Virus record (IMG/VR): IMGVR_UViG_3300032315_000109
Coordinates: 1 to 53,264 of that record
DNA from: a virus
Taxonomy: Duplodnaviria; Caudoviricetes
Strand: one strand, 5' to 3'
DNA length: 53,264 nucleotides
Part shown: piece by piece, positions 1-53,264 of the stretch
How the letters are laid out: each line of letters begins with the position of its first letter
Numbering within the stretch: position 1 is the first letter of the stretch
Translations under genes and position numbers: made by a program
The notes under the pieces: generated by a model
The model's input: the letters and a program-made list of their open reading frames with translations, nothing else
Told to the model about the DNA's origin: nothing
Database searches by the model: none

Positions 1-14
1 CCAGTTGTTGATCC
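1..14. repeat. Terminal direct overlap (circular assembly), copy 1
   Basis: CCAGTTGTTGATCC at 1-14 is identical to 53251-53264, and the reading frame is continuous across the join. Confidence 0.85.
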
Positions 15-3000
15 ATTGCCAAAGCTTTCGGAAGAAGCTGTAATTGCGGCAACTGATTTAGGTCGTAAATATGCTAGACCTATGCAAGATTTGTACAATT
101 ATGGATCAAGAAGAGCGCATCAGTTTTTTACTAATGGACAAAATTATGCTCGTAATGATGGCTCTATTCCAGTAACAGATGGTTCTACCACTAGTACAAC
201 AACACCAACTCCAGCGCCTACGTTTAATTTAAATAATAAATTATCAGGTGACTTTCTTTCAGTAAAGAAATTTTTACGACAACGTGGTTTTTCTGAAGGC
301 GGTATAGCTCATATGCAAGAAGGTGGAGTTCCACCAGAATCAGTCGTGCGTTTAAAGCCTATTCGTTCTTCTGACTCAGTTAACCGCGCTCGTGCTTTCT
401 TTGGTCAAGGCATGGGTATGTCTATTGGTGATGAAGCAGAAGCTTTGTACCGTAAATACTTAACTGATGAAGGTTCTAACAAGAGCTATGGTCAATTGGT
501 TGATGAAATTCGTAGCGATTACCGTCGATTCTCTGAAGAGAACCCAGAGCAGCAAATGGCTTTTGAACTTTCTGGTGGTATTGCTCCTACTGTAGGTGCA
601 ATGTTGTTGCCCGGAGGTCAGGCTGCGGCTGGAGCTAATACTGCTCGTATGGCTAACATGTTCACAAAAACTCCATTGCGTCGTGCTGCAACAGGTGCTG
701 GCGCTTCTGGTGCTGTATCAGGATTTAATGCAGGTGAAGATACATTGTCTAATCGTTTAGGCAGTGCTACCGAAAGCGGATTAACTAGTACAGTGCTAGG
801 CCCTGTCGTTGGTAAGGCTGGTCAACTTGCCCTGCGTGGTGGTAAGGGTGCTATAAACCTTGCTAAGCGCCCATTCCAGATTGGTGACAATTATCTTGAG
901 CAGCAAGCTATGGACAAGGTATTGGCAAAGATGCGTCAAGATGGAATAACACCTCGCGAAGCTGTTGGTCGTATTGCTAATGATCGTGGATACAATCCAA
1001 CTACTAGACCTGTAGGAACTCGCCCTGACACTCGCCTGATGGATGTCTCACAGGGATTAACTGACTTGGCTGAAACCGTAACGCAGAGACCCGGAGGCGG
1101 TCGTACTGCTATGGTTGAGGACATGAAGAATCGTGTTCGTGGCACTAAGGGCAGAGTCACACAAATGGCTAATGAGGCTCTAGCAGGTAACAAGGCTTAC
1201 TTCAAAGAAGTATCCGACCTGACAAAAGACTTGCGCTCAAAGGCTGATACTGCTTACCAAGCTGCATATTCTTTTGGTGATGTATCTGACCCAAGAATTA
1301 TGGGTATTTTAGATACGCCAGAGTTTAAACGTGCTTATCAAGAAATAATGAAGACTAATCAAATTAAGAAGGCTAATGCGGTTGCATTAGGTGAAGACCC
1401 TTCACAGTTTGATATGAAGCAGATTTATCGAGTCAAGCCCGGACAAAATCCTGACAGCCCTATTCTTGATTTAGAGTTGACTGATGTTCCTGATGTTAGA
1501 ACTTTGGACAACATCAAGCAAGGCATTGATACAGTTATTGCTAAAGGGTTTGCAAGCGATGACAAGATTAGCCGAGATGCAGCTAATGCTCTCAAGCAAC
1601 TGAAGAACACTTATGTAAGCATTATTGATGAGGCAGTACCTGCTTATAAAGTTGCGCGCAATCAATACAAGGGCGACATTGAGATTATTGAGGCATTAGA
1701 AACTGGTCGTAATCAGTATTCAAAAATGCTACCTGATGAAGCAATGCAGTATGTTTCTACATTGAGTGATGCTGAAAAACAGGCTTTACGTGTTGGCTAT
1801 GCTCAAAACTTTGCTACCAAGATTGGTGAGTCTAAGAACTCAATCAATGCTGCTGAGCAGATAATTGGTGCTGAGAATGAGCGTTTACGTTTAAGAGCAT
1901 TGTTTAACTCTGATGCTGAATACAAAGTATTTGAAAATGCTTTGATGGCTGAGTCTCGCAACTTTAGAAATGCAGGTCAAGTGGTAGCAAATTCTGCTAC
2001 CGAGCGCCGTGCTATGGGTCGTAAAGAGTTTGAAAACAATGATGCTGTTGGTGAAATACTTGATGCTACTCGCGGTGGTGTAACTAGCACTGTACTTAGC
2101 ATTTTGCGTAAAGCTCCATCACTGTTTAAGAATGAAAAAATAGCTGAGAAAGTAAGCAAGATTCTTTCTACTGGCACACCACAAGAAATTAATTCCATTC
2201 TAAAGCAAATGGAAAAACGTGCTGTTGGCTTCTCTAAGTCTGCAAAGACTAATGAGCGTGTTGGTTATGCAGGTGCTAAGGGTACTGGCAGGGCATCAGG
2301 TCAAACGCCTATTGCAGCTTCATATGAAGAGCCAGCTCCAGAGGAACTTCCATCAGCAATTGATCCAAGCTCAGAGGGTGCATTAGACCCGTCAGAAAGT
2401 GTTGTTTTTGATTCTCCAGAGATGGAACAACAAGACATGGAAGAGCCAGAGCAGGTAGAAGTTCCAATGGAAATGCAAAGATATAGGGGTGGTGCTGTAC
2501 GTGGTTATGCTGAGGGTGGTTCTGCTAGAGAAGCTAATTATGTTTCAGACATTTTAGACAGAATGGATGTTAGTGCTTATGCAGATCAAATGCAGCAAGG
2601 TAAAAACAGAAGTAAGTTTATGATGGGTAGGCTTGGATATCGTCAACCACTTGCAGATAACAGACAATTATCTGGTGGCTTATCTGGTAATGCTGTTGAA
2701 TATGAGGGTGAGGATAATCGAGGCAATAAATATCAGGGCAGCAAATCTGGTTTGACAGGCGCTGATTTAGCTTATGAAGATGAAAAGAACCGTCTAGCTG
2801 TTAAGTATGCAACTCCACAAGGAGAGAATAAATTATCATTTCAAGCTTTAGAATATGCTCGTAAGCTTGCAAATAACAAAGGAAATGTTGGTGGTCGTTA
2901 TTCTAGAATTTCTCCAGAAGGCATGCGCCGTGATCCACAGGTTGAAGTTTTCTATAACAGACAATTTAAAAATGGCGGAGCAGTAAATCAAAAAGCTATG

Positions 3001-3030
3001 CGTGGTGTAATGAAAAAAATGAGAGGTTGA
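1..3030 (+). CDS. C-terminal part of giant internal virion/ejection polyprotein (continues from 51472 across the origin; about 1602 aa in total)
   Basis: Frame 1 is open from position 1 (PVVDPLPKLS) and in frame with the ORF starting at 51472. Helical Ala/Gly-rich ejection-protein-like core with several xxGG motifs and a C-terminal beta-rich module. Confidence 0.8.
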   Translation, partial: PVVDPLPKLSEEAVIAATDLGRKYARPMQDLYNYGSRRAHQFFTNGQNYARNDGSIPVTDGSTTSTTTPTPAPTFNLNNKLSGDFLSVKKFLRQRGFSEGGIAHMQEGGVPPESVVRLKPIRSSDSVNRARAFFGQGMGMSIGDEAEALYRKYLTDEGSNKSYGQLVDEIRSDYRRFSEENPEQQMAFELSGGIAPTVGAMLLPGGQAAAGANTARMANMFTKTPLRRAATGAGASGAVSGFNAGEDTLSNRLGSATESGLTSTVLGPVVGKAGQLALRGGKGAINLAKRPFQIGDNYLEQQAMDKVLAKMRQDGITPREAVGRIANDRGYNPTTRPVGTRPDTRLMDVSQGLTDLAETVTQRPGGGRTAMVEDMKNRVRGTKGRVTQMANEALAGNKAYFKEVSDLTKDLRSKADTAYQAAYSFGDVSDPRIMGILDTPEFKRAYQEIMKTNQIKKANAVALGEDPSQFDMKQIYRVKPGQNPDSPILDLELTDVPDVRTLDNIKQGIDTVIAKGFASDDKISRDAANALKQLKNTYVSIIDEAVPAYKVARNQYKGDIEIIEALETGRNQYSKMLPDEAMQYVSTLSDAEKQALRVGYAQNFATKIGESKNSINAAEQIIGAENERLRLRALFNSDAEYKVFENALMAESRNFRNAGQVVANSATERRAMGRKEFENNDAVGEILDATRGGVTSTVLSILRKAPSLFKNEKIAEKVSKILSTGTPQEINSILKQMEKRAVGFSKSAKTNERVGYAGAKGTGRASGQTPIAASYEEPAPEELPSAIDPSSEGALDPSESVVFDSPEMEQQDMEEPEQVEVPMEMQRYRGGAVRGYAEGGSAREANYVSDILDRMDVSAYADQMQQGKNRSKFMMGRLGYRQPLADNRQLSGGLSGNAVEYEGEDNRGNKYQGSKSGLTGADLAYEDEKNRLAVKYATPQGENKLSFQALEYARKLANNKGNVGGRYSRISPEGMRRDPQVEVFYNRQFKNGGAVNQKAMRGVMKKMRG

Positions 3031-3031
3031 T

Positions 3032-6000
3032 ATGGGTAAGAAAAAGCTTTTAACGGAAGCGCTTGAAGGAGCATTGTCAAAGCTTCCAAAAGGTTCTTTA
3101 TCCTCTCAAGCAAAAGTTGCGCGCGAAATGGAACAGGAAGCTGCTGATCAAGCAGCTCTTTATACAGCGCAACCAATAAGCAATAAAACAGGTAAGGATG
3201 CAATAGCGCAAGCTAAGCAGACATTATCTGCGCCAAAATCCAAGAAGCCATTGACTAAAGAGCAATTCCAAAACCAATACGTTCAGCACATTGATCTCAG
3301 AGGTAGAGAAGGTAATGCCGAAGAAAATGCTAAGTCAATAATGGAGGGTGGGTTTAGACGTGGTGTAAATGCTAATGCATACACTCCATTTAGCGGTCTA
3401 CCTCATAGAGATGTTGTGAGTGCAAAGTTCCAACCTCAAGAGGGTGATTTTGTTTACTTAGCTCCAAAGGGGCAGTGGGTAACAACTCCTAATGGTGTGA
3501 AAATCAAAGAAGGATTTAAACCAGAGCCTCATGAGGTTATCAGAGTTACTGATCCTAATATGTCAATGTATGAGCATTACTTAGCTAACTTTGACAAACC
3601 ACAAAAAGGCGGTAAGGAAAAGTTCCTTGAGCCAAGTATGGTTAAGCAACGCCTGTATCATGGAACTGGCTCTGATATTTCAGAATTTAGACCAAATTCA
3701 TTTTTTAGTGATGACCCAAAAATTGCTGCAATGTATGCAAAGTCTCAACATAGAGCAGTAGAAGGTAGTGGGCCAAACATTATTCCTGTTGACGTTCAAT
3801 TTGAAAACCCTTATTTCCACGACGAAAATCAAGCAAGGAAACAAGGAAAAAACTTTGCACAAATAATTGCACCTGATGCTCCAGCAAAGGGAAGGCTTCA
3901 AGAGGCATTAAGAATTTTAAGAGAAAAAGGTCACGACAGCGTTATTCTTCAAAATTTTGATGATATTGGTGGTCGTCAAAATCAATATATCGCTCTTGAT
4001 CCAAGCAAAGTTAAGTCAGCCATAGGTAATCGTGGCACATATGATCTTAATGATGAAGACATAACTAAAGCTAAAGGCGGTCTTGTGCATCTCGCTAAAG
4101 GTGGTGTATTGCACCTTGCTAAAGGCAGCCAAGAATTCCCTGTTGGTAAGTATTACCGTGATGAAGCAACTATAGGCCCACTAAAGCCAGTTCGCCCAGT
4201 AGCTTCTTTTGCTGGTGATTTTTTGCAAGGAACTCACGACTTTGTTTCTAAACCATTTGGATATCCAAATCCACCAATGGAAATGTTTTCAGAGTTAATG
4301 ACTGTACCAGCATGGGCAAGAACTCTAAAAGATTATGGTAACGGTTTTTCATTAACTACAGGTGCTGGTCAAACAACAAAACTTACACCAGATGCAGAAG
4401 AAGCTGCATTAACCTTAGTGCCTTTAATTGGCCCTGCCGCTAAAACTTTATCTAAGGTAGGTAGAAAAGTAATTAAAGAAGGCGCTCCATATGCTGCTAA
4501 TCAAGCAGTGAATCTGATGGAGAAGTATGGTGTTAGTCCGACCATGAATGTGATTAAGCCTAAAGGCGGCAATTGGTCAACTGAGAGTAGTGCTATAAAT
4601 AGTTTAAAAATTAAAAGACCTGCTGACAAATCAGACCCTGTTAAAGTTTTAAGAGATCATGATAAATATTACAATCCTTCATTACTAAAAACATTTACAG
4701 AAGAAGGTCTAACTAATGCAGCAAATAAAAGACAAAAACTTGTTAATCAAGTAAATGTAAATGAGTGGATTGATAAAAAATTAAACAATTACCTAAAAAA
4801 TGAAATGGCAACACCTGAAGACTCAGTTCGTTTAGGTATAGAGCGTAGATATGAAGAAGCTCAAAAAATAAAAGCCACTAATGATGCAAAGCTCGCAAGA
4901 ATGCGAGATGCAATAGATAAGCGCAAGGCTGAAGGTAAAGACACAACTTTATCTGAGAGAGATTATGAAGCGGCAGTTGAAAAAGCTAATGAAGAAAATA
5001 TTTTTGCAAATAGAAGTATTTCTCATATGACTGCGCCTGAAGAAGGTTGGAAACCTTCTTTTGGTAATAACTATGTTTCTGATGAGCTTGCTTTCAAAAG
5101 GAATACAGCAGGTTATCCAGAAGAAGGTATGGGTAAAAATGAAGCATCTAAAACATGGGAATATATTAGTGATTCTTCAATTATTCCTGTTAAAGCAGGT
5201 TCAATTCCTGATAACTCTTATTCTTTAATTAGAGACCCATGGATAACTAAAGTTGCTGAAAAAGACCCTAACACACCAATATATAATCTGGATGATGCTT
5301 GGATTAGACATGATGCTGAGTTTAGTCACATGATTGATGAGCTTCAAGAGGCTATGAGTCCTACTTCTGTGTTGCCTCAGAATTTAAGAATAAGTGAAAA
5401 AGATTTAGCAAAAATGACTGTGGATGATGTATCTGCATTGTCTGGAAAAATTAGTGCATGGCGTGACATACAAAAAGTAAAAACCAATAAAGAAATTGCT
5501 AATAACCCAGCTACTTTTACATTCAAAGAGTACACAGAAAACAATCCTAAAGGTGTTAGTTGGAAGCAGATCAAACGACCAGAAGGTTATTCTGATGAAG
5601 AAGCAGAAAAATATGTTCGTGCAGCCACTCAATATGAAGGCGACATAATGCGCCATTGCGTTGGTGGTGCTGGTCATTGTGACCCATTGCTAGATGGTGA
5701 GGTTGAGATTTATAGCTTGCGTGATGCGAAAGGTGAGCCTCATGTAACTATTGAAGTATCTGCAAAACCAGACCCAAGAGTTAAGGGTAACACTCCTGAT
5801 GATTTTTATTTATCTTTGCCAATGGAAGAAATGGCAAAAGTTCCTCCAAAACCAAGAGTTACTAATTCTTCAGATATGGAGCAAGTGTATTGGAACAGAG
5901 CAATTGTTCAATCTCCACAGTATCAAGAATGGTTGAAATCAAGACCAAGAGAAATTTTAGAAATTAAAGGTAAAGCTAATGCAAAACCTAAAGATGAATA

Positions 6001-8344
6001 CTTGCCATTCATTCAGGACTTTATTCGTTCTGGTAAATGGGGCGCTATTGGCGACATTTCTAACACTGGTCTAAGGTCAGCAAGAAGCGTTCTTGGTGAA
6101 GGTGTGGTTAATGAATTGCGTAAACGTGGTGAATATGTTCCACCAGTTATGGGATTTGATGAGGCTGTCAAGTTCCAAGAAATGTACAACCCAGAAGCAT
6201 TTAAAGGCGTTACTAGCATAGATGATTACAGAAAAGTATGGGACAAGGGCGGCATGGGAGGTGATGGCTATGCAGAGGGTGGCTTAGTTGAGGATGATAA
6301 CAACTTGATGTCATTAGTTGACGAACATTTTTTAAATCAGCCAATGGCTTTTGGTATTGGTGGTATCGCTAAAAAAATAGCTGGCAAAGCTGCAAAGAGC
6401 TTAGAGAGTCAATTAGATGACTCTGTTGAAAAACTTCTTGATGCCCATACTGCTGCAAAAGCAAAGCCAAAAGCTAAAGCTAAATCAAATCCTGATGATA
6501 AATTTTTGCCTTTAGATTTGCCTAGAGCGCGTCGTAGCAAACAGGAAATTCAAAGTGAAGCAGAACGAGTTTCCCGTCAAATAATGGGTGAGCATGTTCG
6601 TGATCCTAGAAAGCCAAATGATTCTGCAAACCTTGCTGATAGATCAATGGCAGAGGTTGAAAGATTAAAAGGAATTAATTACACCTTAGAGGACATAAAA
6701 GACCTACCAGAGCCAATTATTATTGATCCTAAATTAGGTGACATTAACATAGCCACTGTTGGTGATATTACTGTTGCTGACAAACGATTAGTTGATATGA
6801 ATGGCTACCCAATTGAGTCAGTCCAACAGGGTGGCCCGTTCTTTGGTTTGGGCAAGCTTCGCCAGATGGGTGATGAGGATTTATGGTGGGCTTCTGAACA
6901 TCAAGCGGCTAAAAACTTTCAAGCAAGAGTGGATGAGATAGCTAATTATTTTGGAGTTGATAGGTTAACAGCTCAACATTTGGCAATGGGTCAAAGAGCT
7001 AATAACTTTGCTATGCATTTTGCTGATGCCAATTTAAAAGCAATCAATACTTTCGGTGCGCCAGAAGAAGGTATTGAGGGCATGAATAAATTAATTCGTG
7101 AAGGCTACTCATTAGCAGACAAAAAAACAGGAGAACGGAAATACTTTGCATGGCCTGACTTCCCCGGAGTCGAAAACATTGATGAGGCTTATAAGTATTT
7201 TAGACAAGACCCAGAGGCGAGAAAGTGGTTTAACGACCGCATGAAAAAACCATCAGTAACAGACAAGTTTGGTCTTCCAAATGGGTTGGACATTCAATAT
7301 GCAATTAGTGATGAAGTTCTGCGCAACATGGAAAAAAATCTAACTGGTCGTTCAGTTGGAGAGGTTTATAGAGGCTCTGGATTAAAAGACACTGCCAATC
7401 ATGGGACATATGACACAGGCATCAAGGGTAGGTTTCTTGGTAGATCAAAATACCCAATACCTGTAAAACTTAGTTACTCTGATGCATATGACTACACAGC
7501 AGCTAGAAAGCGCCCAAGTGATGTAACTGGCACTTTGCAAAAAGTAGCTCCTCATCAAATTGTTGATGATCAGTATTTAAATGAAATTGGAGAGTTTAAT
7601 TACTTAATCAATAAATACACAGGCAAGCGCAAGGGTGGCTTAGTTGATGATGATGACAAAGAATTAAGCCAAGAATATTCTGCCATACAAAGATTGCTTG
7701 GCAAGTATGCATACACCTTGGACAAACATAAAAGGTACAAGAGCGAAAAATACTCTGGCAAGGATGATGAGGTTGTTTCTCGTCGCAAGCCTTTTGATGA
7801 AATGACTGTACCGATGCCCGGAGACTTTAGGGGGAACACAATCAAGACTCCTTTTGGCGAAAGGTACAAGGATGACGAGTACAAACAAAACAATATGCCA
7901 GAGACTAATGAGGATGATATTCAGCGCAAGAAGGAGCTGCGGTACTACCAGAAGGGTGGCAGAACTACTGCCAAAGGCCGTGTTGAGCGCAAAATGTATG
8001 ACCTTGATGCTAATGAGCCAAATCGCATGGGAATTGCTCCCTATGGCTTGCGATATGCCCTCTCAGCAAGAGAAATGCCACAAGCCAAGGGTAAGGGCTA
8101 TATGGGTGAAATGCGTGGCTCTGAGGGGGTTGTGACGGAATATTCTTTGGATGACATGGATTTGGGTGCTTTCCCAAGTGTTACACCTAACCAGCCAAAT
8201 GAAAACCTTGATGAAATCAATCGAGGTAAGGTAAGTCATAGCACATATCAGTTAGCAAAAAAGTATGCTGCCATGCGTAAAAAAGCTGGGAAGAGCGCAT
8301 TTGCCCAAATGGACGAATTACGCTATCCCCAGCCTCAAGATTGA
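3032..8344 (+). CDS. Large polyvalent virion protein (1770 aa) with ADP-ribosyltransferase (ART-PolyVal-like) and PcfJ-like domains
   Basis: LYHGT...FFSDD...YA...NPY...DSVI...KVKSAIGNRGTYD (ART-PolyVal pattern); EGDIMRHCVG...IYSLRD.KGEPHVTIEV...EIKGKAN (PcfJ pattern); last gene of the virion operon. Confidence 0.8.
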   Translation: MGKKKLLTEALEGALSKLPKGSLSSQAKVAREMEQEAADQAALYTAQPISNKTGKDAIAQAKQTLSAPKSKKPLTKEQFQNQYVQHIDLRGREGNAEENAKSIMEGGFRRGVNANAYTPFSGLPHRDVVSAKFQPQEGDFVYLAPKGQWVTTPNGVKIKEGFKPEPHEVIRVTDPNMSMYEHYLANFDKPQKGGKEKFLEPSMVKQRLYHGTGSDISEFRPNSFFSDDPKIAAMYAKSQHRAVEGSGPNIIPVDVQFENPYFHDENQARKQGKNFAQIIAPDAPAKGRLQEALRILREKGHDSVILQNFDDIGGRQNQYIALDPSKVKSAIGNRGTYDLNDEDITKAKGGLVHLAKGGVLHLAKGSQEFPVGKYYRDEATIGPLKPVRPVASFAGDFLQGTHDFVSKPFGYPNPPMEMFSELMTVPAWARTLKDYGNGFSLTTGAGQTTKLTPDAEEAALTLVPLIGPAAKTLSKVGRKVIKEGAPYAANQAVNLMEKYGVSPTMNVIKPKGGNWSTESSAINSLKIKRPADKSDPVKVLRDHDKYYNPSLLKTFTEEGLTNAANKRQKLVNQVNVNEWIDKKLNNYLKNEMATPEDSVRLGIERRYEEAQKIKATNDAKLARMRDAIDKRKAEGKDTTLSERDYEAAVEKANEENIFANRSISHMTAPEEGWKPSFGNNYVSDELAFKRNTAGYPEEGMGKNEASKTWEYISDSSIIPVKAGSIPDNSYSLIRDPWITKVAEKDPNTPIYNLDDAWIRHDAEFSHMIDELQEAMSPTSVLPQNLRISEKDLAKMTVDDVSALSGKISAWRDIQKVKTNKEIANNPATFTFKEYTENNPKGVSWKQIKRPEGYSDEEAEKYVRAATQYEGDIMRHCVGGAGHCDPLLDGEVEIYSLRDAKGEPHVTIEVSAKPDPRVKGNTPDDFYLSLPMEEMAKVPPKPRVTNSSDMEQVYWNRAIVQSPQYQEWLKSRPREILEIKGKANAKPKDEYLPFIQDFIRSGKWGAIGDISNTGLRSARSVLGEGVVNELRKRGEYVPPVMGFDEAVKFQEMYNPEAFKGVTSIDDYRKVWDKGGMGGDGYAEGGLVEDDNNLMSLVDEHFLNQPMAFGIGGIAKKIAGKAAKSLESQLDDSVEKLLDAHTAAKAKPKAKAKSNPDDKFLPLDLPRARRSKQEIQSEAERVSRQIMGEHVRDPRKPNDSANLADRSMAEVERLKGINYTLEDIKDLPEPIIIDPKLGDINIATVGDITVADKRLVDMNGYPIESVQQGGPFFGLGKLRQMGDEDLWWASEHQAAKNFQARVDEIANYFGVDRLTAQHLAMGQRANNFAMHFADANLKAINTFGAPEEGIEGMNKLIREGYSLADKKTGERKYFAWPDFPGVENIDEAYKYFRQDPEARKWFNDRMKKPSVTDKFGLPNGLDIQYAISDEVLRNMEKNLTGRSVGEVYRGSGLKDTANHGTYDTGIKGRFLGRSKYPIPVKLSYSDAYDYTAARKRPSDVTGTLQKVAPHQIVDDQYLNEIGEFNYLINKYTGKRKGGLVDDDDKELSQEYSAIQRLLGKYAYTLDKHKRYKSEKYSGKDDEVVSRRKPFDEMTVPMPGDFRGNTIKTPFGERYKDDEYKQNNMPETNEDDIQRKKELRYYQKGGRTTAKGRVERKMYDLDANEPNRMGIAPYGLRYALSAREMPQAKGKGYMGEMRGSEGVVTEYSLDDMDLGAFPSVTPNQPNENLDEINRGKVSHSTYQLAKKYAAMRKKAGKSAFAQMDELRYPQPQD

Positions 8345-8393
8345 TGTACTATTTCGAGGCGGGAAACCGTACTAACTAGTCTCTCTACCTTAT

Positions 8394-8420
8394 GCCCCGC
8401 TCCCCTGCGGGGCTTTTTTT
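8394..8420 (+). terminator. Rho-independent terminator at the convergence of the late and early operons
   Basis: GCCCCGC-tcccct-GCGGGGC followed by T7. Confidence 0.85.
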
Positions 8421-8685
8421 ATGGTCGTTCACGAACAGCAGCAAGCTTTTTAGCTACCTCTGGGTTGAGAGAATTTACAACTTTGAAGCATTCCTCATAC
8501 TCAGCTTTAGCAATACGGTCACCTACTAGTGCAATCAGGTTCTCCGCAAACTCACCAAGATGTACCTCCTCAGCAATCAGAGGTTCTTCACGATCCTCCC
8601 TGCAACGCAGATAAGCAGTTCTTGCGTCTTCTTCATTAACGAATTTCTTCGCTTCTTCTAGGTGTTGATCAAGTTGTTTATTCAT
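8419..8685 (-). CDS. Hypothetical protein
   Basis: 88 aa ORF coupled to the upstream exonuclease gene. Confidence 0.7.
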   Translation of the reverse strand: MNKQLDQHLEEAKKFVNEEDARTAYLRCREDREEPLIAEEVHLGEFAENLIALVGDRIAKAEYEECFKVVNSLNPEVAKKLAAVRERP

Positions 8686-9451
8686 GATTGTTTTTTAGTT
8701 GCCAAAAGTTTAAAAGAGCGCAGAACATTAACCATCCACGCCGAATATCGTCTTCTGCCCATTCGTGTACAACTGCTAGTTCTGGGTTAGAGCGAGACAC
8801 AAACACATTTGCACACTTGGCTTTAGGGTAGCCTAAACCAACCCTATAGGCTGCAAGCTGCATCATGTGTTCATCATATGGCTTGACCTTGCTGATGTCA
8901 TCAAAGTCTTTTGTCTTGATGTCCATCACAATGCCGTCACCAGTACCATCAACCGCATGCATGTCGCACTTGCCGCCAAACCCCATCTCATGCGCAAATG
9001 ACCGCTCACAAATCCATTGTTGGTCACCAAAATGGAATGCTACAGCCTTTGTGCAGGAATCTACATGGTTAGGGTATCTAGACTCTTTATTGCCCTCATA
9101 GAAGCTCTGGATGGCTGCATGGATGTCTGTACCAAGATCAGCCGCATCACGACCCTGAGTCTTTGAATCTTCCATGATGCGCTTAATATAAACAGACTCA
9201 AGCTCATCTTGGTTCTTAGGCAAGGTTAAAGCAGCAAGCAATACCTGCTCTTGTAACCAGTTTGTCAATGCTGGCTTAGCAGCTACATTCAAGACGGTGG
9301 TAACCGAGGGGACAAGGTCATGCTCTCTGGCATCCCGCAATGTAGTGTTACGGGTTTTGCCATTCTTGCCGACGATTGTGTACCTTGGCTCACCACTTCT
9401 GCTATACCAATGCCCTGACTCTGATGAGTGTGTAGTGGCAATTAAGGTCAT
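8678..9451 (-). CDS. PD-(D/E)XK family phage exonuclease
   Basis: PSVTTVL, GTDIH, E...GGKCD...DIKT and QLAAY motifs. Confidence 0.85.
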   Translation of the reverse strand: MTLIATTHSSESGHWYSRSGEPRYTIVGKNGKTRNTTLRDAREHDLVPSVTTVLNVAAKPALTNWLQEQVLLAALTLPKNQDELESVYIKRIMEDSKTQGRDAADLGTDIHAAIQSFYEGNKESRYPNHVDSCTKAVAFHFGDQQWICERSFAHEMGFGGKCDMHAVDGTGDGIVMDIKTKDFDDISKVKPYDEHMMQLAAYRVGLGYPKAKCANVFVSRSNPELAVVHEWAEDDIRRGWLMFCALLNFWQLKNNHE

Positions 9452-9747
9452 TGTAAAGAGCCTTCAGGTGGAGTTGGGAGAATAACTTCTTCTTCTTTTG
9501 CTTTTTGAGCTGCTATTGCTTCAGCAAGTGCTTTCTGATCTGCTTCATATTCCTCTGGCAGGTAACGCTTTTTGATTTCCATTGCAACCATAAAGCGAAC
9601 ATACTCAGAGCTATCATTTGCACCAGCCGTATAAATATCTTTGCTACTCATGTTGAAATAATCGCGCTGTGGTAATTTCAACTCCAACTCCATGCTTAAA
9701 ATTTCCATGAACTCTTTTACTGAAACCATTATTTCTGCATCTGCCAT
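9448..9747 (-). CDS. Hypothetical protein
   Basis: Start placed at MADAEI after an AAGGAG RBS; 4-nt overlap with the next gene. Confidence 0.7.
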   Translation of the reverse strand: MADAEIMVSVKEFMEILSMELELKLPQRDYFNMSSKDIYTAGANDSSEYVRFMVAMEIKKRYLPEEYEADQKALAEAIAAQKAKEEEVILPTPPEGSLQ

Positions 9748-9757
9748 TTTTTTCTCC

Positions 9758-9895
9758 TTAATCATTTAACCAAATTTTATCAGCCCACTCAACAATTCCG
9801 ACATGGGCAAGATTAAAACAAACAACAACAAAAGCTACAGGCATTAATATTCCTGTCATAGCCACAAAAATACTTTTAGATAAAAATTTAATCAT
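9758..9895 (-). CDS. Small membrane protein (45 aa), not in the ORF track
   Basis: MIKFLSKSIFVAMTGILMPVAFVVVCFNLAHVGIVEWADKIWLND; ATGA overlap with the upstream gene; fills the gap in the operon. Confidence 0.6.
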   Translation of the reverse strand: MIKFLSKSIFVAMTGILMPVAFVVVCFNLAHVGIVEWADKIWLND

Positions 9896-10128
9896 TGATT
9901 TTCCTTTATGAGAGATTCAATCTCTTCAACACTCAAACCAGTTTGTTTGTGTATTGTAAGAATAATATCCGCCGTAACTTGGTAAAAACCAGACCGCATT
10001 CTGCTAACAGTTGCTTGGGATACATCTAATGCACGAGCAAGCTCTGCATCATTTTTAAGTTCACATGCTTGAATCAAATAATCAAACAAAGCATGTGGCT
10101 TATACGGTCTAGAACGGGATGTCGTCAT
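9892..10128 (-). CDS. XRE-family HTH transcriptional regulator
   Basis: DAELARALDVSQATVSRMRSG helix-turn-helix; likely start overlaps the end of the SSB gene (exact start uncertain). Confidence 0.75.
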   Translation of the reverse strand: MTTSRSRPYKPHALFDYLIQACELKNDAELARALDVSQATVSRMRSGFYQVTADIILTIHKQTGLSVEEIESLIKENQ

Positions 10129-10783
10129 TGAACTCGTCATCTTGATGTGATTTGGTAGTTTTCTTATCTCCAAACCAAGAACTCCACTCTGGGCTTTCTT
10201 TGATCTTGTTTTGAAAATATTGGCTAAGGTTGTTGAAAACATTGAGGTCAGGTTTGATATCTGGATTTTCTTCATCATGTTGCATTCCAAAGAATTGAAT
10301 TTCATTATGCGGTTCAGGCAAGCCAGAGTCCTTCACCATCTTAGGCACAGGCATAATGCCGTCGATGTTGTGATAGGTCTTGCCATTCTTTTGGCTTACG
10401 CTAGATGTGACATTGATCATTCCCCACACACCAAGAATTTTCTTAATGTCAAAACCACCTGCACGTTCAGCATCATTAAACTTTGCGCCTCTCCAGCTTT
10501 CTAAGTGTTTAGCAAGGTGTGAAGCTTCATTTAAAGTTAAGTTGTAATCGCGTGATATAGATAATGGGTCACCTTTTTCTGTAAGCATAGGTTGACCTTT
10601 GTTGTCTTCCCCATGCACTTCAAAACTGAGCATTACTGTGCGTTGAAATTTGATATTACCTTGCACAAGTTTCTTTTGTGTACCCATATCGACTATTCGA
10701 TAGCAGCGTGATAAATGGTTACCTACTGGTACTTGTACAAACTCTCCACCTTCATTTGCTTTTGATTTTGCGATTAATGACAT
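10109..10783 (-). CDS. Phage single-stranded DNA-binding protein
   Basis: Acidic C-terminal tail DDEFNDDIPF (SSB-Ct); beta-rich core; in the same operon as the exonuclease; start MSLIAK after a GGGA RBS. Confidence 0.75.
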   Translation of the reverse strand: MSLIAKSKANEGGEFVQVPVGNHLSRCYRIVDMGTQKKLVQGNIKFQRTVMLSFEVHGEDNKGQPMLTEKGDPLSISRDYNLTLNEASHLAKHLESWRGAKFNDAERAGGFDIKKILGVWGMINVTSSVSQKNGKTYHNIDGIMPVPKMVKDSGLPEPHNEIQFFGMQHDEENPDIKPDLNVFNNLSQYFQNKIKESPEWSSWFGDKKTTKSHQDDEFNDDIPF

Positions 10784-10802
10784 TTTGATTTCCCTTTTCC
10801 AT

Positions 10803-10973
10803 TTACTGAGCTGATAGACCGCATTCAAAACGAATGACTGCCCAATCATCATTCGTAGCGGTAAAATTTTGCGCGCGTTTTATTGCAGCTTCTAATCTTT
10901 CTTGACGCTCTAATTGAGCTTGATGAAAGTCACCATCATTTATTTGTCTGTATATATTCGGAACAGTTTCCAT
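10803..10973 (-). CDS. Hypothetical protein (56 aa), not in the ORF track
   Basis: METVPNIYRQINDGDFHQAQLERQERLEAAIKRAQ...FECGLSAQ; GGGA RBS. Confidence 0.6.
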   Translation of the reverse strand: METVPNIYRQINDGDFHQAQLERQERLEAAIKRAQNFTATNDDWAVIRFECGLSAQ

Positions 10974-10980
10974 TTTTTCC

Positions 10981-11208
10981 CTATTTAATAATTAAAAAAT
11001 AAATTTCAATTGCAATTAGAACAGCCATAAATACCAAATAGTATCCAAGCGATCTATTGAATTTAATTTCTTTTTTTGTTTCCAACAAAGCTTGTTGTAA
11101 AAGTTGTGTATCAAAATTTTGATCTTGTCTCTTATCTGGTGGAACATAATATTTTCCAATCTCTAGCCCAGAGCTAGTTCTATATGGAGTTACTTTTTTC
11201 TCTTCCAT
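10981..11208 (-). CDS. Small protein with C-terminal transmembrane helix
   Basis: AAGGAG RBS; LGYYLVFMAVLIAIEIYFLII hydrophobic segment; first gene of the leftward operon. Confidence 0.75.
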   Translation of the reverse strand: MEEKKVTPYRTSSGLEIGKYYVPPDKRQDQNFDTQLLQQALLETKKEIKFNRSLGYYLVFMAVLIAIEIYFLIIK

Positions 11209-11228
11209 TGGAATCTCCTTTCCAAAAC

Positions 11229-11303
11229 AGAATGTACATGATTTAATTTAAAATTACAATAGCTTGCAAAAAATAATCACATATGATTTAATCGGTCATT
11301 ACA
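11229..11303. promoter_or_regulatory. Divergent sigma70-like promoters with two 17-bp operators
   Basis: Rightward TTGCAA-17-TTTAAT with extended TG; leftward TTGTAA-17-TACATT; operators TTTAAT-N5-ATTACA at 11242-11258 and 11287-11303. Confidence 0.65.
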
Positions 11304-11316
11304 TTTTGGAGTTAAC

Positions 11317-11520
11317 ATGACATTAACGGATTTTTTTACCAAGAAAGAACATGGTGCTAAATCTGAGATGGCTGCTGCTCTTGGTATTTCAAGAACTTGG
11401 TTATCACAGATTATTAACGGCAGTAGATTGCCTTCACCTGCTTTGTCTATAGATATTGAAAAATACACAAAAGGCAAGGTTAGCCGCAAAGTTTTGCGCC
11501 AAGATATTTTTGGTATATGA
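11317..11520 (+). CDS. Cro/YdaS-like HTH repressor
   Basis: KSEMAAALGISRTWLSQIING HTH; IEKYTKGKVSRKVLRQDIF YdaS-like tail; GGAG RBS. Confidence 0.85.
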   Translation: MTLTDFFTKKEHGAKSEMAAALGISRTWLSQIINGSRLPSPALSIDIEKYTKGKVSRKVLRQDIFGI

Positions 11521-11524
11521 TCAA

Positions 11525-11582
11525 TGGGACTAGCTAGAGTAGCTCTTGAAAAGGCGATTCGTTACCGCCCTGCTGTGTCCCA
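11525..11582 (+). ncRNA. c4/CI-like three-way-junction regulatory RNA upstream of the replication gene
   Basis: Stems TGGGAC/GTCCCA, AGAG/CTCT and GGCG/CGCC; loop TTCGTTAC is complementary to GTAACGAA at 11593-11600. Confidence 0.55.
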
Positions 11583-11621
11583 CCCTATTCAAGTAACGAA
11601 GACCGATAACGTGAGGTTGTA

Positions 11622-12284
11622 ATGCATTACTACCAGTTTCATATTGGCGATTACAGAGCCGCCACCGCCCATCTAAGTAATGAAGAAGACTTGGCATATC
11701 GACGCTTGATTGATATGTACTACGATACAGAGACCCTTATCCCACTGGAAACCCACTGGGTTGCGAGACGTATCCGAGTTAGTGAGCAAGTGGTAATTGA
11801 TGTCCTTAATGACATGTTTGAGCGCACAGAAGAGGGGTACTTTCATGCTCGTTGTGCCGACCAAATAGCCTCATACCATGCTTTGGTGCATCGCAATAAA
11901 GTCAATGGTAGCTTGGGTGGTAGACCGAAAAATGGTTTAGCAAAACCCAAAGAAACCCAGTCGGTTACCACTGGAAAGCTAACCAAGAACCAAGAACCAA
12001 TAACTATAGTAGAGGCAAAACAGTCTCGTGGAACTCGACTGCCAACAGATTGGAGACCTTCTGAAGACCAAATTGCTTTCTGTAGAAAGAATCGGGCTGA
12101 TTTATTTCCTGATCAAGTTGCTGATAGCTTTAGGGACTATTGGATAGCCCAAGCAGGGGCAAAGGGTGTCAAGCTTGATTGGGATGCTACATGGCGCAAT
12201 TGGGTGCGAAACCAAAAGAATCAGCCTAATAGCATTGTTGTTGGAAACACTGGTGCTGGTGGTTGGATTAAGGCTAAGCCATGA
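11622..12284 (+). CDS. YdaU/DUF1376-like phage replication initiator
   Basis: N-terminus MHYYQFHIGDY..ATAHLS.EE..AYRRLID.YY; C-terminal RGTRLP.DW.P...FRDYW...DWDATWRNW. Confidence 0.8.
   Translation: MHYYQFHIGDYRAATAHLSNEEDLAYRRLIDMYYDTETLIPLETHWVARRIRVSEQVVIDVLNDMFERTEEGYFHARCADQIASYHALVHRNKVNGSLGGRPKNGLAKPKETQSVTTGKLTKNQEPITIVEAKQSRGTRLPTDWRPSEDQIAFCRKNRADLFPDQVADSFRDYWIAQAGAKGVKLDWDATWRNWVRNQKNQPNSIVVGNTGAGGWIKAKP
11950..12005. repeat. Putative replication-origin repeats inside the initiator gene
   Basis: AACCAAG-AACCAAG-AACCAAT tandem at 11981-12001; AACCCAGTCGGTT (11954-11966) resembles the palindrome AACCCACTGGGTT (11750-11762). Confidence 0.45.
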
Positions 12285-12631
12285 AAGGTCACCAAGAGCT
12301 GATCAGAATGCGTACTGAGGGGGCTAGGATTCGTTCCTTGTGGATTTATCATGGCAAAGACCCAAGCAAGCAGTGGAGTCATTGGGACAAGACTATGCAG
12401 ACTTTGGACTATCCTGACGTAGAGATACAGCAGCATGAAGACCCAAGGATGTTAGACCTGCGCTACGTCATCGGAATGACTGTTCATGTGTTTGGTTGTC
12501 ATGACTACAAAAAATCGGTCAAGCTGCATGAAGCTTTAGTCAATGCAAAAGCCAAGCAGGTAATTACAAATGTTGATGAAATAATAATAGATTCTGTAAC
12601 AGGGGAGTGGGGTGGCTATGTACCTGAATGA
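12281..12631 (+). CDS. Hypothetical protein in the replication module
   Basis: Overlaps both neighbouring genes. Confidence 0.7.
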   Translation: MKGHQELIRMRTEGARIRSLWIYHGKDPSKQWSHWDKTMQTLDYPDVEIQQHEDPRMLDLRYVIGMTVHVFGCHDYKKSVKLHEALVNAKAKQVITNVDEIIIDSVTGEWGGYVPE

Positions 12632-13568
12632 TGAGAACATTGATTTTTCTGCTTACATGGAGCAAACAGATCATCAGCAAAAAATTAAACCTGCGCGCTT
12701 ATGGGTTGAGCAGCTTGAAGAGGATTTAGTTAACCCACCAATAGAGAAATTTGCTGAGATGCCATGGCTGTCCACACAAGGCACATTTCAATTTCGTTCT
12801 GGTGAGGTTACTGTTTGGGCAGGGGCTAATGGTGGTGGTAAGTCATTGATGACTGGTCAGGTTGCACTGAGCTTGGTAAAGCAAAATCAGCGCGTATTGA
12901 TTGCAAGCTTTGAGATGAAACCAAAGACTACAGTTAAACGCATGCTTCGACAATTTGCTGGCTCAGCAATGGAGACTGTGAATTATGGTAAGACTCCTGA
13001 AGAACAGAAGCGTGCTGCTTATGGGAGATTCAAATTATTTGCGGGTGACAACCTTTGGTTTTATGATCAACAGGGAACTGTCAATGCTCAACAAATGGCT
13101 GCTGTATGCCGTTATGCTGCTATCGAGATGAACATACAGCATATTTTTATTGATAGCTTAATGAAGTGCGTATCAGGAGAGGATGATTACAATGCGCAGA
13201 AACAATTTGTCGATACCCTTACAGCAATCGCTAGGGACAATGATATTCACATTCATCTTGTTCACCATATTCGTAAGCTTGCTAATGCTGATAGTCGTCC
13301 CAGTAAGTTTGATTTACGAGGCTCTTCATCAATTACGGATCAAGTTGACAATGTCTTGATCCTACATAGAAACAAAACCAAAGAGCATGACATACAAGCA
13401 GGTAAAGATGTAGACATGACATTACCTGATGCTATGCTTTTATGTGAGAAGCAAAGAAATGGCGACCATGAGGAGTGGTACGCTTTTTGGTACGACACTT
13501 CAAGCCAACAATTTTTAGATAAGCAGGGAGCAATCCCGATGGAGTTTGATGTTACGGGATCATTTTAA
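12612..13568 (+). CDS. DnaB-like (SF4) replicative helicase without a primase domain
   Basis: Walker A GANGGGKS, IASFEM, IFIDSL, HLVHHIRK, DLRGSSSITDQVDN, KQRNG. Confidence 0.9.
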   Translation: MAMYLNDENIDFSAYMEQTDHQQKIKPARLWVEQLEEDLVNPPIEKFAEMPWLSTQGTFQFRSGEVTVWAGANGGGKSLMTGQVALSLVKQNQRVLIASFEMKPKTTVKRMLRQFAGSAMETVNYGKTPEEQKRAAYGRFKLFAGDNLWFYDQQGTVNAQQMAAVCRYAAIEMNIQHIFIDSLMKCVSGEDDYNAQKQFVDTLTAIARDNDIHIHLVHHIRKLANADSRPSKFDLRGSSSITDQVDNVLILHRNKTKEHDIQAGKDVDMTLPDAMLLCEKQRNGDHEEWYAFWYDTSSQQFLDKQGAIPMEFDVTGSF

Positions 13569-13764
13569 AGAGGGTGAAGGAGATGATGAACACAGACACA
13601 GGTGCTTGGTTCGTTACGTCATTCAACTCCGAATCAAAGATAAAAATGCTGCGCATTCATTTCTTATCAAATGGAATGATAACCACCCAGCCAGCATACT
13701 TGAACGTGATGTTAAGTTGCAATGGAAAGCAGGTAACCGTGGAGAGAAGGACAAATGGTTATAG
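13546..13764 (+). CDS. Hypothetical phage protein
   Basis: HRHRCLVR...QWKAGNRG pattern; overlaps both neighbours. Confidence 0.6.
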   Translation: MMLRDHFKEGEGDDEHRHRCLVRYVIQLRIKDKNAAHSFLIKWNDNHPASILERDVKLQWKAGNRGEKDKWL

Positions 13765-14108
13765 ACATTATGTTGCCGTTTCCACCTAGTGTGAATACTT
13801 ATTGGCGCATGTATCAAAACAGAATGATCATTAGTAAAGCAGGTAGAGATTATAGAAAAGCAGTGCAAGATGCAGTAGTGATACAAAAAGCAAATAAACA
13901 TTGGGATGAATCTTTAGGTATATGCATAGAAGCATTTAGACCTGATAACCGCAAAAGGGATTTAGATAACTTATTAAAAGCAACTCTTGATTCATTAGGG
14001 CATGCAGGTGTTTATTTAGATGACTCGCAAATCACAGACCTAAGAATTTATTGGGCTAAAGATAAAGGTGGGATGTTAAAAATAAAAGTTTGGAGGAAAG
14101 ATGAATGA
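13755..14108 (+). CDS. rusA: RusA Holliday junction resolvase
   Basis: LPFPPSVNTYWR and PDNRKRDLDNLLKATLDSL...DDSQI motifs. Confidence 0.92.
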   Translation: MVIDIMLPFPPSVNTYWRMYQNRMIISKAGRDYRKAVQDAVVIQKANKHWDESLGICIEAFRPDNRKRDLDNLLKATLDSLGHAGVYLDDSQITDLRIYWAKDKGGMLKIKVWRKDE

Positions 14109-14271
14109 TGAAATGAGAAAATTTTTTGCTGGGATTGTGTTACCACAGCTCATAGCAAAATCAACAATGCAAGAACTTCTAGACCCAGAGCATAGAAACT
14201 TTATATGTGCTACTGCTTATGAATATGCTGATGTCATGTTAGGGATTACAGATGAAAAACCTAGACAATGA
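14101..14271 (+). CDS. Small phage protein (56 aa, FFAG...AYEYADVML type), not in the ORF track
   Basis: GGAGG RBS; resembles the 21791-21976 product (RDYFAA...CYVIADAMM). Confidence 0.6.
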   Translation: MNDEMRKFFAGIVLPQLIAKSTMQELLDPEHRNFICATAYEYADVMLGITDEKPRQ

Positions 14272-14443
14272 GTTATTAGAAATTTGGCAGAAGGGTGATT
14301 CTATTGGATCAATTGCTAAGCGTTTTAAATTGGATAAGTCGCAAGTTAAGAGGATGATTAATCGTGCAATCGAAAGTAGAAAGTTCAACAGTTCCGAGGT
14401 ATTGCAGCAACTGCCAGCAGACGAAACCAATAGCGAAGGGTGA
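14252..14443 (+). CDS. Small HTH-like protein
   Basis: ELLEIWQKGDSIGSIAKRFKLDKSQVKRMI. Confidence 0.55.
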   Translation: MKNLDNELLEIWQKGDSIGSIAKRFKLDKSQVKRMINRAIESRKFNSSEVLQQLPADETNSEG

Positions 14444-14531
14444 GTATTTAATTTTGGCAGATGGGAAAAGAAGGCGTTGGTTATGTGAATCATGTACAAA
14501 AAGGAGAAAAGAAAAAAATGAACGAAGATAA
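14364..14531 (+). CDS. Small zinc-ribbon protein (55 aa, GTG start), not in the ORF track
   Basis: YCSNCQ...RRRWLCESC gives two CxxC pairs; AGGA RBS. Confidence 0.6.
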   Translation: MQSKVESSTVPRYCSNCQQTKPIAKGEYLILADGKRRRWLCESCTKRRKEKNERR

Positions 14532-14634
14532 TGAATTAGATTTAATGGTAAAAGTTATAGCTACATTTTTATTTATTACTTGGATATTTGCTGCTATTGG
14601 TATTGCTGCATTGCTGTCTTTCTTTTGGGGTTGA
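14518..14634 (+). CDS. Small membrane peptide (38 aa), not in the ORF track
   Basis: MNEDNELDLMVKVIATFLFITWIFAAIGIAALLSFFWG; AGGAG upstream. Confidence 0.55.
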   Translation: MNEDNELDLMVKVIATFLFITWIFAAIGIAALLSFFWG

Positions 14635-14636
14635 TC

Positions 14637-14972
14637 ATGGAAGAGAGAGAGATTGATCCTCATAAAGCTGTTGACTTTCTTGTCGTTAATGGAAAGAAAG
14701 CAGGTCAAGCAAAAGCAAATAGATGGTACATGGAAGAGTATCGCAAATCACTTAAAGCTATTCTAATGAAACGCTCACATGAAAACTCAGTGAATGCGCA
14801 AGAGAGAGAAGCATATAGTCATCCAGAATTTATTGCACACCTCAAAGCTGTTGAAGAAGCAATTGAACTTGAAGAAGAGTTGCGTTGGCAAATGATTGCA
14901 GCTCAAGCACGGATAGAAGTTTGGCGTTCACAAGAAGCAACTAATAGAGTTGAAGGGAAAATGACCCTGTGA
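14637..14972 (+). CDS. Helical phage protein of unknown function
   Basis: Start placed at MEEREIDP; coiled-coil-like; 4-nt overlap with the MTase gene. Confidence 0.7.
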   Translation: MEEREIDPHKAVDFLVVNGKKAGQAKANRWYMEEYRKSLKAILMKRSHENSVNAQEREAYSHPEFIAHLKAVEEAIELEEELRWQMIAAQARIEVWRSQEATNRVEGKMTL

Positions 14973-16132
14973 AATATTTATCTGTTTGTAGTGGGATTGA
15001 GGCTGCAACTGTTGCATGGCATCCGCTCGGTTGGGAGGCTGCTGCATTCTCTGAAATTGAATCTTTCCCATCGGCTGTACTTGCACATCATTATCCAAAT
15101 GTACCCAACTTAGGGGACATGACTAAATTCAAGGAGTGGAACTTTGGAACAAATATCGATGTTTTCGTCGGAGGAACACCATGCCAGTCTTTCTCAGTCG
15201 CAGGTCTCAGAAAAGGATTGGATGACCCACGTGGCAACCTCATGCTTACCTATCTTGCCATTGCTGACAAATTTCGCCCCAAGTGGTTGGTTTGGGAAAA
15301 CGTCCCCGGAGTCCTGTCGTCTGACAACGGAAAAGATTTTGCAACCTTCCTCGGAGGGTTGGGGGAACTCGGGTATGGGTTCGCATACAGAGTTCTTGAC
15401 GCTCAATACTTCGGAGTGGCCCAAAGACGGCGTCGCGTGTTCGTTGTTGGATACCTTGGAGACTGGAGACCTGCCGCGGCGGTACTTTTTGAGCGCGACA
15501 GCTTGCAGAGGAATCCTCCGCCGAGCAGAAAAAAGAGAGAAAGAACTTCCGCCTTCTTTGAAAGCAGCCTTGCTCAATACCGCGCAGCAGACGTCGGAGG
15601 AACTCTCAAAGCAAGCGGAGGAGTTCTCGGAGGAGGAAGCGAAACTTTTCTTGCTCAACGAGTTGGATCAGGAGATCAAGGAGGAATGACCTCTGCATAC
15701 TCTATTCGTGAGGATGCTCAAGCCAACACATTCAGTGCAACAGAGTTAGAAGTAGCAACTGCATTGAAAGCGTTGCAGCCTAGTGTGCAGTCCCATCATG
15801 CACAAACTTTTGTAGCTCTTTCTCCACCAACTATAGTTCATGGCACTCAAGACCCATGCGTTTCAGATATTGCATTTGCTCAAGGCACAAATAATGGTGG
15901 GGAGAATGTCTTAATTCAATCTATGGCTGTCCGTAGACTCACGCCAATTGAATGTGAAAGGCTGCAAGGCTTTCCTGATGGCTACACAAACATCCCATGG
16001 AATAAGAAGCCTGAGTCACCTGACGGCCCAAGATACAAAGCATTGGGCAACTCTATGGCTGTGCCTGTGATGGCATGGATTGGCAAACGAATTAATCAAT
16101 ATGAACAACAAATTAACAGCAGCTCATCGTAA
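14969..16132 (+). CDS. DNA (cytosine-5) methyltransferase
   Basis: Motif I SVCSGIEA, IV GGTPCQSFS, VI WENVPG, VIII QRRRRVF, IX RLTPIECERLQGFP, X KALGNS. Confidence 0.95.
   Translation: MKYLSVCSGIEAATVAWHPLGWEAAAFSEIESFPSAVLAHHYPNVPNLGDMTKFKEWNFGTNIDVFVGGTPCQSFSVAGLRKGLDDPRGNLMLTYLAIADKFRPKWLVWENVPGVLSSDNGKDFATFLGGLGELGYGFAYRVLDAQYFGVAQRRRRVFVVGYLGDWRPAAAVLFERDSLQRNPPPSRKKRERTSAFFESSLAQYRAADVGGTLKASGGVLGGGSETFLAQRVGSGDQGGMTSAYSIREDAQANTFSATELEVATALKALQPSVQSHHAQTFVALSPPTIVHGTQDPCVSDIAFAQGTNNGGENVLIQSMAVRRLTPIECERLQGFPDGYTNIPWNKKPESPDGPRYKALGNSMAVPVMAWIGKRINQYEQQINSSSS
15144..15689 (+). CDS. Nested alternative-frame ORF, M.EcoHK31I beta-subunit-like
   Basis: 181 aa in the +1 frame inside the MTase gene; AAGGAG at 15131-15136 before TTG; SLLDTLETGDLPRRYFLSATACRGILRRAEKR motif. 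Confidence 0.65.
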   Translation: MEQISMFSSEEHHASLSQSQVSEKDWMTHVATSCLPILPLLTNFAPSGWFGKTSPESCRLTTEKILQPSSEGWGNSGMGSHTEFLTLNTSEWPKDGVACSLLDTLETGDLPRRYFLSATACRGILRRAEKREKELPPSLKAALLNTAQQTSEELSKQAEEFSEEEAKLFLLNELDQEIKEE

Positions 16133-16394
16133 ACATTTGGCAAGGGTAAAGTCCTTACCCTGCTCGGTATGCGATTCGCCCCCACCAAGCAGCGCACACC
16201 ATGTTAAACAGCATCAGCAATACACAGCAGTGGCTTTATGTTATGACTGCCACCAAGGGTCTCTAATGGGCTGGCATGGGCAACGTAGAGCATGGGCTAT
16301 CCGTAAGATGGATGAATTGGATGCTTTGAATGTAACCATTGAGCGATTGTCAACTAATGGTTTACAGCTAGAGGATGAAAATATTATTTTTTAA
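16101..16394 (+). CDS. HNH-like nuclease (Ref/DUF968-type zinc-binding)
   Basis: HLARVKSLPCSVC...AHH...ALCYDCHQG. Confidence 0.7.
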   Translation: MNNKLTAAHRKHLARVKSLPCSVCDSPPPSSAHHVKQHQQYTAVALCYDCHQGSLMGWHGQRRAWAIRKMDELDALNVTIERLSTNGLQLEDENIIF

Positions 16395-16465
16395 TTATTC
16401 GATTTAACACAATTGCAATAATTGTATGATAGCTTATCAATAATTTTTCTACCTCTGAGGTAAAA

Positions 16466-17428
16466 ATGCCCTACAAAATTAGTGATAATGAGTTCATGGA
16501 GCTATGGTCAAAATTTGGTAGTGCGCAAGAGATTGCTGACACATCTGGATTAAATGTAAGAAGCGTTCATCTCAAACGTAGAGCAATAGAAAAAAAACAT
16601 GGGATAGTGCTTGCAGGTGTTAGCCCTAAAAGCCCAGACTTTCAAGTAACTTACCCTGACAATGGCGTAAGGACAAATGTAAAAATTAAAAATGGTGTGA
16701 TTATGGTGGCATCAGATTGTCACTATTGGCCCGGAGTCATATCAACAGCGCATAAAGCTTTTGTTATGCTCATAAAAAAATTATCCCCAAAAATCGTGTG
16801 CCTCAATGGGGATGTGTTTGATGGGGCTTCTATCAGTAGATTCCCTGCATCAGACTGGCAAGCACTGCCATCAGTTAAACAAGAACTAGAAGCATGCCAA
16901 GAGCGTGTCAATGAGATTGAAGAAGTTGCTGGTAATGCTAAGCTGATGTGGGCATGGGGAAATCACGACCTCCGTTTTAATGCCAAATTGGCAACACAAG
17001 TAGGCGATGGATTCAAAGGGCTAGAGGGTTTCAACCTTAAAGACTATTTCCCTCGTTGGAAGTTTCAAACAAGCATTATGGTCAATGACCATACAATGAT
17101 TAAGCATAGATGGCACAATGGAATTCACGCCGTATATAACAATGTTTTGAAGGCGGGGACTTCCGTTACGACTGGGCATCTTCACAGTCTCAAGGTGACT
17201 CCCTTCTCGGATTACCGAGGCGCACGGTATGGGACTGACACAGGGACACTTGCCCCTGTCTATGGGGATGGCTTCAGTTATCTAGAAGATGCAGCTCGCA
17301 ACTGGCGTTCAGGTTTTGCAGTAATGACGTTCCATGATGGTAAGTTGATGCCCCCAGAACTAGCTGAAGTTATTGATGAAGATAAGGGGCTTGTTTTTTT
17401 CAGAGGTGAAGTTTTTAAAGTGGGGTGA
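16466..17428 (+). CDS. Calcineurin-like metallophosphoesterase with N-terminal HTH
   Basis: SDCH, NGDVFD, GNHD, KH and GHLH motifs. Confidence 0.88.
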   Translation: MPYKISDNEFMELWSKFGSAQEIADTSGLNVRSVHLKRRAIEKKHGIVLAGVSPKSPDFQVTYPDNGVRTNVKIKNGVIMVASDCHYWPGVISTAHKAFVMLIKKLSPKIVCLNGDVFDGASISRFPASDWQALPSVKQELEACQERVNEIEEVAGNAKLMWAWGNHDLRFNAKLATQVGDGFKGLEGFNLKDYFPRWKFQTSIMVNDHTMIKHRWHNGIHAVYNNVLKAGTSVTTGHLHSLKVTPFSDYRGARYGTDTGTLAPVYGDGFSYLEDAARNWRSGFAVMTFHDGKLMPPELAEVIDEDKGLVFFRGEVFKVG

Positions 17429-17431
17429 TTT

Positions 17432-17635
17432 ATGAATGATTTTATATTAAAGCAAATTGCTTCTTCAGAGCGTCTCTATAAGATGATGTTTGAAGACCAT
17501 ATGAGCCGAGTCAACAATGTGACCTGTGCATATGAGTTAAGTGAAAGCCTACAAAAAAAGCTAAATGAACGTGATGCAGAGATAGAAAAACTGCGCAAAA
17601 AGATACAGGTTTATGAGTCTATAGAGCGCATGTGA
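17432..17635 (+). CDS. Small coiled-coil protein
   Basis: 67 aa ORF with heptad pattern; GGGGTG RBS. Confidence 0.65.
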   Translation: MNDFILKQIASSERLYKMMFEDHMSRVNNVTCAYELSESLQKKLNERDAEIEKLRKKIQVYESIERM

Positions 17636-17717
17636 CCTATTTTTGATTTGTAATAATCGTTTGGTAGGATAGTTCTGCAACCAATGCGGGGTTGCTAATT
17701 TGACTATGGAGATTATT

Positions 17718-17939
17718 ATGGAAATACGATTTTCTATTACTGGTGAGTTGTCTGAGCTATTTGAGTTGCTAAATATAGAAGTTATTGACTTAGATGACGA
17801 AGTAGAGGTTGATGAAGACGAAGACGGCATTGAGTATGATACTGATGGCGTAGCTTGGTGGTATGACGAAGAGACTGAAGTTTATTACTACTTCGATGAA
17901 GATGCTGATGACTGGCTTGAGTACGACGAATCAGTGTAA
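17718..17939 (+). CDS. Extremely acidic small protein (possible DNA mimic)
   Basis: 30 D/E and one basic residue in 73 aa; GGAG RBS; own terminator. Confidence 0.75.
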   Translation: MEIRFSITGELSELFELLNIEVIDLDDEVEVDEDEDGIEYDTDGVAWWYDEETEVYYYFDEDADDWLEYDESV

Positions 17940-17958
17940 TTGTAATTGTGTTAACTTT

Positions 17959-17996
17959 AAAAGCTAGTATGTACTTAGGTATGTACTAGCTTTTTT
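17959..17996. terminator. Bidirectional intrinsic terminator
   Basis: AAAAGCTAGTATGTAC-ttag-GTATGTACTAGCTTTT. Confidence 0.8.
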
Positions 17997-18033
17997 ATTT
18001 TTAATTTATTTTAAAAAAAAATTTAAAAAACGC

Positions 18034-18063
18034 TTGTTTTAAAATTTAACTTCAGGTTATAAT
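18034..18063 (+). promoter_or_regulatory. Sigma70-like promoter with overlapping operator
   Basis: TTGTTT-18-TATAAT with an A/T-rich upstream tract; operator TTTAAC-TTCAG-GTTATA at 18045-18061. Confidence 0.7.
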
Positions 18064-18106
18064 TTCTCTACGGTCAAATTGATCGGACAGTGAATAGGGG
18101 AATGAA

Positions 18107-18439
18107 ATGAAAAAACAAACTTACAAAGCTTACGCAGTATCTGATTTATATCAAGCAGGTATAACTTGTGATGGTCAGCCATTTATTGCTGAAACATTTT
18201 ATGTTGTGATTGAAAATACAGACGGTAATCGTTTTCGTCATGAGTGTAATTTTAATGGCACAAATCCTGAGTACAGCCAAGAAGACGATAATGTTTATTT
18301 TCCTGATTTACGCAAAGATGCAGAAGCAAAAGCAGGGCGTTTAGCTAATAAAGTTAATGCTGCATTTGCATCAGGTAAAGGTATTGATTGGTTATATTGG
18401 TTTGAAGTTGAGCCAGTTTATGGGTCTGCTGCTTATTAA
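18107..18439 (+). CDS. Hypothetical protein
   Basis: 110 aa; RBS within the GTGAATAGGGG leader. Confidence 0.75.
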   Translation: MKKQTYKAYAVSDLYQAGITCDGQPFIAETFYVVIENTDGNRFRHECNFNGTNPEYSQEDDNVYFPDLRKDAEAKAGRLANKVNAAFASGKGIDWLYWFEVEPVYGSAAY

Positions 18440-18446
18440 TAAAACA

Positions 18447-18485
18447 GGGGGTTGACAGCCCCCAATATTTTAACTTAGAATTAAA
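18447..18485 (+). promoter_or_regulatory. Promoter whose -35 box lies in a terminator-like hairpin, plus operator
   Basis: GGGGG-TTGACAG-CCCCC hairpin; TTGACA-18-TAGAAT; operator TTTAAC-TTAGA-ATTAAA at 18469-18485. Confidence 0.7.
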
Positions 18486-18524
18486 TTACTGCAACAAGCA
18501 GGATAGTGAATAGGAGAAAGAAAA

Positions 18525-18818
18525 ATGAAAAACGATTTAAACACAAACAGCGTAGATACACTCGGCATGTTATTGGCTCAGATTGCAGACCTGACTAAAC
18601 AGGCTGATTCAATCAAAGATGCAATGAAGGATGCTGCTACTGCACCTAATGGCTCAAATGTATTTGAAGGTGCTGTATTCAAAGCAACTGTAGTTGAATC
18701 AAACCGCAGCTCAGTAGATTGGAAAGCATTGGCAAAAGATTTGGGTATCACTGAAGAACAGTTGGCTGCTTACACCAAAGCTACCGCAGTCTTCGCAGTC
18801 AAAGTAACTTCACGTTAA
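18525..18818 (+). CDS. Hypothetical phage protein
   Basis: 97 aa; AGGAG RBS; VDTLG.L.AQIA.L coiled N-terminus. Confidence 0.8.
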   Translation: MKNDLNTNSVDTLGMLLAQIADLTKQADSIKDAMKDAATAPNGSNVFEGAVFKATVVESNRSSVDWKALAKDLGITEEQLAAYTKATAVFAVKVTSR

Positions 18819-18834
18819 TAGGGGGGGTTATAAA

Positions 18835-19050
18835 ATGATCGTAGCTGGCAAAACAAAATTTCGTGTTGTTGTTCAACTCACAGAGTATCCATACCTTGAA
18901 GGTTCTTTTGACAATCTTCGTGACGCTGAAGAATGCGTTAAAAAATTGGAAAAAGAAGCTGATGAATGTATGAATATGGATGGCATAATGCTTCAAGAAG
19001 TTACGCAGAAAGGTGATGTAATTTCTTCTAAGTATTTTGATGTTTCATAA
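18835..19050 (+). CDS. Hypothetical protein
   Basis: 71 aa; G-rich RBS. Confidence 0.7.
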   Translation: MIVAGKTKFRVVVQLTEYPYLEGSFDNLRDAEECVKKLEKEADECMNMDGIMLQEVTQKGDVISSKYFDVS

Positions 19051-19364
19051 TGAGAGCAGCTCAATCATATCTTGAGCGCAAGAAAGACTTTTGGGAATGG
19101 CACAAAGCCAACCCAAAGGTCTGGGAATACTTTGAGAGATTCTCTCTTGAGGTTGTGCGCAAAGGTCACAAAAAGATTAGTCATTGGTTGATCATCAATC
19201 GCATTCGGTGGGAAGTGTATTTAGAAACTACTGGTGAAGAATTTAAAATCAGCAATGAATATATAGGTTGGTATGCAAGACTCTGGAGAGCTAAATATCC
19301 AGAACACAAAACCCTTTTTACAATCAAACGAATGCTGGGTGAACCAGCAGAAGCCTTGGAGTAA
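19050..19364 (+). CDS. Hypothetical phage protein
   Basis: WHKANPKVW..FERF...IINRIRWE...FKISNEY...YAR pattern; TAATG coupling. Confidence 0.75.
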   Translation: MRAAQSYLERKKDFWEWHKANPKVWEYFERFSLEVVRKGHKKISHWLIINRIRWEVYLETTGEEFKISNEYIGWYARLWRAKYPEHKTLFTIKRMLGEPAEALE

Positions 19365-19366
19365 TT

Positions 19367-19615
19367 ATGTCAGACAAAAAAGAAATTTCTTATTCAAACC
19401 CTTTTGATGCATTCAATGATGGATGTGATGTTGTCCTAAAAACTCTTGAAGAGTTTATGGAAGAGATGGATCAAACAGAGGGGCTATATGAAGCAAAGTA
19501 TAGCAAGATAAAACGCATGGTTATTGCTATGCGCGCATCTGTTGGTACTCATGGTGAGCCTGAAGAGCAGTCAGCAATTGAAGTGCCACCACAACAAATC
19601 ATTTTGCCTAGCTGA
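19367..19615 (+). CDS. Hypothetical protein
   Basis: 82 aa; GGAG RBS. Confidence 0.7.
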   Translation: MSDKKEISYSNPFDAFNDGCDVVLKTLEEFMEEMDQTEGLYEAKYSKIKRMVIAMRASVGTHGEPEEQSAIEVPPQQIILPS

Positions 19616-19619
19616 TCAA

Positions 19620-19788
19620 TGGGGGAAAGCTTCACTAAGCCGTTTCCAGCGGGACTCCTAGTCTTGGTGTTTAGTGTAGTCAGTACCCCACCAATTAAGC
19701 CCAGCCAGAGGTGGCTAATTCCTTCCCCACTTCGGTGGAAAATAACACTGGCAGCGGGGTGGCTTTTTCAAAGTTGGGTTGACCCCGC
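19620..19788 (+). ncRNA. Structured RNA cluster, part 1 (three elements: 19620-19693, 19704-19752, 19754-19788)
   Basis: GGGG/CCCC stem with GAA/AGTA internal loop and CACTAAGC/GTTTAGTG stem, ending ACCA; GCCAG/CTGGC stem with CCAC-TTCG-GTGG; GCGGGGT/ACCCCGC stem. Confidence 0.6.
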
Positions 19789-19802
19789 ATCATTAAAAAT
19801 AT

Positions 19803-19832
19803 TTACATTGAATTTTAATATAGGGTTATAAT
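19803..19832 (+). promoter_or_regulatory. Promoter with operator driving the leaderless peptide and RNA cluster part 2
   Basis: TATAAT at 19827-19832; operator TTTAAT-ATAGG-GTTATA at 19814-19830. Confidence 0.65.
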
Positions 19833-19837
19833 TTATT

Positions 19838-19921
19838 ATGGAAAGTGACATCTCAGAAAGTGCTGCATTGTTTGGGGCATTAGGAGCAATCATTGCTTGG
19901 TTGCTTGGCAAGAGAGGTTAA
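19838..19921 (+). CDS. Leaderless 27-aa hydrophobic peptide
   Basis: MESDISESAALFGALGAIIAWLLGKRG; ATG 5 nt after the -10 box, no RBS. Confidence 0.5.
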   Translation: MESDISESAALFGALGAIIAWLLGKRG

Positions 19922-19925
19922 CAGC

Positions 19926-20156
19926 CTGAGAGTTAGGATGTTGTATTTGTTTACGGCATAGCAAAAGCGATGGGACTCCTTTCCCTAGCTCTCAGCCTTT
20001 TAGCCCAAGACGCATGAGGATTGCCGTTGAGACTACTTGATGGAGCGCACAGTCCTCAGCCGTGTTGGGTGTTAAGCCAGCATTCGAGGATGTTGACGCA
20101 AATAGTTTTCTGGCTTTCCTATTTGCCTTAGTTGAAGACTAAATCGAGCCTGACAC
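19926..20156 (+). ncRNA. Structured RNA cluster, part 2 (three multi-branched elements: 19926-19995, 20003-20070, 20069-20156)
   Basis: 12-bp CTGAGAGTTAGG/CCTAGCTCTCAG; CCCAA..TGAGGATTG/CAGTCCTCA..TTGGG; four-stem cloverleaf with GCAAATAG/CTATTTGC. Confidence 0.65.
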
Positions 20157-20187
20157 ATTACATACAGCAAACTATTCGGAGATTGCT

Positions 20188-20787
20188 TTGAACTTTGAAA
20201 ACCTGTTTCCTACAGCAGTTGGGCGCTTAGATTTAAATAAGCCCTTCACAAAAAAGGAAATTCAATTCATCAATGACTTGAAGCGCCGCCCAAATGTAGG
20301 CAATGAAACTTCTGAAAACAGTTACATATTCAAATCAAAAGAACTCAAGCGAGTCTCAGACTTTATAGATAAAGCTGTCAATGATTACTTTAAAAGAGTA
20401 TTCGCACCTGAAAGAAATGTCAGGCTGTATGTTACCCAATCATGGGCTAACTACAGCAAGACTGGTCAGTTCCACCACAAACACAAACACCCAAACAGCA
20501 TTGTGTCTGGAGTGCTGTATGTAAATGCAGTACCAGAGATTGATAGGATTTATTTCTACAATGACAATGAGCCAATGCTAGACATAACTACTAAAGACTG
20601 GAATGTCTGGAACTCTAAAAGTTGGTGGTTGCCTGTGGCTACAAACAACATTGTCCTTTTCCCATCAACCCTGACTCATATGGTTGAGAATGTGATCAAT
20701 GCTGATGAGAGGGTAAGCATATCGTTTAACACATTTGTTATCGGTGAGCTTGGTGAAGAGAAATCTTTGACGGAGTTAATTCTATGA
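20188..20787 (+). CDS. 2OG-Fe(II) oxygenase-like protein (TIGR02466-type)
   Basis: LFPT start, SWAN...HHKHKHPNSIVSGVLY, LFPSTLTHMV, RVSISFN. Confidence 0.85.
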   Translation: MNFENLFPTAVGRLDLNKPFTKKEIQFINDLKRRPNVGNETSENSYIFKSKELKRVSDFIDKAVNDYFKRVFAPERNVRLYVTQSWANYSKTGQFHHKHKHPNSIVSGVLYVNAVPEIDRIYFYNDNEPMLDITTKDWNVWNSKSWWLPVATNNIVLFPSTLTHMVENVINADERVSISFNTFVIGELGEEKSLTELIL

Positions 20788-20948
20788 TGCGATTCTGGGT
20801 ATATGATGAAGACGACTTGCTGATCCGCAAGTTTGATGACAAGTTCTCAGCAGAAAAGTTCCTGCAAAAAGGTTGGTACATTGTGGTGCAGCCGATGGAA
20901 AAGAAGCCATTGCCGACACCAGAGACTCATGGTGAGTCGAGATGGTAA
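20784..20948 (+). CDS. Hypothetical protein (54 aa), not in the ORF track
   Basis: MMRFWVYDEDDLLIRKF...; ATGA overlap; GGAG RBS. Confidence 0.6.
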   Translation: MMRFWVYDEDDLLIRKFDDKFSAEKFLQKGWYIVVQPMEKKPLPTPETHGESRW

Positions 20949-20961
20949 AGGAGAAGAATAG

Positions 20962-21594
20962 TTGAGCTACATAATTGCATCACTACCGCCGATTAAATGT
21001 TTTGTACGTAGAGAGTTCTTGTACAACCACACTAAAGGTCATGGCGAGTTAGAACCTGCAATCTGGGTCAGTATCAAAGCATTGCGCGGTCAGGTATTTC
21101 GCATTGAGTCGCTGCTACCAAACTATGGTGCGCTGTACGACAAATTGCCAATTCACGCTTACGTTTGGAAGGAAGACTATGGAAATTTACCTATTGATAC
21201 ATTACAACTATGGGACTGCATGGGTTATCGGTTTACCGTATGTGAAAAGATTGGGCTACGTAACTTAGGTGTGAAGTTCTTGGGTAAAGACAAAGAGTGG
21301 CATTTTGGCAACTATATGTTCACAGTAGATTTTTGTGCTGATGGCATGGAAGTTGATACAGGCTTTACTGAGCAAGCTGAAGAGCATAAGAGCTTTAACT
21401 TTATACGGCTAAAGAATGGTCAGTTTGCCGCCCAGCCAAACAATCGTTGCCTGTGGTACGACCAGAGCCTGATACCTGCTGAGGTTAAGTTTCCTGACTT
21501 TCAAGCAGCACTAAACTTTTACACAGTTGATGGCACTCGTAAGTGGTCAGCAGGGGATGATTGGTTCTATGACATTCATGAGAGAAGTGTATGA
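20962..21594 (+). CDS. Hypothetical phage protein
   Basis: 210 aa; AAGGAG RBS before TTG; LQLWDC, EHKSFN and AAQPNNR motifs. Confidence 0.8.
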   Translation: MSYIIASLPPIKCFVRREFLYNHTKGHGELEPAIWVSIKALRGQVFRIESLLPNYGALYDKLPIHAYVWKEDYGNLPIDTLQLWDCMGYRFTVCEKIGLRNLGVKFLGKDKEWHFGNYMFTVDFCADGMEVDTGFTEQAEEHKSFNFIRLKNGQFAAQPNNRCLWYDQSLIPAEVKFPDFQAALNFYTVDGTRKWSAGDDWFYDIHERSV

Positions 21595-21794
21595 AGTTCT
21601 ACATTATTTTAGGTGTCTGTTTGATAATCATAGGTGTTGTATCAGGTGTAAAGGATGCCATGAAAGAAGAGTATAAACGTGGCTATGTAGCAGGGGCAAA
21701 CTCACTTACAACCAAGCAGGTAGATGACATGTGTGTACAGTGGTGGTTTGAGTCTAATTTAACAGCAGCAAAGAAAAGGGTGTGTGGAAAATGA
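21591..21794 (+). CDS. Small protein with N-terminal transmembrane segment
   Basis: Hydrophobic N-terminus; two Cys residues. Confidence 0.65.
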   Translation: MKFYIILGVCLIIIGVVSGVKDAMKEEYKRGYVAGANSLTTKQVDDMCVQWWFESNLTAAKKRVCGK

Positions 21795-21976
21795 AAGCAT
21801 TTCCAATAAAAAATGCAGCTTTGCCTGAAGAAAATCATGGTATGGATTTACGTGATTACTTTGCAGCTAAAGCTATGCCTGAAGTACGTTGGACAAGAGC
21901 AGCAGATGAAATATTAAAAAGCGCAAGGGACTGCTACGTAATAGCAGACGCAATGATGGAAGCGAGGCAGAAATGA
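21791..21976 (+). CDS. Small phage protein (RDYFAAKAM type)
   Basis: AFP...GMDLRDYFAAKAM...CYVIADAMMEAR. Confidence 0.75.
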   Translation: MKAFPIKNAALPEENHGMDLRDYFAAKAMPEVRWTRAADEILKSARDCYVIADAMMEARQK

Positions 21977-22356
21977 AGAAACATGCAGAACTAATCAAAG
22001 CTTGGGCTGATGGCGCAATCATACAAGTCAAATATGAAACAGCTCCAGATTGGAAAGATGTAGATGTACCAAAGTGGACTGACAACCTTGAGTACCGTAT
22101 CAAACCAAAGGAAGAAGAAGATAAGGTTGAATACTATTATGTAAATGCAAACACTCACATTTACAAAGTATTTGAAGCTGAAAATGCTGACTTTAAGATT
22201 GTCTTTGATGGCAAGACCCATGCAGTCAAGAAGATTGTCATTAAGAACCATGAATGGATAAAAACAATAGCCCCTACCGAAAAAGAGCTAAAGCAACCAC
22301 AACTTCCAGCTCTTACGAATGGGATCATGAATAGTTACATTGAGAGCCGAGCTTAA
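21973..22356 (+). CDS. Hypothetical phage protein
   Basis: KHAELIKAWADGA.IQ...W...P.W...EYRIKP pattern. Confidence 0.75.
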   Translation: MKKHAELIKAWADGAIIQVKYETAPDWKDVDVPKWTDNLEYRIKPKEEEDKVEYYYVNANTHIYKVFEAENADFKIVFDGKTHAVKKIVIKNHEWIKTIAPTEKELKQPQLPALTNGIMNSYIESRA

Positions 22357-22357
22357 A

Positions 22358-22585
22358 ATGAGAGTATGCACAATAAGTTGGAATGGTAACTCAGATGTTA
22401 CCAAAATTACATTTAGTCAAGAATTTGAAACATCAGAATGGATAGTTCGTGCTGATGTATTACAAGATGCAATTGCTGAGCTAACTGATTTGTATAACCA
22501 TGTACTTACCAAAGAGGCAAGGGTTTGGCATGAAAAAAATCAGAAGAAACCCAAAAAGGAATCTGTTACACTATCGACATCTTAG
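22358..22585 (+). CDS. Hypothetical protein
   Basis: ORF between the accessory genes and terminase; ATG 1 nt after the upstream stop. Confidence 0.6.
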   Translation: MRVCTISWNGNSDVTKITFSQEFETSEWIVRADVLQDAIAELTDLYNHVLTKEARVWHEKNQKKPKKESVTLSTS

Positions 22586-22600
22586 TGACACGGAGACTGA

Positions 22601-23152
22601 ATGATGTCTGAGTCAAGTAAAACTATTGCTACAGCGCAAAAGAAGCAGCCAAAAAAGATGGGCAACATCTCTACCTATACCAAAGAGATAGCTCAAGAGA
22701 TATGTGAGCGACTCTCTGATGGTGAGCCACTACGTCAGATATGCAGATCAGAAGGTATGCCAGCTTGGCGCACTGTGTATGACTGGATGTATAAGGATGA
22801 TGCTTTGGGTGCTGAGGGTGTCGGACTTTCCGCAGCCATCGCGCATGCGCGAGACGTGGGTTATGACGCAATTGCTGAAGACCTGCTCAACATAGCTGAC
22901 ACTCCGCTGATTGGTGAGGAAGAGACTAGCAGCTCAAATGGCTTGACCATTACACGCAAAGACATGCTTGGTCACCGCAAGCTACAGATTGAAACTCGAT
23001 TAAAATTATTAGCTAAATGGAATCCAAAGAAGTATGGTGACAGGCAAATCTTATCTGGTGATGCTGACAACCCGTTGGTTGTTGATACTAGCTTCTTTCA
23101 GGACTTGGCTAGTAAGTTTGAAGACCTCAAGCGTAAAGGAGAAAGCAAATGA
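22601..23152 (+). CDS. terS: Terminase small subunit (Sf6/P22-like)
   Basis: YTKEIAQEICERLSDGEPLRQIC...MPAWRTVYDW...KLQIETRLKLLAKWNPKKYGD. Confidence 0.88.
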   Translation: MMSESSKTIATAQKKQPKKMGNISTYTKEIAQEICERLSDGEPLRQICRSEGMPAWRTVYDWMYKDDALGAEGVGLSAAIAHARDVGYDAIAEDLLNIADTPLIGEEETSSSNGLTITRKDMLGHRKLQIETRLKLLAKWNPKKYGDRQILSGDADNPLVVDTSFFQDLASKFEDLKRKGESK

Positions 23153-23397
23153 TGACAGACGAAGAGCTGTTGATGCATTGTTACAACTCCCTAATAGGCG
23201 AGTATGGCGAGATAGCCAATACCTTGCTTGTGGAGACACTGAAGCTGCGCCTAGCAAAGCAATACGCATCCCAATTGAAACCCACTGGGTTTTCGATAAC
23301 CAAGATGGGGACGACTCAGTTGGCTATGACCACCGAATTACCCGTATCTCCAGCAAAGCTAAGATGCATCACTAACTCACCTTGGCATAAAGAATGA
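23149..23397 (+). CDS. Hypothetical protein between terS and terL
   Basis: 4-nt overlaps at both ends; AAGGAG RBS. Confidence 0.6.
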   Translation: MMTDEELLMHCYNSLIGEYGEIANTLLVETLKLRLAKQYASQLKPTGFSITKMGTTQLAMTTELPVSPAKLRCITNSPWHKE

Positions 23398-24863
23398 GTG
23401 ATGTAGCAGAGCTATTGCGTGATCCTGAAGTACAGAAGCGCTTCAGCTCACTTCCAGCCAATGAGCAGGTTGCATATGCTTGGCGGCTCAAATGGCTCAG
23501 CACAGCATTCCAACATCAGATAGTCCCAAGCGGGGACTGGTGGACAATCTGGCTGATACTAGCTGGTCGTGGTGCAGGTAAGACTCGCACAGCAGCCGAG
23601 CAGATAGGTTGGTGGGCATGGACAGAACCAAAGACTAGATGGTTAGTTGCAGCCCCGACATCGAGTGATGTGAGAGCTACATGCTTTGAGGGTGACTCAG
23701 GCTTGCTGTCCGTGATACCTCATCAGCTCATCAAAGAATACAAGACACAGCCGCATGAGATATACCTGACCAATGGCAGCCTGATCAAGGGCATCCCTGC
23801 TTCAGAGCCAGAGCGATTTCGTGGCCCACAGTTCCATGGGGGTTGGATGGATGAGTTGGCAGCATGGGACTATATGCAAGAAGCTTGGGACATGTCGATG
23901 TTTGGCATGCGACTAGGCAAGCGCATCAGGCTGATAGCATCCACCACACCCAAACCTAAAGACCTGATCAGGCAACTCATTAAGCGTGAGAATAAGGATG
24001 TGATCCTGACGCGCGCTTCTACTTATGACAACATTGAGAACCTAGCACCTGAGTTCAAGAAGCAGGTGTTGCAATATGAGGGGACTAAGCTAGGTCGGCA
24101 GGAGATTTACGCTGAGGTGATTGACCCTGAAGAGGATGGCATCATCAAGCGCAGTTGGATCAAGGTATGGCCTCACGACAAGCCACTGCCAAGCTTTGAG
24201 TTCATTGTCATGAGCCTAGACACTGCATTTACTGAAGCCTCGGTTGACAAGAAGGGTGAGGCTGACCCAACTGCATGCTCGGTATGGGGTGTGTTCCGCC
24301 ACGAGAAGAAAGCATGCATGATGCTGCTTGACTGTTGGGAAGAACACTTAGGCTTGCCTGATCTGATCACTCGTGTGAAGCAGGAGATGAAAGTCCAGTA
24401 TGGCGATGGCGACATGAAGCCAATGATCAAGCCATTGGTTGGCCCGAAAACTTCCTACCTTGTGGGCAAAGCAATTGACGTTCTGCTAATTGAGGATAAG
24501 GGATCAGGCATAAGTTTGCGCCAAATGCTATCAAGAGAAGGTATCATGGCATACCCATACAACCCCGGACGGGCTGACAAGTTGGCAAGGCTGCATTCAG
24601 TCTCGCACATCTTTTTCCATGGTCATGTTTGGATGGTTGAGTCGGAGAAGCGCCCCAAGAACTTCAAGACATGGGCAGAGCCATTGGTCTCGCAGCTTTG
24701 CAGTTTCACAGGTGAGAAGTCTATTAAGCATGATGACTTGATGGATTCAGCAACCCAAGCTGTGCGTTTTTTAAGTGACAAGCAAATGTTATCAGTTACA
24801 ATACCGATTGCTGAGCGGTTACCAAAGCCAGTAGTCGAACGAATTAATCCTTATGCGATTTAA
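23394..24863 (+). CDS. terL: Terminase large subunit
   Basis: Walker A AGRGAGKT, FRGPQF..GWMDE, STTPK, nuclease SLDTA and HDDLMD. Confidence 0.95.
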   Translation: MSDVAELLRDPEVQKRFSSLPANEQVAYAWRLKWLSTAFQHQIVPSGDWWTIWLILAGRGAGKTRTAAEQIGWWAWTEPKTRWLVAAPTSSDVRATCFEGDSGLLSVIPHQLIKEYKTQPHEIYLTNGSLIKGIPASEPERFRGPQFHGGWMDELAAWDYMQEAWDMSMFGMRLGKRIRLIASTTPKPKDLIRQLIKRENKDVILTRASTYDNIENLAPEFKKQVLQYEGTKLGRQEIYAEVIDPEEDGIIKRSWIKVWPHDKPLPSFEFIVMSLDTAFTEASVDKKGEADPTACSVWGVFRHEKKACMMLLDCWEEHLGLPDLITRVKQEMKVQYGDGDMKPMIKPLVGPKTSYLVGKAIDVLLIEDKGSGISLRQMLSREGIMAYPYNPGRADKLARLHSVSHIFFHGHVWMVESEKRPKNFKTWAEPLVSQLCSFTGEKSIKHDDLMDSATQAVRFLSDKQMLSVTIPIAERLPKPVVERINPYAI

Positions 24864-24867
24864 GACT

Positions 24868-27417
24868 ATGCAAAATTCAATGACACCAGAAGACGAAGAA
24901 TACGAACAGGACAAGAAGGACTCTGATCCTACAGGTGAGATATTCGAGGTTGAGGAAGACGACGATATCAAAGAGACTGAGGATGGTGGAGCTATTGTCA
25001 AGATTGATGATCGTCCATTGCTTGGTGACTCTGAGTTCTATGCCAACCTAGCTGAAGACATGTCTGAGGGTGAGCTGTCCATCATTGGCTCTGCATTGGC
25101 TGAGCTAGTTGAGAAAGACAAGCAAGCTCGTGAGAAGCGAGACAAGCAGTATGAGGAAGGTATCCGCCGCACTGGTCTTGGTGATGATGCCCCCGGAGGT
25201 GCTGGATTCCAAGGCGCATCAAAGGTTGTCCACCCAATGCTGACTGAGGCATGCGTAGACTTCTCAAGCCGTGTGATGAAGGAGATATTCCCACCGACAG
25301 GCCCTGCCAAAGAAAAGATTTATGGCAAGATGACCAAGCCGAAGTATGAGAAAGCACAGCGCATTACAAGATTCTTAAACTGGCAGATGACACGCCAGAT
25401 GCCTGACTTCCGAGCAGAGCTAGAGCAGATGTCAACCCAGATGCCACTCGGTGGCGTTCAATACATCAAGGTTACTTGGAATAAGCGCACCAAGCGCCCT
25501 AACCCAATGTTCGTGAGTGTAGATGATGTGTATCTGCCATATGCGGCAACCAACTTCTACCAAGCTGAGCGCAAGACTCATGTTCAGTACATCACAAGCT
25601 TAGAGTACAACCGCCGTGTAAGCTCAGGCATGTACCGAGATGTAGATATAATTGCTTCACCTATTACACCAGAGACCTCAGCTTCAGAGCGAGCCAATGA
25701 CAAGATTGAAGGTCGCTCGGCTGATGGTTACAATGCTGATGGTCTGCGCACCATCTTTGAAATCTACGTTCAGTATGATGTTGAAGGTGATGAGCCAGCT
25801 CCTTACATCATTACCATTGACAAAACCACACAGCGAGTCCTGTCCATTTACCGTAACTGGGAAGAGGATGATGAGCTACAAATGGAACTGCATTGGATTA
25901 TTGAGTTCCCATTCCTGCCATGGCGTGGTGCATACCCAATCGGTCTGACCCATATGATCGGTGGCTTGAGTGCAGGTGCTACTGGTGCTTTGCGCTCTCT
26001 GCTTGACTCTGCTCACATCAACAACTTCCCCGGACTTATCAAGCTCAAGGGTGGTGCGGGTGGTCAGACTGATCGAGTTGATCCAACTGAAATCAAAGAG
26101 ATTGAAGGCTCGTTTGGTCAGGATGATATCCGCAAGGTCATGATGCCACTGCCATTCAATGCTCCAAGCCCTGTGCTATTTAGCTTGCTTGGCTTCTTAG
26201 TTGATGCAGCCAAGGGCGTTGTTCGTACTACATTTGAAGAGCTGTCTGACACAAACAACAACACACCAGTAGGAACTACCCTCGCTCGTATGGAGCAGGG
26301 CATGGTCGTGTTCAGCTCAATCCATGCTCGTGTCCATGATGCGATGGGTAGGCTGCTTGAGCTGCTGTACCGCATCAACAAGTATTACATGGATGAGCAA
26401 GAAATCTATGATGAGACGGGCGAGTTGCTTGCTTATCGCAAAGACTTTGAAGGCCCGATTGATGTAATCCCTGTCAGCGATCCTAACATCTATTCTGAGA
26501 CACAACGCTTTGCTCAGGTACAGGCAGTAATGCAGCGCGCCCAAGCAATGCCAATGATCTATGATGTTCGCAAGGTAGAGGAGATGTTCCTCAAGCAGCT
26601 CAAAGTTCCTGATGGTGACTCTCTGTTATTGCCTAAGCCTGAAGTTCAGGAGATGAATGCTGTAAGTGAGAATCTAGCAGCAACAATGGCAAGACCAATT
26701 GCTGCATTCCCAGATCAGGATCATCTTGCTCACTTGCAGGTTCACTTAGACTTTATGAAGTCACCAGTGTTAGCTGCAAACCGTGTGTCAGGGCCTAAAG
26801 CTTTGCCTATCTTGCTTGAGCATATACGTGAACACATGGTTCTATTCTATGTTAATCACACTATTGATGTGGCATCAGAGGCTGCTGGCTCTAATATAGC
26901 TGAGCTACAAAAAAATATGAATACAGAAGAAAAGAAAGAGTTTGACAAGATGTTGGCAGCAGCAAGCCAGTCTGTTGTTGTTGAAACCAATGAAACTCTG
27001 CAACAAATTCCTCAGATCATGGAAGAGACAATTAAATTCTTACAATCATTGCAGCCACAGCCTCAAGACCCACGGGTTGAGATGGCTAAGGCTGATTTGC
27101 AGCGCAAGCAAGCAGCAGATCAAGCCAAGGCTCAAATGGATCAGACTAAGATGCAATCGGATGCACAGTCAGAGCAAGTTAAGATGCAAGCTGATCAGGC
27201 TAAACTTGCTCTTGATCAGCAACTTGAGCAAATGCGCTTACAGATTGAGACTCTCAAGCAGGATCGTGAAGACCAACGCAAGCAGATTGAGATTGCAGCT
27301 CGTATGAAAATGAACATGGACGACAATGACACAGCTAAGCAACTGGCTGCGCTAGAAGTTGCGTCTGGTGAAAAGATTGCTGTGTCAACAGGCACAGGCA
27401 TAAACCCCAATCCATAG
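24868..27417 (+). CDS. Portal protein (podovirus/P22-like, with C-terminal coiled barrel)
   Basis: About 850 aa directly after terL; VVHPMLTEA motif; Gln/Lys-rich C-terminal coil; exact start uncertain. Confidence 0.88.
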   Translation: MQNSMTPEDEEYEQDKKDSDPTGEIFEVEEDDDIKETEDGGAIVKIDDRPLLGDSEFYANLAEDMSEGELSIIGSALAELVEKDKQAREKRDKQYEEGIRRTGLGDDAPGGAGFQGASKVVHPMLTEACVDFSSRVMKEIFPPTGPAKEKIYGKMTKPKYEKAQRITRFLNWQMTRQMPDFRAELEQMSTQMPLGGVQYIKVTWNKRTKRPNPMFVSVDDVYLPYAATNFYQAERKTHVQYITSLEYNRRVSSGMYRDVDIIASPITPETSASERANDKIEGRSADGYNADGLRTIFEIYVQYDVEGDEPAPYIITIDKTTQRVLSIYRNWEEDDELQMELHWIIEFPFLPWRGAYPIGLTHMIGGLSAGATGALRSLLDSAHINNFPGLIKLKGGAGGQTDRVDPTEIKEIEGSFGQDDIRKVMMPLPFNAPSPVLFSLLGFLVDAAKGVVRTTFEELSDTNNNTPVGTTLARMEQGMVVFSSIHARVHDAMGRLLELLYRINKYYMDEQEIYDETGELLAYRKDFEGPIDVIPVSDPNIYSETQRFAQVQAVMQRAQAMPMIYDVRKVEEMFLKQLKVPDGDSLLLPKPEVQEMNAVSENLAATMARPIAAFPDQDHLAHLQVHLDFMKSPVLAANRVSGPKALPILLEHIREHMVLFYVNHTIDVASEAAGSNIAELQKNMNTEEKKEFDKMLAAASQSVVVETNETLQQIPQIMEETIKFLQSLQPQPQDPRVEMAKADLQRKQAADQAKAQMDQTKMQSDAQSEQVKMQADQAKLALDQQLEQMRLQIETLKQDREDQRKQIEIAARMKMNMDDNDTAKQLAALEVASGEKIAVSTGTGINPNP

Positions 27418-27426
27418 GAGAATGAC

Positions 27427-27597
27427 ATGGAAGCGATTAAGTTACACAAACAAATGGCGATGGGTAAGGTATATCCAACGTCAATGGTTGGCAGTGGTAA
27501 AGACCCAGCACCAAAAGCTCCAATTCCTAGCGGCAACGCAAAGAATTTGACTAAGATGAAATCCTTTGAAGCTAAAACACCAAAGGGCGGCATGTGA
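27427..27597 (+). CDS. Small basic protein (56 aa), not in the ORF track
   Basis: MEAIKLHKQMAMG...KTPKGGM; AGGAG RBS; GTGA overlap. Confidence 0.65.
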   Translation: MEAIKLHKQMAMGKVYPTSMVGSGKDPAPKAPIPSGNAKNLTKMKSFEAKTPKGGM

Positions 27598-27794
27598 TTA
27601 GCCAAATCATTGGTAAAATCAAGCAAGCGCAGCAAGAAGCAGCAGTAAATGCGGTGGCATATCCTCCATCCGAGGGTAAAAACATCGAATTTTCGTATGG
27701 TCAGAGGGTCGGTTACTACGCTGGCTTAGACCGAGCATTACAGGAAATAGAAAAACTGTTGTCTGAGCAGGATGAAAAAGACAATAACCTTTAA
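27594..27794 (+). CDS. Hypothetical phage protein
   Basis: YGQRVGYYAGL motif; located between the portal and GroES genes. Confidence 0.75.
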   Translation: MISQIIGKIKQAQQEAAVNAVAYPPSEGKNIEFSYGQRVGYYAGLDRALQEIEKLLSEQDEKDNNL

Positions 27795-27817
27795 TTAACC
27801 AGCAATCGGAGACGCGA

Positions 27818-28237
27818 ATGCTACTAGAAACACCATTAGAAATGGGATTTGAGTCAATTGAAGACGCTTTCCCGCAAGTAGACTGTGGAATTATCCCATT
27901 TGGATCACGAGTTATAGTTCAAATTCGTAGAGCAAAGTCCAAAACCAAGAGCGGTCTGTATATTCCTGAAGAGGCACGTAAGACTGAGGCTAGTAACACC
28001 CAAGTAGCTCGTGTTGTTGCGGTTGGATCGCTTGCATATCGCAATAGAAACACTATGGAGATGTGGCCTGAAGGTTCTTGGTGTGATGTAGGTGAGTTTG
28101 TGCGCACTCCAAAGTACGGTGGCGACAGATGGACAGTAAAAATTGATGACGAAGAGATTGAATTCGTTATGTTTGATGATTTAAACATCTTAGGTCGTGT
28201 AACAGGCGACCCAACAAAGATGCGAGCATTTATCTAA
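27818..28237 (+). CDS. groES: GroES-like co-chaperonin
   Basis: IIPFGSRVIV...KTKSGLYIP...ARVVAVG...VGEFV..PKYGG...DDLNILG. Confidence 0.88.
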   Translation: MLLETPLEMGFESIEDAFPQVDCGIIPFGSRVIVQIRRAKSKTKSGLYIPEEARKTEASNTQVARVVAVGSLAYRNRNTMEMWPEGSWCDVGEFVRTPKYGGDRWTVKIDDEEIEFVMFDDLNILGRVTGDPTKMRAFI

Positions 28238-28255
28238 CGGCTGAAAGGAGTCGAT

Positions 28256-29176
28256 ATGAATACCAGAGTGGATGACACACTGTCAGAAGATGATGGTGAT
28301 GATGATAAGCAGCAGGTTACAGAATATGTTGCTGTTGTAGACGAGGATGAGCGCAGTGAAGCTCATGCTAATGATGAGGATGACGGTGAGGATGCCCGTT
28401 TAAGTGACGACAATGAGGATCGAGAGCAAATCCGTATCCGTCGTAGAGAAGAGAAGGCAGAACGCGCGCAACGCCGTAAGGCTGCTATGGAGCGGGATAA
28501 GCAGGAGCTAAACTACCTGCGTCAGATCGTTTCTGAGCAAGAGCGCCGCATGCGTAATCTTGAGCATAATACTGCGACACAGAAGTTTGTTGCTCTAGAG
28601 CAAAGAATACAAGAGGCTGCTGAAGAAGTTAAGGCTGCTGAGTACATCATCAGTCAGGCTGTCAATGCTGGCAATGGAGAGGATGTAGCTCAGGCTATCC
28701 GTATCCGTGATGAGGCGATTCAATCTGTAAAACAATTACAGAGTTATAAAGCTCGCGCTCAACAACCAGCCCAACAGCAGCAGCGCCAACCACAGGCTGA
28801 GCCAATTTCAATGAAGCTTGCCAAGGATTGGGCAGAAAGCAATGATTGGTTTGATCCCAATGGTGGTGATGAAAAATCAAAAAAAATGTTAGAAATTGAC
28901 AAAGGTTTGATAAATGAGGGATATAATCCAGAAAGCCTAGAATATTGGCGTGAGTTGGATAAACGCGCCGAGCAGTTAACTAAACGTGGAAGAGGTGGCC
29001 CTCCGATTGGTTCAGGTCGTGAGTATGTTTCTTCCACAGGTAGAAATGAAGTATATTTAAGCCCAGAACGTGTAGATGCTTTAAAGCAGCTTGGTGTGTA
29101 TGGTGACAAGGCAGCAATGGCCCCATACCTCAAGCAATACGCGAAGTGGGATCGTGAAAATAAATCAACTCGCTGA
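28256..29176 (+). CDS. Putative capsid scaffolding protein
   Basis: Acidic N-terminus, long coiled coil, position upstream of the capsid genes. Confidence 0.65.
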   Translation: MNTRVDDTLSEDDGDDDKQQVTEYVAVVDEDERSEAHANDEDDGEDARLSDDNEDREQIRIRRREEKAERAQRRKAAMERDKQELNYLRQIVSEQERRMRNLEHNTATQKFVALEQRIQEAAEEVKAAEYIISQAVNAGNGEDVAQAIRIRDEAIQSVKQLQSYKARAQQPAQQQQRQPQAEPISMKLAKDWAESNDWFDPNGGDEKSKKMLEIDKGLINEGYNPESLEYWRELDKRAEQLTKRGRGGPPIGSGREYVSSTGRNEVYLSPERVDALKQLGVYGDKAAMAPYLKQYAKWDRENKSTR

Positions 29177-29191
29177 TAAGGAGTGAGAACT

Positions 29192-29722
29192 ATGAGTGAC
29201 CAAAGACTGAAACGCATTGCAGACCCTGCGCGTGAATCACGGGCTTCGCAGAATCGTGAAACCACTGAGAACCGCGAGTTGTCGGATGAGGAAAGAGTCG
29301 AAATGTTTCGTATGCAATTTTTGCAAAGCGCATTACCTGACTTACCAAAGATACCGAATTACCATACATTTTGGGCAACAACAGCAAATCCACGAGACTC
29401 CATTAATTCTCGTTTAAGACTTGGATATGAACCTATTAAGCCTGAAGATATTCCGGGCTATGAATATGTGACCGTGAAGACGGGCGAATATGCAGGGTTC
29501 ATTGGAGTGAATGAAATGGTGGCTTTAAAACTGCCTATGCGCCTTTATGAAGCGTATATGCAAGAAGCTCACTTTGACGCGCCACTGCGCGAGGATGAGA
29601 AGTTGGTTGCTATGACCGAAGGGATGAGAGATCAAATCGAACGGTCAGGTGGAAAAGTAATTGAGGGTGATGGTATGGCAGATTTGCGTAAAGTTCCTGA
29701 GCGCCCTGTCTTTACTGATTAA
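29192..29722 (+). CDS. Head-module protein of unknown function
   Basis: AAGGAG RBS; LPDLPKIP..H.FW...RLRLGYEP motif. Confidence 0.75.
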   Translation: MSDQRLKRIADPARESRASQNRETTENRELSDEERVEMFRMQFLQSALPDLPKIPNYHTFWATTANPRDSINSRLRLGYEPIKPEDIPGYEYVTVKTGEYAGFIGVNEMVALKLPMRLYEAYMQEAHFDAPLREDEKLVAMTEGMRDQIERSGGKVIEGDGMADLRKVPERPVFTD

Positions 29723-29771
29723 CCAAGCAGGGTGCGAGGGTTTGAACTGACATATTTTTATAGGAATTATT

Positions 29772-30332
29772 ATGTCTTCTACTAGCGCACCTTTTGGCTT
29801 ACAGCCAATTTACCACACTAGTGGTAGCGTTCGTCCTCAAGCATTTACGCTTGTGGATAACTATGCTGCTACTCTTTTACAAAACCAACCCGTTAAGATC
29901 GGTACTAACGGCGCACTACAAGCTGCTGCTGCTGGCGAAGCTTTCATTGGCACGTTTCAAGGCGTAGAGTTCACCGACTCTGACGGTCGTCGTCGTGTAT
30001 CCAACAAATGGATTGCAAGCACTCTTGGTACAGATATAGTTGCTTATGCAACCTCTGATCCACAAATTGTTTATCAAATCCAAACAAATGCAACTGTTGC
30101 TTTAACCAACATTGGTAACCAAGCTGACACTACAGCAGCAGGTACTGGTTCAACTGTTACTGGTTTAAGTAACATGATGTTAGATACTGCAACGATTACA
30201 ACTTCTGGTTCAGCCCAATTACGTATTATTGGTCTTACACCTTATGCAGATAATGCTTTTGGTGATAACTTTGTAGTTGTTCAAGCTGAGATTTCTGAGC
30301 ATCAGTTCACAGCCGATAGAGTCGCATTTTAA
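29772..30332 (+). CDS. Putative capsid cement/decoration protein
   Basis: APFGLQP start, beta-rich, immediately before the major capsid gene. Confidence 0.7.
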   Translation: MSSTSAPFGLQPIYHTSGSVRPQAFTLVDNYAATLLQNQPVKIGTNGALQAAAAGEAFIGTFQGVEFTDSDGRRRVSNKWIASTLGTDIVAYATSDPQIVYQIQTNATVALTNIGNQADTTAAGTGSTVTGLSNMMLDTATITTSGSAQLRIIGLTPYADNAFGDNFVVVQAEISEHQFTADRVAF

Positions 30333-30344
30333 GGAGAGCGGATC

Positions 30345-31388
30345 ATGATTAAATTATTAAATACCGCTTTATCGAAGGTTAGCGGCTTCATCAAGAGTAC
30401 CCTTTATCGTGTTGGTCAAAGCATTAGTGATTCCCTGTTTGACTTTATGGTCAAAACAGGTCTCATCATGTGCGCAGTTCCAATGCGTTCCACCGACTTC
30501 CGCTCAATCGTTGAGCCGATCCTGAACGAAGAGTTCGACGGTATCTACGATCAGCGCGCAGACGAATGGAAGCAAGTCTTTACTGAGCGTAAAGGTATTC
30601 CACGTAACTACCATGAAGAGCCAGTGTTATACGGCTTTGGTGCTGCTCCTGAATTGCCAGATGGCATGCCAGTGACATACCAAGCTGGTGGCGTACTCTT
30701 CAACGCACGATATGTGTATAAAGTCTATGGTTTAGCATTTGCTCTGACCAAAGTCTTGGTAGAAGACGGTGACCATATCTCTATCGGTCAAACCTACGCT
30801 AAGCACTTGGCTCAATCTCTGATTGAAACCAAAGAAACACTTTGCGCGAACATCTTGAATCGTTCGTTCACTGGTGGTGCTTATGCAGGTGGTGATGGTG
30901 TATCTTTAGTGAATGCATCACACCCAATCGCTTCAGGTACATTCAGTAACCAATTGACTACTGCTGCTGCTTTGTCACAAACATCGCTTGAGCAGATTCT
31001 CATTCAAATCCGCAATGCTGTTGACAACAATGGTAAGCGTATTCGTTTGACACCTGAGAAGCTAGTAGTTGGCCCATCGAATGTATTCCAAGCTGAAGTT
31101 CTGCTGAAATCTGTTCTGCGTACTGGCAATGCTAACAACGACATCAACCCAGTTAAGTCAATGGGCATGTTGTCTGGTGGTCAAGCTAACTTGTCTCGTC
31201 TGACTTCAACTACCGCTTGGTGGATTAAGACAGATGCGCAAGTAGGTCTGCAACTGATGATGCGTCGTGCTTTAGAGAAATCAATGGAAGGCGATTTCGA
31301 GACTGACTCAATGCGTTACAAGGCAACCGAGCGTTACATTCCCGGTTTCACTGACCCACGTACCGTTTACGGTACTGCTGGTGTTTAA
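30345..31388 (+). CDS. Major capsid protein (HK97 fold) with N-terminal extension
   Basis: EPILNE.FDG.Y...GFGAAP...YGLAFALT...DFETDSMRYKATERY..GFTDPR..YG. Confidence 0.9.
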   Translation: MIKLLNTALSKVSGFIKSTLYRVGQSISDSLFDFMVKTGLIMCAVPMRSTDFRSIVEPILNEEFDGIYDQRADEWKQVFTERKGIPRNYHEEPVLYGFGAAPELPDGMPVTYQAGGVLFNARYVYKVYGLAFALTKVLVEDGDHISIGQTYAKHLAQSLIETKETLCANILNRSFTGGAYAGGDGVSLVNASHPIASGTFSNQLTTAAALSQTSLEQILIQIRNAVDNNGKRIRLTPEKLVVGPSNVFQAEVLLKSVLRTGNANNDINPVKSMGMLSGGQANLSRLTSTTAWWIKTDAQVGLQLMMRRALEKSMEGDFETDSMRYKATERYIPGFTDPRTVYGTAGV

Positions 31389-31394
31389 TCAAAC

Positions 31395-31426
31395 TGCTAG
31401 GGGCTTAACCGCCCCTAGTAATTTTT
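31395..31426 (+). terminator. Intrinsic terminator after the major capsid gene
   Basis: CTAGGGGC-ttaacc-GCCCCTAG then TAATTTTT. Confidence 0.75.
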
Positions 31427-31437
31427 AGGAGAATGTA

Positions 31438-31896
31438 ATGTCTACGCCTAGTCTTACTCATACTTATTTCGGCTCTACCTTAGTAGCTGGCGATGCATTG
31501 ACAGAGGCTACCAATGGTGGCTTTGCAGTGTTAAGCCAAACAGTTACTATGACAAGCGTGGCTGGCACTGCTGGCGGTACTGCTTACAATGGCACAGTTA
31601 CTCTTCCTGCTGGCTCTCAAATAATTAACTTTGAAGTTGATGTATTGACAGCTCCTACAGGAACTATAGCTTCTGCGCCATTTACAATTGGTACTGCTTC
31701 TGCTGGTACACAATATCTATCATCAACTGCTGCTATGACTGGTGGCAGAGTAACTTTGGCATTTACGGCTGCACAAACAACCGCAATGTCAAACATCGGC
31801 ACTAACACCACTGTTGTTGCAACTGTTGTACCTAATGCGACACCAACAACAACTCAAGGTGTTTGGCAAATGACTGTAGTGTATTCAATGAAGTAA
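31438..31896 (+). CDS. Virion structural protein (beta-rich)
   Basis: Thr/Ala/Gly-rich; AGGAG RBS; follows the major capsid gene. Confidence 0.75.
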   Translation: MSTPSLTHTYFGSTLVAGDALTEATNGGFAVLSQTVTMTSVAGTAGGTAYNGTVTLPAGSQIINFEVDVLTAPTGTIASAPFTIGTASAGTQYLSSTAAMTGGRVTLAFTAAQTTAMSNIGTNTTVVATVVPNATPTTTQGVWQMTVVYSMK

Positions 31897-31897
31897 T

Positions 31898-31927
31898 AGG
31901 AGGGGGTTCGCCCCCTTCTTCTCTTTT
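31898..31927 (+). terminator. Intrinsic terminator
   Basis: AGGAGGGGG-TTCG-CCCCCTTCT followed by a T-rich tail. Confidence 0.75.
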
Positions 31928-31938
31928 AGAGGCATATC

Positions 31939-32259
31939 ATGAGACAAATGATTGTATCGAGTACATCAGGTGCGAGTGCGCCATTGGTGATGAACCTCAA
32001 TGCAACACCCTTCAACGTAGGTTTTGGCGTAGTTGTGACGGGTTCTCCGACATACACTGTGCAACATACGTTTGATAATTTATCAAATGCGGCTGGCAAT
32101 GGCACTGGCTTTGTAACTTTTTTTGATCATCCAACAATTACAGGTCTTAATTCAAATGCAGATGGTAACTATGCATTCCCTGTATCTGGAATCAGAATAA
32201 ATGTGACTGGCGGTTCTGGCACTGCAACCTTGACTTTAATTCAGGCTGGTATTGCGTAA
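31939..32259 (+). CDS. Virion structural protein
   Basis: YTVQHTFD...GNYAFPVSGIRINVT; GAGG RBS. Confidence 0.75.
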   Translation: MRQMIVSSTSGASAPLVMNLNATPFNVGFGVVVTGSPTYTVQHTFDNLSNAAGNGTGFVTFFDHPTITGLNSNADGNYAFPVSGIRINVTGGSGTATLTLIQAGIA

Positions 32260-32492
32260 TGCCTGTCGGATCAAGTTCAGTTGCTAATGAAGCGAACACC
32301 ACTACTGGTGCTGCGCTATACACTGTTGCTAATGCAAACAATGGGTTAGGTGACGATGTTGGTGGTAGTGGCGTAGTTAACCAGTACACAGGTGGAACAC
32401 CACCTACGCCTTATTTTATTTTGCTAGAGGTAGATGGTTCAGGAAACATCTTGCTTGAATCTGGCAGTGGGTATATTCAATTACAGAATTAA
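32259..32492 (+). CDS. Small virion protein with ILLE..G..ILLE motif (possible fibre adaptor)
   Basis: TAATG coupling; precedes a fibre gene. Confidence 0.65.
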   Translation: MPVGSSSVANEANTTTGAALYTVANANNGLGDDVGGSGVVNQYTGGTPPTPYFILLEVDGSGNILLESGSGYIQLQN

Positions 32493-32501
32493 AGGTTAAC
32501 T

Positions 32502-34751
32502 ATGGCTGATTTAAAAATCTCGGCGATGACTTCAGCTACCACCCCTCTTACGGGGACGGAGCTAATACCAGTAGTTCAAGGCGGAGCTAACAGGAAAGTA
32601 ACTGTATCTAATATTATTGCTATCGGTGGAACAGTTACATCTGCAAGCATAACAAGCGCAAATGGATTCGCAGGTACTGTAGCAACTGCAACGACTACTC
32701 CAGCTATCACACTAAGCACAACCATCACAGGCATTATCAAAGGTAATGGCACTGCACTATCAGCAGCCGTAGCAGGTTCTGATTATGCTCCTGCAACAAC
32801 TGGCACATCAATACTTTATGGTGATGGTGCTGGTGGCTTTAGCTCTGTGACAATAGGTTCAGGATTGTCTTTCACTACTGGTACTTTGGCATCTACTTCA
32901 AGTGGTGGCTCTGTTACTTCAGTGTCTGTTGCTTCTGCTAATGGTTTGGCTGGCACTGTGGCAACAGCTACAAGCACACCAGTCATTACACTCAGCACTA
33001 GCATAACTGGATTACTCAAAGGTAATGGAACAGCTATTTCAGCAGCTACTGCTGGCACTGACTATGCAGCAGCACCAACAGGTACTAATGCTCAACTGTT
33101 AGCTAATAATGGCTCTGGTGGATTTAGTAATGTAACTGTAGGCTCAGGCTTAACTTACTCAGCAGGAACTTTGGCATCAGCGGCTGGCGGTGGTTCAGTT
33201 ACAACTGTTTCTGTATCAAGTGCAAATGGTTTTGCAGGTACAGTAGCTAACCCAACATCAACTCCAGCAATTACTTTATCAACTTCAATCACAGGCATCT
33301 TGCAGGGCAATGGCACAGCAATATCTGCAATCACAGTAGGTAGCGGATTGTCATTTGCTGGTGGCACTTTATCATCCACAAGCGGTGGTGGTTCAGTAAC
33401 TTCTGTTGATGTGTCTGGTGGCTCTACAGGTTTGACTACTTCAGGTGGCCCTATTACAGGCTCTGGAACAATCACATTGGCTGGCACTTTAGCTGTAGCT
33501 AATGGTGGTACTGGGGTTACTGCATCAAGTGGTGCAAGCTCAGTTGTGTTGCGTGATGCAAGCCAAAATGCTTCAGCAAATGTATTTTTTGATAATTTCA
33601 CATTCATTGCTGCGGCTGGCACAACAACTACATTGACTGTTGCAAGTGCATACAATTATGTTATTACTGGCTCAGGTGGTCAGACAATTCAACTGCCAAA
33701 TGCAACAACTTTACCAAATGGCGCAGTATATAATTTCAACAATAATCAAAGTAGTGGTGCAATTACAGTAAATAATGCATCAGGAGGATTAATTGTTTCT
33801 ATACCATCTGGTGGTGATGTTGCTGTAACTTTATTATCTAATGCAGCTTCTGCTGGTTCTTGGGATAGGCATGATAGAGCGCCATCAAATGTATCTTGGT
33901 CAACAAATACATTTGATTATGCTGGCTCTATTACAAGTGCTACATGGAATGGCGTAACAATAGCAGTTAATAGAGGCGGCACAGGCATTACAAGTTTCGG
34001 TACTGGTGTGGCTACAGCTCTTGGTATTAATGTAGGCTCTGCTGGTGCTTTTGTAACCCTTAATGGATCACTTGGCACTCCTTCATCAGGAACATTAACT
34101 TCATGTAGTGGATTACCAATTGGTGGTGTGTCTGGATTTGGTACTGGTGTTGCGACAGCTTTAGCTGTTAACACGGGAAGCACAGGAGCTTTTGTTGTAC
34201 AAAATGGTGCATTAGGCACTCCAACAAGTGGCACATTAACTTCTTGTACTGGATTACCAATTGGTGGTGTGTCTGGTTTAGGAACTGGTGTAGCAACTGC
34301 ATTAGCTGCAAATGTTGGCTCTGCTGGCGCTCCTGTAACATTTAATGGTGCATTAGGTACTCCATCAAGTGGTACTGCATCTGGTATGACTGTTGATGGC
34401 ACTGATTCAGTTGGCTTTAGAAATGTACCAATTAACAATGTCTCTTCTGGTTCATACCCTTACTCAACAGTATTGGCTGACAATGGTAAAGCAATCTATA
34501 GACCTTCCTCAGATACTACTGCGAGAACAATTAACATTGATGCTTCTGTCTCGTACCCTATAGGAACTGCAATCACTATCATTAATAATGGCGGTTCAGG
34601 CAATTACACAATTAGTCTTACATCAGGCACATTAAAATTACTTACTTCTGCTGGTTCTACTGGTAATAGAACATTAGCTATAAATGGTATTGCAACAGCA
34701 TTAAAAGTTGAAGCAACTGTGTGGGTCATTTCAGGAAATGGGTTGACATAA
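32502..34751 (+). CDS. Fibre protein 1 with internal repeats
   Basis: MADLKIS docking-type N-terminus; repeated SVTSVSV.SANGFAGTVAT.T.TP.ITL and 47-aa GTGVATAL repeats. Confidence 0.8.
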   Translation: MADLKISAMTSATTPLTGTELIPVVQGGANRKVTVSNIIAIGGTVTSASITSANGFAGTVATATTTPAITLSTTITGIIKGNGTALSAAVAGSDYAPATTGTSILYGDGAGGFSSVTIGSGLSFTTGTLASTSSGGSVTSVSVASANGLAGTVATATSTPVITLSTSITGLLKGNGTAISAATAGTDYAAAPTGTNAQLLANNGSGGFSNVTVGSGLTYSAGTLASAAGGGSVTTVSVSSANGFAGTVANPTSTPAITLSTSITGILQGNGTAISAITVGSGLSFAGGTLSSTSGGGSVTSVDVSGGSTGLTTSGGPITGSGTITLAGTLAVANGGTGVTASSGASSVVLRDASQNASANVFFDNFTFIAAAGTTTTLTVASAYNYVITGSGGQTIQLPNATTLPNGAVYNFNNNQSSGAITVNNASGGLIVSIPSGGDVAVTLLSNAASAGSWDRHDRAPSNVSWSTNTFDYAGSITSATWNGVTIAVNRGGTGITSFGTGVATALGINVGSAGAFVTLNGSLGTPSSGTLTSCSGLPIGGVSGFGTGVATALAVNTGSTGAFVVQNGALGTPTSGTLTSCTGLPIGGVSGLGTGVATALAANVGSAGAPVTFNGALGTPSSGTASGMTVDGTDSVGFRNVPINNVSSGSYPYSTVLADNGKAIYRPSSDTTARTINIDASVSYPIGTAITIINNGGSGNYTISLTSGTLKLLTSAGSTGNRTLAINGIATALKVEATVWVISGNGLT
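33990..34380 (+). repeat. 141-bp (47-aa) tandem repeat, about 2.8 copies
   Basis: CCAATTGGTGGTGTGTCTGG at 34116 and 34257. Confidence 0.85.
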
Positions 34752-35698
34752 TGAGTGGGATACTTGGATTAATGGCAGGTGCTGTTAATACACCAACAAC
34801 TCCAAGTGGTGGAGTTCCATCAACGATTGATCTTTTAGTCGTTGGTGGGGGCGCAAGTGGAGCTACCCAATATGGTGGGGGAGGTGGTGCGGGCGGTGTT
34901 ATAGCAACCCCAGCTCAAGCTATATCTGCTGCTGTTACATACACTATAGTAGTTGGTGCAGGTGGTGCTGCTAGAACTGCTTCTGCAATGGGAGCTGCTG
35001 GAAATCCATCATCATTTACAGGAACAGCAGTTAGTATTTCTTGTGCTGGTGGCGGTGGCGGTGCATTTGTTGGCTCTGCTGGTCTAGCTGGAGCATCTGG
35101 TGGGGGTGGGGCTGGTAGGTCTACTGGCAGTGGCTCTTTGGCTGGCGGTGCTGGGAATACTCCAGCTACCACGCCATCACAAGGTAATACTGGTGGTGGT
35201 GGTTTTGCAACTGGTGGTGGAACTGATGCTCGTGGAGCGGGTGGCGGTGGCGGTGCTTATCTTGGCACTCCAAATCTTGGTATTGGTGAAACTGGTACAT
35301 CAACAAAAGGTGGTAATGGCGGCGCTGGTCAAGCTTGGAATGGCAACACATATGGCGGTGGTGGTGGTGGAGGCGTCTTTGGTAGAAGCCCAAATTCACC
35401 TAGTTATGGTCTTGGTGGCACGGGCGGGGTCGGGGGTGGGGGCAACGGTGGCAGTGCTGGTGGCGTAGGCGTTACTAATGGGGCAGATGGTTTTGGATCA
35501 GGAGGTGGTGGTTCTGGTGATAGCCTTGCGCCAGCAGGTTATTTAACTGGTAAAGGTGGAACGGGTATTGTTATTTTAATTTATCCAAGTACCTTTGCAG
35601 ATGCTACAACAATTACTGGTGCATATACTTTTGACACAACAACTTACCCCGGAAATAAAATGTACAAGTTTACTGGCAACGGAACTATTAGATGGTGA
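34751..35698 (+). CDS. Glycine-rich virion protein
   Basis: LLVVGGGASG...GGGGAGG...GGTGIVILIYP...YKFTGNGTI; TAATG coupling. Confidence 0.8.
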   Translation: MSGILGLMAGAVNTPTTPSGGVPSTIDLLVVGGGASGATQYGGGGGAGGVIATPAQAISAAVTYTIVVGAGGAARTASAMGAAGNPSSFTGTAVSISCAGGGGGAFVGSAGLAGASGGGGAGRSTGSGSLAGGAGNTPATTPSQGNTGGGGFATGGGTDARGAGGGGGAYLGTPNLGIGETGTSTKGGNGGAGQAWNGNTYGGGGGGGVFGRSPNSPSYGLGGTGGVGGGGNGGSAGGVGVTNGADGFGSGGGGSGDSLAPAGYLTGKGGTGIVILIYPSTFADATTITGAYTFDTTTYPGNKMYKFTGNGTIRW

Positions 35699-36090
35699 TA
35701 AAAATGAGTTCTAACGCATATTATGCTCTGCTTGATGAAAATAACATTGTGACTAGTGTTATTAGAGGCATGCATGAAGACGCTCTAGATGAAAATGGTA
35801 ATGTAGTTGATTGGGAGCAGTTTTATGCTACTCAAATGAATGCAGCAGGATGCAAACGTACAAGCTACAACACTCTTTTAGGTAAGCATGCATTTAATGG
35901 CATACCATTTCGTAAAAATTATGCAGGACTTGGCGATATATACGATTCAGTAAGAGATGCATTTTACGAGCCTCAACCATATCCATCTTGGACATTAAAT
36001 GAAGAAACATGTGGATGGGAAGCTCCAACTCCATATATCGGAAATTCTTTATGGGATGAGAATACTCTTTCTTGGATTCCTTTAGATTAA
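35692..36090 (+). CDS. Protein associated with glycine-rich fibre genes
   Basis: YALLDENNIVT.VI...KRTSYN...FRKNYAG.G..YD..RDAFY.PQPYPSW...WEAP. Confidence 0.8.
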   Translation: MVIKMSSNAYYALLDENNIVTSVIRGMHEDALDENGNVVDWEQFYATQMNAAGCKRTSYNTLLGKHAFNGIPFRKNYAGLGDIYDSVRDAFYEPQPYPSWTLNEETCGWEAPTPYIGNSLWDENTLSWIPLD

Positions 36091-36101
36091 ATGAGTAAAA
36101 C

Positions 36102-37835
36102 ATGGCATACATAACCATACCGCAGCTAACCGCAGGAACAGCACTTACTGGTCTAGAACAGTTTGAAGCTGTTCAGTCTTCTGCTTCAGTTAAGTTAACT
36201 GCTAATCAGCTTAAAACATTCGTCAACCTAAATCCGCAATTTATTATTACTGATTCAAGCATTAATACTGTAGCTGTAGCAGCAAACTTTATTCATGACA
36301 CAACAGCAAACCCTGCAACAATTACTGCTGGCATGGGTGTTTCTGTTAATTTAAGTGCAGAGCTAAATGTAAATGGTGTATTTAATGGTGCATCAATAGC
36401 ATCAGTTGCTGAGAATGTTACTTCTGGTTCAGAGGCAATGAACCTGCAATTAAAAACATCATTAGCTGGAGCAGCTCCAACAACTAAGGTTTTAATTGCT
36501 AGTAATGGTAGGGTTACGATCACTCCTGAAGTAACATTAGTTGATAATCTTTACATTGATGCCATCAACACAAATAGCTCCATAGCATTTCCAATTACCT
36601 TAAACCACAAAACTACAGACAATACTGCTGCTACTGGTATCGGTACTGGCATATTATTCCAGTGTAATCTTAGTGGAGCTGGATCAACTTCTGGGGTTGG
36701 TGTTGGTCAATTAAATATGATAGCTACTGATGTAAGTTCAGTATCAACATCAAAGTTTGATTTTGTAATTAGGCTATTAAGAAATGTAACTCTTAGTGAG
36801 GTTGCTCGCTTTACTAGCGATAAGAAGCTTGGTGTTGGAACTAATACTCCAGCTACTGCTCTTGAGGTTGCTCTTGATGATGCAAACAATAGTTCGGCTG
36901 TATCTGTTTCTCGTTTTACTCATACTACTTCAAGCAGTGCTGCTGTTGGTATTGGTACTGCTGTAGAGTTTGCAACAGAAACAAATGATGGCATCAAAGT
37001 TGGAGCTGCAATATTTACTCAGTCAACTGACCTCACAGTTGGTTCAGAAGACTTTGTTCTTAGTATTGGGACAATGACTAATGGTGCATCTCCTACTGAA
37101 AAATTTAGAGTCGGTGAAGTAATTTACACACCAAGATTTATTGGTGCTGGTGTAATTCCTACTAATGCTTGGCTAACTGCTGGTGCTGGCACTTCTAGCA
37201 TTGCAGCTTCTAAATTTACTGCTGGATCATTACTATCATCTCCCATAACTGGTGGTTTTGAATATGATGGATATGCTGCTTACTTTACACCTCAAAGCAC
37301 AAATCGCGGTGTATTGCCAGCAGAACAGTTTTTCCAATTAGGAGCTGATTTATCTGGTAATGGTGCTACTACTGCTGCTCAAACAATGTTTGGTAGGGTT
37401 GTATCTTTAGCCTCTAATACTAGGTATGCATATGAAATATGCGCACTTATTACCTGTACCGCAGGTGGCGGAAAAACTATTGGTTATGCATTAGGTGGTA
37501 CAGCAGTTCTTAGCGCCCATTCATATACTGTAATTAGTTCTGAGGTTGGAACTTCAACTACGGTAAGCCATGCGCACATAATGCGTAATAGAGTTTTATC
37601 TAGCTTTGCTACTCCAGTTGTAATGAGTCCTTCTGGCGCTGCTGGCTCTACATCACTAAGAATTTGTGGAACAATTGACATGTTGTCTGGCTCTTCAGGT
37701 ACTGTTGATTTCCAATTTAACTATTCTACAAATGGAACAGTAGTAACAATTGGTGCAGGTTCTTATGTAAAGATTTACCCAGTTCAAACAATTAATGCTA
37801 CTACCGACAATACTCAAATTGGTACTTGGAGCTAA
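36102..37835 (+). CDS. Fibre protein 2
   Basis: N-terminus resembles fibre 1 (I.QL....ALTGLE....VQ....KLT); LGVGTNTPATALEV motif. Confidence 0.75.
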   Translation: MAYITIPQLTAGTALTGLEQFEAVQSSASVKLTANQLKTFVNLNPQFIITDSSINTVAVAANFIHDTTANPATITAGMGVSVNLSAELNVNGVFNGASIASVAENVTSGSEAMNLQLKTSLAGAAPTTKVLIASNGRVTITPEVTLVDNLYIDAINTNSSIAFPITLNHKTTDNTAATGIGTGILFQCNLSGAGSTSGVGVGQLNMIATDVSSVSTSKFDFVIRLLRNVTLSEVARFTSDKKLGVGTNTPATALEVALDDANNSSAVSVSRFTHTTSSSAAVGIGTAVEFATETNDGIKVGAAIFTQSTDLTVGSEDFVLSIGTMTNGASPTEKFRVGEVIYTPRFIGAGVIPTNAWLTAGAGTSSIAASKFTAGSLLSSPITGGFEYDGYAAYFTPQSTNRGVLPAEQFFQLGADLSGNGATTAAQTMFGRVVSLASNTRYAYEICALITCTAGGGKTIGYALGGTAVLSAHSYTVISSEVGTSTTVSHAHIMRNRVLSSFATPVVMSPSGAAGSTSLRICGTIDMLSGSSGTVDFQFNYSTNGTVVTIGAGSYVKIYPVQTINATTDNTQIGTWS

Positions 37836-37837
37836 TC

Positions 37838-38137
37838 ATGGCGATTATTAAAGGTTGGCATTTTGCAAAAGGCGGTCAGGTTAATTTGACTGTTAAGCAT
37901 AAAAATCCAGAGGGTGGTTTAAGCCAAGCAGGTCGTGATGCTTATAATAAAGCAACTGGCAGTAATTTAAAGCCACCAGTCTCTAAAGAGGCTGCTGCAA
38001 AGAGTCCTGCTAAAGCTTCTCGTAGAAGTTCCTTCTGCGCTCGTATGGGTGGCATGAAAGCAAAGCTAACTTCTGCTGAGACTGCAAAAGACCCTAATTC
38101 AAGAATCAATAAAGCCTTACGCAAGTGGGATTGTTAA
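37838..38137 (+). CDS. DUF6321-like basic phage protein with N-terminal FAKGG motif
   Basis: GGLSQAGR..YN..TGSNLKPP...RRSSFCARMGGM...DPNSRINKALRKWDC. Confidence 0.75.
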   Translation: MAIIKGWHFAKGGQVNLTVKHKNPEGGLSQAGRDAYNKATGSNLKPPVSKEAAAKSPAKASRRSSFCARMGGMKAKLTSAETAKDPNSRINKALRKWDC

Positions 38138-38153
38138 ATTAAAGGAAATAATC

Positions 38154-39749
38154 ATGGGCAAAAATATTAAGTATGGTGAGTTTACTTTTAACAAGCCAAA
38201 CCCTCGTCCAGCCGTAAAAGGCTATGCATTTGGTGGTGCTACTGAACCAGTCGCCGCTCCTATGGCTGCTAAAAAGCCAATGCCAACTCCTGCTCCTCTT
38301 GACCCCGCTATGCAGCGCCAAAAAGAGAATCAAGCGGTTATTAATAAAGCAAATGCAAATCCTAATAGAAAAGGAAGCCCGCTTCTAATTGATCCAGTTG
38401 CGATAAAAGCTGCGACTGATAGGAACATGGAGATTAGGAAAGCTACTGATGCTAGACATAAAGCAGAAGCTATAGCGAATAGAATACCTCCTAGTAAAGA
38501 CCCATATTCAGCATTAAAACGTAGCATGGATGCTATACAGGATCGTAGCAGTGCGCCTATAGCAAGACAAAAAGGCGGCAAGGTTGGATTGTGGGACAAC
38601 ATCCATGCAAAAAGAGAGCGTATTAAAGAAGGCTCTGGTGAGAAAATGAGAAAAGCTGGCTCTAAAGGCGCTCCTTCTGCACAAGATTTCAAAAACTCCG
38701 CTAAAAAGATGCAAGAAGGCGGTGAGGTAAAAGGTTATGCGGCAGGTGGTATGTATGACTTTGATGATGCACCAATTCAACGAAGGAATGCCAAGGCAAA
38801 AGCTACAAAATTAAAGTTAGCTGAAGACGCAAAAAGAGAAGCTGCTGAATCTAGAAGCCGATATGAAGAAGGTCAAGGTAAGGCAAATTTACTGCCAAGC
38901 CCTGTAAGAATGAAAGAAGGTGGAGAAGTTCAGGGTTATGCGTCAGGTGGTATTTTGTCTAAAGCATTAAAAATGGTTGAAAATATGCGTGGCAGCCAAG
39001 ATAGCCAACCAACAGATACACAACCATCCTTAGTTAAAGATAATTTAAGTAGTGCAATGCAAAAAATTCAACCAAAAATTGGTTTGATTTCTTCTGCGCT
39101 TAGGGATTCCAATCCACAGCCAGCTCAATCCCAAAATATGGGTAATATAACTAATGCATTGCAAAGATTTTCTCCGAGTTTTTCACAAAATCGTGGTTTT
39201 ATTGGAAGGGCGCTTGCTACCAATCCGCAGCCAGCTCCAGCTCAAAATTCTAGTAATGTAACTAGAGCTTTACAAAGTATTTCCCCAAAATTTTCAAAAG
39301 TTCGTGGTTTGATTGGAAGATCACTTCCTTCGAATACTGGGTTAAAAGAAGGTGGTAGTGTTTCAAAAGATAATCCTAAAGCATCAAAAAATGCAAAATC
39401 TATGGAAAGCTCAGCTAAAGACAAGGCTCAAGACAAGGCAATGATCAAAAAAGCTATGAAGCAGCATGATCAGCAAGAGCATAAAGGTGGTAAAGGTACT
39501 GTTTTAGAGCTTAAAAAAGGCGGCAAAGCTCCAGTTAAAGGTGTAAAGCTAGTTGGCATGAAGCGAGAGCCTGAAGCTGTTATAAAGAAAGAAATATCTT
39601 TGCTTAAAAAGGCTGGCGCTCCTGCAAAGATGATTAAGCATGAAGAAATTGAAGCTATGTCTCCAATGTCATCCATGGGTGGTATGCGCAAAGGTGGGTC
39701 TGCTATGAAAAAAGGTGTTCCAACCTTTAATCGCACCCCTAAATGCTAA
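38154..39749 (+). CDS. Basic low-complexity modular virion protein with 9-10 xxGG motifs
   Basis: YAFGG, RQKGG, MQEGG, YAAGG, MKEGG, YASGG, LKEGG, LKKGG, MRKGG; AAGGA RBS. Confidence 0.8.
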   Translation: MGKNIKYGEFTFNKPNPRPAVKGYAFGGATEPVAAPMAAKKPMPTPAPLDPAMQRQKENQAVINKANANPNRKGSPLLIDPVAIKAATDRNMEIRKATDARHKAEAIANRIPPSKDPYSALKRSMDAIQDRSSAPIARQKGGKVGLWDNIHAKRERIKEGSGEKMRKAGSKGAPSAQDFKNSAKKMQEGGEVKGYAAGGMYDFDDAPIQRRNAKAKATKLKLAEDAKREAAESRSRYEEGQGKANLLPSPVRMKEGGEVQGYASGGILSKALKMVENMRGSQDSQPTDTQPSLVKDNLSSAMQKIQPKIGLISSALRDSNPQPAQSQNMGNITNALQRFSPSFSQNRGFIGRALATNPQPAPAQNSSNVTRALQSISPKFSKVRGLIGRSLPSNTGLKEGGSVSKDNPKASKNAKSMESSAKDKAQDKAMIKKAMKQHDQQEHKGGKGTVLELKKGGKAPVKGVKLVGMKREPEAVIKKEISLLKKAGAPAKMIKHEEIEAMSPMSSMGGMRKGGSAMKKGVPTFNRTPKC

Positions 39750-39818
39750 TAAGTTAATTTATAATCTAGTCTCTTGAGATCGCTGTTTCAGCGAGCTGCG
39801 ACTTGAAGGAGAATAAAA

Positions 39819-40805
39819 GTGGCGGTTTCTGGAACAGTTTCTCAAACTGTATTTAATACTCGCAAAATTATTGATCATGCGTTTCGCAAATGCCGTTTGC
39901 CGCCTGAAGGGGTTGGTGGCGAGCAAATGGTTACCGCTCAAGAAACTTTGTACCTATTGCTATCCGCTCTGGCAAACAGAGGGCTTCAGCTATGGTGCAT
40001 TGAAAAGCTAATCCTTCCACTCCAACCAGCTAATGCAGAAGTCCCAGTTGGCAATGGCATTGTTGATTTACTTAATACAAATTACCGCACAGTAGAAGCT
40101 CAAACTGGTGTCACTACTATCACAAGTAATTCATATACAGTAAATTTTACTAGCCCAACCTCAATATCTACAGTAGGTCTGCTTTATGGTTCTAGTGTAA
40201 GCACTAATTATTTAGTTCAAACTTCTACAAACGGAACTACTTGGACGACTCTGCTCGTAATGGATGCTGCTGGTTTAGCTAATAAGTGGACATGGAAAGA
40301 CGTTCCAGTACCTATAACCACTTCATACATCAGAGTTTTTGGTTATGGGGTAGGTTTTTCTCCTGCTCAATTTGTATTTGGTAACACACCAAATGAAATA
40401 CCAATGGCTCGTTTGAATCGAGACAGCTATGCAAACCTACCAAACAAAGCATTTCAAGGTAAACCTTTACAGTTTTGGTTAGACAGAACTCTTGATGAGC
40501 CAATCATGTACATATGGCCTGTCCCAAGCGTATCAACTGCAATAGCTCAAGTCACTACCTATGTGAAGCGTTACATCATGGATGTAGGTACATTAACGCA
40601 AGAAATTGAAGTCCCACAGCGTTGGTATGAAGCTATTGTGTATCAGTTAGCAGCAAGATTTGCAGAAGAGCTTCCACAAGTTGACCCAGCAATGATCCCT
40701 ATTATTGATCAGAAGGCTATAAGGGCGCTTAATGAAGCAGAGATGGAAGAGCGTGATAACTCTCCAATTTATTTCACTCCTAACATTGCGGTGTATACAA
40801 GATGA
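39819..40805 (+). CDS. Head-tail adaptor-like protein with central beta-sandwich insertion
   Basis: LANRGLQLW...Y.NLPNK.FQGKPLQFW.DR...IWPVP...VPQRWYEAI..LA. Confidence 0.65.
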   Translation: MAVSGTVSQTVFNTRKIIDHAFRKCRLPPEGVGGEQMVTAQETLYLLLSALANRGLQLWCIEKLILPLQPANAEVPVGNGIVDLLNTNYRTVEAQTGVTTITSNSYTVNFTSPTSISTVGLLYGSSVSTNYLVQTSTNGTTWTTLLVMDAAGLANKWTWKDVPVPITTSYIRVFGYGVGFSPAQFVFGNTPNEIPMARLNRDSYANLPNKAFQGKPLQFWLDRTLDEPIMYIWPVPSVSTAIAQVTTYVKRYIMDVGTLTQEIEVPQRWYEAIVYQLAARFAEELPQVDPAMIPIIDQKAIRALNEAEMEERDNSPIYFTPNIAVYTR

Positions 40806-41029
40806 GCATTTGGTACGATCCAACAGGCAAGTCATCTTATGGCATTGGTCTTTGCGACCGATGCAGTAGAAAGATGTCAATTACTGATTTATATTCAGAC
40901 CCTAACAGCCCCGGACTTCGGGTTTGTCGTGATGACTTGGATGATCTTGATCCATACCGCTTACCAGCTCGCCAAACGGAAAATATTACATTGCCGTTTG
41001 TTCGACCAGATAGACCATTGGAGGTTTAA
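40802..41029 (+). CDS. Small Cys-containing virion-module protein
   Basis: GLCDRCSRK...GLRVC..DLD...RPD. Confidence 0.75.
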   Translation: MSIWYDPTGKSSYGIGLCDRCSRKMSITDLYSDPNSPGLRVCRDDLDDLDPYRLPARQTENITLPFVRPDRPLEV

Positions 41030-42790
41030 ATGCCAGTAATTATTACAAAAAATAGTTCTTCTGCTGGTGCAGTTCCGTCATCAGGTCAGTTAGTTCGTGG
41101 TGAATTAGCGGTTAATGTAACGGACAGAAAACTATATACGCTTAATGCAAGTAACAATGTTGTTCTTCTTTCTTCTGGTGAGATTACTTTAACTACTACT
41201 GGAACAAGTGGTGCGGCAACTTTAGTTAGCAATGCTTTAAATATTCCAATTTATGGAAATGGCACTGTAACAAGTTTAAGCGTTGCTTCTGCAAATGGAT
41301 TTGCTGGAACGGTAGCAACTGCCACAACAACACCTGCAATTACTCTTACAACTAGCGTTACAGGCATAATTAAAGGGAATGGTGGCGGTCTTTTTGCTGC
41401 TGTAGCTAACTCTGATTTTCAATCCCCAGTTAGTTTGACTACTCTTAACACTTCTGGTGCAGCAACATTTTCATCTAATGTATTTAACATTCCTCAGTAT
41501 CAGGGTGTCATTTCATTGACGACTACTGGTACTTCTGGTGCTGCTACATTCTCATCTAATACTTTAAATATTCCAAACTATGCGGTTGCGGTAGCTGCTA
41601 CCCCTACTGCTCTTGGTTTGGTTTTTGGTGCTACTGGTAGTGGTGCTTCAGCTAATACCTCATTAGGGAATAATGCGGCAATTAATGCTGCTGCTACTTC
41701 AGCAGTCGCTGTAGGTGTTGGGTCAACAATTGGTTCTGGTGGCGCATCTGGAACAGCAGTAGGAGGAGGTTCATCTGTTACAGGTGCAAGTGGCACAGCA
41801 ATAGGCTCTTCATCCTCATCCGTTGGAACTGGCGCTGCTTTTGGATCAGGATCAAATGTTTTAGCTACTGGGGCTGCTGCACTAGGTTATAACGCAGACG
41901 TGCAAGCTACTGGAACAAGTGGATTATCAATTGGTAATGCTGCATCAAACTCTGCCCCATCTGGTATAGCTATTGGAGCGTCAGCAAATGTTGGTGCAAC
42001 ATCAAATAATGGTATTGCTATTGGAGCAAGCGCAACAATTTTAACTTCAAATCCGGGTGCAATTGCAATTGGCAATGGAACAGGCGCAAATAATTCTGCT
42101 GTTGCGATTGGAACAAGTGCAAGCGCTCTAGCACTTAACGCTATAGCTCTTGGTGCTAATACCTCAGCTTCTGCCTCTGATACTATATCTATAGGTAGAT
42201 CAAATAATGCAGCAGTTACTCGATCAATACTGATTGGCAATCAAATTAATGGCTCTAATGGCACGATGATTGTATTAAGTACACAGTCAACTGCATTTAC
42301 ACCATTAAATGCAGGTGTGTTTATTAATGCACCAAGAAATTCTACTAACACAGCATCTTTGTCTGGTGGATCAGTACAGTGCGATCCAAATACTAAAGAA
42401 ATATTTTACACAACTGAATCTTTTAGTGCTTATGGCGTTAATTTCCAAAGACAGGCTGCGGCAACCGCATTTAGTGCTGCCGCAACCGTAACTGCTGCTC
42501 AACTAGCTACTGGAATTTTTACGTGTACTGGTGCTAGTACATATGCATTGACAATGCCAAGTGGGGCTTCAATTGATTCACAGTTTCCCATATTGGCTAC
42601 TAACAGCATTACAAATGCTTCTTTTGATCTAGCTATTATAAATAACTCAACTACAGTAGCTGTAACAATTACTGCTGGTTCTGGCACTACACTTGGCTCT
42701 GGTCAAACCTCTATTGCTGCATCAAGTTCAGCATTATTTAGGTTTCGTAGAACTGGAACTAGTGCCTATGTTTATTACAGGATTGCTTAA
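41030..42790 (+). CDS. Fibre/adhesin 3 with Mtd-like N-terminus and YadA-head-like repeats
   Basis: KNSSSAGAVP....L..GELAVNVTDRKLY; many xAIG/xALG repeats at about 14-aa spacing. Confidence 0.8.
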   Translation: MPVIITKNSSSAGAVPSSGQLVRGELAVNVTDRKLYTLNASNNVVLLSSGEITLTTTGTSGAATLVSNALNIPIYGNGTVTSLSVASANGFAGTVATATTTPAITLTTSVTGIIKGNGGGLFAAVANSDFQSPVSLTTLNTSGAATFSSNVFNIPQYQGVISLTTTGTSGAATFSSNTLNIPNYAVAVAATPTALGLVFGATGSGASANTSLGNNAAINAAATSAVAVGVGSTIGSGGASGTAVGGGSSVTGASGTAIGSSSSSVGTGAAFGSGSNVLATGAAALGYNADVQATGTSGLSIGNAASNSAPSGIAIGASANVGATSNNGIAIGASATILTSNPGAIAIGNGTGANNSAVAIGTSASALALNAIALGANTSASASDTISIGRSNNAAVTRSILIGNQINGSNGTMIVLSTQSTAFTPLNAGVFINAPRNSTNTASLSGGSVQCDPNTKEIFYTTESFSAYGVNFQRQAAATAFSAAATVTAAQLATGIFTCTGASTYALTMPSGASIDSQFPILATNSITNASFDLAIINNSTTVAVTITAGSGTTLGSGQTSIAASSSALFRFRRTGTSAYVYYRIA

Positions 42791-42792
42791 TT

Positions 42793-43014
42793 ATGGAATC
42801 ACAATTTTTAATTAATGTTGTATTTGCAGTTGCTGGATGTTTTGGTGGCTGGATACTTAATAACATATCTAGATCAATAATTCGTCTTGAAGATAAAGTT
42901 GCAGAGCTTCCTCGCACCTATGTTCAGAAAGATGATTATCGTCGTGATATAGATGATGTAAAAGGTATGCTTAAACAAATTTTTGACAAGCTAGATAACA
43001 AAGCTGACAAATGA
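42793..43014 (+). CDS. Small N-terminal transmembrane protein in the lysis cassette
   Basis: TM segment followed by YVQKDDYRRDI...IFDKLD.KADK coil. Confidence 0.7.
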   Translation: MESQFLINVVFAVAGCFGGWILNNISRSIIRLEDKVAELPRTYVQKDDYRRDIDDVKGMLKQIFDKLDNKADK

Positions 43015-43023
43015 AAGTAAATT

Positions 43024-43644
43024 ATGATCGACCCGATGACAATAGGGTTAGCTATACAGGGCGTAAGGCTCGTAGTTAACGCAGTTAAATCAGCAGCCGA
43101 TGAGGCTCGAGAAGCTGTTGATAGTATCCAAGAGTGCGTTGACTCAGGAAAAAAGTTAGGTCAGTCACTTTCGCCTGTGAAGAAGTTTTTCTCAGCAGCA
43201 AGTAGATATGAAGAGAATAGATCGCAATTAGAAGATGCAAAGAAAAAGCAAGATGAAGCAATAGCAAATGGGCAACCAGTAGATGACCCAATCAGTGATG
43301 CTGAGTTTGTGATGGACATGATGGCGGCAGATAGGGAAATTACACAGTATTACGCTCAGATCAAGCATGTAATGATTTACCACTTTGATGAGAGTGGGAT
43401 GTGGGATGAGTTCTGGCAAAGATTAAGTAAGTTACGTCGTGAGCGTGAAGCTAAAGCAGAAGACGCTAGACGAGCAGCAACAGAAGCAAGATTAGCAATA
43501 GCAGCAGAAAAAATGCGTAAGAAGCGCAAACTACAACGCACGTTAAATATTATATATAACTGCATAGGTGGGTTTGTAATCACTGCAATTATTGCAGGGT
43601 TTGCGTGGTTTATTCACTGGATGTTTGATCAAGGGGCAAATTAA
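43024..43644 (+). CDS. Coiled-coil protein with C-terminal transmembrane segment (lysis region)
   Basis: MIDPMTIGLA start; basic stretch then a hydrophobic helix. Confidence 0.7.
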   Translation: MIDPMTIGLAIQGVRLVVNAVKSAADEAREAVDSIQECVDSGKKLGQSLSPVKKFFSAASRYEENRSQLEDAKKKQDEAIANGQPVDDPISDAEFVMDMMAADREITQYYAQIKHVMIYHFDESGMWDEFWQRLSKLRREREAKAEDARRAATEARLAIAAEKMRKKRKLQRTLNIIYNCIGGFVITAIIAGFAWFIHWMFDQGAN

Positions 43645-44144
43645 TGTTACCACTACTAGTACCAATCCTATCCCAGCTTGCAGGAGCTGGCATGCAGAAG
43701 GTCGTTGATTCTGTATTAGACAAAGGTGTTTCTGCGGTTGAAGAAAAGCTAGGCATAACTTTAACTCCTGATTCCGATGGGAAGCTATCGGATGAAAAGA
43801 TAGCATCACTTAAAGAAGCTGCTATGAAACATGAAGAGTTCATGTTTGAGCAAGAAGTGAAAGATCGTGGCGATGCAAGAGCTGCACGTATAGCGATAGC
43901 AACAAATCCTAATGTGCATTGGCTTGAGAAGTTAGTTATGCCTATCTTAGCATTGGGTATTGTGATGGTGGCATTTCTATTGGTTGGTATTTTGATGTTT
44001 GTGAATATTCCAGACAGTCAGGAAAATATCGTTATCTATGCTTTGGGATTTCTTACAAGTGCTGCAACTCAAGTCATAAGCTTTTATTTTGGTAGCTCAC
44101 AAGGCAGCAAAGATAAATCAGATGCATTGGCGTTAAAAAAATGA
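43644..44144 (+). CDS. Putative holin
   Basis: DRGDAR, two TM helices, FYFGSSQGS..K; precedes the endolysin. Confidence 0.7.
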   Translation: MLPLLVPILSQLAGAGMQKVVDSVLDKGVSAVEEKLGITLTPDSDGKLSDEKIASLKEAAMKHEEFMFEQEVKDRGDARAARIAIATNPNVHWLEKLVMPILALGIVMVAFLLVGILMFVNIPDSQENIVIYALGFLTSAATQVISFYFGSSQGSKDKSDALALKK

Positions 44145-44584
44145 ACTTATCTCCAAACTTCACGCTAGAAGAGATGACCGCTAGTGAAACAGCGGAGCGT
44201 CATGGTATTGACAATACACCTGATAATGATGTGTTGATGAACTTGCGTCGCCTAGCTTTATTTTTGGAAGAAGTGCGAACTGTTGTTGGCATGCCATTAC
44301 GCATAAATTCTGCATTTCGCAGTGTAGAGGCCAACCGCCTAGTCGGAGGAAAACCTACCAGCCAACATTGCCTTGGGGTTGCAGCAGACCTTAAAGTAAA
44401 AGGTATGACTCCCAATGAGGTTGTATCTGCAATCATAAAAGCAGGTTTGCCATACGATCAGGTGATAAGAGAATTTGACTCATGGACTCATGTGAGCATC
44501 CCAAACACTAAAGATGCGAAGCCTAGAAAAATGGCTCTCATTATTGATAAAAAAGGTACAAGACCTTTTAGCAAGGAGAAGTAA
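44141..44584 (+). CDS. Endolysin, peptidase M15A family
   Basis: LSPNFTLEE, INSAFR, SQHCLGVAAD, WTHVS. Confidence 0.88.
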   Translation: MNLSPNFTLEEMTASETAERHGIDNTPDNDVLMNLRRLALFLEEVRTVVGMPLRINSAFRSVEANRLVGGKPTSQHCLGVAADLKVKGMTPNEVVSAIIKAGLPYDQVIREFDSWTHVSIPNTKDAKPRKMALIIDKKGTRPFSKEK

Positions 44585-45237
44585 TGCCAGTAGCAATGAC
44601 ATTCCAATCACTAAGAGATGATGTAAGAAATTATCTTGAGCGTGGAGCTTCTGCTGCTACAGACCCAATAGTCTATGAGCAGATACCAAAGCTAATTAAC
44701 TTCGCTGAGCGTAGGATTGCTCGCGACATAAAGATTCAAGGATTTCAAACTGTTGTTACAACTGCTATGCAAGCTGGAGTTGCTGTTATTGCTAAACCAG
44801 ACAGATGGAGAGAAACAGTATCTATAAATATTGGTACTGGCGCAGGTTCAAATAATAGGCAATTATTATTTACTCGTAGCTATGAATATTGCAGAACGTA
44901 TTGGCCTAATGAAACTGCTACAGCGCAGCCTGTATTTTATGCTGACTATAATTATCAGCATTGGGTGTTTGCCCCTACTCCTGATGTGGCATATCCGATT
45001 GAAATTGTTTATTACGAGTTACCACAATTGCTTGATGAGGGAAATCAGCAAAACTGGCTAACAAATTTTGCTCCGAATGCATTGCTTTATGGAACTTTAC
45101 TTGAAGCTACACCATTCTTAAAGAATGATGAGCGCATTCCTGTATGGCTTAATTTTTATCAAATGTCTATTGATTCATTGAATACTGAAGACATGAAAAA
45201 AATTATAGATAGATCGACTACAAGGCAAGAGGCTTAA
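44584..45237 (+). CDS. Head-tail adaptor / tail tubular protein A-like
   Basis: IPKLINFAERRIAR...APTPD..Y....YY...NWL....P.ALLYG.L.EA.PFLKNDER. Confidence 0.7.
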   Translation: MPVAMTFQSLRDDVRNYLERGASAATDPIVYEQIPKLINFAERRIARDIKIQGFQTVVTTAMQAGVAVIAKPDRWRETVSINIGTGAGSNNRQLLFTRSYEYCRTYWPNETATAQPVFYADYNYQHWVFAPTPDVAYPIEIVYYELPQLLDEGNQQNWLTNFAPNALLYGTLLEATPFLKNDERIPVWLNFYQMSIDSLNTEDMKKIIDRSTTRQEA

Positions 45238-45239
45238 TA

Positions 45240-46367
45240 ATGACAACATATACTAATATTTTTGGCGGTACAAACATTGCTTCTTCTGATGTTTCTTATG
45301 CATCTTATAATTTGACATCTTTTGATGTAGATTTAAGTTGGCCTTTAGAATCTAATGCTGATGTCCAATTAGCCACTTCAATAATAGATGTATTTCCAAG
45401 TGCAACAGGAAGAATAATTTATTTACCGCCAGCAACTGAAGCCTCTGTTGGAGCTACAATTTTATTTAACAATGTTGGAGGAGAGCAATTTAGTGTAAAA
45501 GATAGGGCTGGTAATTTAATAGTTGCACCAATTCCGGGGACTATTTGGCAGATATATTTAATATCTAATACTACTACTGGTGGTGTTTGGAGAGCATATC
45601 AATATGGTGCTTCATTATCTGTTGCCAATGCTGCTGCTTTAGCTGGTACTGGAATTATTGCGCTTGGCTCTGTATTGTCTCAATCAATGCCAATCTCAAC
45701 GTATTCATCAAACTATACTTTATTGATACCTGATCGTGCTAACACCTTTTTATGGAATGGTGGAGCTGGCGTATTTACATTACCAGAAGCAGTCCAAGCT
45801 GGAAACAATTGGTTTGTACAATTTAAAAATGGCGGCTCAGGAACTGTTTTAGTTTCCACTATTGGTGCAGATTTAATTGATGGGTTTACTTCAATCTATT
45901 TGCAGCCACAAGATTCTTGTATTGTAATGACTGATGGACAAAACTATTACACATTGGGTCTAGGTCAAACAGCAAGCTTTGCTTTTGACTACATATCAAT
46001 TAATGTGGCTGGCTCTGGAAACTATACATTAACTGGCTCTGAATTAAATCGTATTTCTTATAACTTCACTGGTTTGTTAACTGGCAACAGAACTATTATT
46101 GTACCGAATACAGTACAGCAATATTGGGTAACAAATTCAACCACAGGTGCTTATACCTTAACAATAAGAACGACACTAGCATCTGGCGTTGATATTAATC
46201 CTAATACCGCATCAATTTTGTACTCTAATGGAACGCAAGTTAGGTTTGCAGATAGTAGTGGCGTTGGATTCCCTATTTCAATTTCTCAGGGTGGAACTGG
46301 CGCTACATCAGCGGCTGCTGCTGTAATTAATTTAGGCTTAAACCCAGTTGATGGTGGAGGCTTCTAA
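45240..46367 (+). CDS. Tail structural protein
   Basis: Beta-rich; FTGLLTGNRTIIVP motif; located between the adaptor and nozzle genes. Confidence 0.7.
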   Translation: MTTYTNIFGGTNIASSDVSYASYNLTSFDVDLSWPLESNADVQLATSIIDVFPSATGRIIYLPPATEASVGATILFNNVGGEQFSVKDRAGNLIVAPIPGTIWQIYLISNTTTGGVWRAYQYGASLSVANAAALAGTGIIALGSVLSQSMPISTYSSNYTLLIPDRANTFLWNGGAGVFTLPEAVQAGNNWFVQFKNGGSGTVLVSTIGADLIDGFTSIYLQPQDSCIVMTDGQNYYTLGLGQTASFAFDYISINVAGSGNYTLTGSELNRISYNFTGLLTGNRTIIVPNTVQQYWVTNSTTGAYTLTIRTTLASGVDINPNTASILYSNGTQVRFADSSGVGFPISISQGGTGATSAAAAVINLGLNPVDGGGF

Positions 46368-47998
46368 TGGCTGCTAAGCCTGTCAGGATAATTTCTAAAG
46401 CGGGTATTAAACGCGATGGAACTAAATTTGAGGGTGACTATTACGTTGATGGACAATGGGTTCGTTTTCAGCGTGGGTTGCCTCGTAAAATTAATGGGTA
46501 CAGAAATGTAACCGATTATCTAGCAGAGATTAGTCGTGGAATGAAGTCATTCACGCAAAATGAATCTACATACATTCATTCTGGCGGCACTACATTTTTA
46601 GAAAAATTTACGCTTGACGCTGATGGACTTTCAGGTATTGTCTATGATAGGACACCTGCTACATTAAATAGCCAGTTAGATAATTCATGGCAGTTTGATG
46701 TTTTGTATGATTCAATCAGTCTTGTCCCAAGCAATAAGATTATTGCCCAAGCAGCTCCAAACCTTAGCTCTTTGTACAACTCTATATCTGGACAGGTTTT
46801 TTATGGAGACATGCAGGAAAATGACCGCCTTATTGAGCTTACATTGCCTGAAGGTGTTTCTGCTAGTGGTGGTATTTGTGTATTACATCCATACCTAACT
46901 ATTTTTGGAACTGATGGTTCATTAGGTTGGTCAGTCCCCGGAAACCCTGCTGACTTAGTTGGTGAAGGTTCTGGTAATGCTCGTATTGCTGCTCAAAAAA
47001 TTGTAAGAGGTTTGCCCCTTCGAGGTGGCCCGGGTAATTCTCCTTCAGGATTGTATTGGTCAACTGATGCCGTAATCAGAGCTTCATTCGTTGGTGGACA
47101 GCAGGTATTCCAATTTGACACCATAACTTCAGCATCATCAGTTTTATCTCCCATGTCAATAATTGAATATGACGGAGTTTATTTCTGGGTTGGTGTTGAC
47201 CGTTTCTACATGTTTAATGGTGTTGTAAGAGATGTAGAAAATGTCCTGAATATTAACTATTTCTTTGATGGATTAAACAGGGAATACGCTCAAAAAGTAT
47301 TTGCTTACAAAGTCCCTAGATTTGGTGAAATTTGGTGGTGCTATCCAAGAGGTGATGCTGTAGAGTGTAGCCACGCAATTATTTACAATGTTAAAGAGAA
47401 TACTTGGTACGACACAGAATTACCCAATGGGGGGCGTTCTGCGGGCGAATTTATCCCTCGTTATGCAGTCCCATTCCTTACTGGTGTTGAATATAACTTT
47501 AATAGACCAGCAGCCGACATCCGTCAAACTGAGGATGGATTAATAAGAACGACCATTTCTGGCGATATTAGAACTTTGTTCCAATCAAATAACTACAAGC
47601 TTTGGGAGCATGAGGTTGGTGTTAATGAGATTGATGTTAATTTCGTAATACCTATTCAGTCTTATTTTGAAACTGCCGACATGAGTATATTGATAACAAA
47701 TGGACAAGATAAGTCATTGCGTTGTGAATTATTAGAGCCAGATTTTGTGCAGTCTGGAAACATGACTGTGCAAATTACTGGTAGATCAAATGCTAGGTCA
47801 AAAGAAATAACTGGTGAGGTAAAAACCATAGTTGCAGAACCAACAACTCCTTATGAGCAGGTTGTATATTTTAAAGATATACGAAGAGAGATGCGGTTCA
47901 GGTTTGAGTCTAATACTTTGAATGGCGACTACCAAATGGGTCAGGTAATTGCTCACATAGAAGAAGCTGATGGAACTGTGTTAGGAGCAACAAATTGA
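46367..47998 (+). CDS. Tail nozzle / tubular protein B (P22 gp10-like)
   Basis: WVRFQRGLPRKING, FYMFNG.V, FGEIWWCYP, IIYN..ENTWY; beta-propeller-like pattern. Confidence 0.7.
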   Translation: MAAKPVRIISKAGIKRDGTKFEGDYYVDGQWVRFQRGLPRKINGYRNVTDYLAEISRGMKSFTQNESTYIHSGGTTFLEKFTLDADGLSGIVYDRTPATLNSQLDNSWQFDVLYDSISLVPSNKIIAQAAPNLSSLYNSISGQVFYGDMQENDRLIELTLPEGVSASGGICVLHPYLTIFGTDGSLGWSVPGNPADLVGEGSGNARIAAQKIVRGLPLRGGPGNSPSGLYWSTDAVIRASFVGGQQVFQFDTITSASSVLSPMSIIEYDGVYFWVGVDRFYMFNGVVRDVENVLNINYFFDGLNREYAQKVFAYKVPRFGEIWWCYPRGDAVECSHAIIYNVKENTWYDTELPNGGRSAGEFIPRYAVPFLTGVEYNFNRPAADIRQTEDGLIRTTISGDIRTLFQSNNYKLWEHEVGVNEIDVNFVIPIQSYFETADMSILITNGQDKSLRCELLEPDFVQSGNMTVQITGRSNARSKEITGEVKTIVAEPTTPYEQVVYFKDIRREMRFRFESNTLNGDYQMGQVIAHIEEADGTVLGATN

Positions 47999-48222
47999 TA
48001 ACTTTACCTATTATAATAGGATTAAGAGATTGGGCTGATCAGATCGTTCTTGACCTGAATATTTATGGCAATTTGCCGCAGCTTGATGATGAGACAAAGT
48101 GGCAGGAGTGGGCTGTCTCTTTATGTGCAATTGCTGACATAACTTCAAAAAACCCACCTGATGCACTTTCTTTCTCAGACTGGCGTGAATGGGCTAGTCG
48201 TTTTGCACAAATAATGGCATAA
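47995..48222 (+). CDS. Small Trp-rich protein
   Basis: DWA...WQEWA...FSDWREWA. Confidence 0.7.
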   Translation: MITLPIIIGLRDWADQIVLDLNIYGNLPQLDDETKWQEWAVSLCAIADITSKNPPDALSFSDWREWASRFAQIMA

Positions 48223-48259
48223 ATTATTTGGCGATTTTTTTAAATAAAAGGATTTAATT

Positions 48260-48913
48260 ATGGCAATCGTTGACAGCAAACAAAAAATGTTAGGCGTAAA
48301 TGAGCTAATTCAAGAAGCATATGAGAATGAAGAAGATCATGTTTTGCCATTAGAGCTTGAATACCCTAGATTTGTTCAAGAACGAATGATGCCTAATTCT
48401 AATTTCCTTCGATATGGAAACACAATATTCGTTCTACTTGGAGATGATAAAAGAGCTGGCATTGCTTCCATGAGAATTTTAATAGCAGATACTGAAGAAA
48501 ATTTTATTCAAGCTCTTTATCAATGTTTTAAAGATGCCTATGAAATAGGCTATTTCTTATTAGTAGTAAGAGAGAACATTAATGAACCTCTTGTTAATGC
48601 TTTAGAAATAATTGAAAACGATCCAAAAAACCCAGACATTGAATACAGTATGGATAAAGACAGCGATGGTGATGATGTTATTGGAATTGTGATTGGTAAT
48701 CCTAATGGCACTGAATTAAAGCAGCCAATTCCTTATGATGTTGAGCCACCTAAGAATTCTCAAGAAGCAATGGCTAGAATGATGAATCAATCTGGTCAGC
48801 CTCAACAACCAATGAGTGGTGGTCAAATGCCACCAATGCAACCTTCTATGTCTGCACCACCTATGGGTGGACTAGGTCAATTGCAAAACAATTTAACTGA
48901 AGGCGAGGTGTAA
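48260..48913 (+). CDS. Hypothetical protein (acidic, Pro/Met-rich tail)
   Basis: AAGGA RBS; 217 aa. Confidence 0.7.
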   Translation: MAIVDSKQKMLGVNELIQEAYENEEDHVLPLELEYPRFVQERMMPNSNFLRYGNTIFVLLGDDKRAGIASMRILIADTEENFIQALYQCFKDAYEIGYFLLVVRENINEPLVNALEIIENDPKNPDIEYSMDKDSDGDDVIGIVIGNPNGTELKQPIPYDVEPPKNSQEAMARMMNQSGQPQQPMSGGQMPPMQPSMSAPPMGGLGQLQNNLTEGEV

Positions 48914-48914
48914 C

Positions 48915-50450
48915 ATGGGATGGGTAAAATTTAGAAATAAAGTAACCAAACCTTTTAAAGAAGCTGCTAAGTGGGTTGAAGATTCAGCAAAAGATTTAGG
49001 TAGGGGTATAAGAGAGTCAGTAAAAGATGTAGGTAATTTTGTTGAAGACACATGGAAAGATGCTGGCAAACTAGTAAATGACTATGTTCTTAAACCAATT
49101 AAAGCAGACCCATTAGGTTTTATTATTACTGCGGCAGCGGCTTCATTTGGTATTCCGTTCATTGTTGGCCCGGGTGCTATTGCTTCTGGACTTGCAACTA
49201 CAGCAGTTAATCTTGCTCAGGGTAGAGATTTTGATGATGCTCTAAGGGCAGGTGTTACTGCTGGCGTGTTAGATTTTGGAGTAAGCGAAGGTATAAATGC
49301 TTTATCAAGCGCTCCAAAACCATTTGGTTCGTCGTTAGGTGCTACTAGTAAAGCTCCAACATTTGCAGACATATTTAGTGATGCCTCAACACCTTCAACA
49401 GCTTCAGCAGTTGATACAGCAAGCGATAATTTCAATAAACAATTATCACTTGATAATGGCATAGGTAATGATTTAATGTCAGCAGCGCCAGCTAATGATC
49501 AATTTAGCTCATTGCTAGACCCAAATCGTCCAATAGATTTTGATCCGTATAAGCCTATTAAAAATGAAACTTATTTAACTGATGATGGCATGTTAGGTTT
49601 TGATAAAGGTCAATATGCTGCATATACAGAACCAGCACCAAGACTTTCAGATATATACCCAGAACCAAAAAATTATTTAAGCGATATAAGCACAAATGAA
49701 TTAGGTGCTTTACCTGATCAAGTTCCTTATCCAGCACCAATAGTAGATATGGGAACAGAAGCAGCAAAACAAGCTTCAGATGGTGCTTATCATTGGTGGG
49801 AAGACCCAGTAGGTAGCGTTGGTAAATACTCAAAAGACATGATTGGTGTTGATGTTACCAATCCATGGATTGTTGGTGGTGCTACTCTTGGATTAAATTA
49901 TTATTCTAAGAAAAAACAAGAAGAAGAAAATGAAAGACTTTTAGAAGAGCAAAGAAGAAATGATCCAGCAAATAGTCCTACATTTACTACTCCTATGCAG
50001 CAATATCGAATGCAGAGAAACAGGAATAGATACACTGGAGACTTAACAAGATATGGTGAAAGACGTGATGGGAATACAGGTGAGTTTAATTTTTACGACC
50101 CAGCAGTATATGTTCCTGTAAGTTCAGACCCTACAATACAAGCAGCAACTGGTGGTCAAATTAGAGCGCCTTATTACACCTATGGCAATGCTCCACAGGG
50201 GTATCGTGCTGGTGGTTTGAGTTCTTTGTCTGATGGTCGCTCTGATGATATACCTGCCGTTCTTTCTGATGGCGAGTATGTGATGGATGCTGAAACAGTT
50301 GCATTACTTGGCAATGGATCAACGGATGCTGGAGCTAAGCAGTTAGACCGCATGAGAACATCTTTAAGAAAGCAAAAAGGAAAATCTTTAGCTAAAGGTA
50401 AATTTTCTCCTAATGCTAAATCTCCATTAGCTTATTTACAAAGAGGCTAA
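48915..50450 (+). CDS. Internal virion protein with C-terminal SDDIPAVLSDGEYV domain
   Basis: Glycine-zipper hydrophobic segments; AATGG and YRAGG motifs, then the GEYV domain at about 50232-50380. Confidence 0.8.
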   Translation: MGWVKFRNKVTKPFKEAAKWVEDSAKDLGRGIRESVKDVGNFVEDTWKDAGKLVNDYVLKPIKADPLGFIITAAAASFGIPFIVGPGAIASGLATTAVNLAQGRDFDDALRAGVTAGVLDFGVSEGINALSSAPKPFGSSLGATSKAPTFADIFSDASTPSTASAVDTASDNFNKQLSLDNGIGNDLMSAAPANDQFSSLLDPNRPIDFDPYKPIKNETYLTDDGMLGFDKGQYAAYTEPAPRLSDIYPEPKNYLSDISTNELGALPDQVPYPAPIVDMGTEAAKQASDGAYHWWEDPVGSVGKYSKDMIGVDVTNPWIVGGATLGLNYYSKKKQEEENERLLEEQRRNDPANSPTFTTPMQQYRMQRNRNRYTGDLTRYGERRDGNTGEFNFYDPAVYVPVSSDPTIQAATGGQIRAPYYTYGNAPQGYRAGGLSSLSDGRSDDIPAVLSDGEYVMDAETVALLGNGSTDAGAKQLDRMRTSLRKQKGKSLAKGKFSPNAKSPLAYLQRG

Positions 50451-50453
50451 AAA

Positions 50454-51452
50454 ATGGCAAATGTTCTTGACAAGGTAACTGACTTTCTTTTTGGAGGTAC
50501 TACACCTCCATCAGTTAAGACTTATGGAACTACAACTACCACAACACCTGCTTGGTATAACGACTACACACAGGCTTTAATTGGTAAGGCTAATGCAATT
50601 GCATCAGAACCATATCAAGTTTACGATGGAAGTCGTATTGCTGGGTTTACTGATAATCAAAATTTGGCATTTGCATTAACACCTGAAGCTGCTAGTTCTT
50701 ATCTTCCATATATGAATCAAGCAAGTAATATATATGACAAGCTTGGAAATACTAGTGCATTAAGCAAAGCTCAGCCTTATTTAAACAATTCAGCTCAAAC
50801 TAGTTATGCAAATGTACAAAATTACATGAACCCATACATGGATTCGGTTACAAATCGAATCGGTCAAATGGCTCAGCGTAATTTGTCTGAAAACATTATT
50901 CCAACAATTCAGAATCAGTTCATTGGTGGTGGATCGTTTGGTGGTAGCCGTAGCGGTACAGCTATGGGTAAAGCAATGCGTGATATATCTGCTGATACTT
51001 TAGCGCAACAAACTAGCGCATTAGCTAGTGGCTACAATCAAGCAATGGCTCAAAGCCAAGCTGATTTAACAAGACAAGGACAACTAGGTCAAATAACTGG
51101 GGCTATATCTCAAGCAGACCTTACTAGACAACTTCAACTTGGTCAGAATGTTGGCGCTCTTGGTGCATTGGCGCAGTCACTTGGTCTTAATGAGGCTGCT
51201 GCATTGGAAGCTGTTGGTCTTACACAGCAAAATCAAAATCAGAGAAACCTTGATTTGGCTTACAAGAATTTTGCTGATCAAAGAGATTATCCAAGAGAGA
51301 ATATTTCATTCTTAAATAATGCTATTCGTGGCTTATCTATCCCTACTACATCAACTGCAACTGGAGTAGGCCCTGCATCTTCCGTAGGCCCATCTGGATT
51401 ATCACAGCTTGCTCAGGCTGGTGCGCTTATATATGGTATTGGTAAGAAGTAA
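50454..51452 (+). CDS. DNA ejection / internal virion protein
   Basis: YMNPYMDSV, GSFGGSR, Gln/Gly-rich helical repeats. Confidence 0.7.
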   Translation: MANVLDKVTDFLFGGTTPPSVKTYGTTTTTTPAWYNDYTQALIGKANAIASEPYQVYDGSRIAGFTDNQNLAFALTPEAASSYLPYMNQASNIYDKLGNTSALSKAQPYLNNSAQTSYANVQNYMNPYMDSVTNRIGQMAQRNLSENIIPTIQNQFIGGGSFGGSRSGTAMGKAMRDISADTLAQQTSALASGYNQAMAQSQADLTRQGQLGQITGAISQADLTRQLQLGQNVGALGALAQSLGLNEAAALEAVGLTQQNQNQRNLDLAYKNFADQRDYPRENISFLNNAIRGLSIPTTSTATGVGPASSVGPSGLSQLAQAGALIYGIGKK

Positions 51453-51471
51453 TTAATTTAAAGGCATACAA

Positions 51472-53264
51472 ATGGCTTATCAACCTCGTAGAAATAATAA
51501 CTTGGCAGAGTTTGATTTTGAGAGCTTAATTTCTCCTCAACAGGATGAAAATACTAAGCTACTTCAAAGCGACATGCCAACTGATAATGATCTATTAGCC
51601 CTTAATCAAAGGGCTGAAGTTGCTGAAGAACCAAATGCTGATTTAATAAGCCAACAAACTTATGTAAGCAATCCAACATTTGCTAATAAGGCTAGTCAAG
51701 CTGGCGAGCGTTATTTATCGCAAAAGAAAATAGAAAGAAGCACAACTGCTGAGATTTTAAAAAAAGCACAAGAGGCTTTACTTGCTAGATCAGAAGAAGG
51801 CTGGACTCGTGGTGATTATTTTAGACTTGCTGCTGCTCTTGGTAAGCCAACAAGGTTTGGTACATTTGGTGAAGAATTAGGTAATGCTGCTGAAGTTATG
51901 GCAAGTGTTAGTGATCGTCAAACAAAAGCTAAGCAAGACTATGAAGCACTGAAATTAAAATACCAATTACAAAATGCAGCTCAACCTGCTGAAGACGCTG
52001 AGCAAGAATTTGGTGTATATACCAAACTTGCAACTGGTAGAGGTCAATCTGCATCTAGACTTCGCCAAATGCAAATAGAGCGTGATGCGCTACCAATGAA
52101 TGACCCAGCTCGTGCTGAGTTGGATGCCGCTATTCAGTTATACACTACTGAAAAGAAAACAAAAGCTAATACCCCTTCTGGTCAATTTGTTGAATTAGTA
52201 AACATAGCTAATGATTCTAGTCAGCCACAAGCAGTAAGAGAAGCGGCTGCTGCAAAGATAAGAAAAGAAACATACATTCCTCCTCAGAAAGCACCAAAGG
52301 GTGAGCCGCCTCCAGTAGTTAATTTAACTGCTGCTGAAAACACTGGTATGCGTTTAGGTGTTCCTGTCATGATTGACAGCCCATTTTCTAATGTTGATCA
52401 AAAAACTCAACAGCAATTAGTATTGCAAGCAAGCAAACGTGCGCAAGCTGAAATAGCAAAAGTTGAAGAGGCAGCAGACAAAGCTCAATTCTCTCAGCAA
52501 AAGATGGCGCGTTTTCTTAAACTAAATAAAGAAAACCCAACCAACCCTCTTACTGGAAAACTACCTTCCTTCAGAGCTGCTGCTCAAGAAATGGATAACA
52601 TTACTGCTGAGCTTGCACCTGAAAAAAGATTGGAAGGAACAGGTTCAGTTTCTGACTTTGATGCTAAGCAGTTGCTTAAAGCGGTTGTTAACCCAAGCAA
52701 TTCTTATGAGGCTAACAAAAATATTGGCTTGGCATGGGATGCTTATGCAAAAACAATAAAAGAGAAAAGTAATTTCTTGCGTAACTACTTTACTACCAAT
52801 AAAACTTTGGATGGCTCTAGTCAGGCATGGATGCGCTACATGAATGCGAATCCTATTTTTGATCCAAAGCAGCCCGGTACTTTTGCACCTAACAAAAATC
52901 GTAAGACTTACAAAGACTTTTTCTATCCACCAAAGCCACAGGGTAAAGCTGAGGGTGGCATAATTAATTATTCTGATGGTGGGCAAGCTTCTACTCAACA
53001 CAGCAATTACTATGAACAGAATCAGCCAGATTTATCTGTGTTGATGAATAAGTATGCTAAAGGTGGAGAAGTAAAAAATAAATTGTATGACAAGTATGGT
53101 CGTCAAAAATTAGGTTGGGGTGGTAAAGGCACAGCCATAGCATACGCACAAGCAAACCCTACTGCACCAGCTCAAACTGGTGGCGGTTTTATGGGTGACT
53201 TTACTACAAAACTTGTATCTACTATAAAAGATGCACTACCAAAAAATGATCCAGTTGTTGATCC
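51472..53264 (+). CDS. N-terminal part of the giant internal virion polyprotein (runs off the end, continues at 1..3030)
   Basis: ATG at 51472 (MAYQPRRNNN...) after AAGG; no stop before the window end; GSVSDFD and KAEGG/YSDGG/YAKGG motifs. Confidence 0.8.
   Translation, partial: MAYQPRRNNNLAEFDFESLISPQQDENTKLLQSDMPTDNDLLALNQRAEVAEEPNADLISQQTYVSNPTFANKASQAGERYLSQKKIERSTTAEILKKAQEALLARSEEGWTRGDYFRLAAALGKPTRFGTFGEELGNAAEVMASVSDRQTKAKQDYEALKLKYQLQNAAQPAEDAEQEFGVYTKLATGRGQSASRLRQMQIERDALPMNDPARAELDAAIQLYTTEKKTKANTPSGQFVELVNIANDSSQPQAVREAAAAKIRKETYIPPQKAPKGEPPPVVNLTAAENTGMRLGVPVMIDSPFSNVDQKTQQQLVLQASKRAQAEIAKVEEAADKAQFSQQKMARFLKLNKENPTNPLTGKLPSFRAAAQEMDNITAELAPEKRLEGTGSVSDFDAKQLLKAVVNPSNSYEANKNIGLAWDAYAKTIKEKSNFLRNYFTTNKTLDGSSQAWMRYMNANPIFDPKQPGTFAPNKNRKTYKDFFYPPKPQGKAEGGIINYSDGGQASTQHSNYYEQNQPDLSVLMNKYAKGGEVKNKLYDKYGRQKLGWGGKGTAIAYAQANPTAPAQTGGGFMGDFTTKLVSTIKDALPKNDPVVD
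53251..53264. repeat. Terminal direct overlap, copy 2
   Basis: Identical to 1-14. Confidence 0.85.

Follow-up and report, generated by a model that had tools for sequence, protein, structure and literature searches.

We show here that a 149-aa segment near the end of a giant phage protein is a new domain and propose that it is probably a soluble, basic beta-domain which, carried on an acidic linker, would serve as the terminal docking module of an ejection protein. The segment (2521..2967, +; pI 9.3) has one predicted helix and eight beta-strands. It lies in what we call the window, the whole 53,264-nucleotide stretch of DNA analysed here, and an original prediction from that stretch had taken it for a cryptic outer-membrane barrel whose terminal Phe would be exposed by cleavage. 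What that prediction observed is borne out as a whole, in that the segment lies in a coding frame, has eight strands and ends in a conserved Phe; of its interpretation, the discrete, all-beta, eight-stranded module with the conserved Phe stands, whereas the lipid belt, the beta-signal and the cleavage do not.

Gene structure and genomic context

The segment comprises 149 in-frame codons, from S841 to F989 of a 1009-aa open frame (1..3030), with YAEGG directly before it and KNGG directly after it, exactly where its bounds had been drawn. The opposite strand holds no competing ORF of at least 60 aa within 2521-2967. The final 14 nt of the record are identical to its first 14 nt, so that an ORF beginning at 51472 joins the frame at base 1, giving a protein, gpA, of 1602 aa in which the domain occupies residues 1434-1582. 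Its N-terminal part (51472..53264, +) reaches the last base of the record and is resumed at base 1, and its C-terminal part (1..3030, +) has 1009 codons including the stop. The genome is circularly permuted, of about 53.25 kb and podovirus-like, with the gpA gene straddling the record ends; in the homologue from locus L001 a single unbroken ORF crosses the point that matches these ends. The DNA encoding the domain is 92.3% identical between the window and L001, and 22 of the 37 differences fall at third codon positions.

The gpA gene closes the structural block. Directly upstream is a gene for a 332-aa protein assigned to phrog_4287, ‘DNA ejection protein’ (50454..51452, +; E 3e-23), preceded further upstream by genes for an SU10-type adaptor, portal, large terminase, capsid and tail proteins; the next gene, encoding the 1770-aa gpB (3032..8344, +), starts 1 nt past the gpA stop. 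With an ART-PolyVal domain (E 4.3e-12) and, weakly, a PcfJ-like match, gpB is probably a polyvalent protein, and it has the same GG motifs as gpA. By this gene order alone gpA would be present in the virion, and we infer that it is probably an internal (ejection) protein injected with the DNA. No Pfam, NCBIfam or named PHROG domain was found in gpA, nor any recognised effector or peptidase domain; phrog_5880, of unknown function, matches residues 134-765 of the 1009-codon part. When that part was compared by tblastn with 50,697 phage records, only Rhizobium phage RHph_I1_23 was retrieved, at 24.8% identity. The capsid and portal proteins are 82% and 54% identical, respectively, to Caulobacter phage proteins, those of Roseobacter and Pelagibacter podoviruses being more distant, and the phage counts Caulobacter phage RW and the HTVC023P and CRP-901 groups among its relatives. 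Papers on such relatives (PMC9599517, PMC10149686) make no mention of internal virion, ejection or internal core.

Predicted fold and conservation

AlphaFold2, run on an alignment of 23 sequences, predicts one helix followed by eight long up-and-down strands with a pLDDT of 86.9 and a pTM of 0.72, 105 of 160 residues reaching at least 90. The strands are E20-31, E34-50, E53-69, E75-91, E95-102, E111-120, E127-135 and E141-151, where residue 1 of the model is amino acid 836 of the window, and each of the eight strand-like segments first picked out by eye lies within one of them. An alignment of only seven sequences gives the same helix and eight strands at a pLDDT of 76. In each strand the conserved hydrophobic positions amount to no more than about three rungs.

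The domain is carried by 22 further proteins or loci. A metagenome scan returned locus L002 as its sole match, scans of viral and genome contigs with P0023 and P0022 as queries found no relative, and no cultured phage carrying the domain was found. By tblastn the domain had no match at E<=1 among the 50,697 phage records; the profile of alignment A2 gave none at E<=1 in Caulobacter phage RW or Rhizobium phage RHph_I1_23, searched over their full records, an empty answer that is uninformative. P0006 (ankyrin repeats) and P0007 (a repetitive cuticle-like protein) proved on reading their sequences to be spurious repeat matches and were dropped.

The domain has no Pfam, PHROG, NCBIfam or PDB counterpart. 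At E<=10 no Pfam outer-membrane family matched any of the seven members of alignment A2, in which DUF5643 (0.039) and DUF1233 (0.051) each matched a single member, and against PDB sequences the A2 profile found nothing below E 0.4, the value at which arginine decarboxylase appeared. Foldseek gave no match at E<=1e-3 to the PDB (both models) or to BFVD (first model); as to soluble eight-stranded barrels of the lipocalin (calycin) type, retinol-binding protein reached only E 0.025-0.044 with TM-scores of about 0.15-0.25, and it is not among the structures listed by VIA.

This lack of a solved counterpart is one reason to ask whether the fold is an artefact of prediction, the Gly/Tyr/Arg/Asn-rich sequence being in truth a partly disordered or differently folded spacer. 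The alignment is shallow, its 23 rows including many close relatives, one of the five models has a pLDDT of 59.7, and the recognition value in a language-model atlas, 1637, falls below the mark of 2300. We nevertheless regard an artefact as improbable, given that the same eight strands emerge from two alignments with different boundaries, with confidence rising with depth, that 11 columns are invariant and 26 nearly so among relatives as distant as 22% identity, and that natural length variants (P0021, 23 aa shorter; P0005, 9 aa shorter) map to the predicted hairpin of strands 3 and 4.

Comparison with outer-membrane barrels

The strands had been described as amphipathic, which in the membrane sense is not borne out. 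By a home-made test on the Wimley-White octanol scale, one that a membrane belt could evade if it were short or formed by an oligomer, the best alternate-face hydrophobicity of the domain is 0.13, against 0.13 +/- 0.09 for its shuffles, and 48% of 500 shuffles equal or exceed the observed value; for the control proteins OmpX and OmpA only 0.5% and 0% of shuffles do so. Averaged over the best eight alternate-face windows, the domain scores 0.10 and five relatives 0.11-0.19, compared with 0.56 for OmpX, 0.75 for OmpW and 0.78 for OmpA. Windows of at least 0.3 number one of eight in the domain and one or two of eight in the five relatives, as opposed to seven in OmpX and all eight in both OmpW and OmpA. 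Among 124 other 149-aa windows from the phage’s own proteins, 81% outscore the domain on this measure. Charged residues (D/E/K/R) make up 28% of it, and a lipid-facing belt, of about five alternating hydrophobic residues in most strands, is missing. The domain is too polar for a barrel of the outer membrane, and it is complete without being cleaved.

Structural comparison pulls in the other direction. The closest solved shapes in VIA are the walls of transmembrane outer-membrane beta-barrels, which account for about 40 of the best 50 rows in each wide search, although all Z values, including the best (8.8, 8.6 and 8.5), fall in a range common for models without a true match. The best superpositions cover partial walls of larger barrels, of 12 to 24 strands, such as KdgM (Z 8.5), TamA (105 residues, rmsd 3.6, Z 8.4) and OmpF over its first half (134 residues, rmsd 4.7, Z 8.2). 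A closed OmpX-like barrel was considered as the default and set aside: no eight-stranded outer-membrane protein is among the VIA rows listed, and OmpA, OmpX, OmpW and PagP are all missing from the best 50 rows of three lists, an absence that does not amount to exclusion. A protein language model places the domain weakly near outer-membrane barrel families, its sole named neighbours being SlipAM, OMP_b-brl and BBP2_2 at 0.88-0.89.

That the strands superpose best on contiguous parts of larger barrels and not on eight-stranded ones would suit an open half-barrel, copies of which assemble after ejection into a larger barrel or tube, or whose edge strand augments a host barrel such as BamA; in the tube form it would provide a passage across the outer membrane or periplasm. 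Ejection proteins work as oligomers, according to parts of the DEV preprint (PMC10925440), and protein antibiotics present strand 1 of BamA with a strand from their own C-terminus, as described in sections of another (bioRxiv 10.64898/2026.09.25.754295). We consider this reading unlikely, however, since beyond the indecisive Z values a membrane-spanning oligomer needs alternating hydrophobic strands, which are absent here, and the same parts of PMC10925440 argue that known ejection proteins forming the outer-membrane pore are alpha-helical. A two-copy complex prediction from alignment A3 scored 0.29 against a mark of 0.42, a value that speaks neither for nor against the reading. Slightly less probable still is a more specific version, in which an OMP-shaped polar half-barrel peculiar to a clade of uncultured podoviruses would, through its copies or its Phe-ended edge strand, beta-augment itself or BamA and so open or anchor a DNA conduit at the outer membrane.

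The barrel as first proposed, a monomeric eight-stranded outer-membrane protein delivered by the virion, cut between F and KNGG and inserted by BAM through the exposed Phe, appears to us very improbable. It can draw on the eight strands and the resemblance to barrel walls, on an invariant Phe with V, V, Y and F at positions -8, -6, -4 and 0 of the last strand, on the likely hosts being Gram-negative, on one relative recorded as ending at the Phe (P0023, below), and on the view, put forward in the review PMC8954989, that ejection proteins traverse the tail in unfolded form and regain their fold once in the envelope. Against it stand the missing hydrophobic belt, the absence of Pfam outer-membrane families and of the small barrels from the comparisons above, and the last strand itself. 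All 23 sequences have K or R two residues before the Phe (position -2), and at position -5 there are 22 with F or Y and one with R. With a basic residue at -2 and an aromatic one in place of Gly at -5, the strand misfits the BAM beta-signal consensus zeta-x-G-x-x-[aromatic/hydrophobic]-x-[aromatic/hydrophobic] given in portions of bioRxiv 10.64898/2026.09.25.754295. The control outer-membrane proteins end in GYRF. Nor is there a Sec signal peptide, the domain being internal to the 1602-residue chain with an acidic linker before it, though ejection is a conceivable route of delivery.

Sequences flanking the domain

The domain is tethered by an acidic, Pro-rich linker of 57 aa (2308..2478, +; net charge -17, 30% D+E, 16% P), and between the two lies a double linker motif, RYRGGAVRGYAEGG (2479..2520, +). 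In L001, P0001 and P0002 an extra module of about 75 aa is inserted exactly at this site. On the C-terminal side the domain runs into the element F-K-N-G-G-A-V (2965..2985, +), conserved as F-x-x-G-G-x-V, and then into an optional basic tail, NQKAMRGVMKKMRG (2986..3027, +), predicted with low confidence to be helical. The 20 aa past the Phe (KNGGAV plus the tail) carry a net charge of +6. Of the 23 relatives, 10 have a tail of 8 aa or more, and 12 have none or a very short one.

A conserved terminal Phe in homologues had been named as a check on the barrel proposal, and the Phe is indeed invariant (23/23). In 22 of the 23, however, it precedes x-x-G-G-x-V instead of ending the chain; only P0023, a distant relative whose cluster holds 2 contigs, the longest of 1690 bp, is recorded with exactly that Phe as its last residue. 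Seven proteins end at GG-x-V, two residues past GG, which makes F-x-x-G-G-x-V a native C-terminus and not a site that hides one, and five more end 3-5 residues further on; in L002 the stop codon directly follows GGRVK. In many phages the mature C-terminus includes the element. Nothing indicates a scissile bond at the Phe, the proposed cleavage would in the seven proteins remove merely six residues, and the ORFs that were scanned yielded no protease family. Adenain- and ubiquitin-like cleavage follows the pattern GG/X, the cut falling after GG. A cleavage site of this kind was considered and set aside, as the scanned ORFs yielded no protease and as a cut after the terminal GG would in seven relatives yield no more than a dipeptide.

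Model for the role of the domain

Our preferred reading is that of a soluble docking domain, with the predicted strands and their polarity as its starting point. According to this model the domain folds independently, as a short helix followed by an eight-stranded up-and-down sheet with the curvature of a barrel wall, in which strands 3 and 4 may be prolonged into a long polar hairpin. Its core would be a hydrophobic stripe to which each strand contributes about three residues, leaving the remaining surface polar and basic. The acidic linker, presumably disordered, would hold the domain, and the F/Y-x-x-G-G-x-V element would close it, sometimes with the basic amphipathic tail after it. Within the head the domain could attach the gpA terminus to DNA or to a further component of the core; once ejected, it could attach that terminus to an anionic component of the envelope, and it would not span the outer membrane. 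The invariant Phe is best seen as a core residue closing the last strand and not as a hidden C-terminus, and the GG element as a linker or cap that may also mark module boundaries.

It should be noted that three soft signals, the VIA rows, the language-model neighbours and the recorded end of P0023, point to outer-membrane barrels. The docking partner or ligand is itself only postulated, and a clear match to a solved structure is wanting.

To our knowledge, how short-tailed phages breach the outer membrane has been established for a few model phages only and is ascribed to helical proteins, and we know of no described ejectosome that does not use alpha-helices. The domain is well defined and confidently predicted. 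It terminates an ejection-type protein, and the clade that carries it is related to phages of Alphaproteobacteria that abound in aquatic habitats. A soluble docking domain would be a modest gain, adding one domain family and a marker for the clade; were the domain to prove membrane-active, it would be the first part of an ejectosome to be built as a beta-barrel, and a half-barrel conduit would represent a beta-strand solution to a task that described ejectosomes solve with alpha-helices.

Relation to known systems

The gpA protein resembles the podovirus ejection proteins (T7 gp14/gp15/gp16, P22 gp7/gp16/gp20 and those of DEV and N4) in the position of its gene by that of a ‘DNA ejection protein’, in its very large size and fast evolution and in having an enzyme-bearing giant next door, but it matches none of them in sequence. 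Its all-beta, polar domain also differs from the transmembrane alpha-helices discussed above for outer-membrane-pore ejection proteins. With the small outer-membrane barrels (OmpX, the OmpA N-domain, OmpW and Pfam OMP_b-brl) the domain shares eight up-and-down strands in about 150 aa, a richness in Gly, Tyr, Arg and Asn, and an aromatic residue closing the last strand; unlike them it has no signal peptide, hydrophobic belt, free C-terminus or HMM match, and it ends R/K-x-F where they end Y-R-F. Phage lambda Lom is a small outer-membrane beta-barrel. Lectin-like bacteriocins, whose C-terminal peptide imitates the BAM beta-signal, also arrive from outside the cell and end in a short beta-strand with aromatic residues, yet the peptides described in parts of bioRxiv 10.64898/2026.09.25.754295 carry an [aromatic/hydrophobic]-x-[aromatic/hydrophobic] dyad, whereas Y-x-K/R-x-F places a basic residue at a dyad position.

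A further comparison is with the polyvalent proteins of phages and conjugative elements, which combine at least two unrelated effector domains in one chain, as portrayed in parts of Iyer et al. (2017; PMC5512222). The neighbour gpB shares the ART-PolyVal domain with them, gpA and gpB are likewise strings of modules, and whole modules are gained or lost between relatives; gpA differs in its lack of a recognised effector or peptidase domain, processing by embedded peptidases being described there. The terms ‘beta-barrel’ and ‘linker’ each occur 0 times in the main text of that paper.

The F/Y-x-x-G-G-x-V element recurs in three proteins of the phage, where it bounds modules; as a lead to the construction, packaging or processing of these proteins it is distinct and open to testing. 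A basic, low-complexity protein of 531 aa (38154..39749, +) contains the same GG motif five times, once with a helix-like stretch after it that resembles the tail of gpA.

A C-terminal module of a protein encoded across the ends of the record

The window is a phage genome, with genes for a large terminase, an 854-aa portal, a GroES-like protein, an HK97-type capsid protein, an SU10-type adaptor and tail-fibre-like proteins. Its capsid protein and portal share 82% and 54% identity, respectively, with their counterparts in Caulobacter phages RW, KcrB, RLK and GB2A and have remoter matches in Pelagibacter (HTVC023P/027P) and Roseobacter (CRP-901/902) phages, so that a Gram-negative host is likely. 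The module under study occupies 149 in-frame codons on the plus strand (2521-2967; S841 to F989 of its frame), within an open frame that runs on the same strand from base 1 to a stop codon at 3028-3030. Positions 53251-53264 repeat positions 1-14 (14 nt), giving a 53,250-bp unit, and a plus-strand ORF beginning at 51472 is in frame with the base-1 ORF across this junction. The record is circularly permuted with the gene lying across the junction, and because of the terminal repeat and the shared frame its product, gpA, is taken to be 1602 aa long with the module as residues 1434-1582. The gpA homologue of locus L001 is a single uninterrupted ORF of 1922 aa over the equivalent point. IMG/VR labels the record 'linear' despite its circular permutation, and CheckV gives a completeness of 94%. 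The module occurs once in the record and its DNA is 92.3% identical to that of L001; 22 of the 37 differences lie at third codon positions, a bias as expected for a constrained coding region.

When 1.84 billion representatives were searched in full with HMMER, six matched at E<=1e-3; four of these are real relatives, and the other two were dropped, being repeat proteins on reading. Word-indexed searches with a seven-sequence profile gave 17 longer proteins and four of similar length, and one viral and one metagenome contig bearing the module were recovered. In its final form the alignment (A3) comprises 23 sequences, of which several are close kin and hence not independent. The module is the C-terminal domain in all full-length relatives, which are proteins of approximately 1440-1920 aa. 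Eleven A3 columns are invariant (G4, G5, G41, R42, G44, G85, D87, Y90, Y101, G129 and F154) and 26 more are nearly so. The distant relative P0023 (132 aa, approximately six strands) aligns across the first five strands with an hhalign probability of 96.7%.

The predicted fold has the shape of a barrel wall

AlphaFold2 gave a pLDDT of 76 with seven sequences and, with 23 sequences and tighter boundaries, 86.9 (pTM 0.72; at least 90 at 105 of 160 residues). Both runs predict a helix at model residues 7-18 followed by eight consecutive strands (20-31, 34-50, 53-69, 75-91, 95-102, 111-120, 127-135 and 141-151), and the eight strand-like segments of the original prediction all fall within them. Strands 3 and 4, of 17 residues each, probably form a protruding hairpin in the model; the tip (window 2680-2760) is dispensable for the fold, since natural deletions of 23 aa in P0021 and 9 aa in P0005/L002 remove it.

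Foldseek searches of PDB and BFVD gave no match at E<=1e-3. With an exhaustive structure aligner the best Z scores were 8.8, 8.6 and 8.5, where Z 7-8 is, by the aligner's own note, the usual top score when no true match exists. Transmembrane beta-barrels made up approximately 40 of the best 50 rows in each wide search, and the listed barrel matches always cover part of a barrel's wall: OmpF over its first half (134 residues, rmsd 4.7), TamA (105 residues, rmsd 3.6), KdgM, Omp33 and several autotransporters, barrels of 10-26 strands. The eight-stranded OmpA, OmpX, OmpW and PagP were not among the matches listed in three aligner searches (best 50 rows each). From these partial-wall matches, the Z scores near the no-match level and the missing eight-stranded barrels, we read the predicted structure as a curved up-and-down sheet with the shape of a barrel wall. 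An element of an oligomeric or beta-augmenting barrel would suit matches to parts of larger barrels; we rank it first among the alternatives, and still consider it unlikely. Next in our ranking, and a little less probable again, is that the barrel-like model is a prediction artefact, an explanation that fits the empty Foldseek result and sits poorly with the agreement between the two AlphaFold2 runs. In a protein language model the nearest clusters were unnamed viral ones (0.93) and the nearest named clusters were SlipAM, OMP_b-brl and BBP2_2 (0.88-0.89; 116-131 of 256 features in common), a nearness to outer-membrane barrel families that is only a lead.

The module lacks the hydrophobicity of an outer-membrane barrel

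Alternate-face hydrophobicity was scored on an octanol scale: every second residue was taken, five per window, and the means of the eight top-scoring windows without overlap were averaged. OmpX, OmpW and the barrel of OmpA, all from E. coli MG1655, served as controls. The module scored 0.10, with one of its eight windows reaching at least 0.3, and five relatives scored 0.11-0.19 (one or two of eight); the controls scored 0.56 (OmpX, 7/8), 0.75 (OmpW, 8/8) and 0.78 (OmpA barrel, 8/8). Among 124 other 149-aa windows from the same phage's proteins, 81% outscore the module. In a shuffle control the module gave 0.13 against 0.13 +/- 0.09 for its shuffles, 48% of which equalled or exceeded it, while OmpX and OmpA were reached by 0.5% and 0% of their own. 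The module has a pI of 9.3, and Asp, Glu, Lys and Arg make up 28% of its residues. Conserved hydrophobic residues line up in a stripe with some three rungs on each predicted strand, opposite a face bearing invariant Gly, Arg and Asp; going by the usual length of outer-membrane strands, three rungs would suffice for a protein core and not for a bilayer. No outer-membrane Pfam family matched any of the seven members scanned, even at E<=10. A hydrophobicity equal to that of shuffles and far below that of the controls, and the missing Pfam match, speak against the proposal that the module is an outer-membrane barrel.

The terminal Phe is followed by a conserved GG element

The original prediction further held that cleavage at F|KNGG would expose a cryptic BAM signal ending in Phe. 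This Phe (F154) is invariant, so that its loss in homologues, one of the observations named as refuting that reading, does not occur. However, position -2 is Lys or Arg in 23/23 relatives and position -5 is aromatic in 22 of them. The beta-signal is given as zeta-x-G-x-x-[aromatic/hydrophobic]-x-[aromatic/hydrophobic] (bioRxiv 10.64898/2026.09.25.754295), and the OmpX, OmpW and OmpA controls end in G-Y-R-F, whereas the module has Lys or Arg at -2. Together with the continuation x-x-G-G-x-V after the Phe in 22/23 relatives, these residues speak against a cryptic signal, and a BAM-dependent monomeric barrel, for all its invariant Phe, is the least probable of the alternatives and very unlikely. 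The sole exception to the continuation is P0023, recorded as ending at the Phe (...LRFNKRF), which MAFFT aligned to F154; its sequence may be truncated there.

Seven proteins, encoded on separate contigs reaching 55 kb, stop right at GG-x-V (...FRNGGAV or ...GGKV), five stop 1-5 residues beyond it (one, in L002, DNA-confirmed) and in ten it is followed by a basic tail, 8-14 residues long. Because so many relatives end at or just past this point, F-x-x-G-G-x-V is a native C-terminus in many phages. In its strict form, [FYMKRH]-x-x-G-G-x-[VIAL], the element occurs seven times in gpA (4.4 per 1000 aa), four times in gpB, the product of the next gene (2.3 per 1000 aa), and 12 times in 37 other ORFs (1.1 per 1000 aa), five of these 12 in one 531-aa basic protein (38154-39749). 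Written as [F/Y/M/K/R]-x-x-G-G-x-[V/I/L/A], it is often doubled (e.g. MQEGGxVxGYAxGG), and is found in three virion-block proteins (51472-3030, 3032-8344 and 38154-39749) and in L001 1042-6810. L001, P0001 and P0002 have, exactly between two copies, a separate module of approximately 75 aa that the window lacks, and this difference indicates that the element marks module boundaries. The element might serve as a linker, as a packaging tag or as a cleavage site; the ORFs scanned, a subset of those in the genome, showed no protease family. The 531-aa protein is of low complexity; its residues 143-185 (43 aa, ...GGKVGLWDNIHAKRER...) match the 50-position family phrog_16028 (E 4.7e-20), and it also contains ...GYASGGILSKALKMVENMRG, resembling the gpA C-terminal tail.

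A putative docking module of a probable ejection protein

The structural block ends with genes for a 332-aa protein matching phrog_4287 'DNA ejection protein' (E 3e-23), gpA and gpB, in that order. Short-tailed phages such as T7 and P22 encode their internal virion (ejection) proteins at the same location and in the same order (review: PMC8954989). The gpB gene (3032-8344, plus strand, 1770 aa) starts one base past the gpA stop, and gpB has a polyvalent-type ADP-ribosyltransferase domain (ART-PolyVal, residues 207-336, E 4.3e-12) and a Cys/His-rich segment (867-912) with a weak PcfJ-like match; gpB probably carries effectors and is injected. No Pfam or NCBIfam family matched gpA; residues 134-765 of its window part match phrog_5880, a family of unassigned function. 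Among cultured phages gpA matched only one protein, a hypothetical one of 702 aa (24.8% identity) encoded within the structural block of Rhizobium phage RHph_I1_23, and Caulobacter phage RW has proteins of 435 and 722 aa at the gpA and gpB positions (L008 15946-20433); profile searches found no match to the module in either the 702-aa protein or phage RW. The giant modular forms seem, from the sequences compared, to be confined to an uncultured clade, the counterparts in the closest cultured relatives being much smaller.

Most probably the module is a beta-domain, soluble and basic. An acidic linker of 57 aa, rich in Pro and with a net charge of -17, would tether it and the GG element would close it off; in about half of the relatives a basic amphipathic tail follows. 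On balance we favour the inference that it would dock or anchor the end of an ejection protein. Searches of the literature on ejection, polyvalent and internal virion proteins, on BamA and the beta-signal and on related phages turned up no account of ejection proteins with a beta-barrel-type module. The DEV preprint (PMC10925440) argues that the outer-membrane pores of ejection proteins are helical, and 'beta-barrel' occurs 0 times in the main text of Iyer et al., 2017 (PMC5512222). The domain tables of the latter could include an unnamed domain that matches, although its published LPD families would have been caught by the Pfam scan. Papers on related phages (PMC9599517, PMC10149686) do not mention ejection proteins. 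The module is a new domain family within a known kind of protein.

Elsewhere in the genome, a GroES-like co-chaperonin (Cpn10, 27818-28237, E 6.9e-10) is encoded between the portal and capsid genes, and phage RW has a GroES-like gene in the same place (gp090c). The early region encodes a C-5 cytosine DNA methylase (14969-16132, E 1.4e-56) and a 2OG-Fe(II) oxygenase (20188-20787, E 2.5e-19), which may act in DNA modification.

Follow-up and report, generated by a model that had tools for sequence, protein, structure and literature searches.

Why are five late proteins of one phage punctuated by the same short Gly-Gly motif, and does it mark places at which polyproteins are cut or a signal by which cargo is loaded? 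The window (the whole 53,264-nt stretch of DNA analysed) is a circularly closed podophage genome of 53,250 bp whose two ends overlap by 14 nt. Across this joint the frame of the origin-spanning protein (OSP) is continuous, giving 1,602 residues, and it is equally continuous in L001, a relative that is 92% identical. The motif has the form h-x-x-G-G(-h-V), with the tag pattern [K/M/Y/L/F]-[A/K/Q/S]-x-G-G-[L/I/V]-[V/A]. Translation placed the pentapeptides listed in a preliminary description in frame at 15 of 15 sites, and FAKGG (37862) and YRAGG (50202) were found as described; the copy claimed at 50142 reads AATGG and falls outside the residue class given for the motif, although its position is nearly invariant in the family of the 511-residue protein concerned. 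PQKGG (3599) looks like a false positive, L001 having TKKTN at this point. The tandem pairs said to lie 8–9 residues apart are present, six of them in the window. In the literature searched, we found no paper describing such a signature.

The proteins and tags described in this and the next two paragraphs lie on the plus strand. The N-terminal part of OSP (593 residues; 51472–53250) comprises an N module, encoded in the relative L005 by a homologous stand-alone gene of 259 residues, and tags at residues 492, 500, 528 and 547; these are KAEGG and YSDGG, a pair 8 residues apart, YAKGG and LGWGG (52945–53124). The C-terminal part (1,009 residues; 1–3030) comprises an inserted module, a core and a 165-residue C-terminal module. 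The core matches phrog_5880 and resembles the Phage_P22_gp16 cluster by features (0.96, rank 17), a similarity to be taken as a lead only. Further along OSP lie the tag pair FSEGG-IAH-MQEGG (289–327), whose MQEGG is kept in L001, L002 and L003, and the pair RYRGG-AVRG-YAEGG (2479–2520), which coincides with a 75-residue indel relative to L001 and aligns with the C-terminal end of the core proteins of L003, L004 and L005. The protein closes with the tag FKNGG and a basic tail, AVNQKAMRGVMKKMRG, running to the stop codon (2965–3030); proteins of L002 and L003 have homologous tails.

The adjacent 1,770-residue protein (3032–8344) consists of an N module, an ART-PolyVal domain (residues 207–336; E=4.3e-12), a PcfJ-like module (about residues 370–1080) and three further modules. 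The PcfJ-like match of the window is weak and falls short of the cut-off (E=0.0028); the homologous proteins of L006 give clear matches (E=4.6e-7 and 1.1e-7). With two or more effector-type domains in one polypeptide, this is a polyvalent protein, and its gene adjoins the ejection-protein block and the tail genes, and thus stands among the late or virion genes. Directly after the ART domain comes a triple tag array, KAKGG-LVH-LAKGG-VLH-LAKGS (4067–4129), the site of a 222-residue indel relative to L001. The next tags are YAEGG (6269) and FGIGG (6350), together spanning 6269–6364; at YAEGG the identity to L001 rises from divergent to about 95%, and this is also the position at which the PcfJ-like proteins of L006 have their C-terminus. 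KRKGG (7625) and YQKGG (7946) bound a module of ~100 residues (7625–7960).

Three smaller proteins carry the remaining named copies. The DUF6321 protein (103 residues; 37826–38137), a name of which we found no mention in the literature searched, probably starts at an ATG at residue 5 and has FAKGG within its short N-terminal leader. Behind it, a 531-residue chain of small basic modules (38154–39749) holds 8–9 tags (38223, 38565, 38709, 38736, 38910, 38937, 39342, 39510 and 39684), with the phrog_16028 ‘GLWDNIHAKR’ module at residues 143–185. Stand-alone ‘GLYANIHAKR’ proteins of T7-like phages are without the tag; in this gene set it is confined to joints and an N-terminal leader, a placement that suits cleavage at least equally well. 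The 511-residue protein (48915–50450) has a hydrophobic N-terminal part, two conserved tags (AATGG at 50142 and YRAGG at 50202) and, after them, a C-terminal domain that is conserved, resembles tape-measure proteins and closes with AYLQRG before the stop; it matches the tape-measure family phrog_3547 (E=2e-4). Its family comprises 3,418 homologues, and 34 diverse members all have G433 and G434, with at least 90% conservation at A411, G413 and G414. Comparison of the family profile with PDB sequences returned just a chance poly-Ala match. Between this gene and OSP lies a 332-residue protein (50454–51452) that matches phrog_4287 ‘DNA ejection protein’ (E=3e-23) and whose L005 homologue ends in YKGLGGT. 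The resulting three-gene ejection block behind the tail genes is conserved in 80 loci. Among cultured phages, tblastn retrieved a single record for OSP and five for the 511-residue protein, so that no close relative is well studied; by portal protein, the nearest cultured phages are the Caulobacter phages RW, KcrB, RLK and GB2A (54% identity).

The claim that the motif is more frequent than chance was borne out by shuffling (300 shuffles per protein set; 2,000 for per-protein tests). The pattern [YFMLK]xxGG has 48 matches in the 47 proteins of the genome, and the five named proteins hold 26 of these (OSP 9, the 1,770-residue protein 7, the 531-residue protein 8 and the 511- and 103-residue proteins 1 each) against an expectation of 7.85 ± 2.67, a count reached in 0 of 300 shuffles. 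With V or I two residues on, the five proteins have 10 matches against 0.74 expected (again 0/300). The other 42 proteins hold 22 matches, 6 of them within one protein of 32% Gly, against 18.3 expected, a number reached in 63 of 300 shuffles, and none of the V/I variant against 2.4 expected. Taken singly, the 531-residue protein (p<0.0005) and OSP (p=0.002) are enriched, as is the 1,770-residue protein (p=0.016), for which significance is lost after correction for 47 tests; the 511- and 103-residue proteins are individually non-significant, and their copies stand on homologue conservation alone. The term ‘genome-wide’ used at first was therefore too strong: enrichment is statistical in three proteins, and two more join them by homology.

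Alignments with L001, segmented objectively, yielded 11 divergent or indel segments. For all four indels of at least 75 residues in the two giant proteins, the borders fall inside tags (7/7), as expected from the proposal that related phages gain and lose modules exactly at the motif; in total, 12 of 21 segment borders lie within about 10 residues of a tag, a zone estimated to cover ~12% of positions. At indel 1 the DNA crossover is inside the tag codons, and YAKGG of OSP is the crossover point of a 227-residue indel. In a four-way alignment, cassettes are inserted right behind the Gly-Gly, each ending in xxGG, while the terminal basic tail is kept. The modules fused in the window also occur in other phages as separate, motif-terminated genes, which places the motif at module boundaries as had been suggested. 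Such genes in distant relatives end with the motif plus 1–25 mostly basic residues: a 390-residue ART protein and PcfJ-like proteins of 618 and 626 residues in L006 are separate, tag-terminated and align to the fused modules; 793- and 796-residue proteins of L004 and L005 are separate, tag-terminated homologues of the core; and the 259-, 417- and 691-residue proteins of L005 end in GGK, GGT and GGRT, respectively.

The same arrangement recurs in wider surveys. In 24 metagenomic proteins, Gly-Gly follows within 20 residues of 28 of 32 ART-PolyVal ends, and among ART domains of this set that end near the end of the protein, 11 of 13 carry it. P0137, a stand-alone ART enzyme of 175 residues, keeps both tag and tail, which argues for a signal of the unit and not merely a joint. 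AlphaFold2 agrees with the proposed match between domain boundary and motif, predicting the ART domain of the 1,770-residue protein with confidence (pLDDT 86–97) and the tags just past it as a low-confidence coil (pLDDT <50); of the copies said to bracket this domain, one upstream of it is not conserved. For the whole 511-residue protein the mean pLDDT is 51.6, and the tag region is of low confidence. Within contiguous gene blocks at the 80 loci (IMG/VR), 27 of 182 downstream proteins carry an aromatic tag at the C-terminus versus 11 of 281 upstream ones; for a strictly defined tag the counts are 18 of 182 versus 2 of 281. This contrast depends on the aromatic or strict definition and on the use of contiguous blocks; the loose motif shows none in the same 80 loci (upstream 60/433, 14%; downstream 35/232, 16%). 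Many gp16-like core homologues end in an acidic LEKYSIEE without a tag, and in Caulobacter phage RW only one protein is tagged, so that its other internal proteins are packaged without one. The untagged proteins and the flat loose-motif result count against a docking or exit signal.

Taken together, the indels, the separate genes, the ART ends, the invariant glycines and the predicted linker indicate, as judged from sequence comparison, that cassettes of ejection and effector proteins carry the motif as their terminal signature and retain it at fusion joints. In this group of aquatic podophages a separate gene can encode each of the internal or ejected units, among them the tape-measure-like 511-residue protein, the gp16-like core, and the ART-PolyVal, PcfJ-like and small basic modules. 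The lineage of the window has fused units end to end, giving the 1,602-, 1,770- and 531-residue proteins, with the tag kept at every joint; cassettes come and go through recombination inside the tag codons, right around the Gly-Gly. The tags lie in regions that are predicted to be unstructured. Thus, of the original proposal of a polyprotein or cargo-loading system, the boundary role stands; a maturation protease, in contrast, was undetected by Pfam and PHROGs.

The main rival is nevertheless a protease that cuts after Gly-Gly, in which case the giant proteins would be polyproteins cut at head maturation or after ejection, and the N-terminal leader of the DUF6321 protein and the C-terminal basic tails would be removed propeptides. 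We consider this a serious option, if a somewhat unlikely one. Gene stops and starts in relatives fall within a few residues of the Gly-Gly, as polyprotein cleavage sites would, the 1,770-residue protein of the window starting where L001 reads GKGG/VAKK; residues are conserved on both sides of the Gly-Gly; the tags lie in linkers that AlphaFold2 predicts to be exposed and unstructured; one is in the DUF6321 leader; and tags divide very small modules (about 45–70 residues) that form three independent families in PHROGs. Precedents for cutting at Gly-Gly are the adenovirus protease, with its consensus (M/I/L)XGG-X, and the polyproteins of African swine fever virus, with their Gly-Gly-X sites. 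Phage lambda gpH, which according to the text available from PMC12617516 is cleaved in a Gly-rich C-terminal region, carries FATGG, GYATGG and MRDGG. Against this, Pfam and PHROGs scans of 46 open reading frames or parts revealed no maturation protease, JAB, clan-CE, C39 and prohead proteases being among those looked for; the sole peptidase, of the M15 cell-wall type, is encoded next to a holin-like protein and belongs to a lysis cassette, although a novel protease may lie among the unannotated reading frames. In the head module, an acidic scaffold-like protein is encoded apart from the capsid protein, which has ~306 residues and lacks a delta domain; this is the protease-free P22/T7 style. 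An HExxH-like string in the extra L001 module is without a peptidase match, and we take it to resemble a ParB-type GHxxRH motif. Finally, stand-alone single-domain proteins keep the conserved tag and basic tail, which would be pointless for a mere cut site. SEA-type autoproteolysis (G/SVVV) was considered separately and ruled out, most copies having no nucleophile after the Gly-Gly.

A passive flexible linker or recombination scar, a joint tolerated for its microhomology in shuffling and involved in neither binding nor cleavage, would account for crossovers inside the tag codons, for tandem arrays whose 8-residue period resembles the products of unequal exchange and for the predicted disorder. 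It is improbable, however, because the copies share only about 8–11 nt of DNA and use varied codons, so that conservation is at the protein level; the amino-acid pattern (A at position 2, V/A after the Gly-Gly) is kept across proteins of 25–40% identity; the glycines are invariant in the 511-residue family, where modules do not vary; and the tag stands at true C-termini, where there is no joint. Mimicry of the GroES mobile loop (consensus K-x-x-G-G-I-V-L), by which the tag would recruit host GroEL to the modules, is suggested by the tag logo K-A-K-G-G-L-V, by a GroES homologue encoded by the phage itself (27818–28237) and by the phage RW GroES, which reads KTKGGIILTD. We regard it as very unlikely: hydrophobic residues follow the Gly-Gly in fewer than half of the copies, K, H or P predominates at the third position, C-terminal tags such as GGK, GGT and GGRT have no hydrophobic stretch, and the half of the tag upstream of the Gly-Gly is the better conserved.

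We tentatively favor an uncleaved docking or exit signal at the C-terminal end of each unit; a short terminal peptide is common to otherwise unrelated candidate cargo proteins, and lambda gpH, bound to gpI through a segment with MRDGG, offers a precedent. As a short linear signal, for which cleavage would be unnecessary, the tag may anchor each unit by its C-terminus to some virion component at the exit channel or close to it, or feed that terminus into the channel. Cargo would be packaged and then leave C-terminus first, as beads on a string, with internal copies serving as successive handles and safe recombination joints. Complex prediction for the final 50 residues of OSP and the capsid protein (alignment A3) gave a score of 0.00 and no answer, which carries weight in neither direction. 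A broader and rather unlikely extension is a portable ‘Gly-Gly tag code’ of tailed phages, in which h-A-x-G-G would be present on all proteins that exit through the tail channel (tape-measure proteins, podophage ejection proteins and injected anti-defence effectors), docking the unit at the exit gate and marking processing of the kind seen in lambda gpH. Any enzyme given the tag might then become injectable cargo, with phages swapping cassettes by tag-to-tag recombination.

If the tag is a portable packaging or ejection signal, it would account for the loading of arbitrary effector enzymes into virions of podophages that have no MuF or MPTase domains. Injected anti-defence proteins could then be recognized in metagenomes by a simple rule of sequence, and the tag could be used to bring foreign proteins into phage particles. 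As a cleavage site, it would define a new phage polyprotein system and a candidate site for the cleavage of lambda gpH to gpH*. Under either reading, it affords a residue-resolution view of giant phage proteins built and rebuilt from cassettes.

Several known systems share parts of this arrangement. The three-gene block behind the tail genes and the phrog_4287 match recall the P22-type ejection proteins gp7, gp20 and gp16, which to our knowledge are separate, carry no such tag and have no fused effector cassettes. The T4 capsid-targeting sequence with its gp21 cleavage and the S/A/G-X-E sites of phiKZ gp175 are likewise short motifs on head-interior proteins that coincide with processing sites, but they sit at the N-terminus with Glu at P1 and require a prohead protease, a type of enzyme not found here. 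Encapsulin cargo-loading peptides, short Gly-containing C-terminal peptides on unrelated cargo of an HK97-fold shell, are alike in placement; their sequences differ from the phage tag, whose capsid binding is putative. The N4 virion RNA polymerase has loosely connected, ‘beads-on-a-string’ domains proposed to pass a channel of ~35 Å (PMC13434306); it is a single enzyme and not a set of exchangeable cassettes, and the abstract of that paper gives no repeated junction motif. Lambda gpH, a tail-channel traveller, has motifs like the GYA[A/S/E]GG and M[Q/K]EGG sub-types found here, all within its C-terminal 120 residues, with MRDGG inside residues 818–849, the segment resolved bound to gpI (available text of PMC12617516, where catalyst and site of gpH cleavage are still unsolved). 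However, gpH is a tail protein of a siphovirus and not one of the head interior, and hhalign detected no homology between it and the 511-residue family, so that the likeness is at motif level only. Among these systems, too, are the polyvalent proteins (Iyer et al. 2017, PMC5512222), with many effector domains per polypeptide and predicted delivery with the DNA, which the 1,770-residue protein resembles in having ART-PolyVal and PcfJ-like domains among late genes. For these, a zincin metallopeptidase (MPTase) domain is proposed to act in processing, and the terms ‘glycine’, ‘linker’ and ‘GG motif’ have no occurrence in the main text of that paper; here, by contrast, neither an MPTase nor a MuF domain, common though not required in the class, was detected by Pfam or PHROG in the proteins of the window or their L001 homologues, and a conserved tag marks junctions and termini. 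This junction and terminal tag is a new element on known polyvalent and ejection proteins.

All 15 of the translated pentapeptides listed in the preliminary description for the motif [YFMLK]xxGG were recovered as described, and the motif is enriched over chance in the five named proteins, namely the origin-spanning protein (OSP, 1602 aa; 51472..53250 + 1..3030), the 1770-aa polyvalent protein (3032..8344), and the 531-aa, 511-aa and 103-aa (DUF6321) proteins. With the pattern of that description and 300 composition-preserving shuffles, these hold 26 copies against 7.85 ± 2.67 (0 of 300 shuffles as high), or 10 against 0.74 if V or I is required two residues past GG; the other 42 proteins show no enrichment (22 versus 18.3, and 0 versus 2.4 with V/I). 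In single-protein shuffles, the excess is seen in the 531-aa protein (8 versus 1.06) and OSP (9 versus 2.58), is weak in the 1770-aa protein (7 versus 2.72), and does not stand out in the 511-aa and 103-aa proteins, whose copies were accepted because they are kept in homologues. One listed copy, PQKGG at 3599, is not kept in the closest relative. Six tandem pairs in the window are spaced 8–9 aa apart, and across a larger collection (113 unique instances) neighbouring copies lie 7–9 aa apart in 16 of 95 cases with a peak at 8, the logo reading [K/M/Y/L/F]-[A/K/Q/S]-[K/E/A]-G-G-[L/K/I/V]-[V/A/T]. A 325-aa protein (34721–35698; 32% glycine, 45 GG pairs, phrog_2295) that overlaps the end of a 749-aa protein, and probably belongs to a fibre or to a collagen-like part of the tail, is the source of six chance matches.

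Comparison loci from IMG/VR comprised L001 (92% identical), L002 and L003 (~50%, over OSP) and L004–L007 (~28%). The OSP homologue of L001 has ~1920 aa and its second giant protein ~2210 aa, and segmenting their alignments with the window by objective criteria gave 11 divergent or indel segments. The idea that modules are gained and lost at the motifs is borne out by the four large indels (227, 75, 142 and 222 residues), in which 7 of 7 borders lie inside motif copies; over all segments, 12 of 21 borders fall within ~10 residues of a copy, such zones making up an estimated ~12% of sequence. Three segments are without a motif at either border, counted as residues 424–478 and 911–977 of the 1770-aa protein and, for the ART swap, its right border. 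In the nucleotide sequence, the first indel leaves a hybrid tag in the window, matching the left copy of L001 up to TATGCT and its right copy from AAAGG onwards. Alignment of the window with L001, L002 and L003 displays a junction, ..YAHGG-VVR-MQEGG-D.., that looks ancestral; between the YAHGG and MQEGG copies the window carries an additional ~160-aa module, and L001 227 aa more. The OSP C-terminus in L003 is MKRGG followed by SVYKGSRKALMKVKMKMKR, and in the window YRGG, AVRGYAEGG, 165 further residues to FKNGG, and finally AVNQKAMRGVMKKMRG. From this pattern of insertion it follows that cassettes enter right after GG, each bringing its own xxGG, with the terminal basic tail kept last. The 222-aa cassette of the 2212-aa L001 protein (~15030–15640), missing from the window and without a Pfam match at E ≤ 0.05, contains ..VAGHEGRHRNLALEELG.., which we take to resemble a ParB/Srx-type nuclease motif.

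In L004–L007, the modules fused in the window are separate genes. A 390-aa ART-PolyVal protein terminates in ..DINMARGGLAVKPRKYAVKKSRK, its alignment to the 1770-aa protein stopping at the KAKGG of the latter; two PcfJ-like proteins terminate in ..GYA[V/I]GGRVSAD..RK, with alignments stopping at GYAEGG (residue 1080); and the separate core protein, alignable up to OSP residue 1439, has the C-terminus MRNMYRGGTVQAFRNGGMASI... In L005, GGRT closes the homologue of the 511-aa protein, GGT that of the 332-aa protein and GGK that of the OSP N-module. Among 24 shorter metagenomic ART-PolyVal proteins, GG lies within 20 residues past 28 of 32 domain ends, the four ends lacking a tag occurring one per protein in P0141, P0147, P0148 and P0149. 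Multi-ART proteins carry a tag at all joints, and stand-alone ART proteins stop 6–20 residues past the tag with a basic tail, as in P0137 (175 aa, ending ..DINKAQGGLTKAKRK). The motif is thus a terminal signature of exchangeable units and is retained at fusion joints.

The 511-aa protein has a C-terminal domain that defines a family of 3,418 proteins with the consensus.A.GG ... YY.YGN.P ....A.GG, then DGRSDDIPAVLSDGEYV..., and the ending AYLKGA; G433 and G434 do not vary among 34 diverse members. On the evidence of sequence comparison, the motif is under selection at the protein level, because codons differ among copies and GG is invariant in this family. In relatives, the position of the 103-aa and 531-aa genes is occupied by a common ~180-aa protein with the architecture X-KKEGG/K-GLWDNIHAKR module-KMAKGG/D-DUF6321, the three parts of which are separate PHROGs families; among 67 unique ORFs with the GLWDNIHAKR module, the tag stands immediately ahead in 31 and immediately behind in 27. 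The DUF6321 and GLWDNIHAKR modules are neighbouring or fused in the window's family, and in T7-like cyanophages (S-RIP2, L009, 1186–2001) DUF6321 and GLYANIHAKR are adjoining stand-alone genes in the scaffold–capsid interval.

The pattern is not uniform across phages. Over 80 loci, the loose motif has no C-terminal excess (14% upstream, 15–16% downstream); with an aromatic first residue the C-terminal tag occurs in 27 of 182 proteins downstream versus 11 of 281 upstream, and in its strict form in 18 of 182 versus 2 of 281. Many core homologues have an acidic C-terminus without the tag, Caulobacter phage RW bears it on one protein only (gp066, with one internal and one C-terminal copy), and it is missing from the GLYANIHAKR proteins that T7-like phages encode as separate genes.

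AlphaFold2 (residues 190–430 of the 1770-aa protein, 24 aligned sequences) modelled the ART domain confidently (pLDDT 86–97) to about residue 331, and from there through the triple tag as coil with pLDDT <50; the full 511-aa protein folded poorly, its tag region likewise scoring <50. Low-confidence coil at the tags places them outside folded domains, as had been supposed.

The window ends share a 14-nt overlap (1–14 and 53251–53264), giving a circular genome of 53,250 bp; the record is classed 'linear', yet the reading frame and relative L001 are unbroken over the joint, and CheckV completeness is 94%. By PHROGs and Pfam the layout is podophage-like, with small and large terminase (22601 and 23394), portal (24853; 854 aa) and major capsid protein (ORF 30345–31388; 347 aa). 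Between portal and an acidic scaffold-like protein (28256) lies a GroES (Cpn10) homologue (27818–28237), the same arrangement as in Caulobacter phage RW (gp090). Translation of the capsid gene probably begins with the ATG at 30468, homologues of about 303–307 aa beginning to align at residues 44–47 of the ORF. Fibre-like and adaptor proteins are also encoded, as are tail proteins of 543 and 375 aa. A 328-aa protein (39819–40805) has a weak SU10 adaptor family match and an F5/8 type C-like part. The lysis pair (43644–44584; genes at 43644 and 44141), within the tail gene cluster, encodes a membrane protein that weakly matches holins and a Peptidase_M15_3 endolysin (E = 1.6e-21). An SU10-type adaptor of 217 aa (44584–45237) matches its family strongly (E = 5.8e-28). 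The late block that follows comprises another protein of 217 aa, the 511-aa protein, the phrog_4287 'DNA ejection protein' (332 aa), OSP and the 1770-aa protein. The protein adjoining the 511-aa gene upstream (48260–48913) ends in TEGEV after a Pro/Met/Gln-rich stretch, an ..[E/Q]GEV ending also found in L011 (9322–9984, TEGEV), L014 (9277–9957, MEGEV) and L003 (4879–5511, TQGEV); wider-group members have a different ~151-aa protein in this place. The early region encodes a DNA methyltransferase (14969–16132), a 2OG-Fe(II) oxygenase (20188–20787) and a phrog_3704 protein ('ferredoxin', E = 3e-74; 20962–21594), a typical auxiliary set in aquatic phages. By portal, the closest cultured phages are Caulobacter phages RW, KcrB, RLK and GB2A (54% identity), followed by Roseobacter CRP-901 and CRP-902 and Pelagibacter HTVC023P.

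As to function, we tentatively favour a docking or exit signal that would work without cleavage. Single-domain enzymes retain the tag together with a basic tail, no maturation protease was detected in the window with PHROGs and Pfam, and the head module looks to be of the protease-free type. The C-termini of tape-measure proteins lie at the tail's exit end, which also argues for such a role. So does lambda, in which the hub protein gpI is seen to bind the MRDGG-containing C-terminal segment of gpH (PMC12617516). A protease site, one of the two roles offered in the preliminary description, remains a strong rival, if a somewhat less favoured one: gene starts and stops fall at GG, the tag is present in an N-terminal leader, and the same source has gpH cut to gpH* in just such a glycine-rich C-terminal region, at an exact site still unmapped. 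A passive linker or recombination scar is less probable, codons varying between copies and GG being invariant in the 511-aa family. Mimicry of the GroES mobile loop, which in RW GroES reads KTKGGIILTD and is similar to the tag, is the least probable reading.

Polyvalent and ejection proteins are already known, as are motifs for capsid targeting or cleavage. No description of a conserved Gly-Gly tag defining cassettes at their junctions and termini was found in the open-access literature, and in the main text of PMC5512222 (Iyer et al. 2017) glycine, linker and GG motif all go unmentioned (0 occurrences); such a tag, marking cassettes in these proteins, is what appears to be new here. In lambda gpH (L171, gene H), the C-terminal 120 residues (733–853) contain FATGG (739), GYATGG (785) and MRDGG around a PAGIVHRGEFVF motif. 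The beads-on-a-string idea for the N4 vRNAP, as set out in PMC13434306, is compatible with the window's modules being chained by unstructured tags.

Follow-up and report, generated by a model that had tools for sequence, protein, structure and literature searches.

The species 1 and 2 RNAs of phage T4 are small structured RNAs with acceptor-like ends, encoded within a tRNA gene cluster and presumably matured by tRNA-processing enzymes. In the early mRNAs of T7, RNase III processing hairpins lie between the units of a polycistronic RNA. At the 3' end of MALAT1 (mascRNA) and in mitochondrial tRNA punctuation, a tRNA-like helix between functional RNAs directs RNase P and 3' cleavage. In GOLLD the 3' part is conserved and the 5' part variable, and the linker sometimes contains a tRNA (bioRxiv 10.1101/2024.12.08.627333). 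Gut phages with UG27 reverse transcriptases have ncRNA arrays in which single units are gained and lost (bioRxiv 10.64898/2026.09.22.753630). Theta ribozymes are found next to phage tRNAs, and small ribozymes in general occur commonly in phage DNA (PMC10879173). The 8,495 candidate structured RNAs catalogued from IMG/VR in PMC10690425 include tRNA-like ones and others that precede genes for capsid, terminase and replication proteins; no function is given for them there.

We analysed a 53,264-nt window, the Caudoviricetes record IMGVR_UViG_3300032315_000109, in which positions 19621-20154 of the plus strand comprise five structured RNA modules, E, F, A, B and C. These are each about 60-100 nt in length and have five different folds. 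A preliminary description had proposed six back-to-back RNAs; several tandem structured RNAs are indeed found on one strand, but there are five, and a promoter-like site and a 27-aa ORF (19790-19921) break up the series. G+C content is 0.48-0.53 across the RNA island versus about 0.38 nearby. The folding energy of each module was compared with 200 shuffles, and this comparison was clear for A (z -3.95) and B (z -4.74), neither of which was equalled by any of the 200, and weaker for E (z -1.82, 9/200 equally stable), C (z -1.47, 13/200, with its pseudoknot left out of the score) and F (z -1.49, 17/200). The minus strand of the island folds no better than shuffles.

Comparison with related sequences carries the structures further. 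F, A, B and C each represent a family that recurs among uncultured phages and shows compensatory base changes, and the covariation proposed earlier as a check was found in all four (alignments A2-A5, for C, B, F and A, respectively), with none of 500 shuffles reaching the score of any alignment. In the helices of these alignments G-U cells outnumber A-C cells (219 versus 36), so only the sense strand folds well, and the structures form on that strand. Comparative support is strong for C, B, A and F and is weaker, and selection-biased, for E. Whole modules have been gained or lost as units between close relatives.

The island resembles GOLLD and ROOL in consisting of phage-encoded structured RNAs with a pseudoknot and no known protein partner, of a kind often found near tRNA islands. 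As in GOLLD, a conserved 3' element (C) follows variable modules, and one relative (L010) carries a tRNA-Gly between modules. Unlike GOLLD and ROOL, the modules are separate 60-100-nt units that also occur singly and reordered, and the Rfam GOLLD and ROOL models were unmatched in the window (E<=10) and in seven related loci (E<=1). GOLLD and ROOL form multimers, and no sign of such cages was seen for the island. The likeness to the T4 tRNA cluster RNAs lies in the CCCC-A-CCA end of E and in tRNA-like units with D and T arms in related arrays; unlike that cluster, the window contains no tRNA and the modules are unrelated in sequence. The UG27 arrays are also phage-encoded structured RNA units in series, but have one fold of about 150 nt adjoining a reverse transcriptase, as opposed to the five different folds of the island. 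A UG27 ncRNA array was rejected, as no RVT_1 (PF00078) match was found in the 94%-complete record. The candidates of PMC10690425 are the same kind of object from the same data source.

Module E (19621-19693, plus strand) is a long irregular hairpin with a GGGG/CCCC closing helix and a 3' A-CCA tail. The preliminary description had likened this GGGG...CCCC-A-CCA arrangement to a tRNA end, and the sequence contains it, as GGGGG (19621-25) and CCCC-A-CCA (19686-93), together with the loop-E-type motif also noted there, in which GAAA (19626-29) faces AGUA (19682-85). We defined the E family by a short helix that closes the unit, a 5' GAAAG facing a 3' GAGUA, and usually GCGGAUGC...GCAGCG. The window copy has the closing helix, GAAAGC and CAGUA, and lacks GCGGAUGC/GCAGCG, a comparison to be read with relatives picked by a regular expression and a poor alignment. 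All five closing pairs are present in 20 of 21 relatives, as GUUGG/CCAAC, GUCGG/CCGAC or GGGGG/CCCCC; these relatives were picked by an expression demanding E motifs, which biases the selection, and their alignment is too poor for pair counts. L010 retains both ends of E (GGGGGAAA...GAGTACCCCACC) around a different interior, and L002, another relative, lacks the module.

Module F (19699-19788, plus strand) is a two-helix unit, with Pa formed by GCCAG/CUGGC (19704-08/19748-52) and Pb by GCGGGG/CCCCGC (19754-59/19783-88). We defined this family by GCCCAGC, helix Pa, a loop with AGGUGGC..AUAACA, GCAG, and helix Pb closed after UGA; AGGUGGC..AUAACA..GCAG..UGA is conserved, and the window copy contains all of the family features. 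In the ten aligned sequences (A4) 98.2% of cells are paired and 7 of 11 pairs changed on both sides. The UUCG tetraloop of the preliminary description is present as CCAC-UUCG-GUGG (19727-38), a lineage-specific insertion in the Pa loop whose stem CCAC/GUGG becomes CUGC/GUAG in L010. L002 lacks F. An intrinsic terminator at 19722-19770 was rejected, since GCGGGG pairs with the downstream CCCCGC (Pb) across ten relatives; the competing terminator-type fold, CCCC..GGGG plus UGGCUUUUU, has a z of -2.53, and a sequence scan did not list the site. A tie of F to the small peptide was also rejected, as F elsewhere precedes unrelated larger ORFs.

The loops of E, F and A had suggested antisense RNAs, with CUCCU and UUCCUUCCCC pairing with the Shine-Dalgarno sequences of host or phage mRNAs. 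Pyrimidine-rich motifs are present: GGGACTCCT occurs twice (19651 and 19972; 0.09 expected by chance in the window, and none of 100 shuffles with at least two), TTCCTTCCCC can be read at 19720-29, and the A-family loop AAUCCUUUCCC is fairly conserved. TGGCT recurs as described, at 19712, 19760 and 20111. However, the proposed seeds do not persist. The motif is altered in the two nearest relatives (GGGAAUCCU, GGGAUAACCU), with GGGAATCCT in L002 and GGGATAACCT in L010 in place of GGGACTCCT; the E copy sits within a stem and is missing from the E of L010; and UUCCUUCCCC is within an insertion found in just 2 of 10 F units. Kinship with c4/CI or betaproteobacterial toxic sRNAs found no backing either, with no such Rfam family scoring even at E<=10. 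We consider antisense action very improbable.

Modules A and B form one spacer-hairpin family, with conserved two-part stems and variable heads. We defined the family by a lower stem YYWAC/GACG with CGUGUUGG, a 2-3-nt internal loop, a middle stem UGRGGAUUG/CAGUCYYCA and a variable head. Module B (20005-20068, plus strand) has every one of these features, with a lower stem of CCAAGACG/CGUGUUGG (20005-12/20061-68), a middle stem of UGAGGAUUG/CAGUCCUCA (20015-23/20050-58) and a head that is a simple hairpin (20024-43) plus AGCGCA. Its family comprises 91 distinct hairpins in 78 IMG/VR loci, in which a variable centre of 27-106 nt lies between two conserved arms. Among nine sequences of the same head subtype (A3), 96.9% of cells are paired and 8 pairs changed on both sides, and the middle stem of B itself shows a compensatory G-C to A-U change. 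Module A (19917-20004, plus strand) has a lower stem at 19917-24/19997-20004, a middle stem at 19926-36/19985-95 and a three-way head containing a hairpin (19938-59) and GGGACUCCUUUCCC. The A middle stem (UGAGAGUUAG/CUAGCUCUCA) is homologous to that of B, while the lower stem has diverged, and in two loci (L266 and L269) an A-type head is mounted on canonical B stems. An A 18-mer was found in 29 IMG/VR contigs; the 14 distinct full copies, window included, give 93.1% paired cells with 8 pairs changed on both sides (A5). The expectation of stable scaffolds with variable interiors held, with conserved closing stems clearest in this family. In L002 and L010 the B head is replaced by a different one, and one DNA contig joins 19985 directly to 20050, without B.

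The B hairpin shares features with two kinds of processing signal. Like the mascRNA-type signals, it has a 7-bp middle stem (GGGGAUU/AGUCCCC) followed by an unpaired A, and T-loop hairpins are present in some of the heads (GGUUCGAAUCC in L002). Unlike them, it is followed by A-GCC and not A-CCA, and neither ARAGORN nor the Rfam tRNA model finds a tRNA. Like the T7 RNase III hairpins it is built of lower and upper stems with an internal loop between them, but its sequence is conserved far beyond the needs of RNase III and its heads are variable and sometimes branched. To our knowledge, conserved spacer hairpins are not a feature of T4.

The same arms could instead act in DNA, as recombination sites of the integron attC type or as packaging or replication signals, with the units as shuffled cassettes. 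The conserved arms of B flank a variable centre at unit borders, units begin after GUUGG and finish with CCAAC, entire modules differ between relatives and arrays are located upstream of terminase genes, all of which would suit such a role. Against this, the G-U over A-C bias favours folding of the sense strand, the internal helices of C covary independently of any repeat, and there is no integrase among the recurrent neighbours. In attC sites it is the bottom strand that forms the hairpin, the cores are RYYYAAC/GTTRRRY and an integron integrase lies beside them. The A and B cores fit these loosely (..CCAAC/GUUGG..), and with their sense-strand fold and no integrase among recurrent neighbours an attC assignment was rejected. 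We regard a DNA-level element as improbable.

Module C (20064-20154, plus strand) is a 91-nt three-way junction with a pseudoknot. P1 is 7 bp (20064-70/20148-54), the P4 hairpin spans 20098-20126, and AAGCCAG (20074-80) forms the pseudoknot with CUGGCUU (20110-16). We defined the family with a covariance model (R1) containing the 7-bp P1, GUY-AAGCCAG, CAUUCGAGGAUG, P3, P4 with UUUUCUGGYUUUC in its loop, and CYAAAUCGA before the 3' strand of P1. All conserved blocks are directly visible in the window. Positions 20060-20159 match the full length of the model (99.4 bits, E 3.5e-30), a score that is partly circular since the window is in the seed alignment. At least 119 IMG/VR contigs contain the 18-mer core. 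In alignment A2 (71 sequences) 96.4% of cells are paired, versus 81.7% when shuffled, and 18 pairs changed on both sides, including 7 of 7 in P1 and 6 of 6 in P4. Across the 71 rows the pseudoknot is G-C in 66 and G-U in 5, with 1 mismatch, and loci selected for A at the 5' position (17) have U opposite in 4 of 4 (3 distinct sequences). A second C in the window is limited to a weak partial match (9247-9291, minus strand, E 0.025). With about 38 invariant positions plus the pseudoknot, C belongs among structured RNAs whose degree of conservation is rare; past cases were riboswitches, ribozymes or large RNA assemblies.

Very high conservation in a compact pseudoknotted fold, placed between genes and between RNA units, raised the idea of a self-cleaving ribozyme, in which C or a B-type hairpin would cut the polycistronic RNA as HDV-like theta ribozymes might beside phage tRNAs. 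No Rfam ribozyme matched the window at E<=10 or the seven loci at E<=1, and the strand order of C, where P1 encloses all and the pseudoknot joins the junction to the P4 loop, is unlike the nested double pseudoknot of the HDV-like class. A ribozyme is unlikely.

The surroundings of C allow a stronger alternative, that C and F are cis-regulatory leaders or attenuators (a riboswitch, autoregulatory operator or structured terminator) for the next gene, here the oxygenase. Elsewhere C is mostly alone, between DNA-replication genes; most copies, in 93 contexts, directly follow a stop codon, with a same-strand ORF beginning 6-30 nt further on, and F in other phages lies about 25 nt upstream of start codons. 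The commonest neighbours of C are replication genes, with PHROG 18140 or a Gp2.5-like SSB upstream (a PDB sequence search with the commonest upstream protein, as a possible SSB, gave no match) and an exonuclease or DNA polymerase downstream. A U-run immediately 3' of P1 in 42 of the 93 contexts makes the folded motif resemble an intrinsic terminator, and the invariant positions and pseudoknot are aptamer-like. Copies of C that stand alone and carry U-runs agree with a cis-acting role, as terminator or leader, no less well than with excision of the RNA. However, the window copy has no U-run, and the genes downstream are heterogeneous (of 68, 17 exonuclease and 10 DNA polymerase; also oxygenase, HNH, DUF5856 and ART-like). 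A B hairpin precedes C in 13 of the 93 contexts, and in 3 of the 93 a B hairpin, not a gene, comes next. The motif does not pair with the ribosome-binding sites. We consider a leader role rather unlikely for the island, and yet the most serious of the alternatives.

The RNA modules are followed by a 2OG-Fe(II) oxygenase gene with a TTG start (20188-20787, plus strand; Pfam PF13759, E 2.5e-19; PHROG 81), 33 nt after the end of C, with a Shine-Dalgarno GGAG at 20178-81; the same protein has an ATG start in L003. Between F and A is the promoter-like site (19802-19832, plus strand), consisting of TTTACA (19802-07), a 19-nt spacer and a perfect TATAAT (19827-32) that ends 5 nt upstream of the ATG of the 27-aa ORF. 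The site has 2 differences in 49 nt in L002, and TATAAT is retained in L010. A sigma-70 scan did not call it, owing to the spacing, and from its sequence we infer that it may act as a promoter. The ORF (MESDISESAALFGALGAIIAWLLGKRG, 19838-19921, plus strand) is predicted to encode a small membrane peptide and its stop codon is within the lower stem of A. The L002 ORF has an unchanged hydrophobic core despite 5 synonymous changes and only 82% DNA identity, which points to a real coding gene. The L010 counterpart is MKDETSESAALFGALGAIIAWLLGKRGFC, no Pfam family matched the peptide, and an IMG/VR search with the back-translated peptide pattern matched the L002 contig alone.

Relatives were collected by way of the oxygenase gene; they come from 7 viral and 6 metagenome loci, and among these the modules are present in L002 and L010 alone. 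Upstream of the oxygenase in L003 and L011 (81% protein identity) lies another gene. A and C are 97% identical between the window and L002, no higher than the neighbouring oxygenase ORF (97%). In L010 the inserted tRNA-Gly lies between A and B.

The Rfam check suggested by the preliminary description gave no family at the gathering score over the entire window (Rfam 15), and at E<=10 the window had no c4, toxic sRNA, tmRNA, GOLLD, ROOL, HDV-like, hammerhead, twister, pistol or hatchet match. Permissive scanning of 19300-20500 returned just three chance-level snoRNA/FasX matches (E 2.6-4), all outside the modules. In 14 and 7 related loci Rfam matched true tRNAs alone, and ARAGORN found no tRNA or tmRNA gene in the window. 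Neither 19300-20500 nor a B-E-B array matched the GenBank phages by blastn (50,697 records). No description of these motifs turned up in the literature searched; the supplementary models of PMC10690425 may include them. Four or five families are new to Rfam and to the 50,697 GenBank phage records, and they occur in at least dozens to more than 100 uncultured phage contigs. One metatranscriptome contig covers 20050-20222 in an L002-like form, which indicates presence only and possibly carried-over DNA; the RNA run X7 gave no coverage of 19560-20049.

We propose that the island is probably a battery of structured RNAs of the tRNA-island type, without a tRNA, that is co-transcribed with flanking genes and may be excised in a tRNA-like manner. 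The modules would be transcribed together with their flanking genes, and a transcript from the promoter-like site would run through A, B and C into the oxygenase and packaging genes. Excision of the modules may then follow the tRNA route, through RNase P and trimming of the 3' end, or may take place at the spacer hairpins through a double-strand nuclease. The products would be stable small RNAs acting through protein or RNA binding and not as antisense seeds. The closing helices of E, B and C are acceptor-like, without a cloverleaf, and the same modules occur elsewhere in arrays with tRNAs and tRNA-like units, in line with the tRNA-like ends noted earlier. Because tandem RNAs, variable interiors and tRNA-like ends and arrays come together here, the processed polycistronic battery of the preliminary description appears a reasonable picture.

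The arrangement suggests a general design, in which diverse functional RNA modules have acceptor-like closing stems in common and are set apart by one conserved spacer hairpin, with real tRNAs sometimes among them. If the tRNA machinery excises the modules, this would be a natural phage 'tRNA scaffold' system for stable small RNAs, and phage 'tRNA islands' would be broader RNA factories. More tentatively, and with a minority chance of being correct, we suggest a widespread and hitherto unrecognised toolkit of uncultured phages, consisting of small RNAs on tRNA-like stems, a dedicated spacer hairpin and at least one member with its own biochemical function. C is the best candidate for such a function and could be a new ribozyme, a ligand- or protein-sensing element for replication genes, or a tRNA mimic. 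As a mimic it would engage host tRNA enzymes or defences. The families are usable as covariance models, as 60-100-nt constructs and as annotation markers in phage genomes.

In other phages B-type hairpins set the units of an array apart, and true tRNAs or tRNA-like units are sometimes among these. In L269 an A-type hairpin begins with the CCA of a tRNA-Tyr and ends 4 nt before a tRNA-Gly. The units 3' of the 91 B hairpins are E-type (13), G-type (10), tRNA-like H (6), D (5), I (4), C (1) and other (52). The H units, 6 by a stricter pattern and 8 by a looser one, have a D arm, a T arm and a GUUGGUG/CACCAAC acceptor. Canonical tRNAs are rare near the modules, found in 3 of 122 C loci and 8 of 78 B loci, and none of the 91 B hairpins has a tRNA within 15 nt; a general tie of C or B to tRNAs was rejected on these counts. 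The tRNA link therefore rests on few loci and the tRNA-like units. A same-strand TerL is found within 2.5 kb of 30 of the 78 B loci, with the array upstream of TerL in 24 of 30 ORFs counted. The window has the same order, with TerS at 22601 and TerL at 23394, downstream of the RNA island.

The window carries five structured RNA modules on the + strand, E, F, A, B and C (19621-20154). Four of them (F, A, B and C) belong to recurrent covarying families, with weaker support for E. Modules are gained and lost as units, the arrays have a family of spacer hairpins in common, and tRNAs and tRNA-like units occasionally occur in the same arrays. The preliminary description had claimed about six back-to-back RNAs (19620-20156) with anti-Shine-Dalgarno seed loops. 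The sequence features that it named are present on direct inspection, including GGGACTCCT, of which there are two copies (19651 and 19972) where chance predicts 0.09. The stretch is not composed entirely of RNA genes, being interrupted by a promoter-like site and a 27-aa ORF, and the anti-Shine-Dalgarno idea fails on conservation. G+C rises to 0.48–0.53 across the stretch, and the folding z-scores against 200 shuffles were -1.82 (E), -1.49 (F), -3.95 (A), -4.74 (B) and -1.47 (C), while minus strand folding was unremarkable. Over four alignments, G-U cells outnumbered A-C cells by 219 to 36, which places the folds on the sense strand, in line with RNA. Rfam 15 gave no match at gathering scores anywhere in the window and, over 19300-20500, only three chance-level matches at E≤10, all outside the modules. 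ARAGORN called neither tRNA nor tmRNA in the window, and a search of GenBank phages returned nothing similar to the modules.

Module C (20064-20154) is a pseudoknotted three-way junction. At least 119 IMG/VR contigs contain an exact copy of its 18-mer core, against only 2 of 185,579 species genomes, both of them metagenome-assembled (L134 and L135, labelled Promineifilaceae and Opitutales). The 112 extracted copies reduced to 84 distinct sequences, and we aligned the window with 70 distinct copies, excluding 14 with a 12–35-nt insertion; the 11 insertion-bearing copies that were searched still scored 64–80 bits with R1, the covariance model of C. In the alignment 96.4% of cells are paired, compared with 81.7% in shuffles, and changes on both sides were seen in 7/7 pairs of helix P1, 2/3 of P3 and 6/6 of P4. 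This covariation score was reached by 0/500 shuffles, and slid controls drop to 30–51%. Because one strand of the 7-bp pseudoknot was part of the search pattern, it was assessed through natural variants: a scan found A at one position in 4 loci (3 distinct sequences), with the matching U in all. R1 finds a single full copy in the window (99.4 bits); in other loci it likewise finds one each, with 89 matches from the 100 sources searched. A weak partial match on the minus strand at 9247-9291 (15.2 bits, E 0.025), with GCUAAGCCAGCAUU within a short helix, is possibly due to chance.

The genomic context of C was counted over 93 distinct loci. C usually starts 3–36 nt past a stop codon and ends 6–30 nt before the next same-strand ORF. 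The upstream protein is most often of the PHROG 18140 cluster (36/76), followed by Gp2.5-like SSB (7) and a nucleotidyltransferase-like cluster (5); downstream are 5'-3' exonuclease (17/68) and DNA polymerase (10). In L022, L028, L035, L019 and many more loci, a stand-alone C is flanked by a gene for an SSB-like or PHROG 18140 protein on one side and one for a 5'-3' exonuclease or DNA polymerase on the other; half of these copies carry a U-run next to P1. Over all contexts, P1 is immediately followed by a U-run in 42/93 copies and by ACC in 23/71, and tRNAs lie nearby in only 3/122 loci. The main rival explanation is that these stand-alone copies act in cis, as a leader or terminator. For the modules of the window we propose instead that they would be co-transcribed and released as stable small RNAs by tRNA-type or double-strand-nuclease processing. 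A recurrent sequence, ..GCGAAUCG..UACACUGACGA.., follows C in L048, L051, L116, L024 and L069, and may be another module.

Modules A (19917-20004) and B (20005-20068) are spacer hairpins. The lower stem of B pairs CCAAGACG with CGUGUUGG and its middle stem UGAGGAUUG with CAGUCCUCA; a small internal loop separates the two, and a head completes the hairpin. A 14-mer of its commoner GGGG form matches 117 contigs. The 13-mer core gave 133 matches (116 new loci and L024), of which the 42 without a 3' partner are probably chance; the remaining 91 are distinct hairpins from 78 loci, and their heads measure 27–213 nt. The rare variants of the lower stem show compensatory changes, as in GCCAUACG/CGUAUGGA. 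The head subtype of the window, found in 9 sequences, is 96.9% paired with numerous G-U pairs and 8 pairs changed on both sides (0/500 shuffles). An 18-mer of A matches 29 contigs, yielding 14 distinct full copies including the window, which align with 93.1% pairing and 8 pairs changed on both sides. Canonical B stems carry the A head in L266 and L269, thus A and B form one family. The units that follow spacer hairpins are structured and very diverse, and the 3' strand of the hairpin overlaps their closing helix (GUUGG.../...CCAAC). Some are tRNA-like in their D arm, T arm and acceptor (GUUGGUG/CACCAAC) but have an abnormal middle. In L269 the first bases of the hairpin are the CCA of tRNA-Tyr, and its end is 4 nt short of tRNA-Gly; such direct contact is exceptional, since none of the 91 B hairpins lies within 15 nt of a tRNA and 8/78 B loci have any tRNA. 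In 30/78 B loci a same-strand large terminase sits no more than 2.5 kb away; the array is upstream of it in 24/30 counted ORFs, and also in the window. One array-bearing phage (L150, 2303-4546) has a 748-aa large terminase with a weak intein-splicing domain match within it.

The window record (53,264 bases, estimated completeness 94%) has its genes on the + strand. The RNA stretch is preceded by small ORFs and by genes for a C5 methylase and a phosphoesterase. It is followed by genes for a 2OG-Fe(II) oxygenase (20188-20787), the small terminase, which is of Sf6 type (22601), the large terminase (23394) and the portal. By large terminase, the closest cultured phages are Caulobacter phages (53% protein identity). 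Diverged 141–285-nt direct repeats within large late genes (32600-35400 and 41200-42700) are probably tail-fibre-like Gly/Ala/Thr-rich repeats.

Relatives were collected via the oxygenase gene, which has 98% protein identity in the sister phage L002 and 84% in L010. L002 wholly lacks 19621-19790, so that the upstream stop codon abuts the promoter-like site; at the corresponding junction the window has a short ATCAAT/ATCATT repeat. Its B head is swapped for one of 57 nt that contains the T-loop hairpin GACGGTTCGAATCCGTC. L010 retains both ends of E around a different interior, has two additional ORFs and a 105-nt B head, and places an intact tRNA-Gly(UCC) (1487-1562) exactly between A and B. 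At the equivalent site the window has TTTTAGC|CCAAGACG (19998-20012), which looks like a precise loss or gain of the tRNA. In one DNA contig 19985 is joined directly to 20050, so B is missing. Outside the swapped parts, A and C are 97% identical between the window and L002, equal to the oxygenase ORF, thus pairwise conservation alone is uninformative. A T-arm-like perfect hairpin (GGNNGUUCGAWUCNNCC) sits on a small junction in B heads of L009 (the L002 contig, 1620-1680), L232, L249, L184, L187 and L146, where ARAGORN called no tRNA. Among distant oxygenase relatives (43–51% identity), L004-L008 have tRNA-Leu(UAA) and tRNA-Arg(UCU) immediately after the oxygenase gene and L013 has tRNA-Arg(UCU) ~260 nt downstream, so this phage oxygenase tends to adjoin RNA genes. 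A freshwater metatranscriptome contained one 231-nt contig covering 20050-20222 in the L002 form, which indicates presence only.

Module F (19699-19788) was considered as a terminator and ruled out, since two helices covary in ten relatives: GCCAG/CUGGC and GCGGGG/CCCCGC are 98.2% paired, with 7/11 pairs changed on both sides. The UUCG hairpin of F is an insertion common only to the window and L010, where it takes the form CUGC-UUCA-GUAG. In other phages F lies upstream of unrelated ORFs; one, immediately downstream of F in L219 (~8570, minus strand orientation), carries what we take by eye to be a ligase-type KIDGTN motif. In relatives of E (19621-19693), the short closing helix covaries (GUUGG/CCAAC, GUCGG/CCGAC, GGGGG/CCCCC) and GAAAG faces GAGUA. 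These relatives were picked by a pattern requiring both motifs and align poorly, hence membership of E in a loop-E family is plausible, not proven.

The closest known kind is the structured RNAs found in phage tRNA islands, GOLLD and ROOL (bioRxiv 10.1101/2024.12.08.627333), although the modules match the model of neither. Theta ribozymes (PMC10879173) and UG27 arrays (bioRxiv 10.64898/2026.09.22.753630) differ from the modules in fold and partners, and a search of the window for a reverse transcriptase found none. No description of the module motifs was found in the literature; they may appear in the supplements of an IMG/VR catalogue (PMC10690425).

The promoter-like site (19802-19832; TTTACA, 19 nt, TATAAT) was not called by a promoter scan. 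Its perfect TATAAT ends 5 nt before the ATG of the 27-aa ORF (19838-19921), whose stop codon falls in the lower stem of A. The ORF has no family match and is also present in L010. In L002 its hydrophobic core, AALFGALGAIIAWLLG, is unchanged through five synonymous changes, with an ORF DNA identity of only 82%. Given the lack of a Shine-Dalgarno sequence and the position of the TATAAT, the mRNA of this ORF is possibly leaderless.

What the first reader, a model, noticed from the sequence alone, without database searches (positions are those of the whole stretch)
50142..50450. SDDIPAVLSDGEYV domain as candidate protease or reader for the xxGG motifs
Seen: a single domain DGRSDDIPAVLSDGEYVMDAETVALLG.G....GAK.L directly follows AATGG and YRAGG. 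Established (from memory, to be verified): siphophage tape-measure C-termini, e.g. lambda gpH (FATGG...GEFVF...YATGG), carry a similar motif plus a GE[F/Y]V domain, and that C-terminus is proteolytically processed during assembly. Inference: a podovirus-like phage with no tape measure reuses the domain in trans on about 27 motif copies in other genes, with the Glu of GEYV (codon 50274) possibly catalytic. The segment also loosely resembles the N-terminal blocks of Hint domains, without the Cys nucleophile.
Basis: partly seen in the sequence, partly recalled or inferred. Interest (0 to 1): 0.82.

Follow-up and report, generated by a model that had tools for sequence, protein, structure and literature searches.

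The report
Tape-measure-like tail end of ejection protein
The flagged stretch is the very conserved last 80 residues of a short-tailed phage's DNA-ejection protein, a module shared with the tape-measure proteins of long-tailed phages, and it looks like a docking or processing segment rather than a protease.

Summary
ORF 48915-50450 (511 aa) ends in AATGG, YRAGG and GRSDDIPAVLSDGEYVMDAETV, and the Glu codon sits at 50274 as stated. There is one copy in this circular 53-kb podophage genome.

The module is widespread: 8,495 representative proteins match at E<=1e-3, and 144 of the best 150 carry it at their C-terminus. No Pfam or NCBIfam family covers it. It is homologous to units inside siphophage tape-measure proteins: Douge gp16 at E 6.7e-10, Faja gp19 in two copies, and 34 of 34 family members hitting a tape-measure PHROG. 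Lambda gpH shows the same pattern, but the match is not significant.

The gene opens the ejection-protein operon, just after the nozzle gene.

The protease or reader reading is not supported:
- No peptidase family or confident fold was found (pLDDT 53-54).
- 19 of 64 related phages, and cultured Caulobacter phage GB2A, have the domain but no motifs in downstream proteins.

The xxGG motifs themselves are real: 25 against 4 expected. They sit at domain boundaries of two giant cargo proteins. The mapped T5 tape-measure cleavage (R1127|AEGG) falls exactly on such a motif.

Most likely this is a fold-on-binding anchor module with an adjacent hinge or processing site.

The parts
48915..50450 (+). 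511-aa ejection protein (gp14/outer-membrane-channel-like position) carrying the module at its C-terminus
   Evidence: ORF. It is the first gene after the nozzle and a 75-aa and a 217-aa ORF, and is followed by a phrog_4287 'DNA ejection protein' (3e-23) and two giant proteins. The same order is seen in Caulobacter phage GB2A and MW202545.
49110..49214 (+). hydrophobic Gly/Ala-rich segment (residues 66-100), probable membrane-inserting part
   Evidence: Kyte-Doolittle 19-residue mean reaches 1.96. This is the second conserved region of the family in alignments A1 and A3.
50142..50156 (+). xxGG motif 1 (AATGG, residues 410-414)
   Evidence: G413 and G414 are nearly invariant in alignment A3.
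50202..50216 (+). xxGG motif 2 (YRAGG, residues 430-434), the cis motif of the unit
   Evidence: G-G is present in 143 of 150 representatives. 93 of 99 domain proteins hold at least one [FYM][AS]xGG.
50235..50321 (+). conserved core GRSDDIPAVLSDGEYVMDAETVALLGNGS (residues 441-469), the part shared with tape-measure proteins
   Evidence: Invariant columns in A2 and A3. Aligned to Douge TMP 958-1006 and 1418-1449 and to Faja TMP 908-944 and 1237-1294. pLDDT is below 50.
50322..50447 (+). C-terminal helix and Lys/Arg-rich tail (residues 470-511: TDAGAKQLDRMRTSLRKQKGKSLAKGKFSPNAKSPLAYLQRG)
   Evidence: Predicted helices at 470-493 and 504-508; blocks 471-490 reach pLDDT 71-74, the highest in the domain. 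Conserved to the last residues.
46367..47998 (+). nozzle / tail-hub protein (543 aa), candidate docking partner
   Evidence: PDB 9nwi_Y E 5.8e-16 and 8zkk/8zkm 'nozzle gp16' 3e-13. Found in 95 of 104 related loci at 55% mean identity, about as conserved as the module.
44584..45237 (+). SU10-type head-to-tail adaptor (217 aa)
   Evidence: PDB 7z47 adaptor E 3.6e-7; phrog_2941. Found in 88 of 104 loci at 61% identity.
47995..48222 (+). 75-aa acidic, Trp-rich protein conserved beside the gene (possible chaperone or partner; untested)
   Evidence: Found in 93 of 104 loci at 47% identity. No family hit. A 78-aa gene holds the same place in GB2A.
50454..51452 (+). 332-aa DNA ejection protein
   Evidence: phrog_4287 E 3e-23. 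Found in 98 of 104 loci.
51472..53264 (+). 5' part of giant protein A (1602 aa once the circle is closed), with xxGG motifs at residues 492-533
   Evidence: A 14-bp terminal overlap closes the circle and the frame stays open. Motifs.
1..3030 (+). 3' part of giant protein A; xxGG pairs immediately before (residues 690-702) and after (1423-1433) its conserved core, and near the C-terminus
   Evidence: The double motif before the core is present in 8 of 8 aligned orthologues. The core, about residues 700-1350, is found in 43-48 of 104 loci.
3032..8344 (+). giant protein B (1770 aa), a polyvalent cargo protein with an ADP-ribosyltransferase domain flanked by xxGG motifs
   Evidence: PF18760 ART-PolyVal, residues 207-336, E 4.3e-12, 47.4 bits against a cut-off of 31.2. 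Motifs at 191-195, 346-358, 509-513, 1080-1084, 1532-1536 and 1639-1643.
38154..39749 (+). 531-aa Lys-rich protein with seven xxGG motifs by the regex
   Evidence: phrog_16028 module at residues 143-185, E 4.7e-20.

Best explanation
The flagged segment is not an enzyme. It is the C-terminal module of the first ejection protein of a short-tailed phage, the protein in the gp14 / outer-membrane-channel position.

The module has three pieces:
- one or more [aromatic/Met]-A-x-G-G turns;
- a near-invariant 30-residue core (G-R-S-D-D-I-P-A-x-L-S-D-G-E-Y-V-x-D-A-E-T-V-A-L-L-G-N-G-S) that is homologous to units inside tape-measure proteins of long-tailed phages;
- a helix plus a basic tail.

I read it as a fold-on-binding anchor. 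By analogy with the C-terminal fragments of tape-measure proteins (T5 pb2C, lambda gpHC, Douge gp16), it would hold the C-terminus of the ejection protein in the exit channel, at the nozzle or portal axis, of the DNA-filled particle. It would be released first at infection. The xxGG turn directly upstream would be part of the same unit, acting as a hinge and possibly as a processing site.

The many other xxGG motifs in this genome are separate copies of that short turn. They sit at domain boundaries of ejected cargo proteins and are not substrates of this domain.

Shown: homology to tape-measure units, gene position, conservation pattern, absence of a predicted autonomous fold, and motif placement. 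Inferred: docking in the nozzle, order of release, and any cleavage.
For: (1) Homology to tape-measure units.
- Family profile against PDB sequences: Douge TMP gp16, E 6.7e-10, two stretches.
- Faja TMP: two copies, domain E 4e-9 and 1.7e-11 in a four-sequence search. The second copy lies about 55 residues from the C-terminus and aligns on into the helix.
- 34 of 34, 32 of 34 and 29 of 34 members hit TMP families phrog_6090, phrog_3547 and phrog_25241. Eleven of the 17 PHROGs matched are TMP families.

(2) Position.
- The gene follows the nozzle and precedes a phrog_4287 ejection protein and two giant proteins.
- The order is the same in GB2A and MW202545, where the last gene of the set is a lytic or SLT protein.
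- There is an N-terminal hydrophobic segment.
- This matches the OMC/PT/IMC ejection-operon scheme described for Pa223 (passages of bioRxiv 10.1101/2025.06.11.659172).

(3) Conservation.
- The module is at the extreme C-terminus in 144 of the best 150 representatives (my reading of the table).
- Residues 426-511 are found in 104 of 104 related loci at about 62% identity. The rest of the protein is detectable in only 2-19 loci.
- The nozzle (55%, 95 of 104) and the adaptor (61%, 88 of 104) are conserved to a similar degree.

(4) No autonomous fold.
- AF2 mean pLDDT is 53.1 for the domain with 41 sequences and 54.1 for the whole protein with 55 sequences. The core 412-469 is below 50; only blocks 471-490 of the C-terminal helix reach 71-74.
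- The equivalent regions are unresolved in cryo-EM of Douge, where only 1658-1699 was modelled (passages of PMC13033339), and of lambda, where 818-849 was resolved and about 690-817 was not (PMC12617516).
- In T5, lambda and Douge the last 30-40 residues of the TMP sit as a trimer in the hub.

(5) No dependence on motifs in other proteins.
Against: - No direct evidence that the segment sits in the nozzle or binds anything.
- The same core occurs internally and twice in Douge and Faja TMPs. A pure C-terminal plug role does not explain that.
- The core is conserved across virions with unrelated hub proteins, so it may recognise something common to all of them instead: the host envelope, DNA, itself, or a protease.
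- A low pLDDT is weak evidence against an enzyme.
- xxGG motifs are 3.7-fold enriched in downstream ejection proteins across the family (0.54 against 0.14 expected per 1000 aa). Some functional tie between the motif and this gene set does therefore exist.
- Supplementary tables and figures of the T5, lambda and Douge papers could not be seen.
Confidence: 0.45

Rival explanations
1. Processing-site model. The A-x-G-G motifs are proteolytic cleavage sites, cut just before the Ala, used by tape-measure and ejection proteins. The GE[FY]V unit next to the cis motif positions or triggers that cut, either by autoprocessing on assembly or by presenting the site to a host protease. This would release a roughly 80-100-residue C-terminal fragment comparable to T5 pb2C and lambda gpHC. 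In this phage the same site would cut the giant cargo proteins into their domains.
For: - T5 pb2 is cleaved after R1127 (passage of PMC10038345). In the T5 record residues 1121-1135 read ANSFVPR|AEGGMMYP, and pb2 holds only two [AS]xGG sites in 1219 residues, so the coincidence is about 2 in 1218.
- Lambda gpH is cut in its Gly-rich C-terminal region, and 'the precise site' and 'how cleavage is catalyzed' are unknown (PMC12617516). A cut before A734 of FATGG would give 79.8 + 12.5 kDa, against the quoted values of about 78 and about 14 kDa.
- In giant B the motifs flank the ART domain (191-195 and 346-358, against domain residues 207-336). In giant A they bracket the conserved core, and the pair before the core is kept in 8 of 8 orthologues although the surrounding linkers vary.
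- Polyvalent proteins are predicted to be processed (passages of PMC5512222).
Against: - There is one mapped site in one phage.
- T5 and lambda have no profile-detectable GE[FY]V unit, so the unit is not needed for the T5 cut.
- No protease family was found in 39 ORFs scanned, other than the endolysin.
- The lambda masses fit a cut near residue 710 slightly better (77.7 kDa).
- Motifs at domain boundaries are equally expected of flexible linkers.
Confidence: 0.2
2. Post-ejection model. The conserved core acts after release from the virion, by binding a common component of the host envelope (peptidoglycan, membrane or a periplasmic factor) or by oligomerising into the trans-envelope channel. 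This would explain why channel-forming tape-measure proteins and podophage ejection proteins share it.
For: - The core is shared by virions with unrelated hub and nozzle proteins, and it occurs internally in TMPs.
- 8 of 34 members also hit an 'endolysin' PHROG (phrog_971, best E 3.5e-5).
- The carrier proteins have membrane-type hydrophobic segments.
- gpH* and TMPs are proposed to form the periplasmic channel (PMC12617516 and PMC13033339).
Against: - No match to any known cell-wall-binding or membrane domain.
- The hosts span very different envelopes (Actinobacteria, Proteobacteria, cyanobacteria), which argues against a single host ligand.
- No structural prediction supports an oligomer.
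Confidence: 0.2
3. First reader's model. The domain is a protease or a reader that acts in trans on the roughly 25 xxGG motifs of other virion proteins, with the Glu of GEYV as the catalytic residue.
For: - The motifs are strongly over-represented here (25 against 4.0 expected). They are enriched in downstream ejection proteins of related phages.
- The Glu is present in 148 of 150 representatives.
- No other protease candidate was found in the genome.
Against: - There is no peptidase or Hint family hit and no confident fold.
- 19 of 64 loci with at least 2000 aa downstream have no motif and 19 more have only one. GB2A has none in seven neighbouring virion proteins.
- Apart from Glu, no polar residue of the core is kept in lambda-type sequences. 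Glu is Asp in one tandem copy.
- In TMPs each unit has its own cis motif.
- T5 is cut at the motif without having the domain.
Confidence: 0.04
4. DNA-end model. The Lys/Arg-rich tail (RKQKGKSLAKGKFSPNAKSP) binds the leading end of the packaged genome in the exit channel.
For: - There are 11 Lys or Arg residues in the last 50 residues.
- One long homologue was named 'histone H1/5' by its source.
- TMPs are reported to contact the DNA end (passage of PMC13033339).
Against: - The part shared with TMPs is the acidic core, not the basic tail.
- Nothing here tests DNA binding.
- In long-tailed phages the DNA meets the other end of the TMP.
Confidence: 0.05

Closest known systems
C-terminal regions of siphophage tape-measure proteins (Douge gp16, Faja gp19; by pattern also lambda gpH/gpHC and T5 pb2C)
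   Same: - The xxGG turn followed by G-x-SD-x-IPA-x-LS-x-GE-[YFH]-V-x-x-A-x-x-V is the same, with significant profile matches to Douge and Faja.
- The unit lies near the C-terminus, next to Gly-rich or hydrophobic stretches.
- The region is unresolved in cryo-EM.
- The C-terminal fragments of T5 and lambda are cut off and stay in the tail tip.
   Different: - The carrier here is a 511-aa protein of a phage with nozzle and adaptor but no tail tube, so it cannot measure a tail.
- This family adds a strictly conserved helix and basic tail running to the very C-terminus.
- Lambda and T5 are not significant by profile.
Podophage ejection proteins (T7 gp14/15/16; Pa223 gp56/54/53 OMC-PT-IMC scheme)
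   Same: - Operon position after the tail genes.
- A small membrane protein comes first, then a mid-sized protein, then a giant one.
   Different: - T7 gp13-16 carry no GE[FY]V unit. They hold five [ASQRKP]xGG sites in 2,399 residues, none in the aromatic-A-x-GG-hydrophobic form.
- No sequence similarity to T7 or Pa223 ejection proteins was shown here.
Polyvalent proteins of phages and conjugative elements (Iyer et al. 2017, PMC5512222)
   Same: - Giant protein B carries ART-PolyVal above Pfam's cut-off.
- It lies in the ejected-protein operon.
- Processing into domains is predicted for this class.
   Different: - The paper proposes zincin-like and other peptidase domains as the processing enzymes.
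- In the passages returned for 'cleavage', 'linker' and 'glycine' (the last two had 0 occurrences) no xxGG site is mentioned.
- No such peptidase domain was found here.
Viral polyprotein sites of the type (M/L/I)-x-G-G|x cut by adenain-like cysteine proteases (recalled from memory, not from a call)
   Same: A short motif ending in Gly-Gly, repeated in virion-internal proteins. Several copies here have Met or Leu four residues before the end (MQEGG, MKEGG, LKEGG, LAKGG).
   Different: - No cysteine-protease family hit in the genome.
- The one mapped bacterial-virus precedent (T5) is cut before A-x-G-G, not after G-G.

Membership tests
Tape-measure protein (functional class) | Sequence match to tape-measure protein families | tested here: met
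   For the module only. phrog_6090 34 of 34 members, best E 1.7e-9. Douge gp16 E 6.7e-10. Faja gp19 two copies. The matches cover about 35-65 residues, not the whole protein.
Tape-measure protein (functional class) | Long, mostly helical protein whose length sets the tail length, encoded after tail-tube and tail-assembly-chaperone genes | tested here: not met
   - No tail-tube, sheath or chaperone family among 39 ORFs scanned.
- The neighbours are an adaptor and a nozzle.
- In the AF2 model, residues 126-313 are mostly below pLDDT 50 and lack helices apart from a short one at 298-304.
Pfam Tape_meas_lam_C (PF09718; accession recalled) | Profile match above the gathering score | tested here: not met
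   0 Pfam families at E<=1 for the 511-aa protein.
Podophage ejection protein, gp14/OMC-like | First gene of the ejection operon downstream of nozzle/tail genes, followed by a mid-sized and a giant protein | tested here: met
Podophage ejection protein, gp14/OMC-like | Hydrophobic membrane-inserting segment | tested here: met
   Residues 66-100, hydropathy up to 1.96. The segment is conserved in A1 and A3.
Podophage ejection protein, gp14/OMC-like | Present in virions and ejected into the host envelope | not testable with these tools
   Needs virion proteomics of a cultured relative such as Caulobacter phage RW or GB2A.
Any peptidase family | Profile match or recognisable catalytic fold and residues | tested here: not met
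   - No Pfam, NCBIfam or PDB-sequence match to a peptidase.
- pLDDT <50 over the core.
- Candidate Ser of GRSD is S 109, D 14, T 8 of 150.
- No fold search was run because both models were of low confidence.
Hint / intein-like domain | N-terminal Cys/Ser nucleophile block and Hint profile match | tested here: not met
   No Hint family at E<=1. There is no Cys in the segment.
LexA/UmuD-type S24 peptidase (motif G-D-S-M...G-D-x-V recalled from memory) | Invariant Ser nucleophile and Lys base in an all-beta domain; Pfam Peptidase_S24 match | tested here: not met
   - No Pfam hit.
- The Ser is not invariant.
- Helices, not strands, are predicted after the motif.
Polyvalent protein (for giant protein B) | ART-PolyVal domain above the curated cut-off in a multi-domain phage protein | tested here: met
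   PF18760, 47.4 bits against a cut-off of 31.2, residues 207-336 of 1770.

The most novel reading that the evidence does not exclude
A-x-G-G marks the long-sought processing sites of tape-measure and ejection proteins. T5 pb2 is cut at R1127|AEGG. Lambda gpH would be cut at F733|ATGG, and this protein at A410|ATGG or next to YRAGG. The adjacent GE[FY]V unit would be the cis element that makes the cut happen on assembly. This phage would have multiplied the site about 25-fold to release the domains of its giant cargo proteins, including an ADP-ribosyltransferase, either in the capsid or in the host.
Probability: 0.12. Interest if true: 0.8.

Novelty: new variant of a known kind. Interest (0 to 1): 0.5.

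Why it matters
The module is very common: 8,495 cluster representatives match, mostly from uncultured freshwater and soil phages of about 50-60 kb. It has no Pfam or NCBIfam family and no assigned role. Annotation pipelines label its carriers 'tape measure protein' even in phages without a long tail, as in GB2A.

Recognising it as a module shared between tape-measure proteins and podophage ejection proteins ties together two classes of proteins that both leave the virion ahead of the DNA.

The side observation gives a concrete prediction for an old open point. T5's mapped tape-measure cleavage falls exactly on an xxGG motif. A 2025 paper still lists the site and the catalyst of lambda gpH cleavage as unknown (passages of PMC12617516). 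The prediction is that lambda gpH is cut before A734.

The same observation suggests how polyvalent cargo proteins may be cut into their parts.

Tried and rejected
- Complex prediction on three copies of the 110-residue C-terminal piece (alignment A2) returned 'no answer'. I draw nothing from it.
- Fold search was not run. Both AF2 models had mean pLDDT of 53-54, and matches would have been meaningless.
- ESM Atlas look-alikes were only unnamed viral clusters. A crAss cargo-protein cluster at 0.85 is chance level.
- A literature search for the motif strings (FATGG, YATGG, GEFVF, SDGEYV, SNGEFV, LSDGE) found 340 papers. None of the 15 listed was about phages.
- A search for mapped tape-measure cleavage sites found only the T5 work and two P1 papers. 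Passages of one P1 paper, PMC9024508, gave no TMP site; the other was seen only in the listing.
- An 85-sequence alignment failed internally and was redone with 41 sequences.
- Test of 'motif-rich phages lacking the domain': Pelagibacter phage HTVC033P shares the DUF6321 protein and lacks the domain, but it is not motif-rich. It has 2 relaxed motifs against 3.3 expected, and its [FYM][AS]xGG hits are poly-Gly runs. The test was therefore uninformative and that refutation criterion remains untested.
- T7 gp13-16 have neither the unit nor motif enrichment.
- S24/LexA-like, Hint-like and EF-hand-like readings of the acidic core were considered and dropped. There were no family hits, the Ser varies, and the spacing does not fit the EF-hand loop (that last point is my own reading).
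- My first, stricter motif regex missed forms such as YAHGG and MAMGG. It was replaced by [FYM][AS]xGG.
Full report
**What is there.**
The window is a whole IMG/VR virus record of 53,264 bp. Its first and last 14 bases are identical, so the map closes into a circle. ORF 48915..50450 (+) encodes 511 residues. Its last 102 residues read AATGG (410-414; 50142-50156), YRAGG (430-434; 50202-50216), GRSDDIPAVLSDGEYVMDAETVALLGNGS (441-469), then a predicted helix and a Lys/Arg-rich tail running to the C-terminus. A profile of the family finds this one place only in the genome.

**How common and how conserved.**
- HMMER against 1.84 billion cluster representatives gave 8,495 proteins at E<=1e-3, 2,431 at E<=1e-10 and 7 at E<=1e-30.
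- By my reading of that table, 144 of the 150 listed carry the match within seven residues of their C-terminus. Most are 500-750 aa long.
- In an alignment of the last 120 residues of those 150, the core is almost invariant: GE[YF]V has G 147, E 148, Y 135 plus F 11, and V 146. The Ser of GRSD is S 109, D 14, T 8.
- A word-indexed search found 3,402 relatives of 281-895 aa and 156 of 896-2,555 aa. None of the 120 near-length proteins listed has a Pfam domain. A few of the longer ones carry one (PF00404, PF02095, PF13946). No source name is informative.
- Pfam (E<=1) and NCBIfam give nothing for the protein.
- IMG/VR holds 313 confirmed places, of which 80 were kept. The 24 places in the species-genome collection all lie on MAG contigs of at most 63.4 kb. 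These are phage contigs that were binned with genomes, not prophages in isolates.
- Across these 104 loci, residues 426-511 are always found, at about 62% identity. This is by construction, because the loci were fetched with the domain. The rest of the protein is detectable in only 2-19 loci.

**What the module is related to.**
- PHROGs gave weak hits for the window protein, five of six to tape-measure families.
- Scanning all 34 members of a domain-only alignment (A2) made this firm. phrog_6090 is hit by 34 of 34 (best E 1.7e-9), phrog_3547 by 32, phrog_25241 by 29, phrog_5448 by 29 and phrog_17300 by 24. Eleven of the 17 families matched are tape-measure families and one is an endolysin family.
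- Against PDB sequences, the single sequence hits mycobacteriophage Douge tape-measure protein gp16 (8zdo_S) at E 3.9e-5. The profile hits it at E 6.7e-10, with two stretches at 958-1006 and 1418-1449 of 1699.
- In Arthrobacter phage Faja, a siphophage with annotated tail-assembly chaperones, the tape-measure protein holds two copies. They lie at 908-944 and 1237-1294 of 1348, and the second aligns on into the helix.
- A 294-aa protein of Planktothrix phage Pag-Yong1 has the same plan as the window protein, a hydrophobic N-terminus with the unit at the C-terminus.
- Lambda gpH does read FATGG(733)...GEFVF(754)...YATGG(778). hhalign lines up 740-770 with the core, but at E 0.14 and probability 0.44. 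hmmsearch scores it below zero.
- Only 3 of 34 members reach lambda's own PHROG, phrog_24, best E 0.0023. The lambda link is therefore a resemblance, not shown homology.

**Genomic setting.**
The phage is short-tailed.
- The 543-aa protein two genes upstream matches solved nozzle and tail-hub chains: 9nwi_Y at 5.8e-16 and 8zkk 'nozzle gp16' at 3e-13. 9nwi belongs to Pseudomonas phage Pa223.
- The 217-aa protein at 44584 matches the SU10 adaptor.
- Terminase, portal and capsid proteins were also recognised.
- No tail-tube, sheath or chaperone family appeared among the 39 ORFs scanned in at least one library.

The target gene is followed by:
- a phrog_4287 'DNA ejection protein' (3e-23);
- a 1602-aa protein that runs across the junction of the circle;
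- a 1770-aa polyvalent protein with an ART-PolyVal domain (PF18760, 47.4 bits against a cut-off of 31.2).

Caulobacter phage GB2A and MW202545 show the same order, ending in a lytic or SLT protein. The target has a hydrophobic segment at residues 66-100. This fits the first, membrane-inserting member of a podophage ejection operon, as laid out for Pa223 and T7 (passages of bioRxiv 10.1101/2025.06.11.659172).

**Does it look like an enzyme or a reader?**
- AF2 with 41 sequences gives mean pLDDT 53.1 for the 116-residue piece.
- With 55 full-length sequences it gives 54.1. Residues 412-469 are below 50, and only blocks 471-490 of the C-terminal helix reach 71-74.
- The most conserved 30 residues of the protein are thus predicted to have no structure of their own. 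That is what one expects of a segment that folds on a partner.
- The equivalent parts of Douge gp16 and lambda gpH are unresolved in cryo-EM, while the last 30-40 residues sit as trimers in the hub (passages of PMC13033339, PMC12617516 and PMC10038345).
- No peptidase, Hint or other family matches.
- In MW202545 the unit is duplicated in tandem, and the first copy reads GDYV rather than GEYV.

**Do the domain and the motifs go together?**
- In this genome the motifs are real. The relaxed pattern gives 25 against 4.0 expected, with a maximum of 9 in 100 shuffles. Fourteen of them lie in the two giant proteins, against 0.66 expected.
- Across related loci I could recognise the domain ORF in 99 of 104; five were dropped because my pattern did not find it.
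- [FYM][AS]xGG occurs at 2.26 per 1000 aa in the domain proteins themselves (expected 0.36). 93 of 99 have at least one.
- It occurs at 0.54 per 1000 aa in downstream proteins (expected 0.14) and at 0.07 in upstream tail proteins (expected 0.17).
- Of 64 loci with at least 2000 aa downstream, 19 have no motif, 19 have one, and the maximum is 7.
- GB2A has one cis motif (MARGG) and none in seven neighbouring virion proteins.
- So the motif is a recurrent feature of this gene set, but the domain clearly exists and is conserved without trans copies. The cis motif belongs to the unit.

**Where the free motifs sit.**
- In giant A they lie at 492-533, at 690-702 (directly before the conserved core), at 1423-1433 (directly after it) and at 1582-1586.
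- The double motif before the core ([FY]AxGG..hMxxGG) is kept in 8 of 8 aligned orthologues, although the flanking linkers vary in length and sequence.
- In giant B they flank the ART domain, at 191-195 and 346-358 against domain residues 207-336.
- They often come in tandem, 8-9 residues apart (KAKGGLVHLAKGGVLHLAKG; AEGGIINYSDGG).
- This placement fits either flexible inter-domain hinges or processing sites.

**A precedent for processing.**
- The T5 paper maps the tape-measure cleavage 'after R1127' (passage of PMC10038345).
- In the T5 record, residues 1121-1135 of pb2 read ANSFVPR|AEGGMMYP, and the fragment of 92 residues matches the published size.
- pb2 has only two [AS]xGG sites in 1219 residues. 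The cut falls exactly on one.
- For lambda, the 2025 Ur-lambda paper states that a peptide of about 14 kDa is removed from the Gly-rich C-terminal region, and that the site and the catalyst are unknown.
- A cut before A734 would give 79.8 + 12.5 kDa. A cut at 710 would give 77.7 kDa.
- T5 and lambda have no profile-detectable GE[FY]V unit. If xxGG is a cleavage site, this domain is not what cuts it.

**Verdict.**
The proposal that it is a protease or reader working in trans is not supported.

My best reading (0.45) is a tape-measure-type, fold-on-binding C-terminal anchor of the first ejection protein, with an xxGG hinge or possible processing site as part of the unit. The nozzle, adaptor and a 75-aa neighbour are conserved to a similar degree and are the candidate partners. 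None of them was tested.

The rivals are:
- a processing-site model with the unit acting in cis (0.2);
- a post-ejection envelope or channel role (0.2);
- DNA-end binding (0.05);

The anchor and processing models are not exclusive.

**Limits.**
- Nothing here shows binding, location in the virion, or cleavage.
- The reverse co-occurrence test, whether motif-rich phages lack the domain, could not be done.
- Supplementary files of the cited papers were closed.

Noticed in passing
window 1-14 and 53251-53264; ORF 51472..53264 joined to 1..3030: The record is listed as linear, but its ends share 14 identical bases. The open frame at the 3' end runs on into the 5' end without a stop, giving one 1602-aa protein. 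The window is probably a complete, circularly permuted genome.
   Followed up: yes
L112 (T5, AY543070) pb2 residues 1121-1135: The published T5 tape-measure cleavage site (after R1127) lies immediately before AEGG, one of only two [AS]xGG sites in the 1219-residue protein. I did not see this noted in the passages of the T5 paper that I read.
   Followed up: partly
window 3032-8344: The 1770-aa polyvalent protein has an ADP-ribosyltransferase domain (PF18760, residues 207-336) and a weak PcfJ-like stretch (867-912, E 0.0028, below cut-off). Only 3 of 104 related loci hold a detectable homologue, so this cargo is variable.
   Followed up: partly
window 38154-39749 and 37826-38137: A 531-aa Lys-rich protein carries a conserved 43-residue module (phrog_16028, E 4.7e-20) and seven xxGG motifs. 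A 103-aa DUF6321 protein (PF19846, E 6.5e-25) starts with WHFAKGG. DUF6321 relatives occur in 303 phage records, mostly cyanophages and pelagiphages.
   Followed up: partly
L003 (MW202545) 7282-9201: The domain protein of this uncultured phage carries two GE[YF]V units in tandem. The first reads GDYV, and only the second is followed by the basic tail.
   Followed up: no
window 47995-48222: A 75-aa acidic, Trp-rich protein with no family hit is conserved just upstream in 93 of 104 related loci. A gene of similar size holds the same place in GB2A. It could be a chaperone or partner of the basic C-terminal tail.
   Followed up: no
window 27818-28237: A phage-encoded GroES/Cpn10-like co-chaperonin (PF00166, E 6.9e-10) sits between the portal gene and the capsid genes.
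   Followed up: no
window 34721-35698 and 32502-34751: A 325-aa extremely Gly-rich protein (PF21722 Gly_rich_2, E 5.3e-8) follows a 749-aa protein built of repeats of roughly 90 residues (SANGFAGTVA..TPAITLSTSITG..GNGTA), presumably fibre components.
   Followed up: no
window 14969-16132, 20188-20787, 16466-17428: The early region encodes a C-5 cytosine DNA methylase (PF00145, E 1.4e-56), a 2OG-Fe(II) oxygenase (PF13759, E 2.5e-19) and a calcineurin-like phosphoesterase.
   Followed up: no
window 49875-50114 (residues 321-400 of the 511-aa protein): The only confidently modelled part of the protein (pLDDT 77-93 over most of residues 321-400) is a long helix at 317-348 followed by short strands, lying just upstream of the flagged module. 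Its role is unknown.
   Followed up: no
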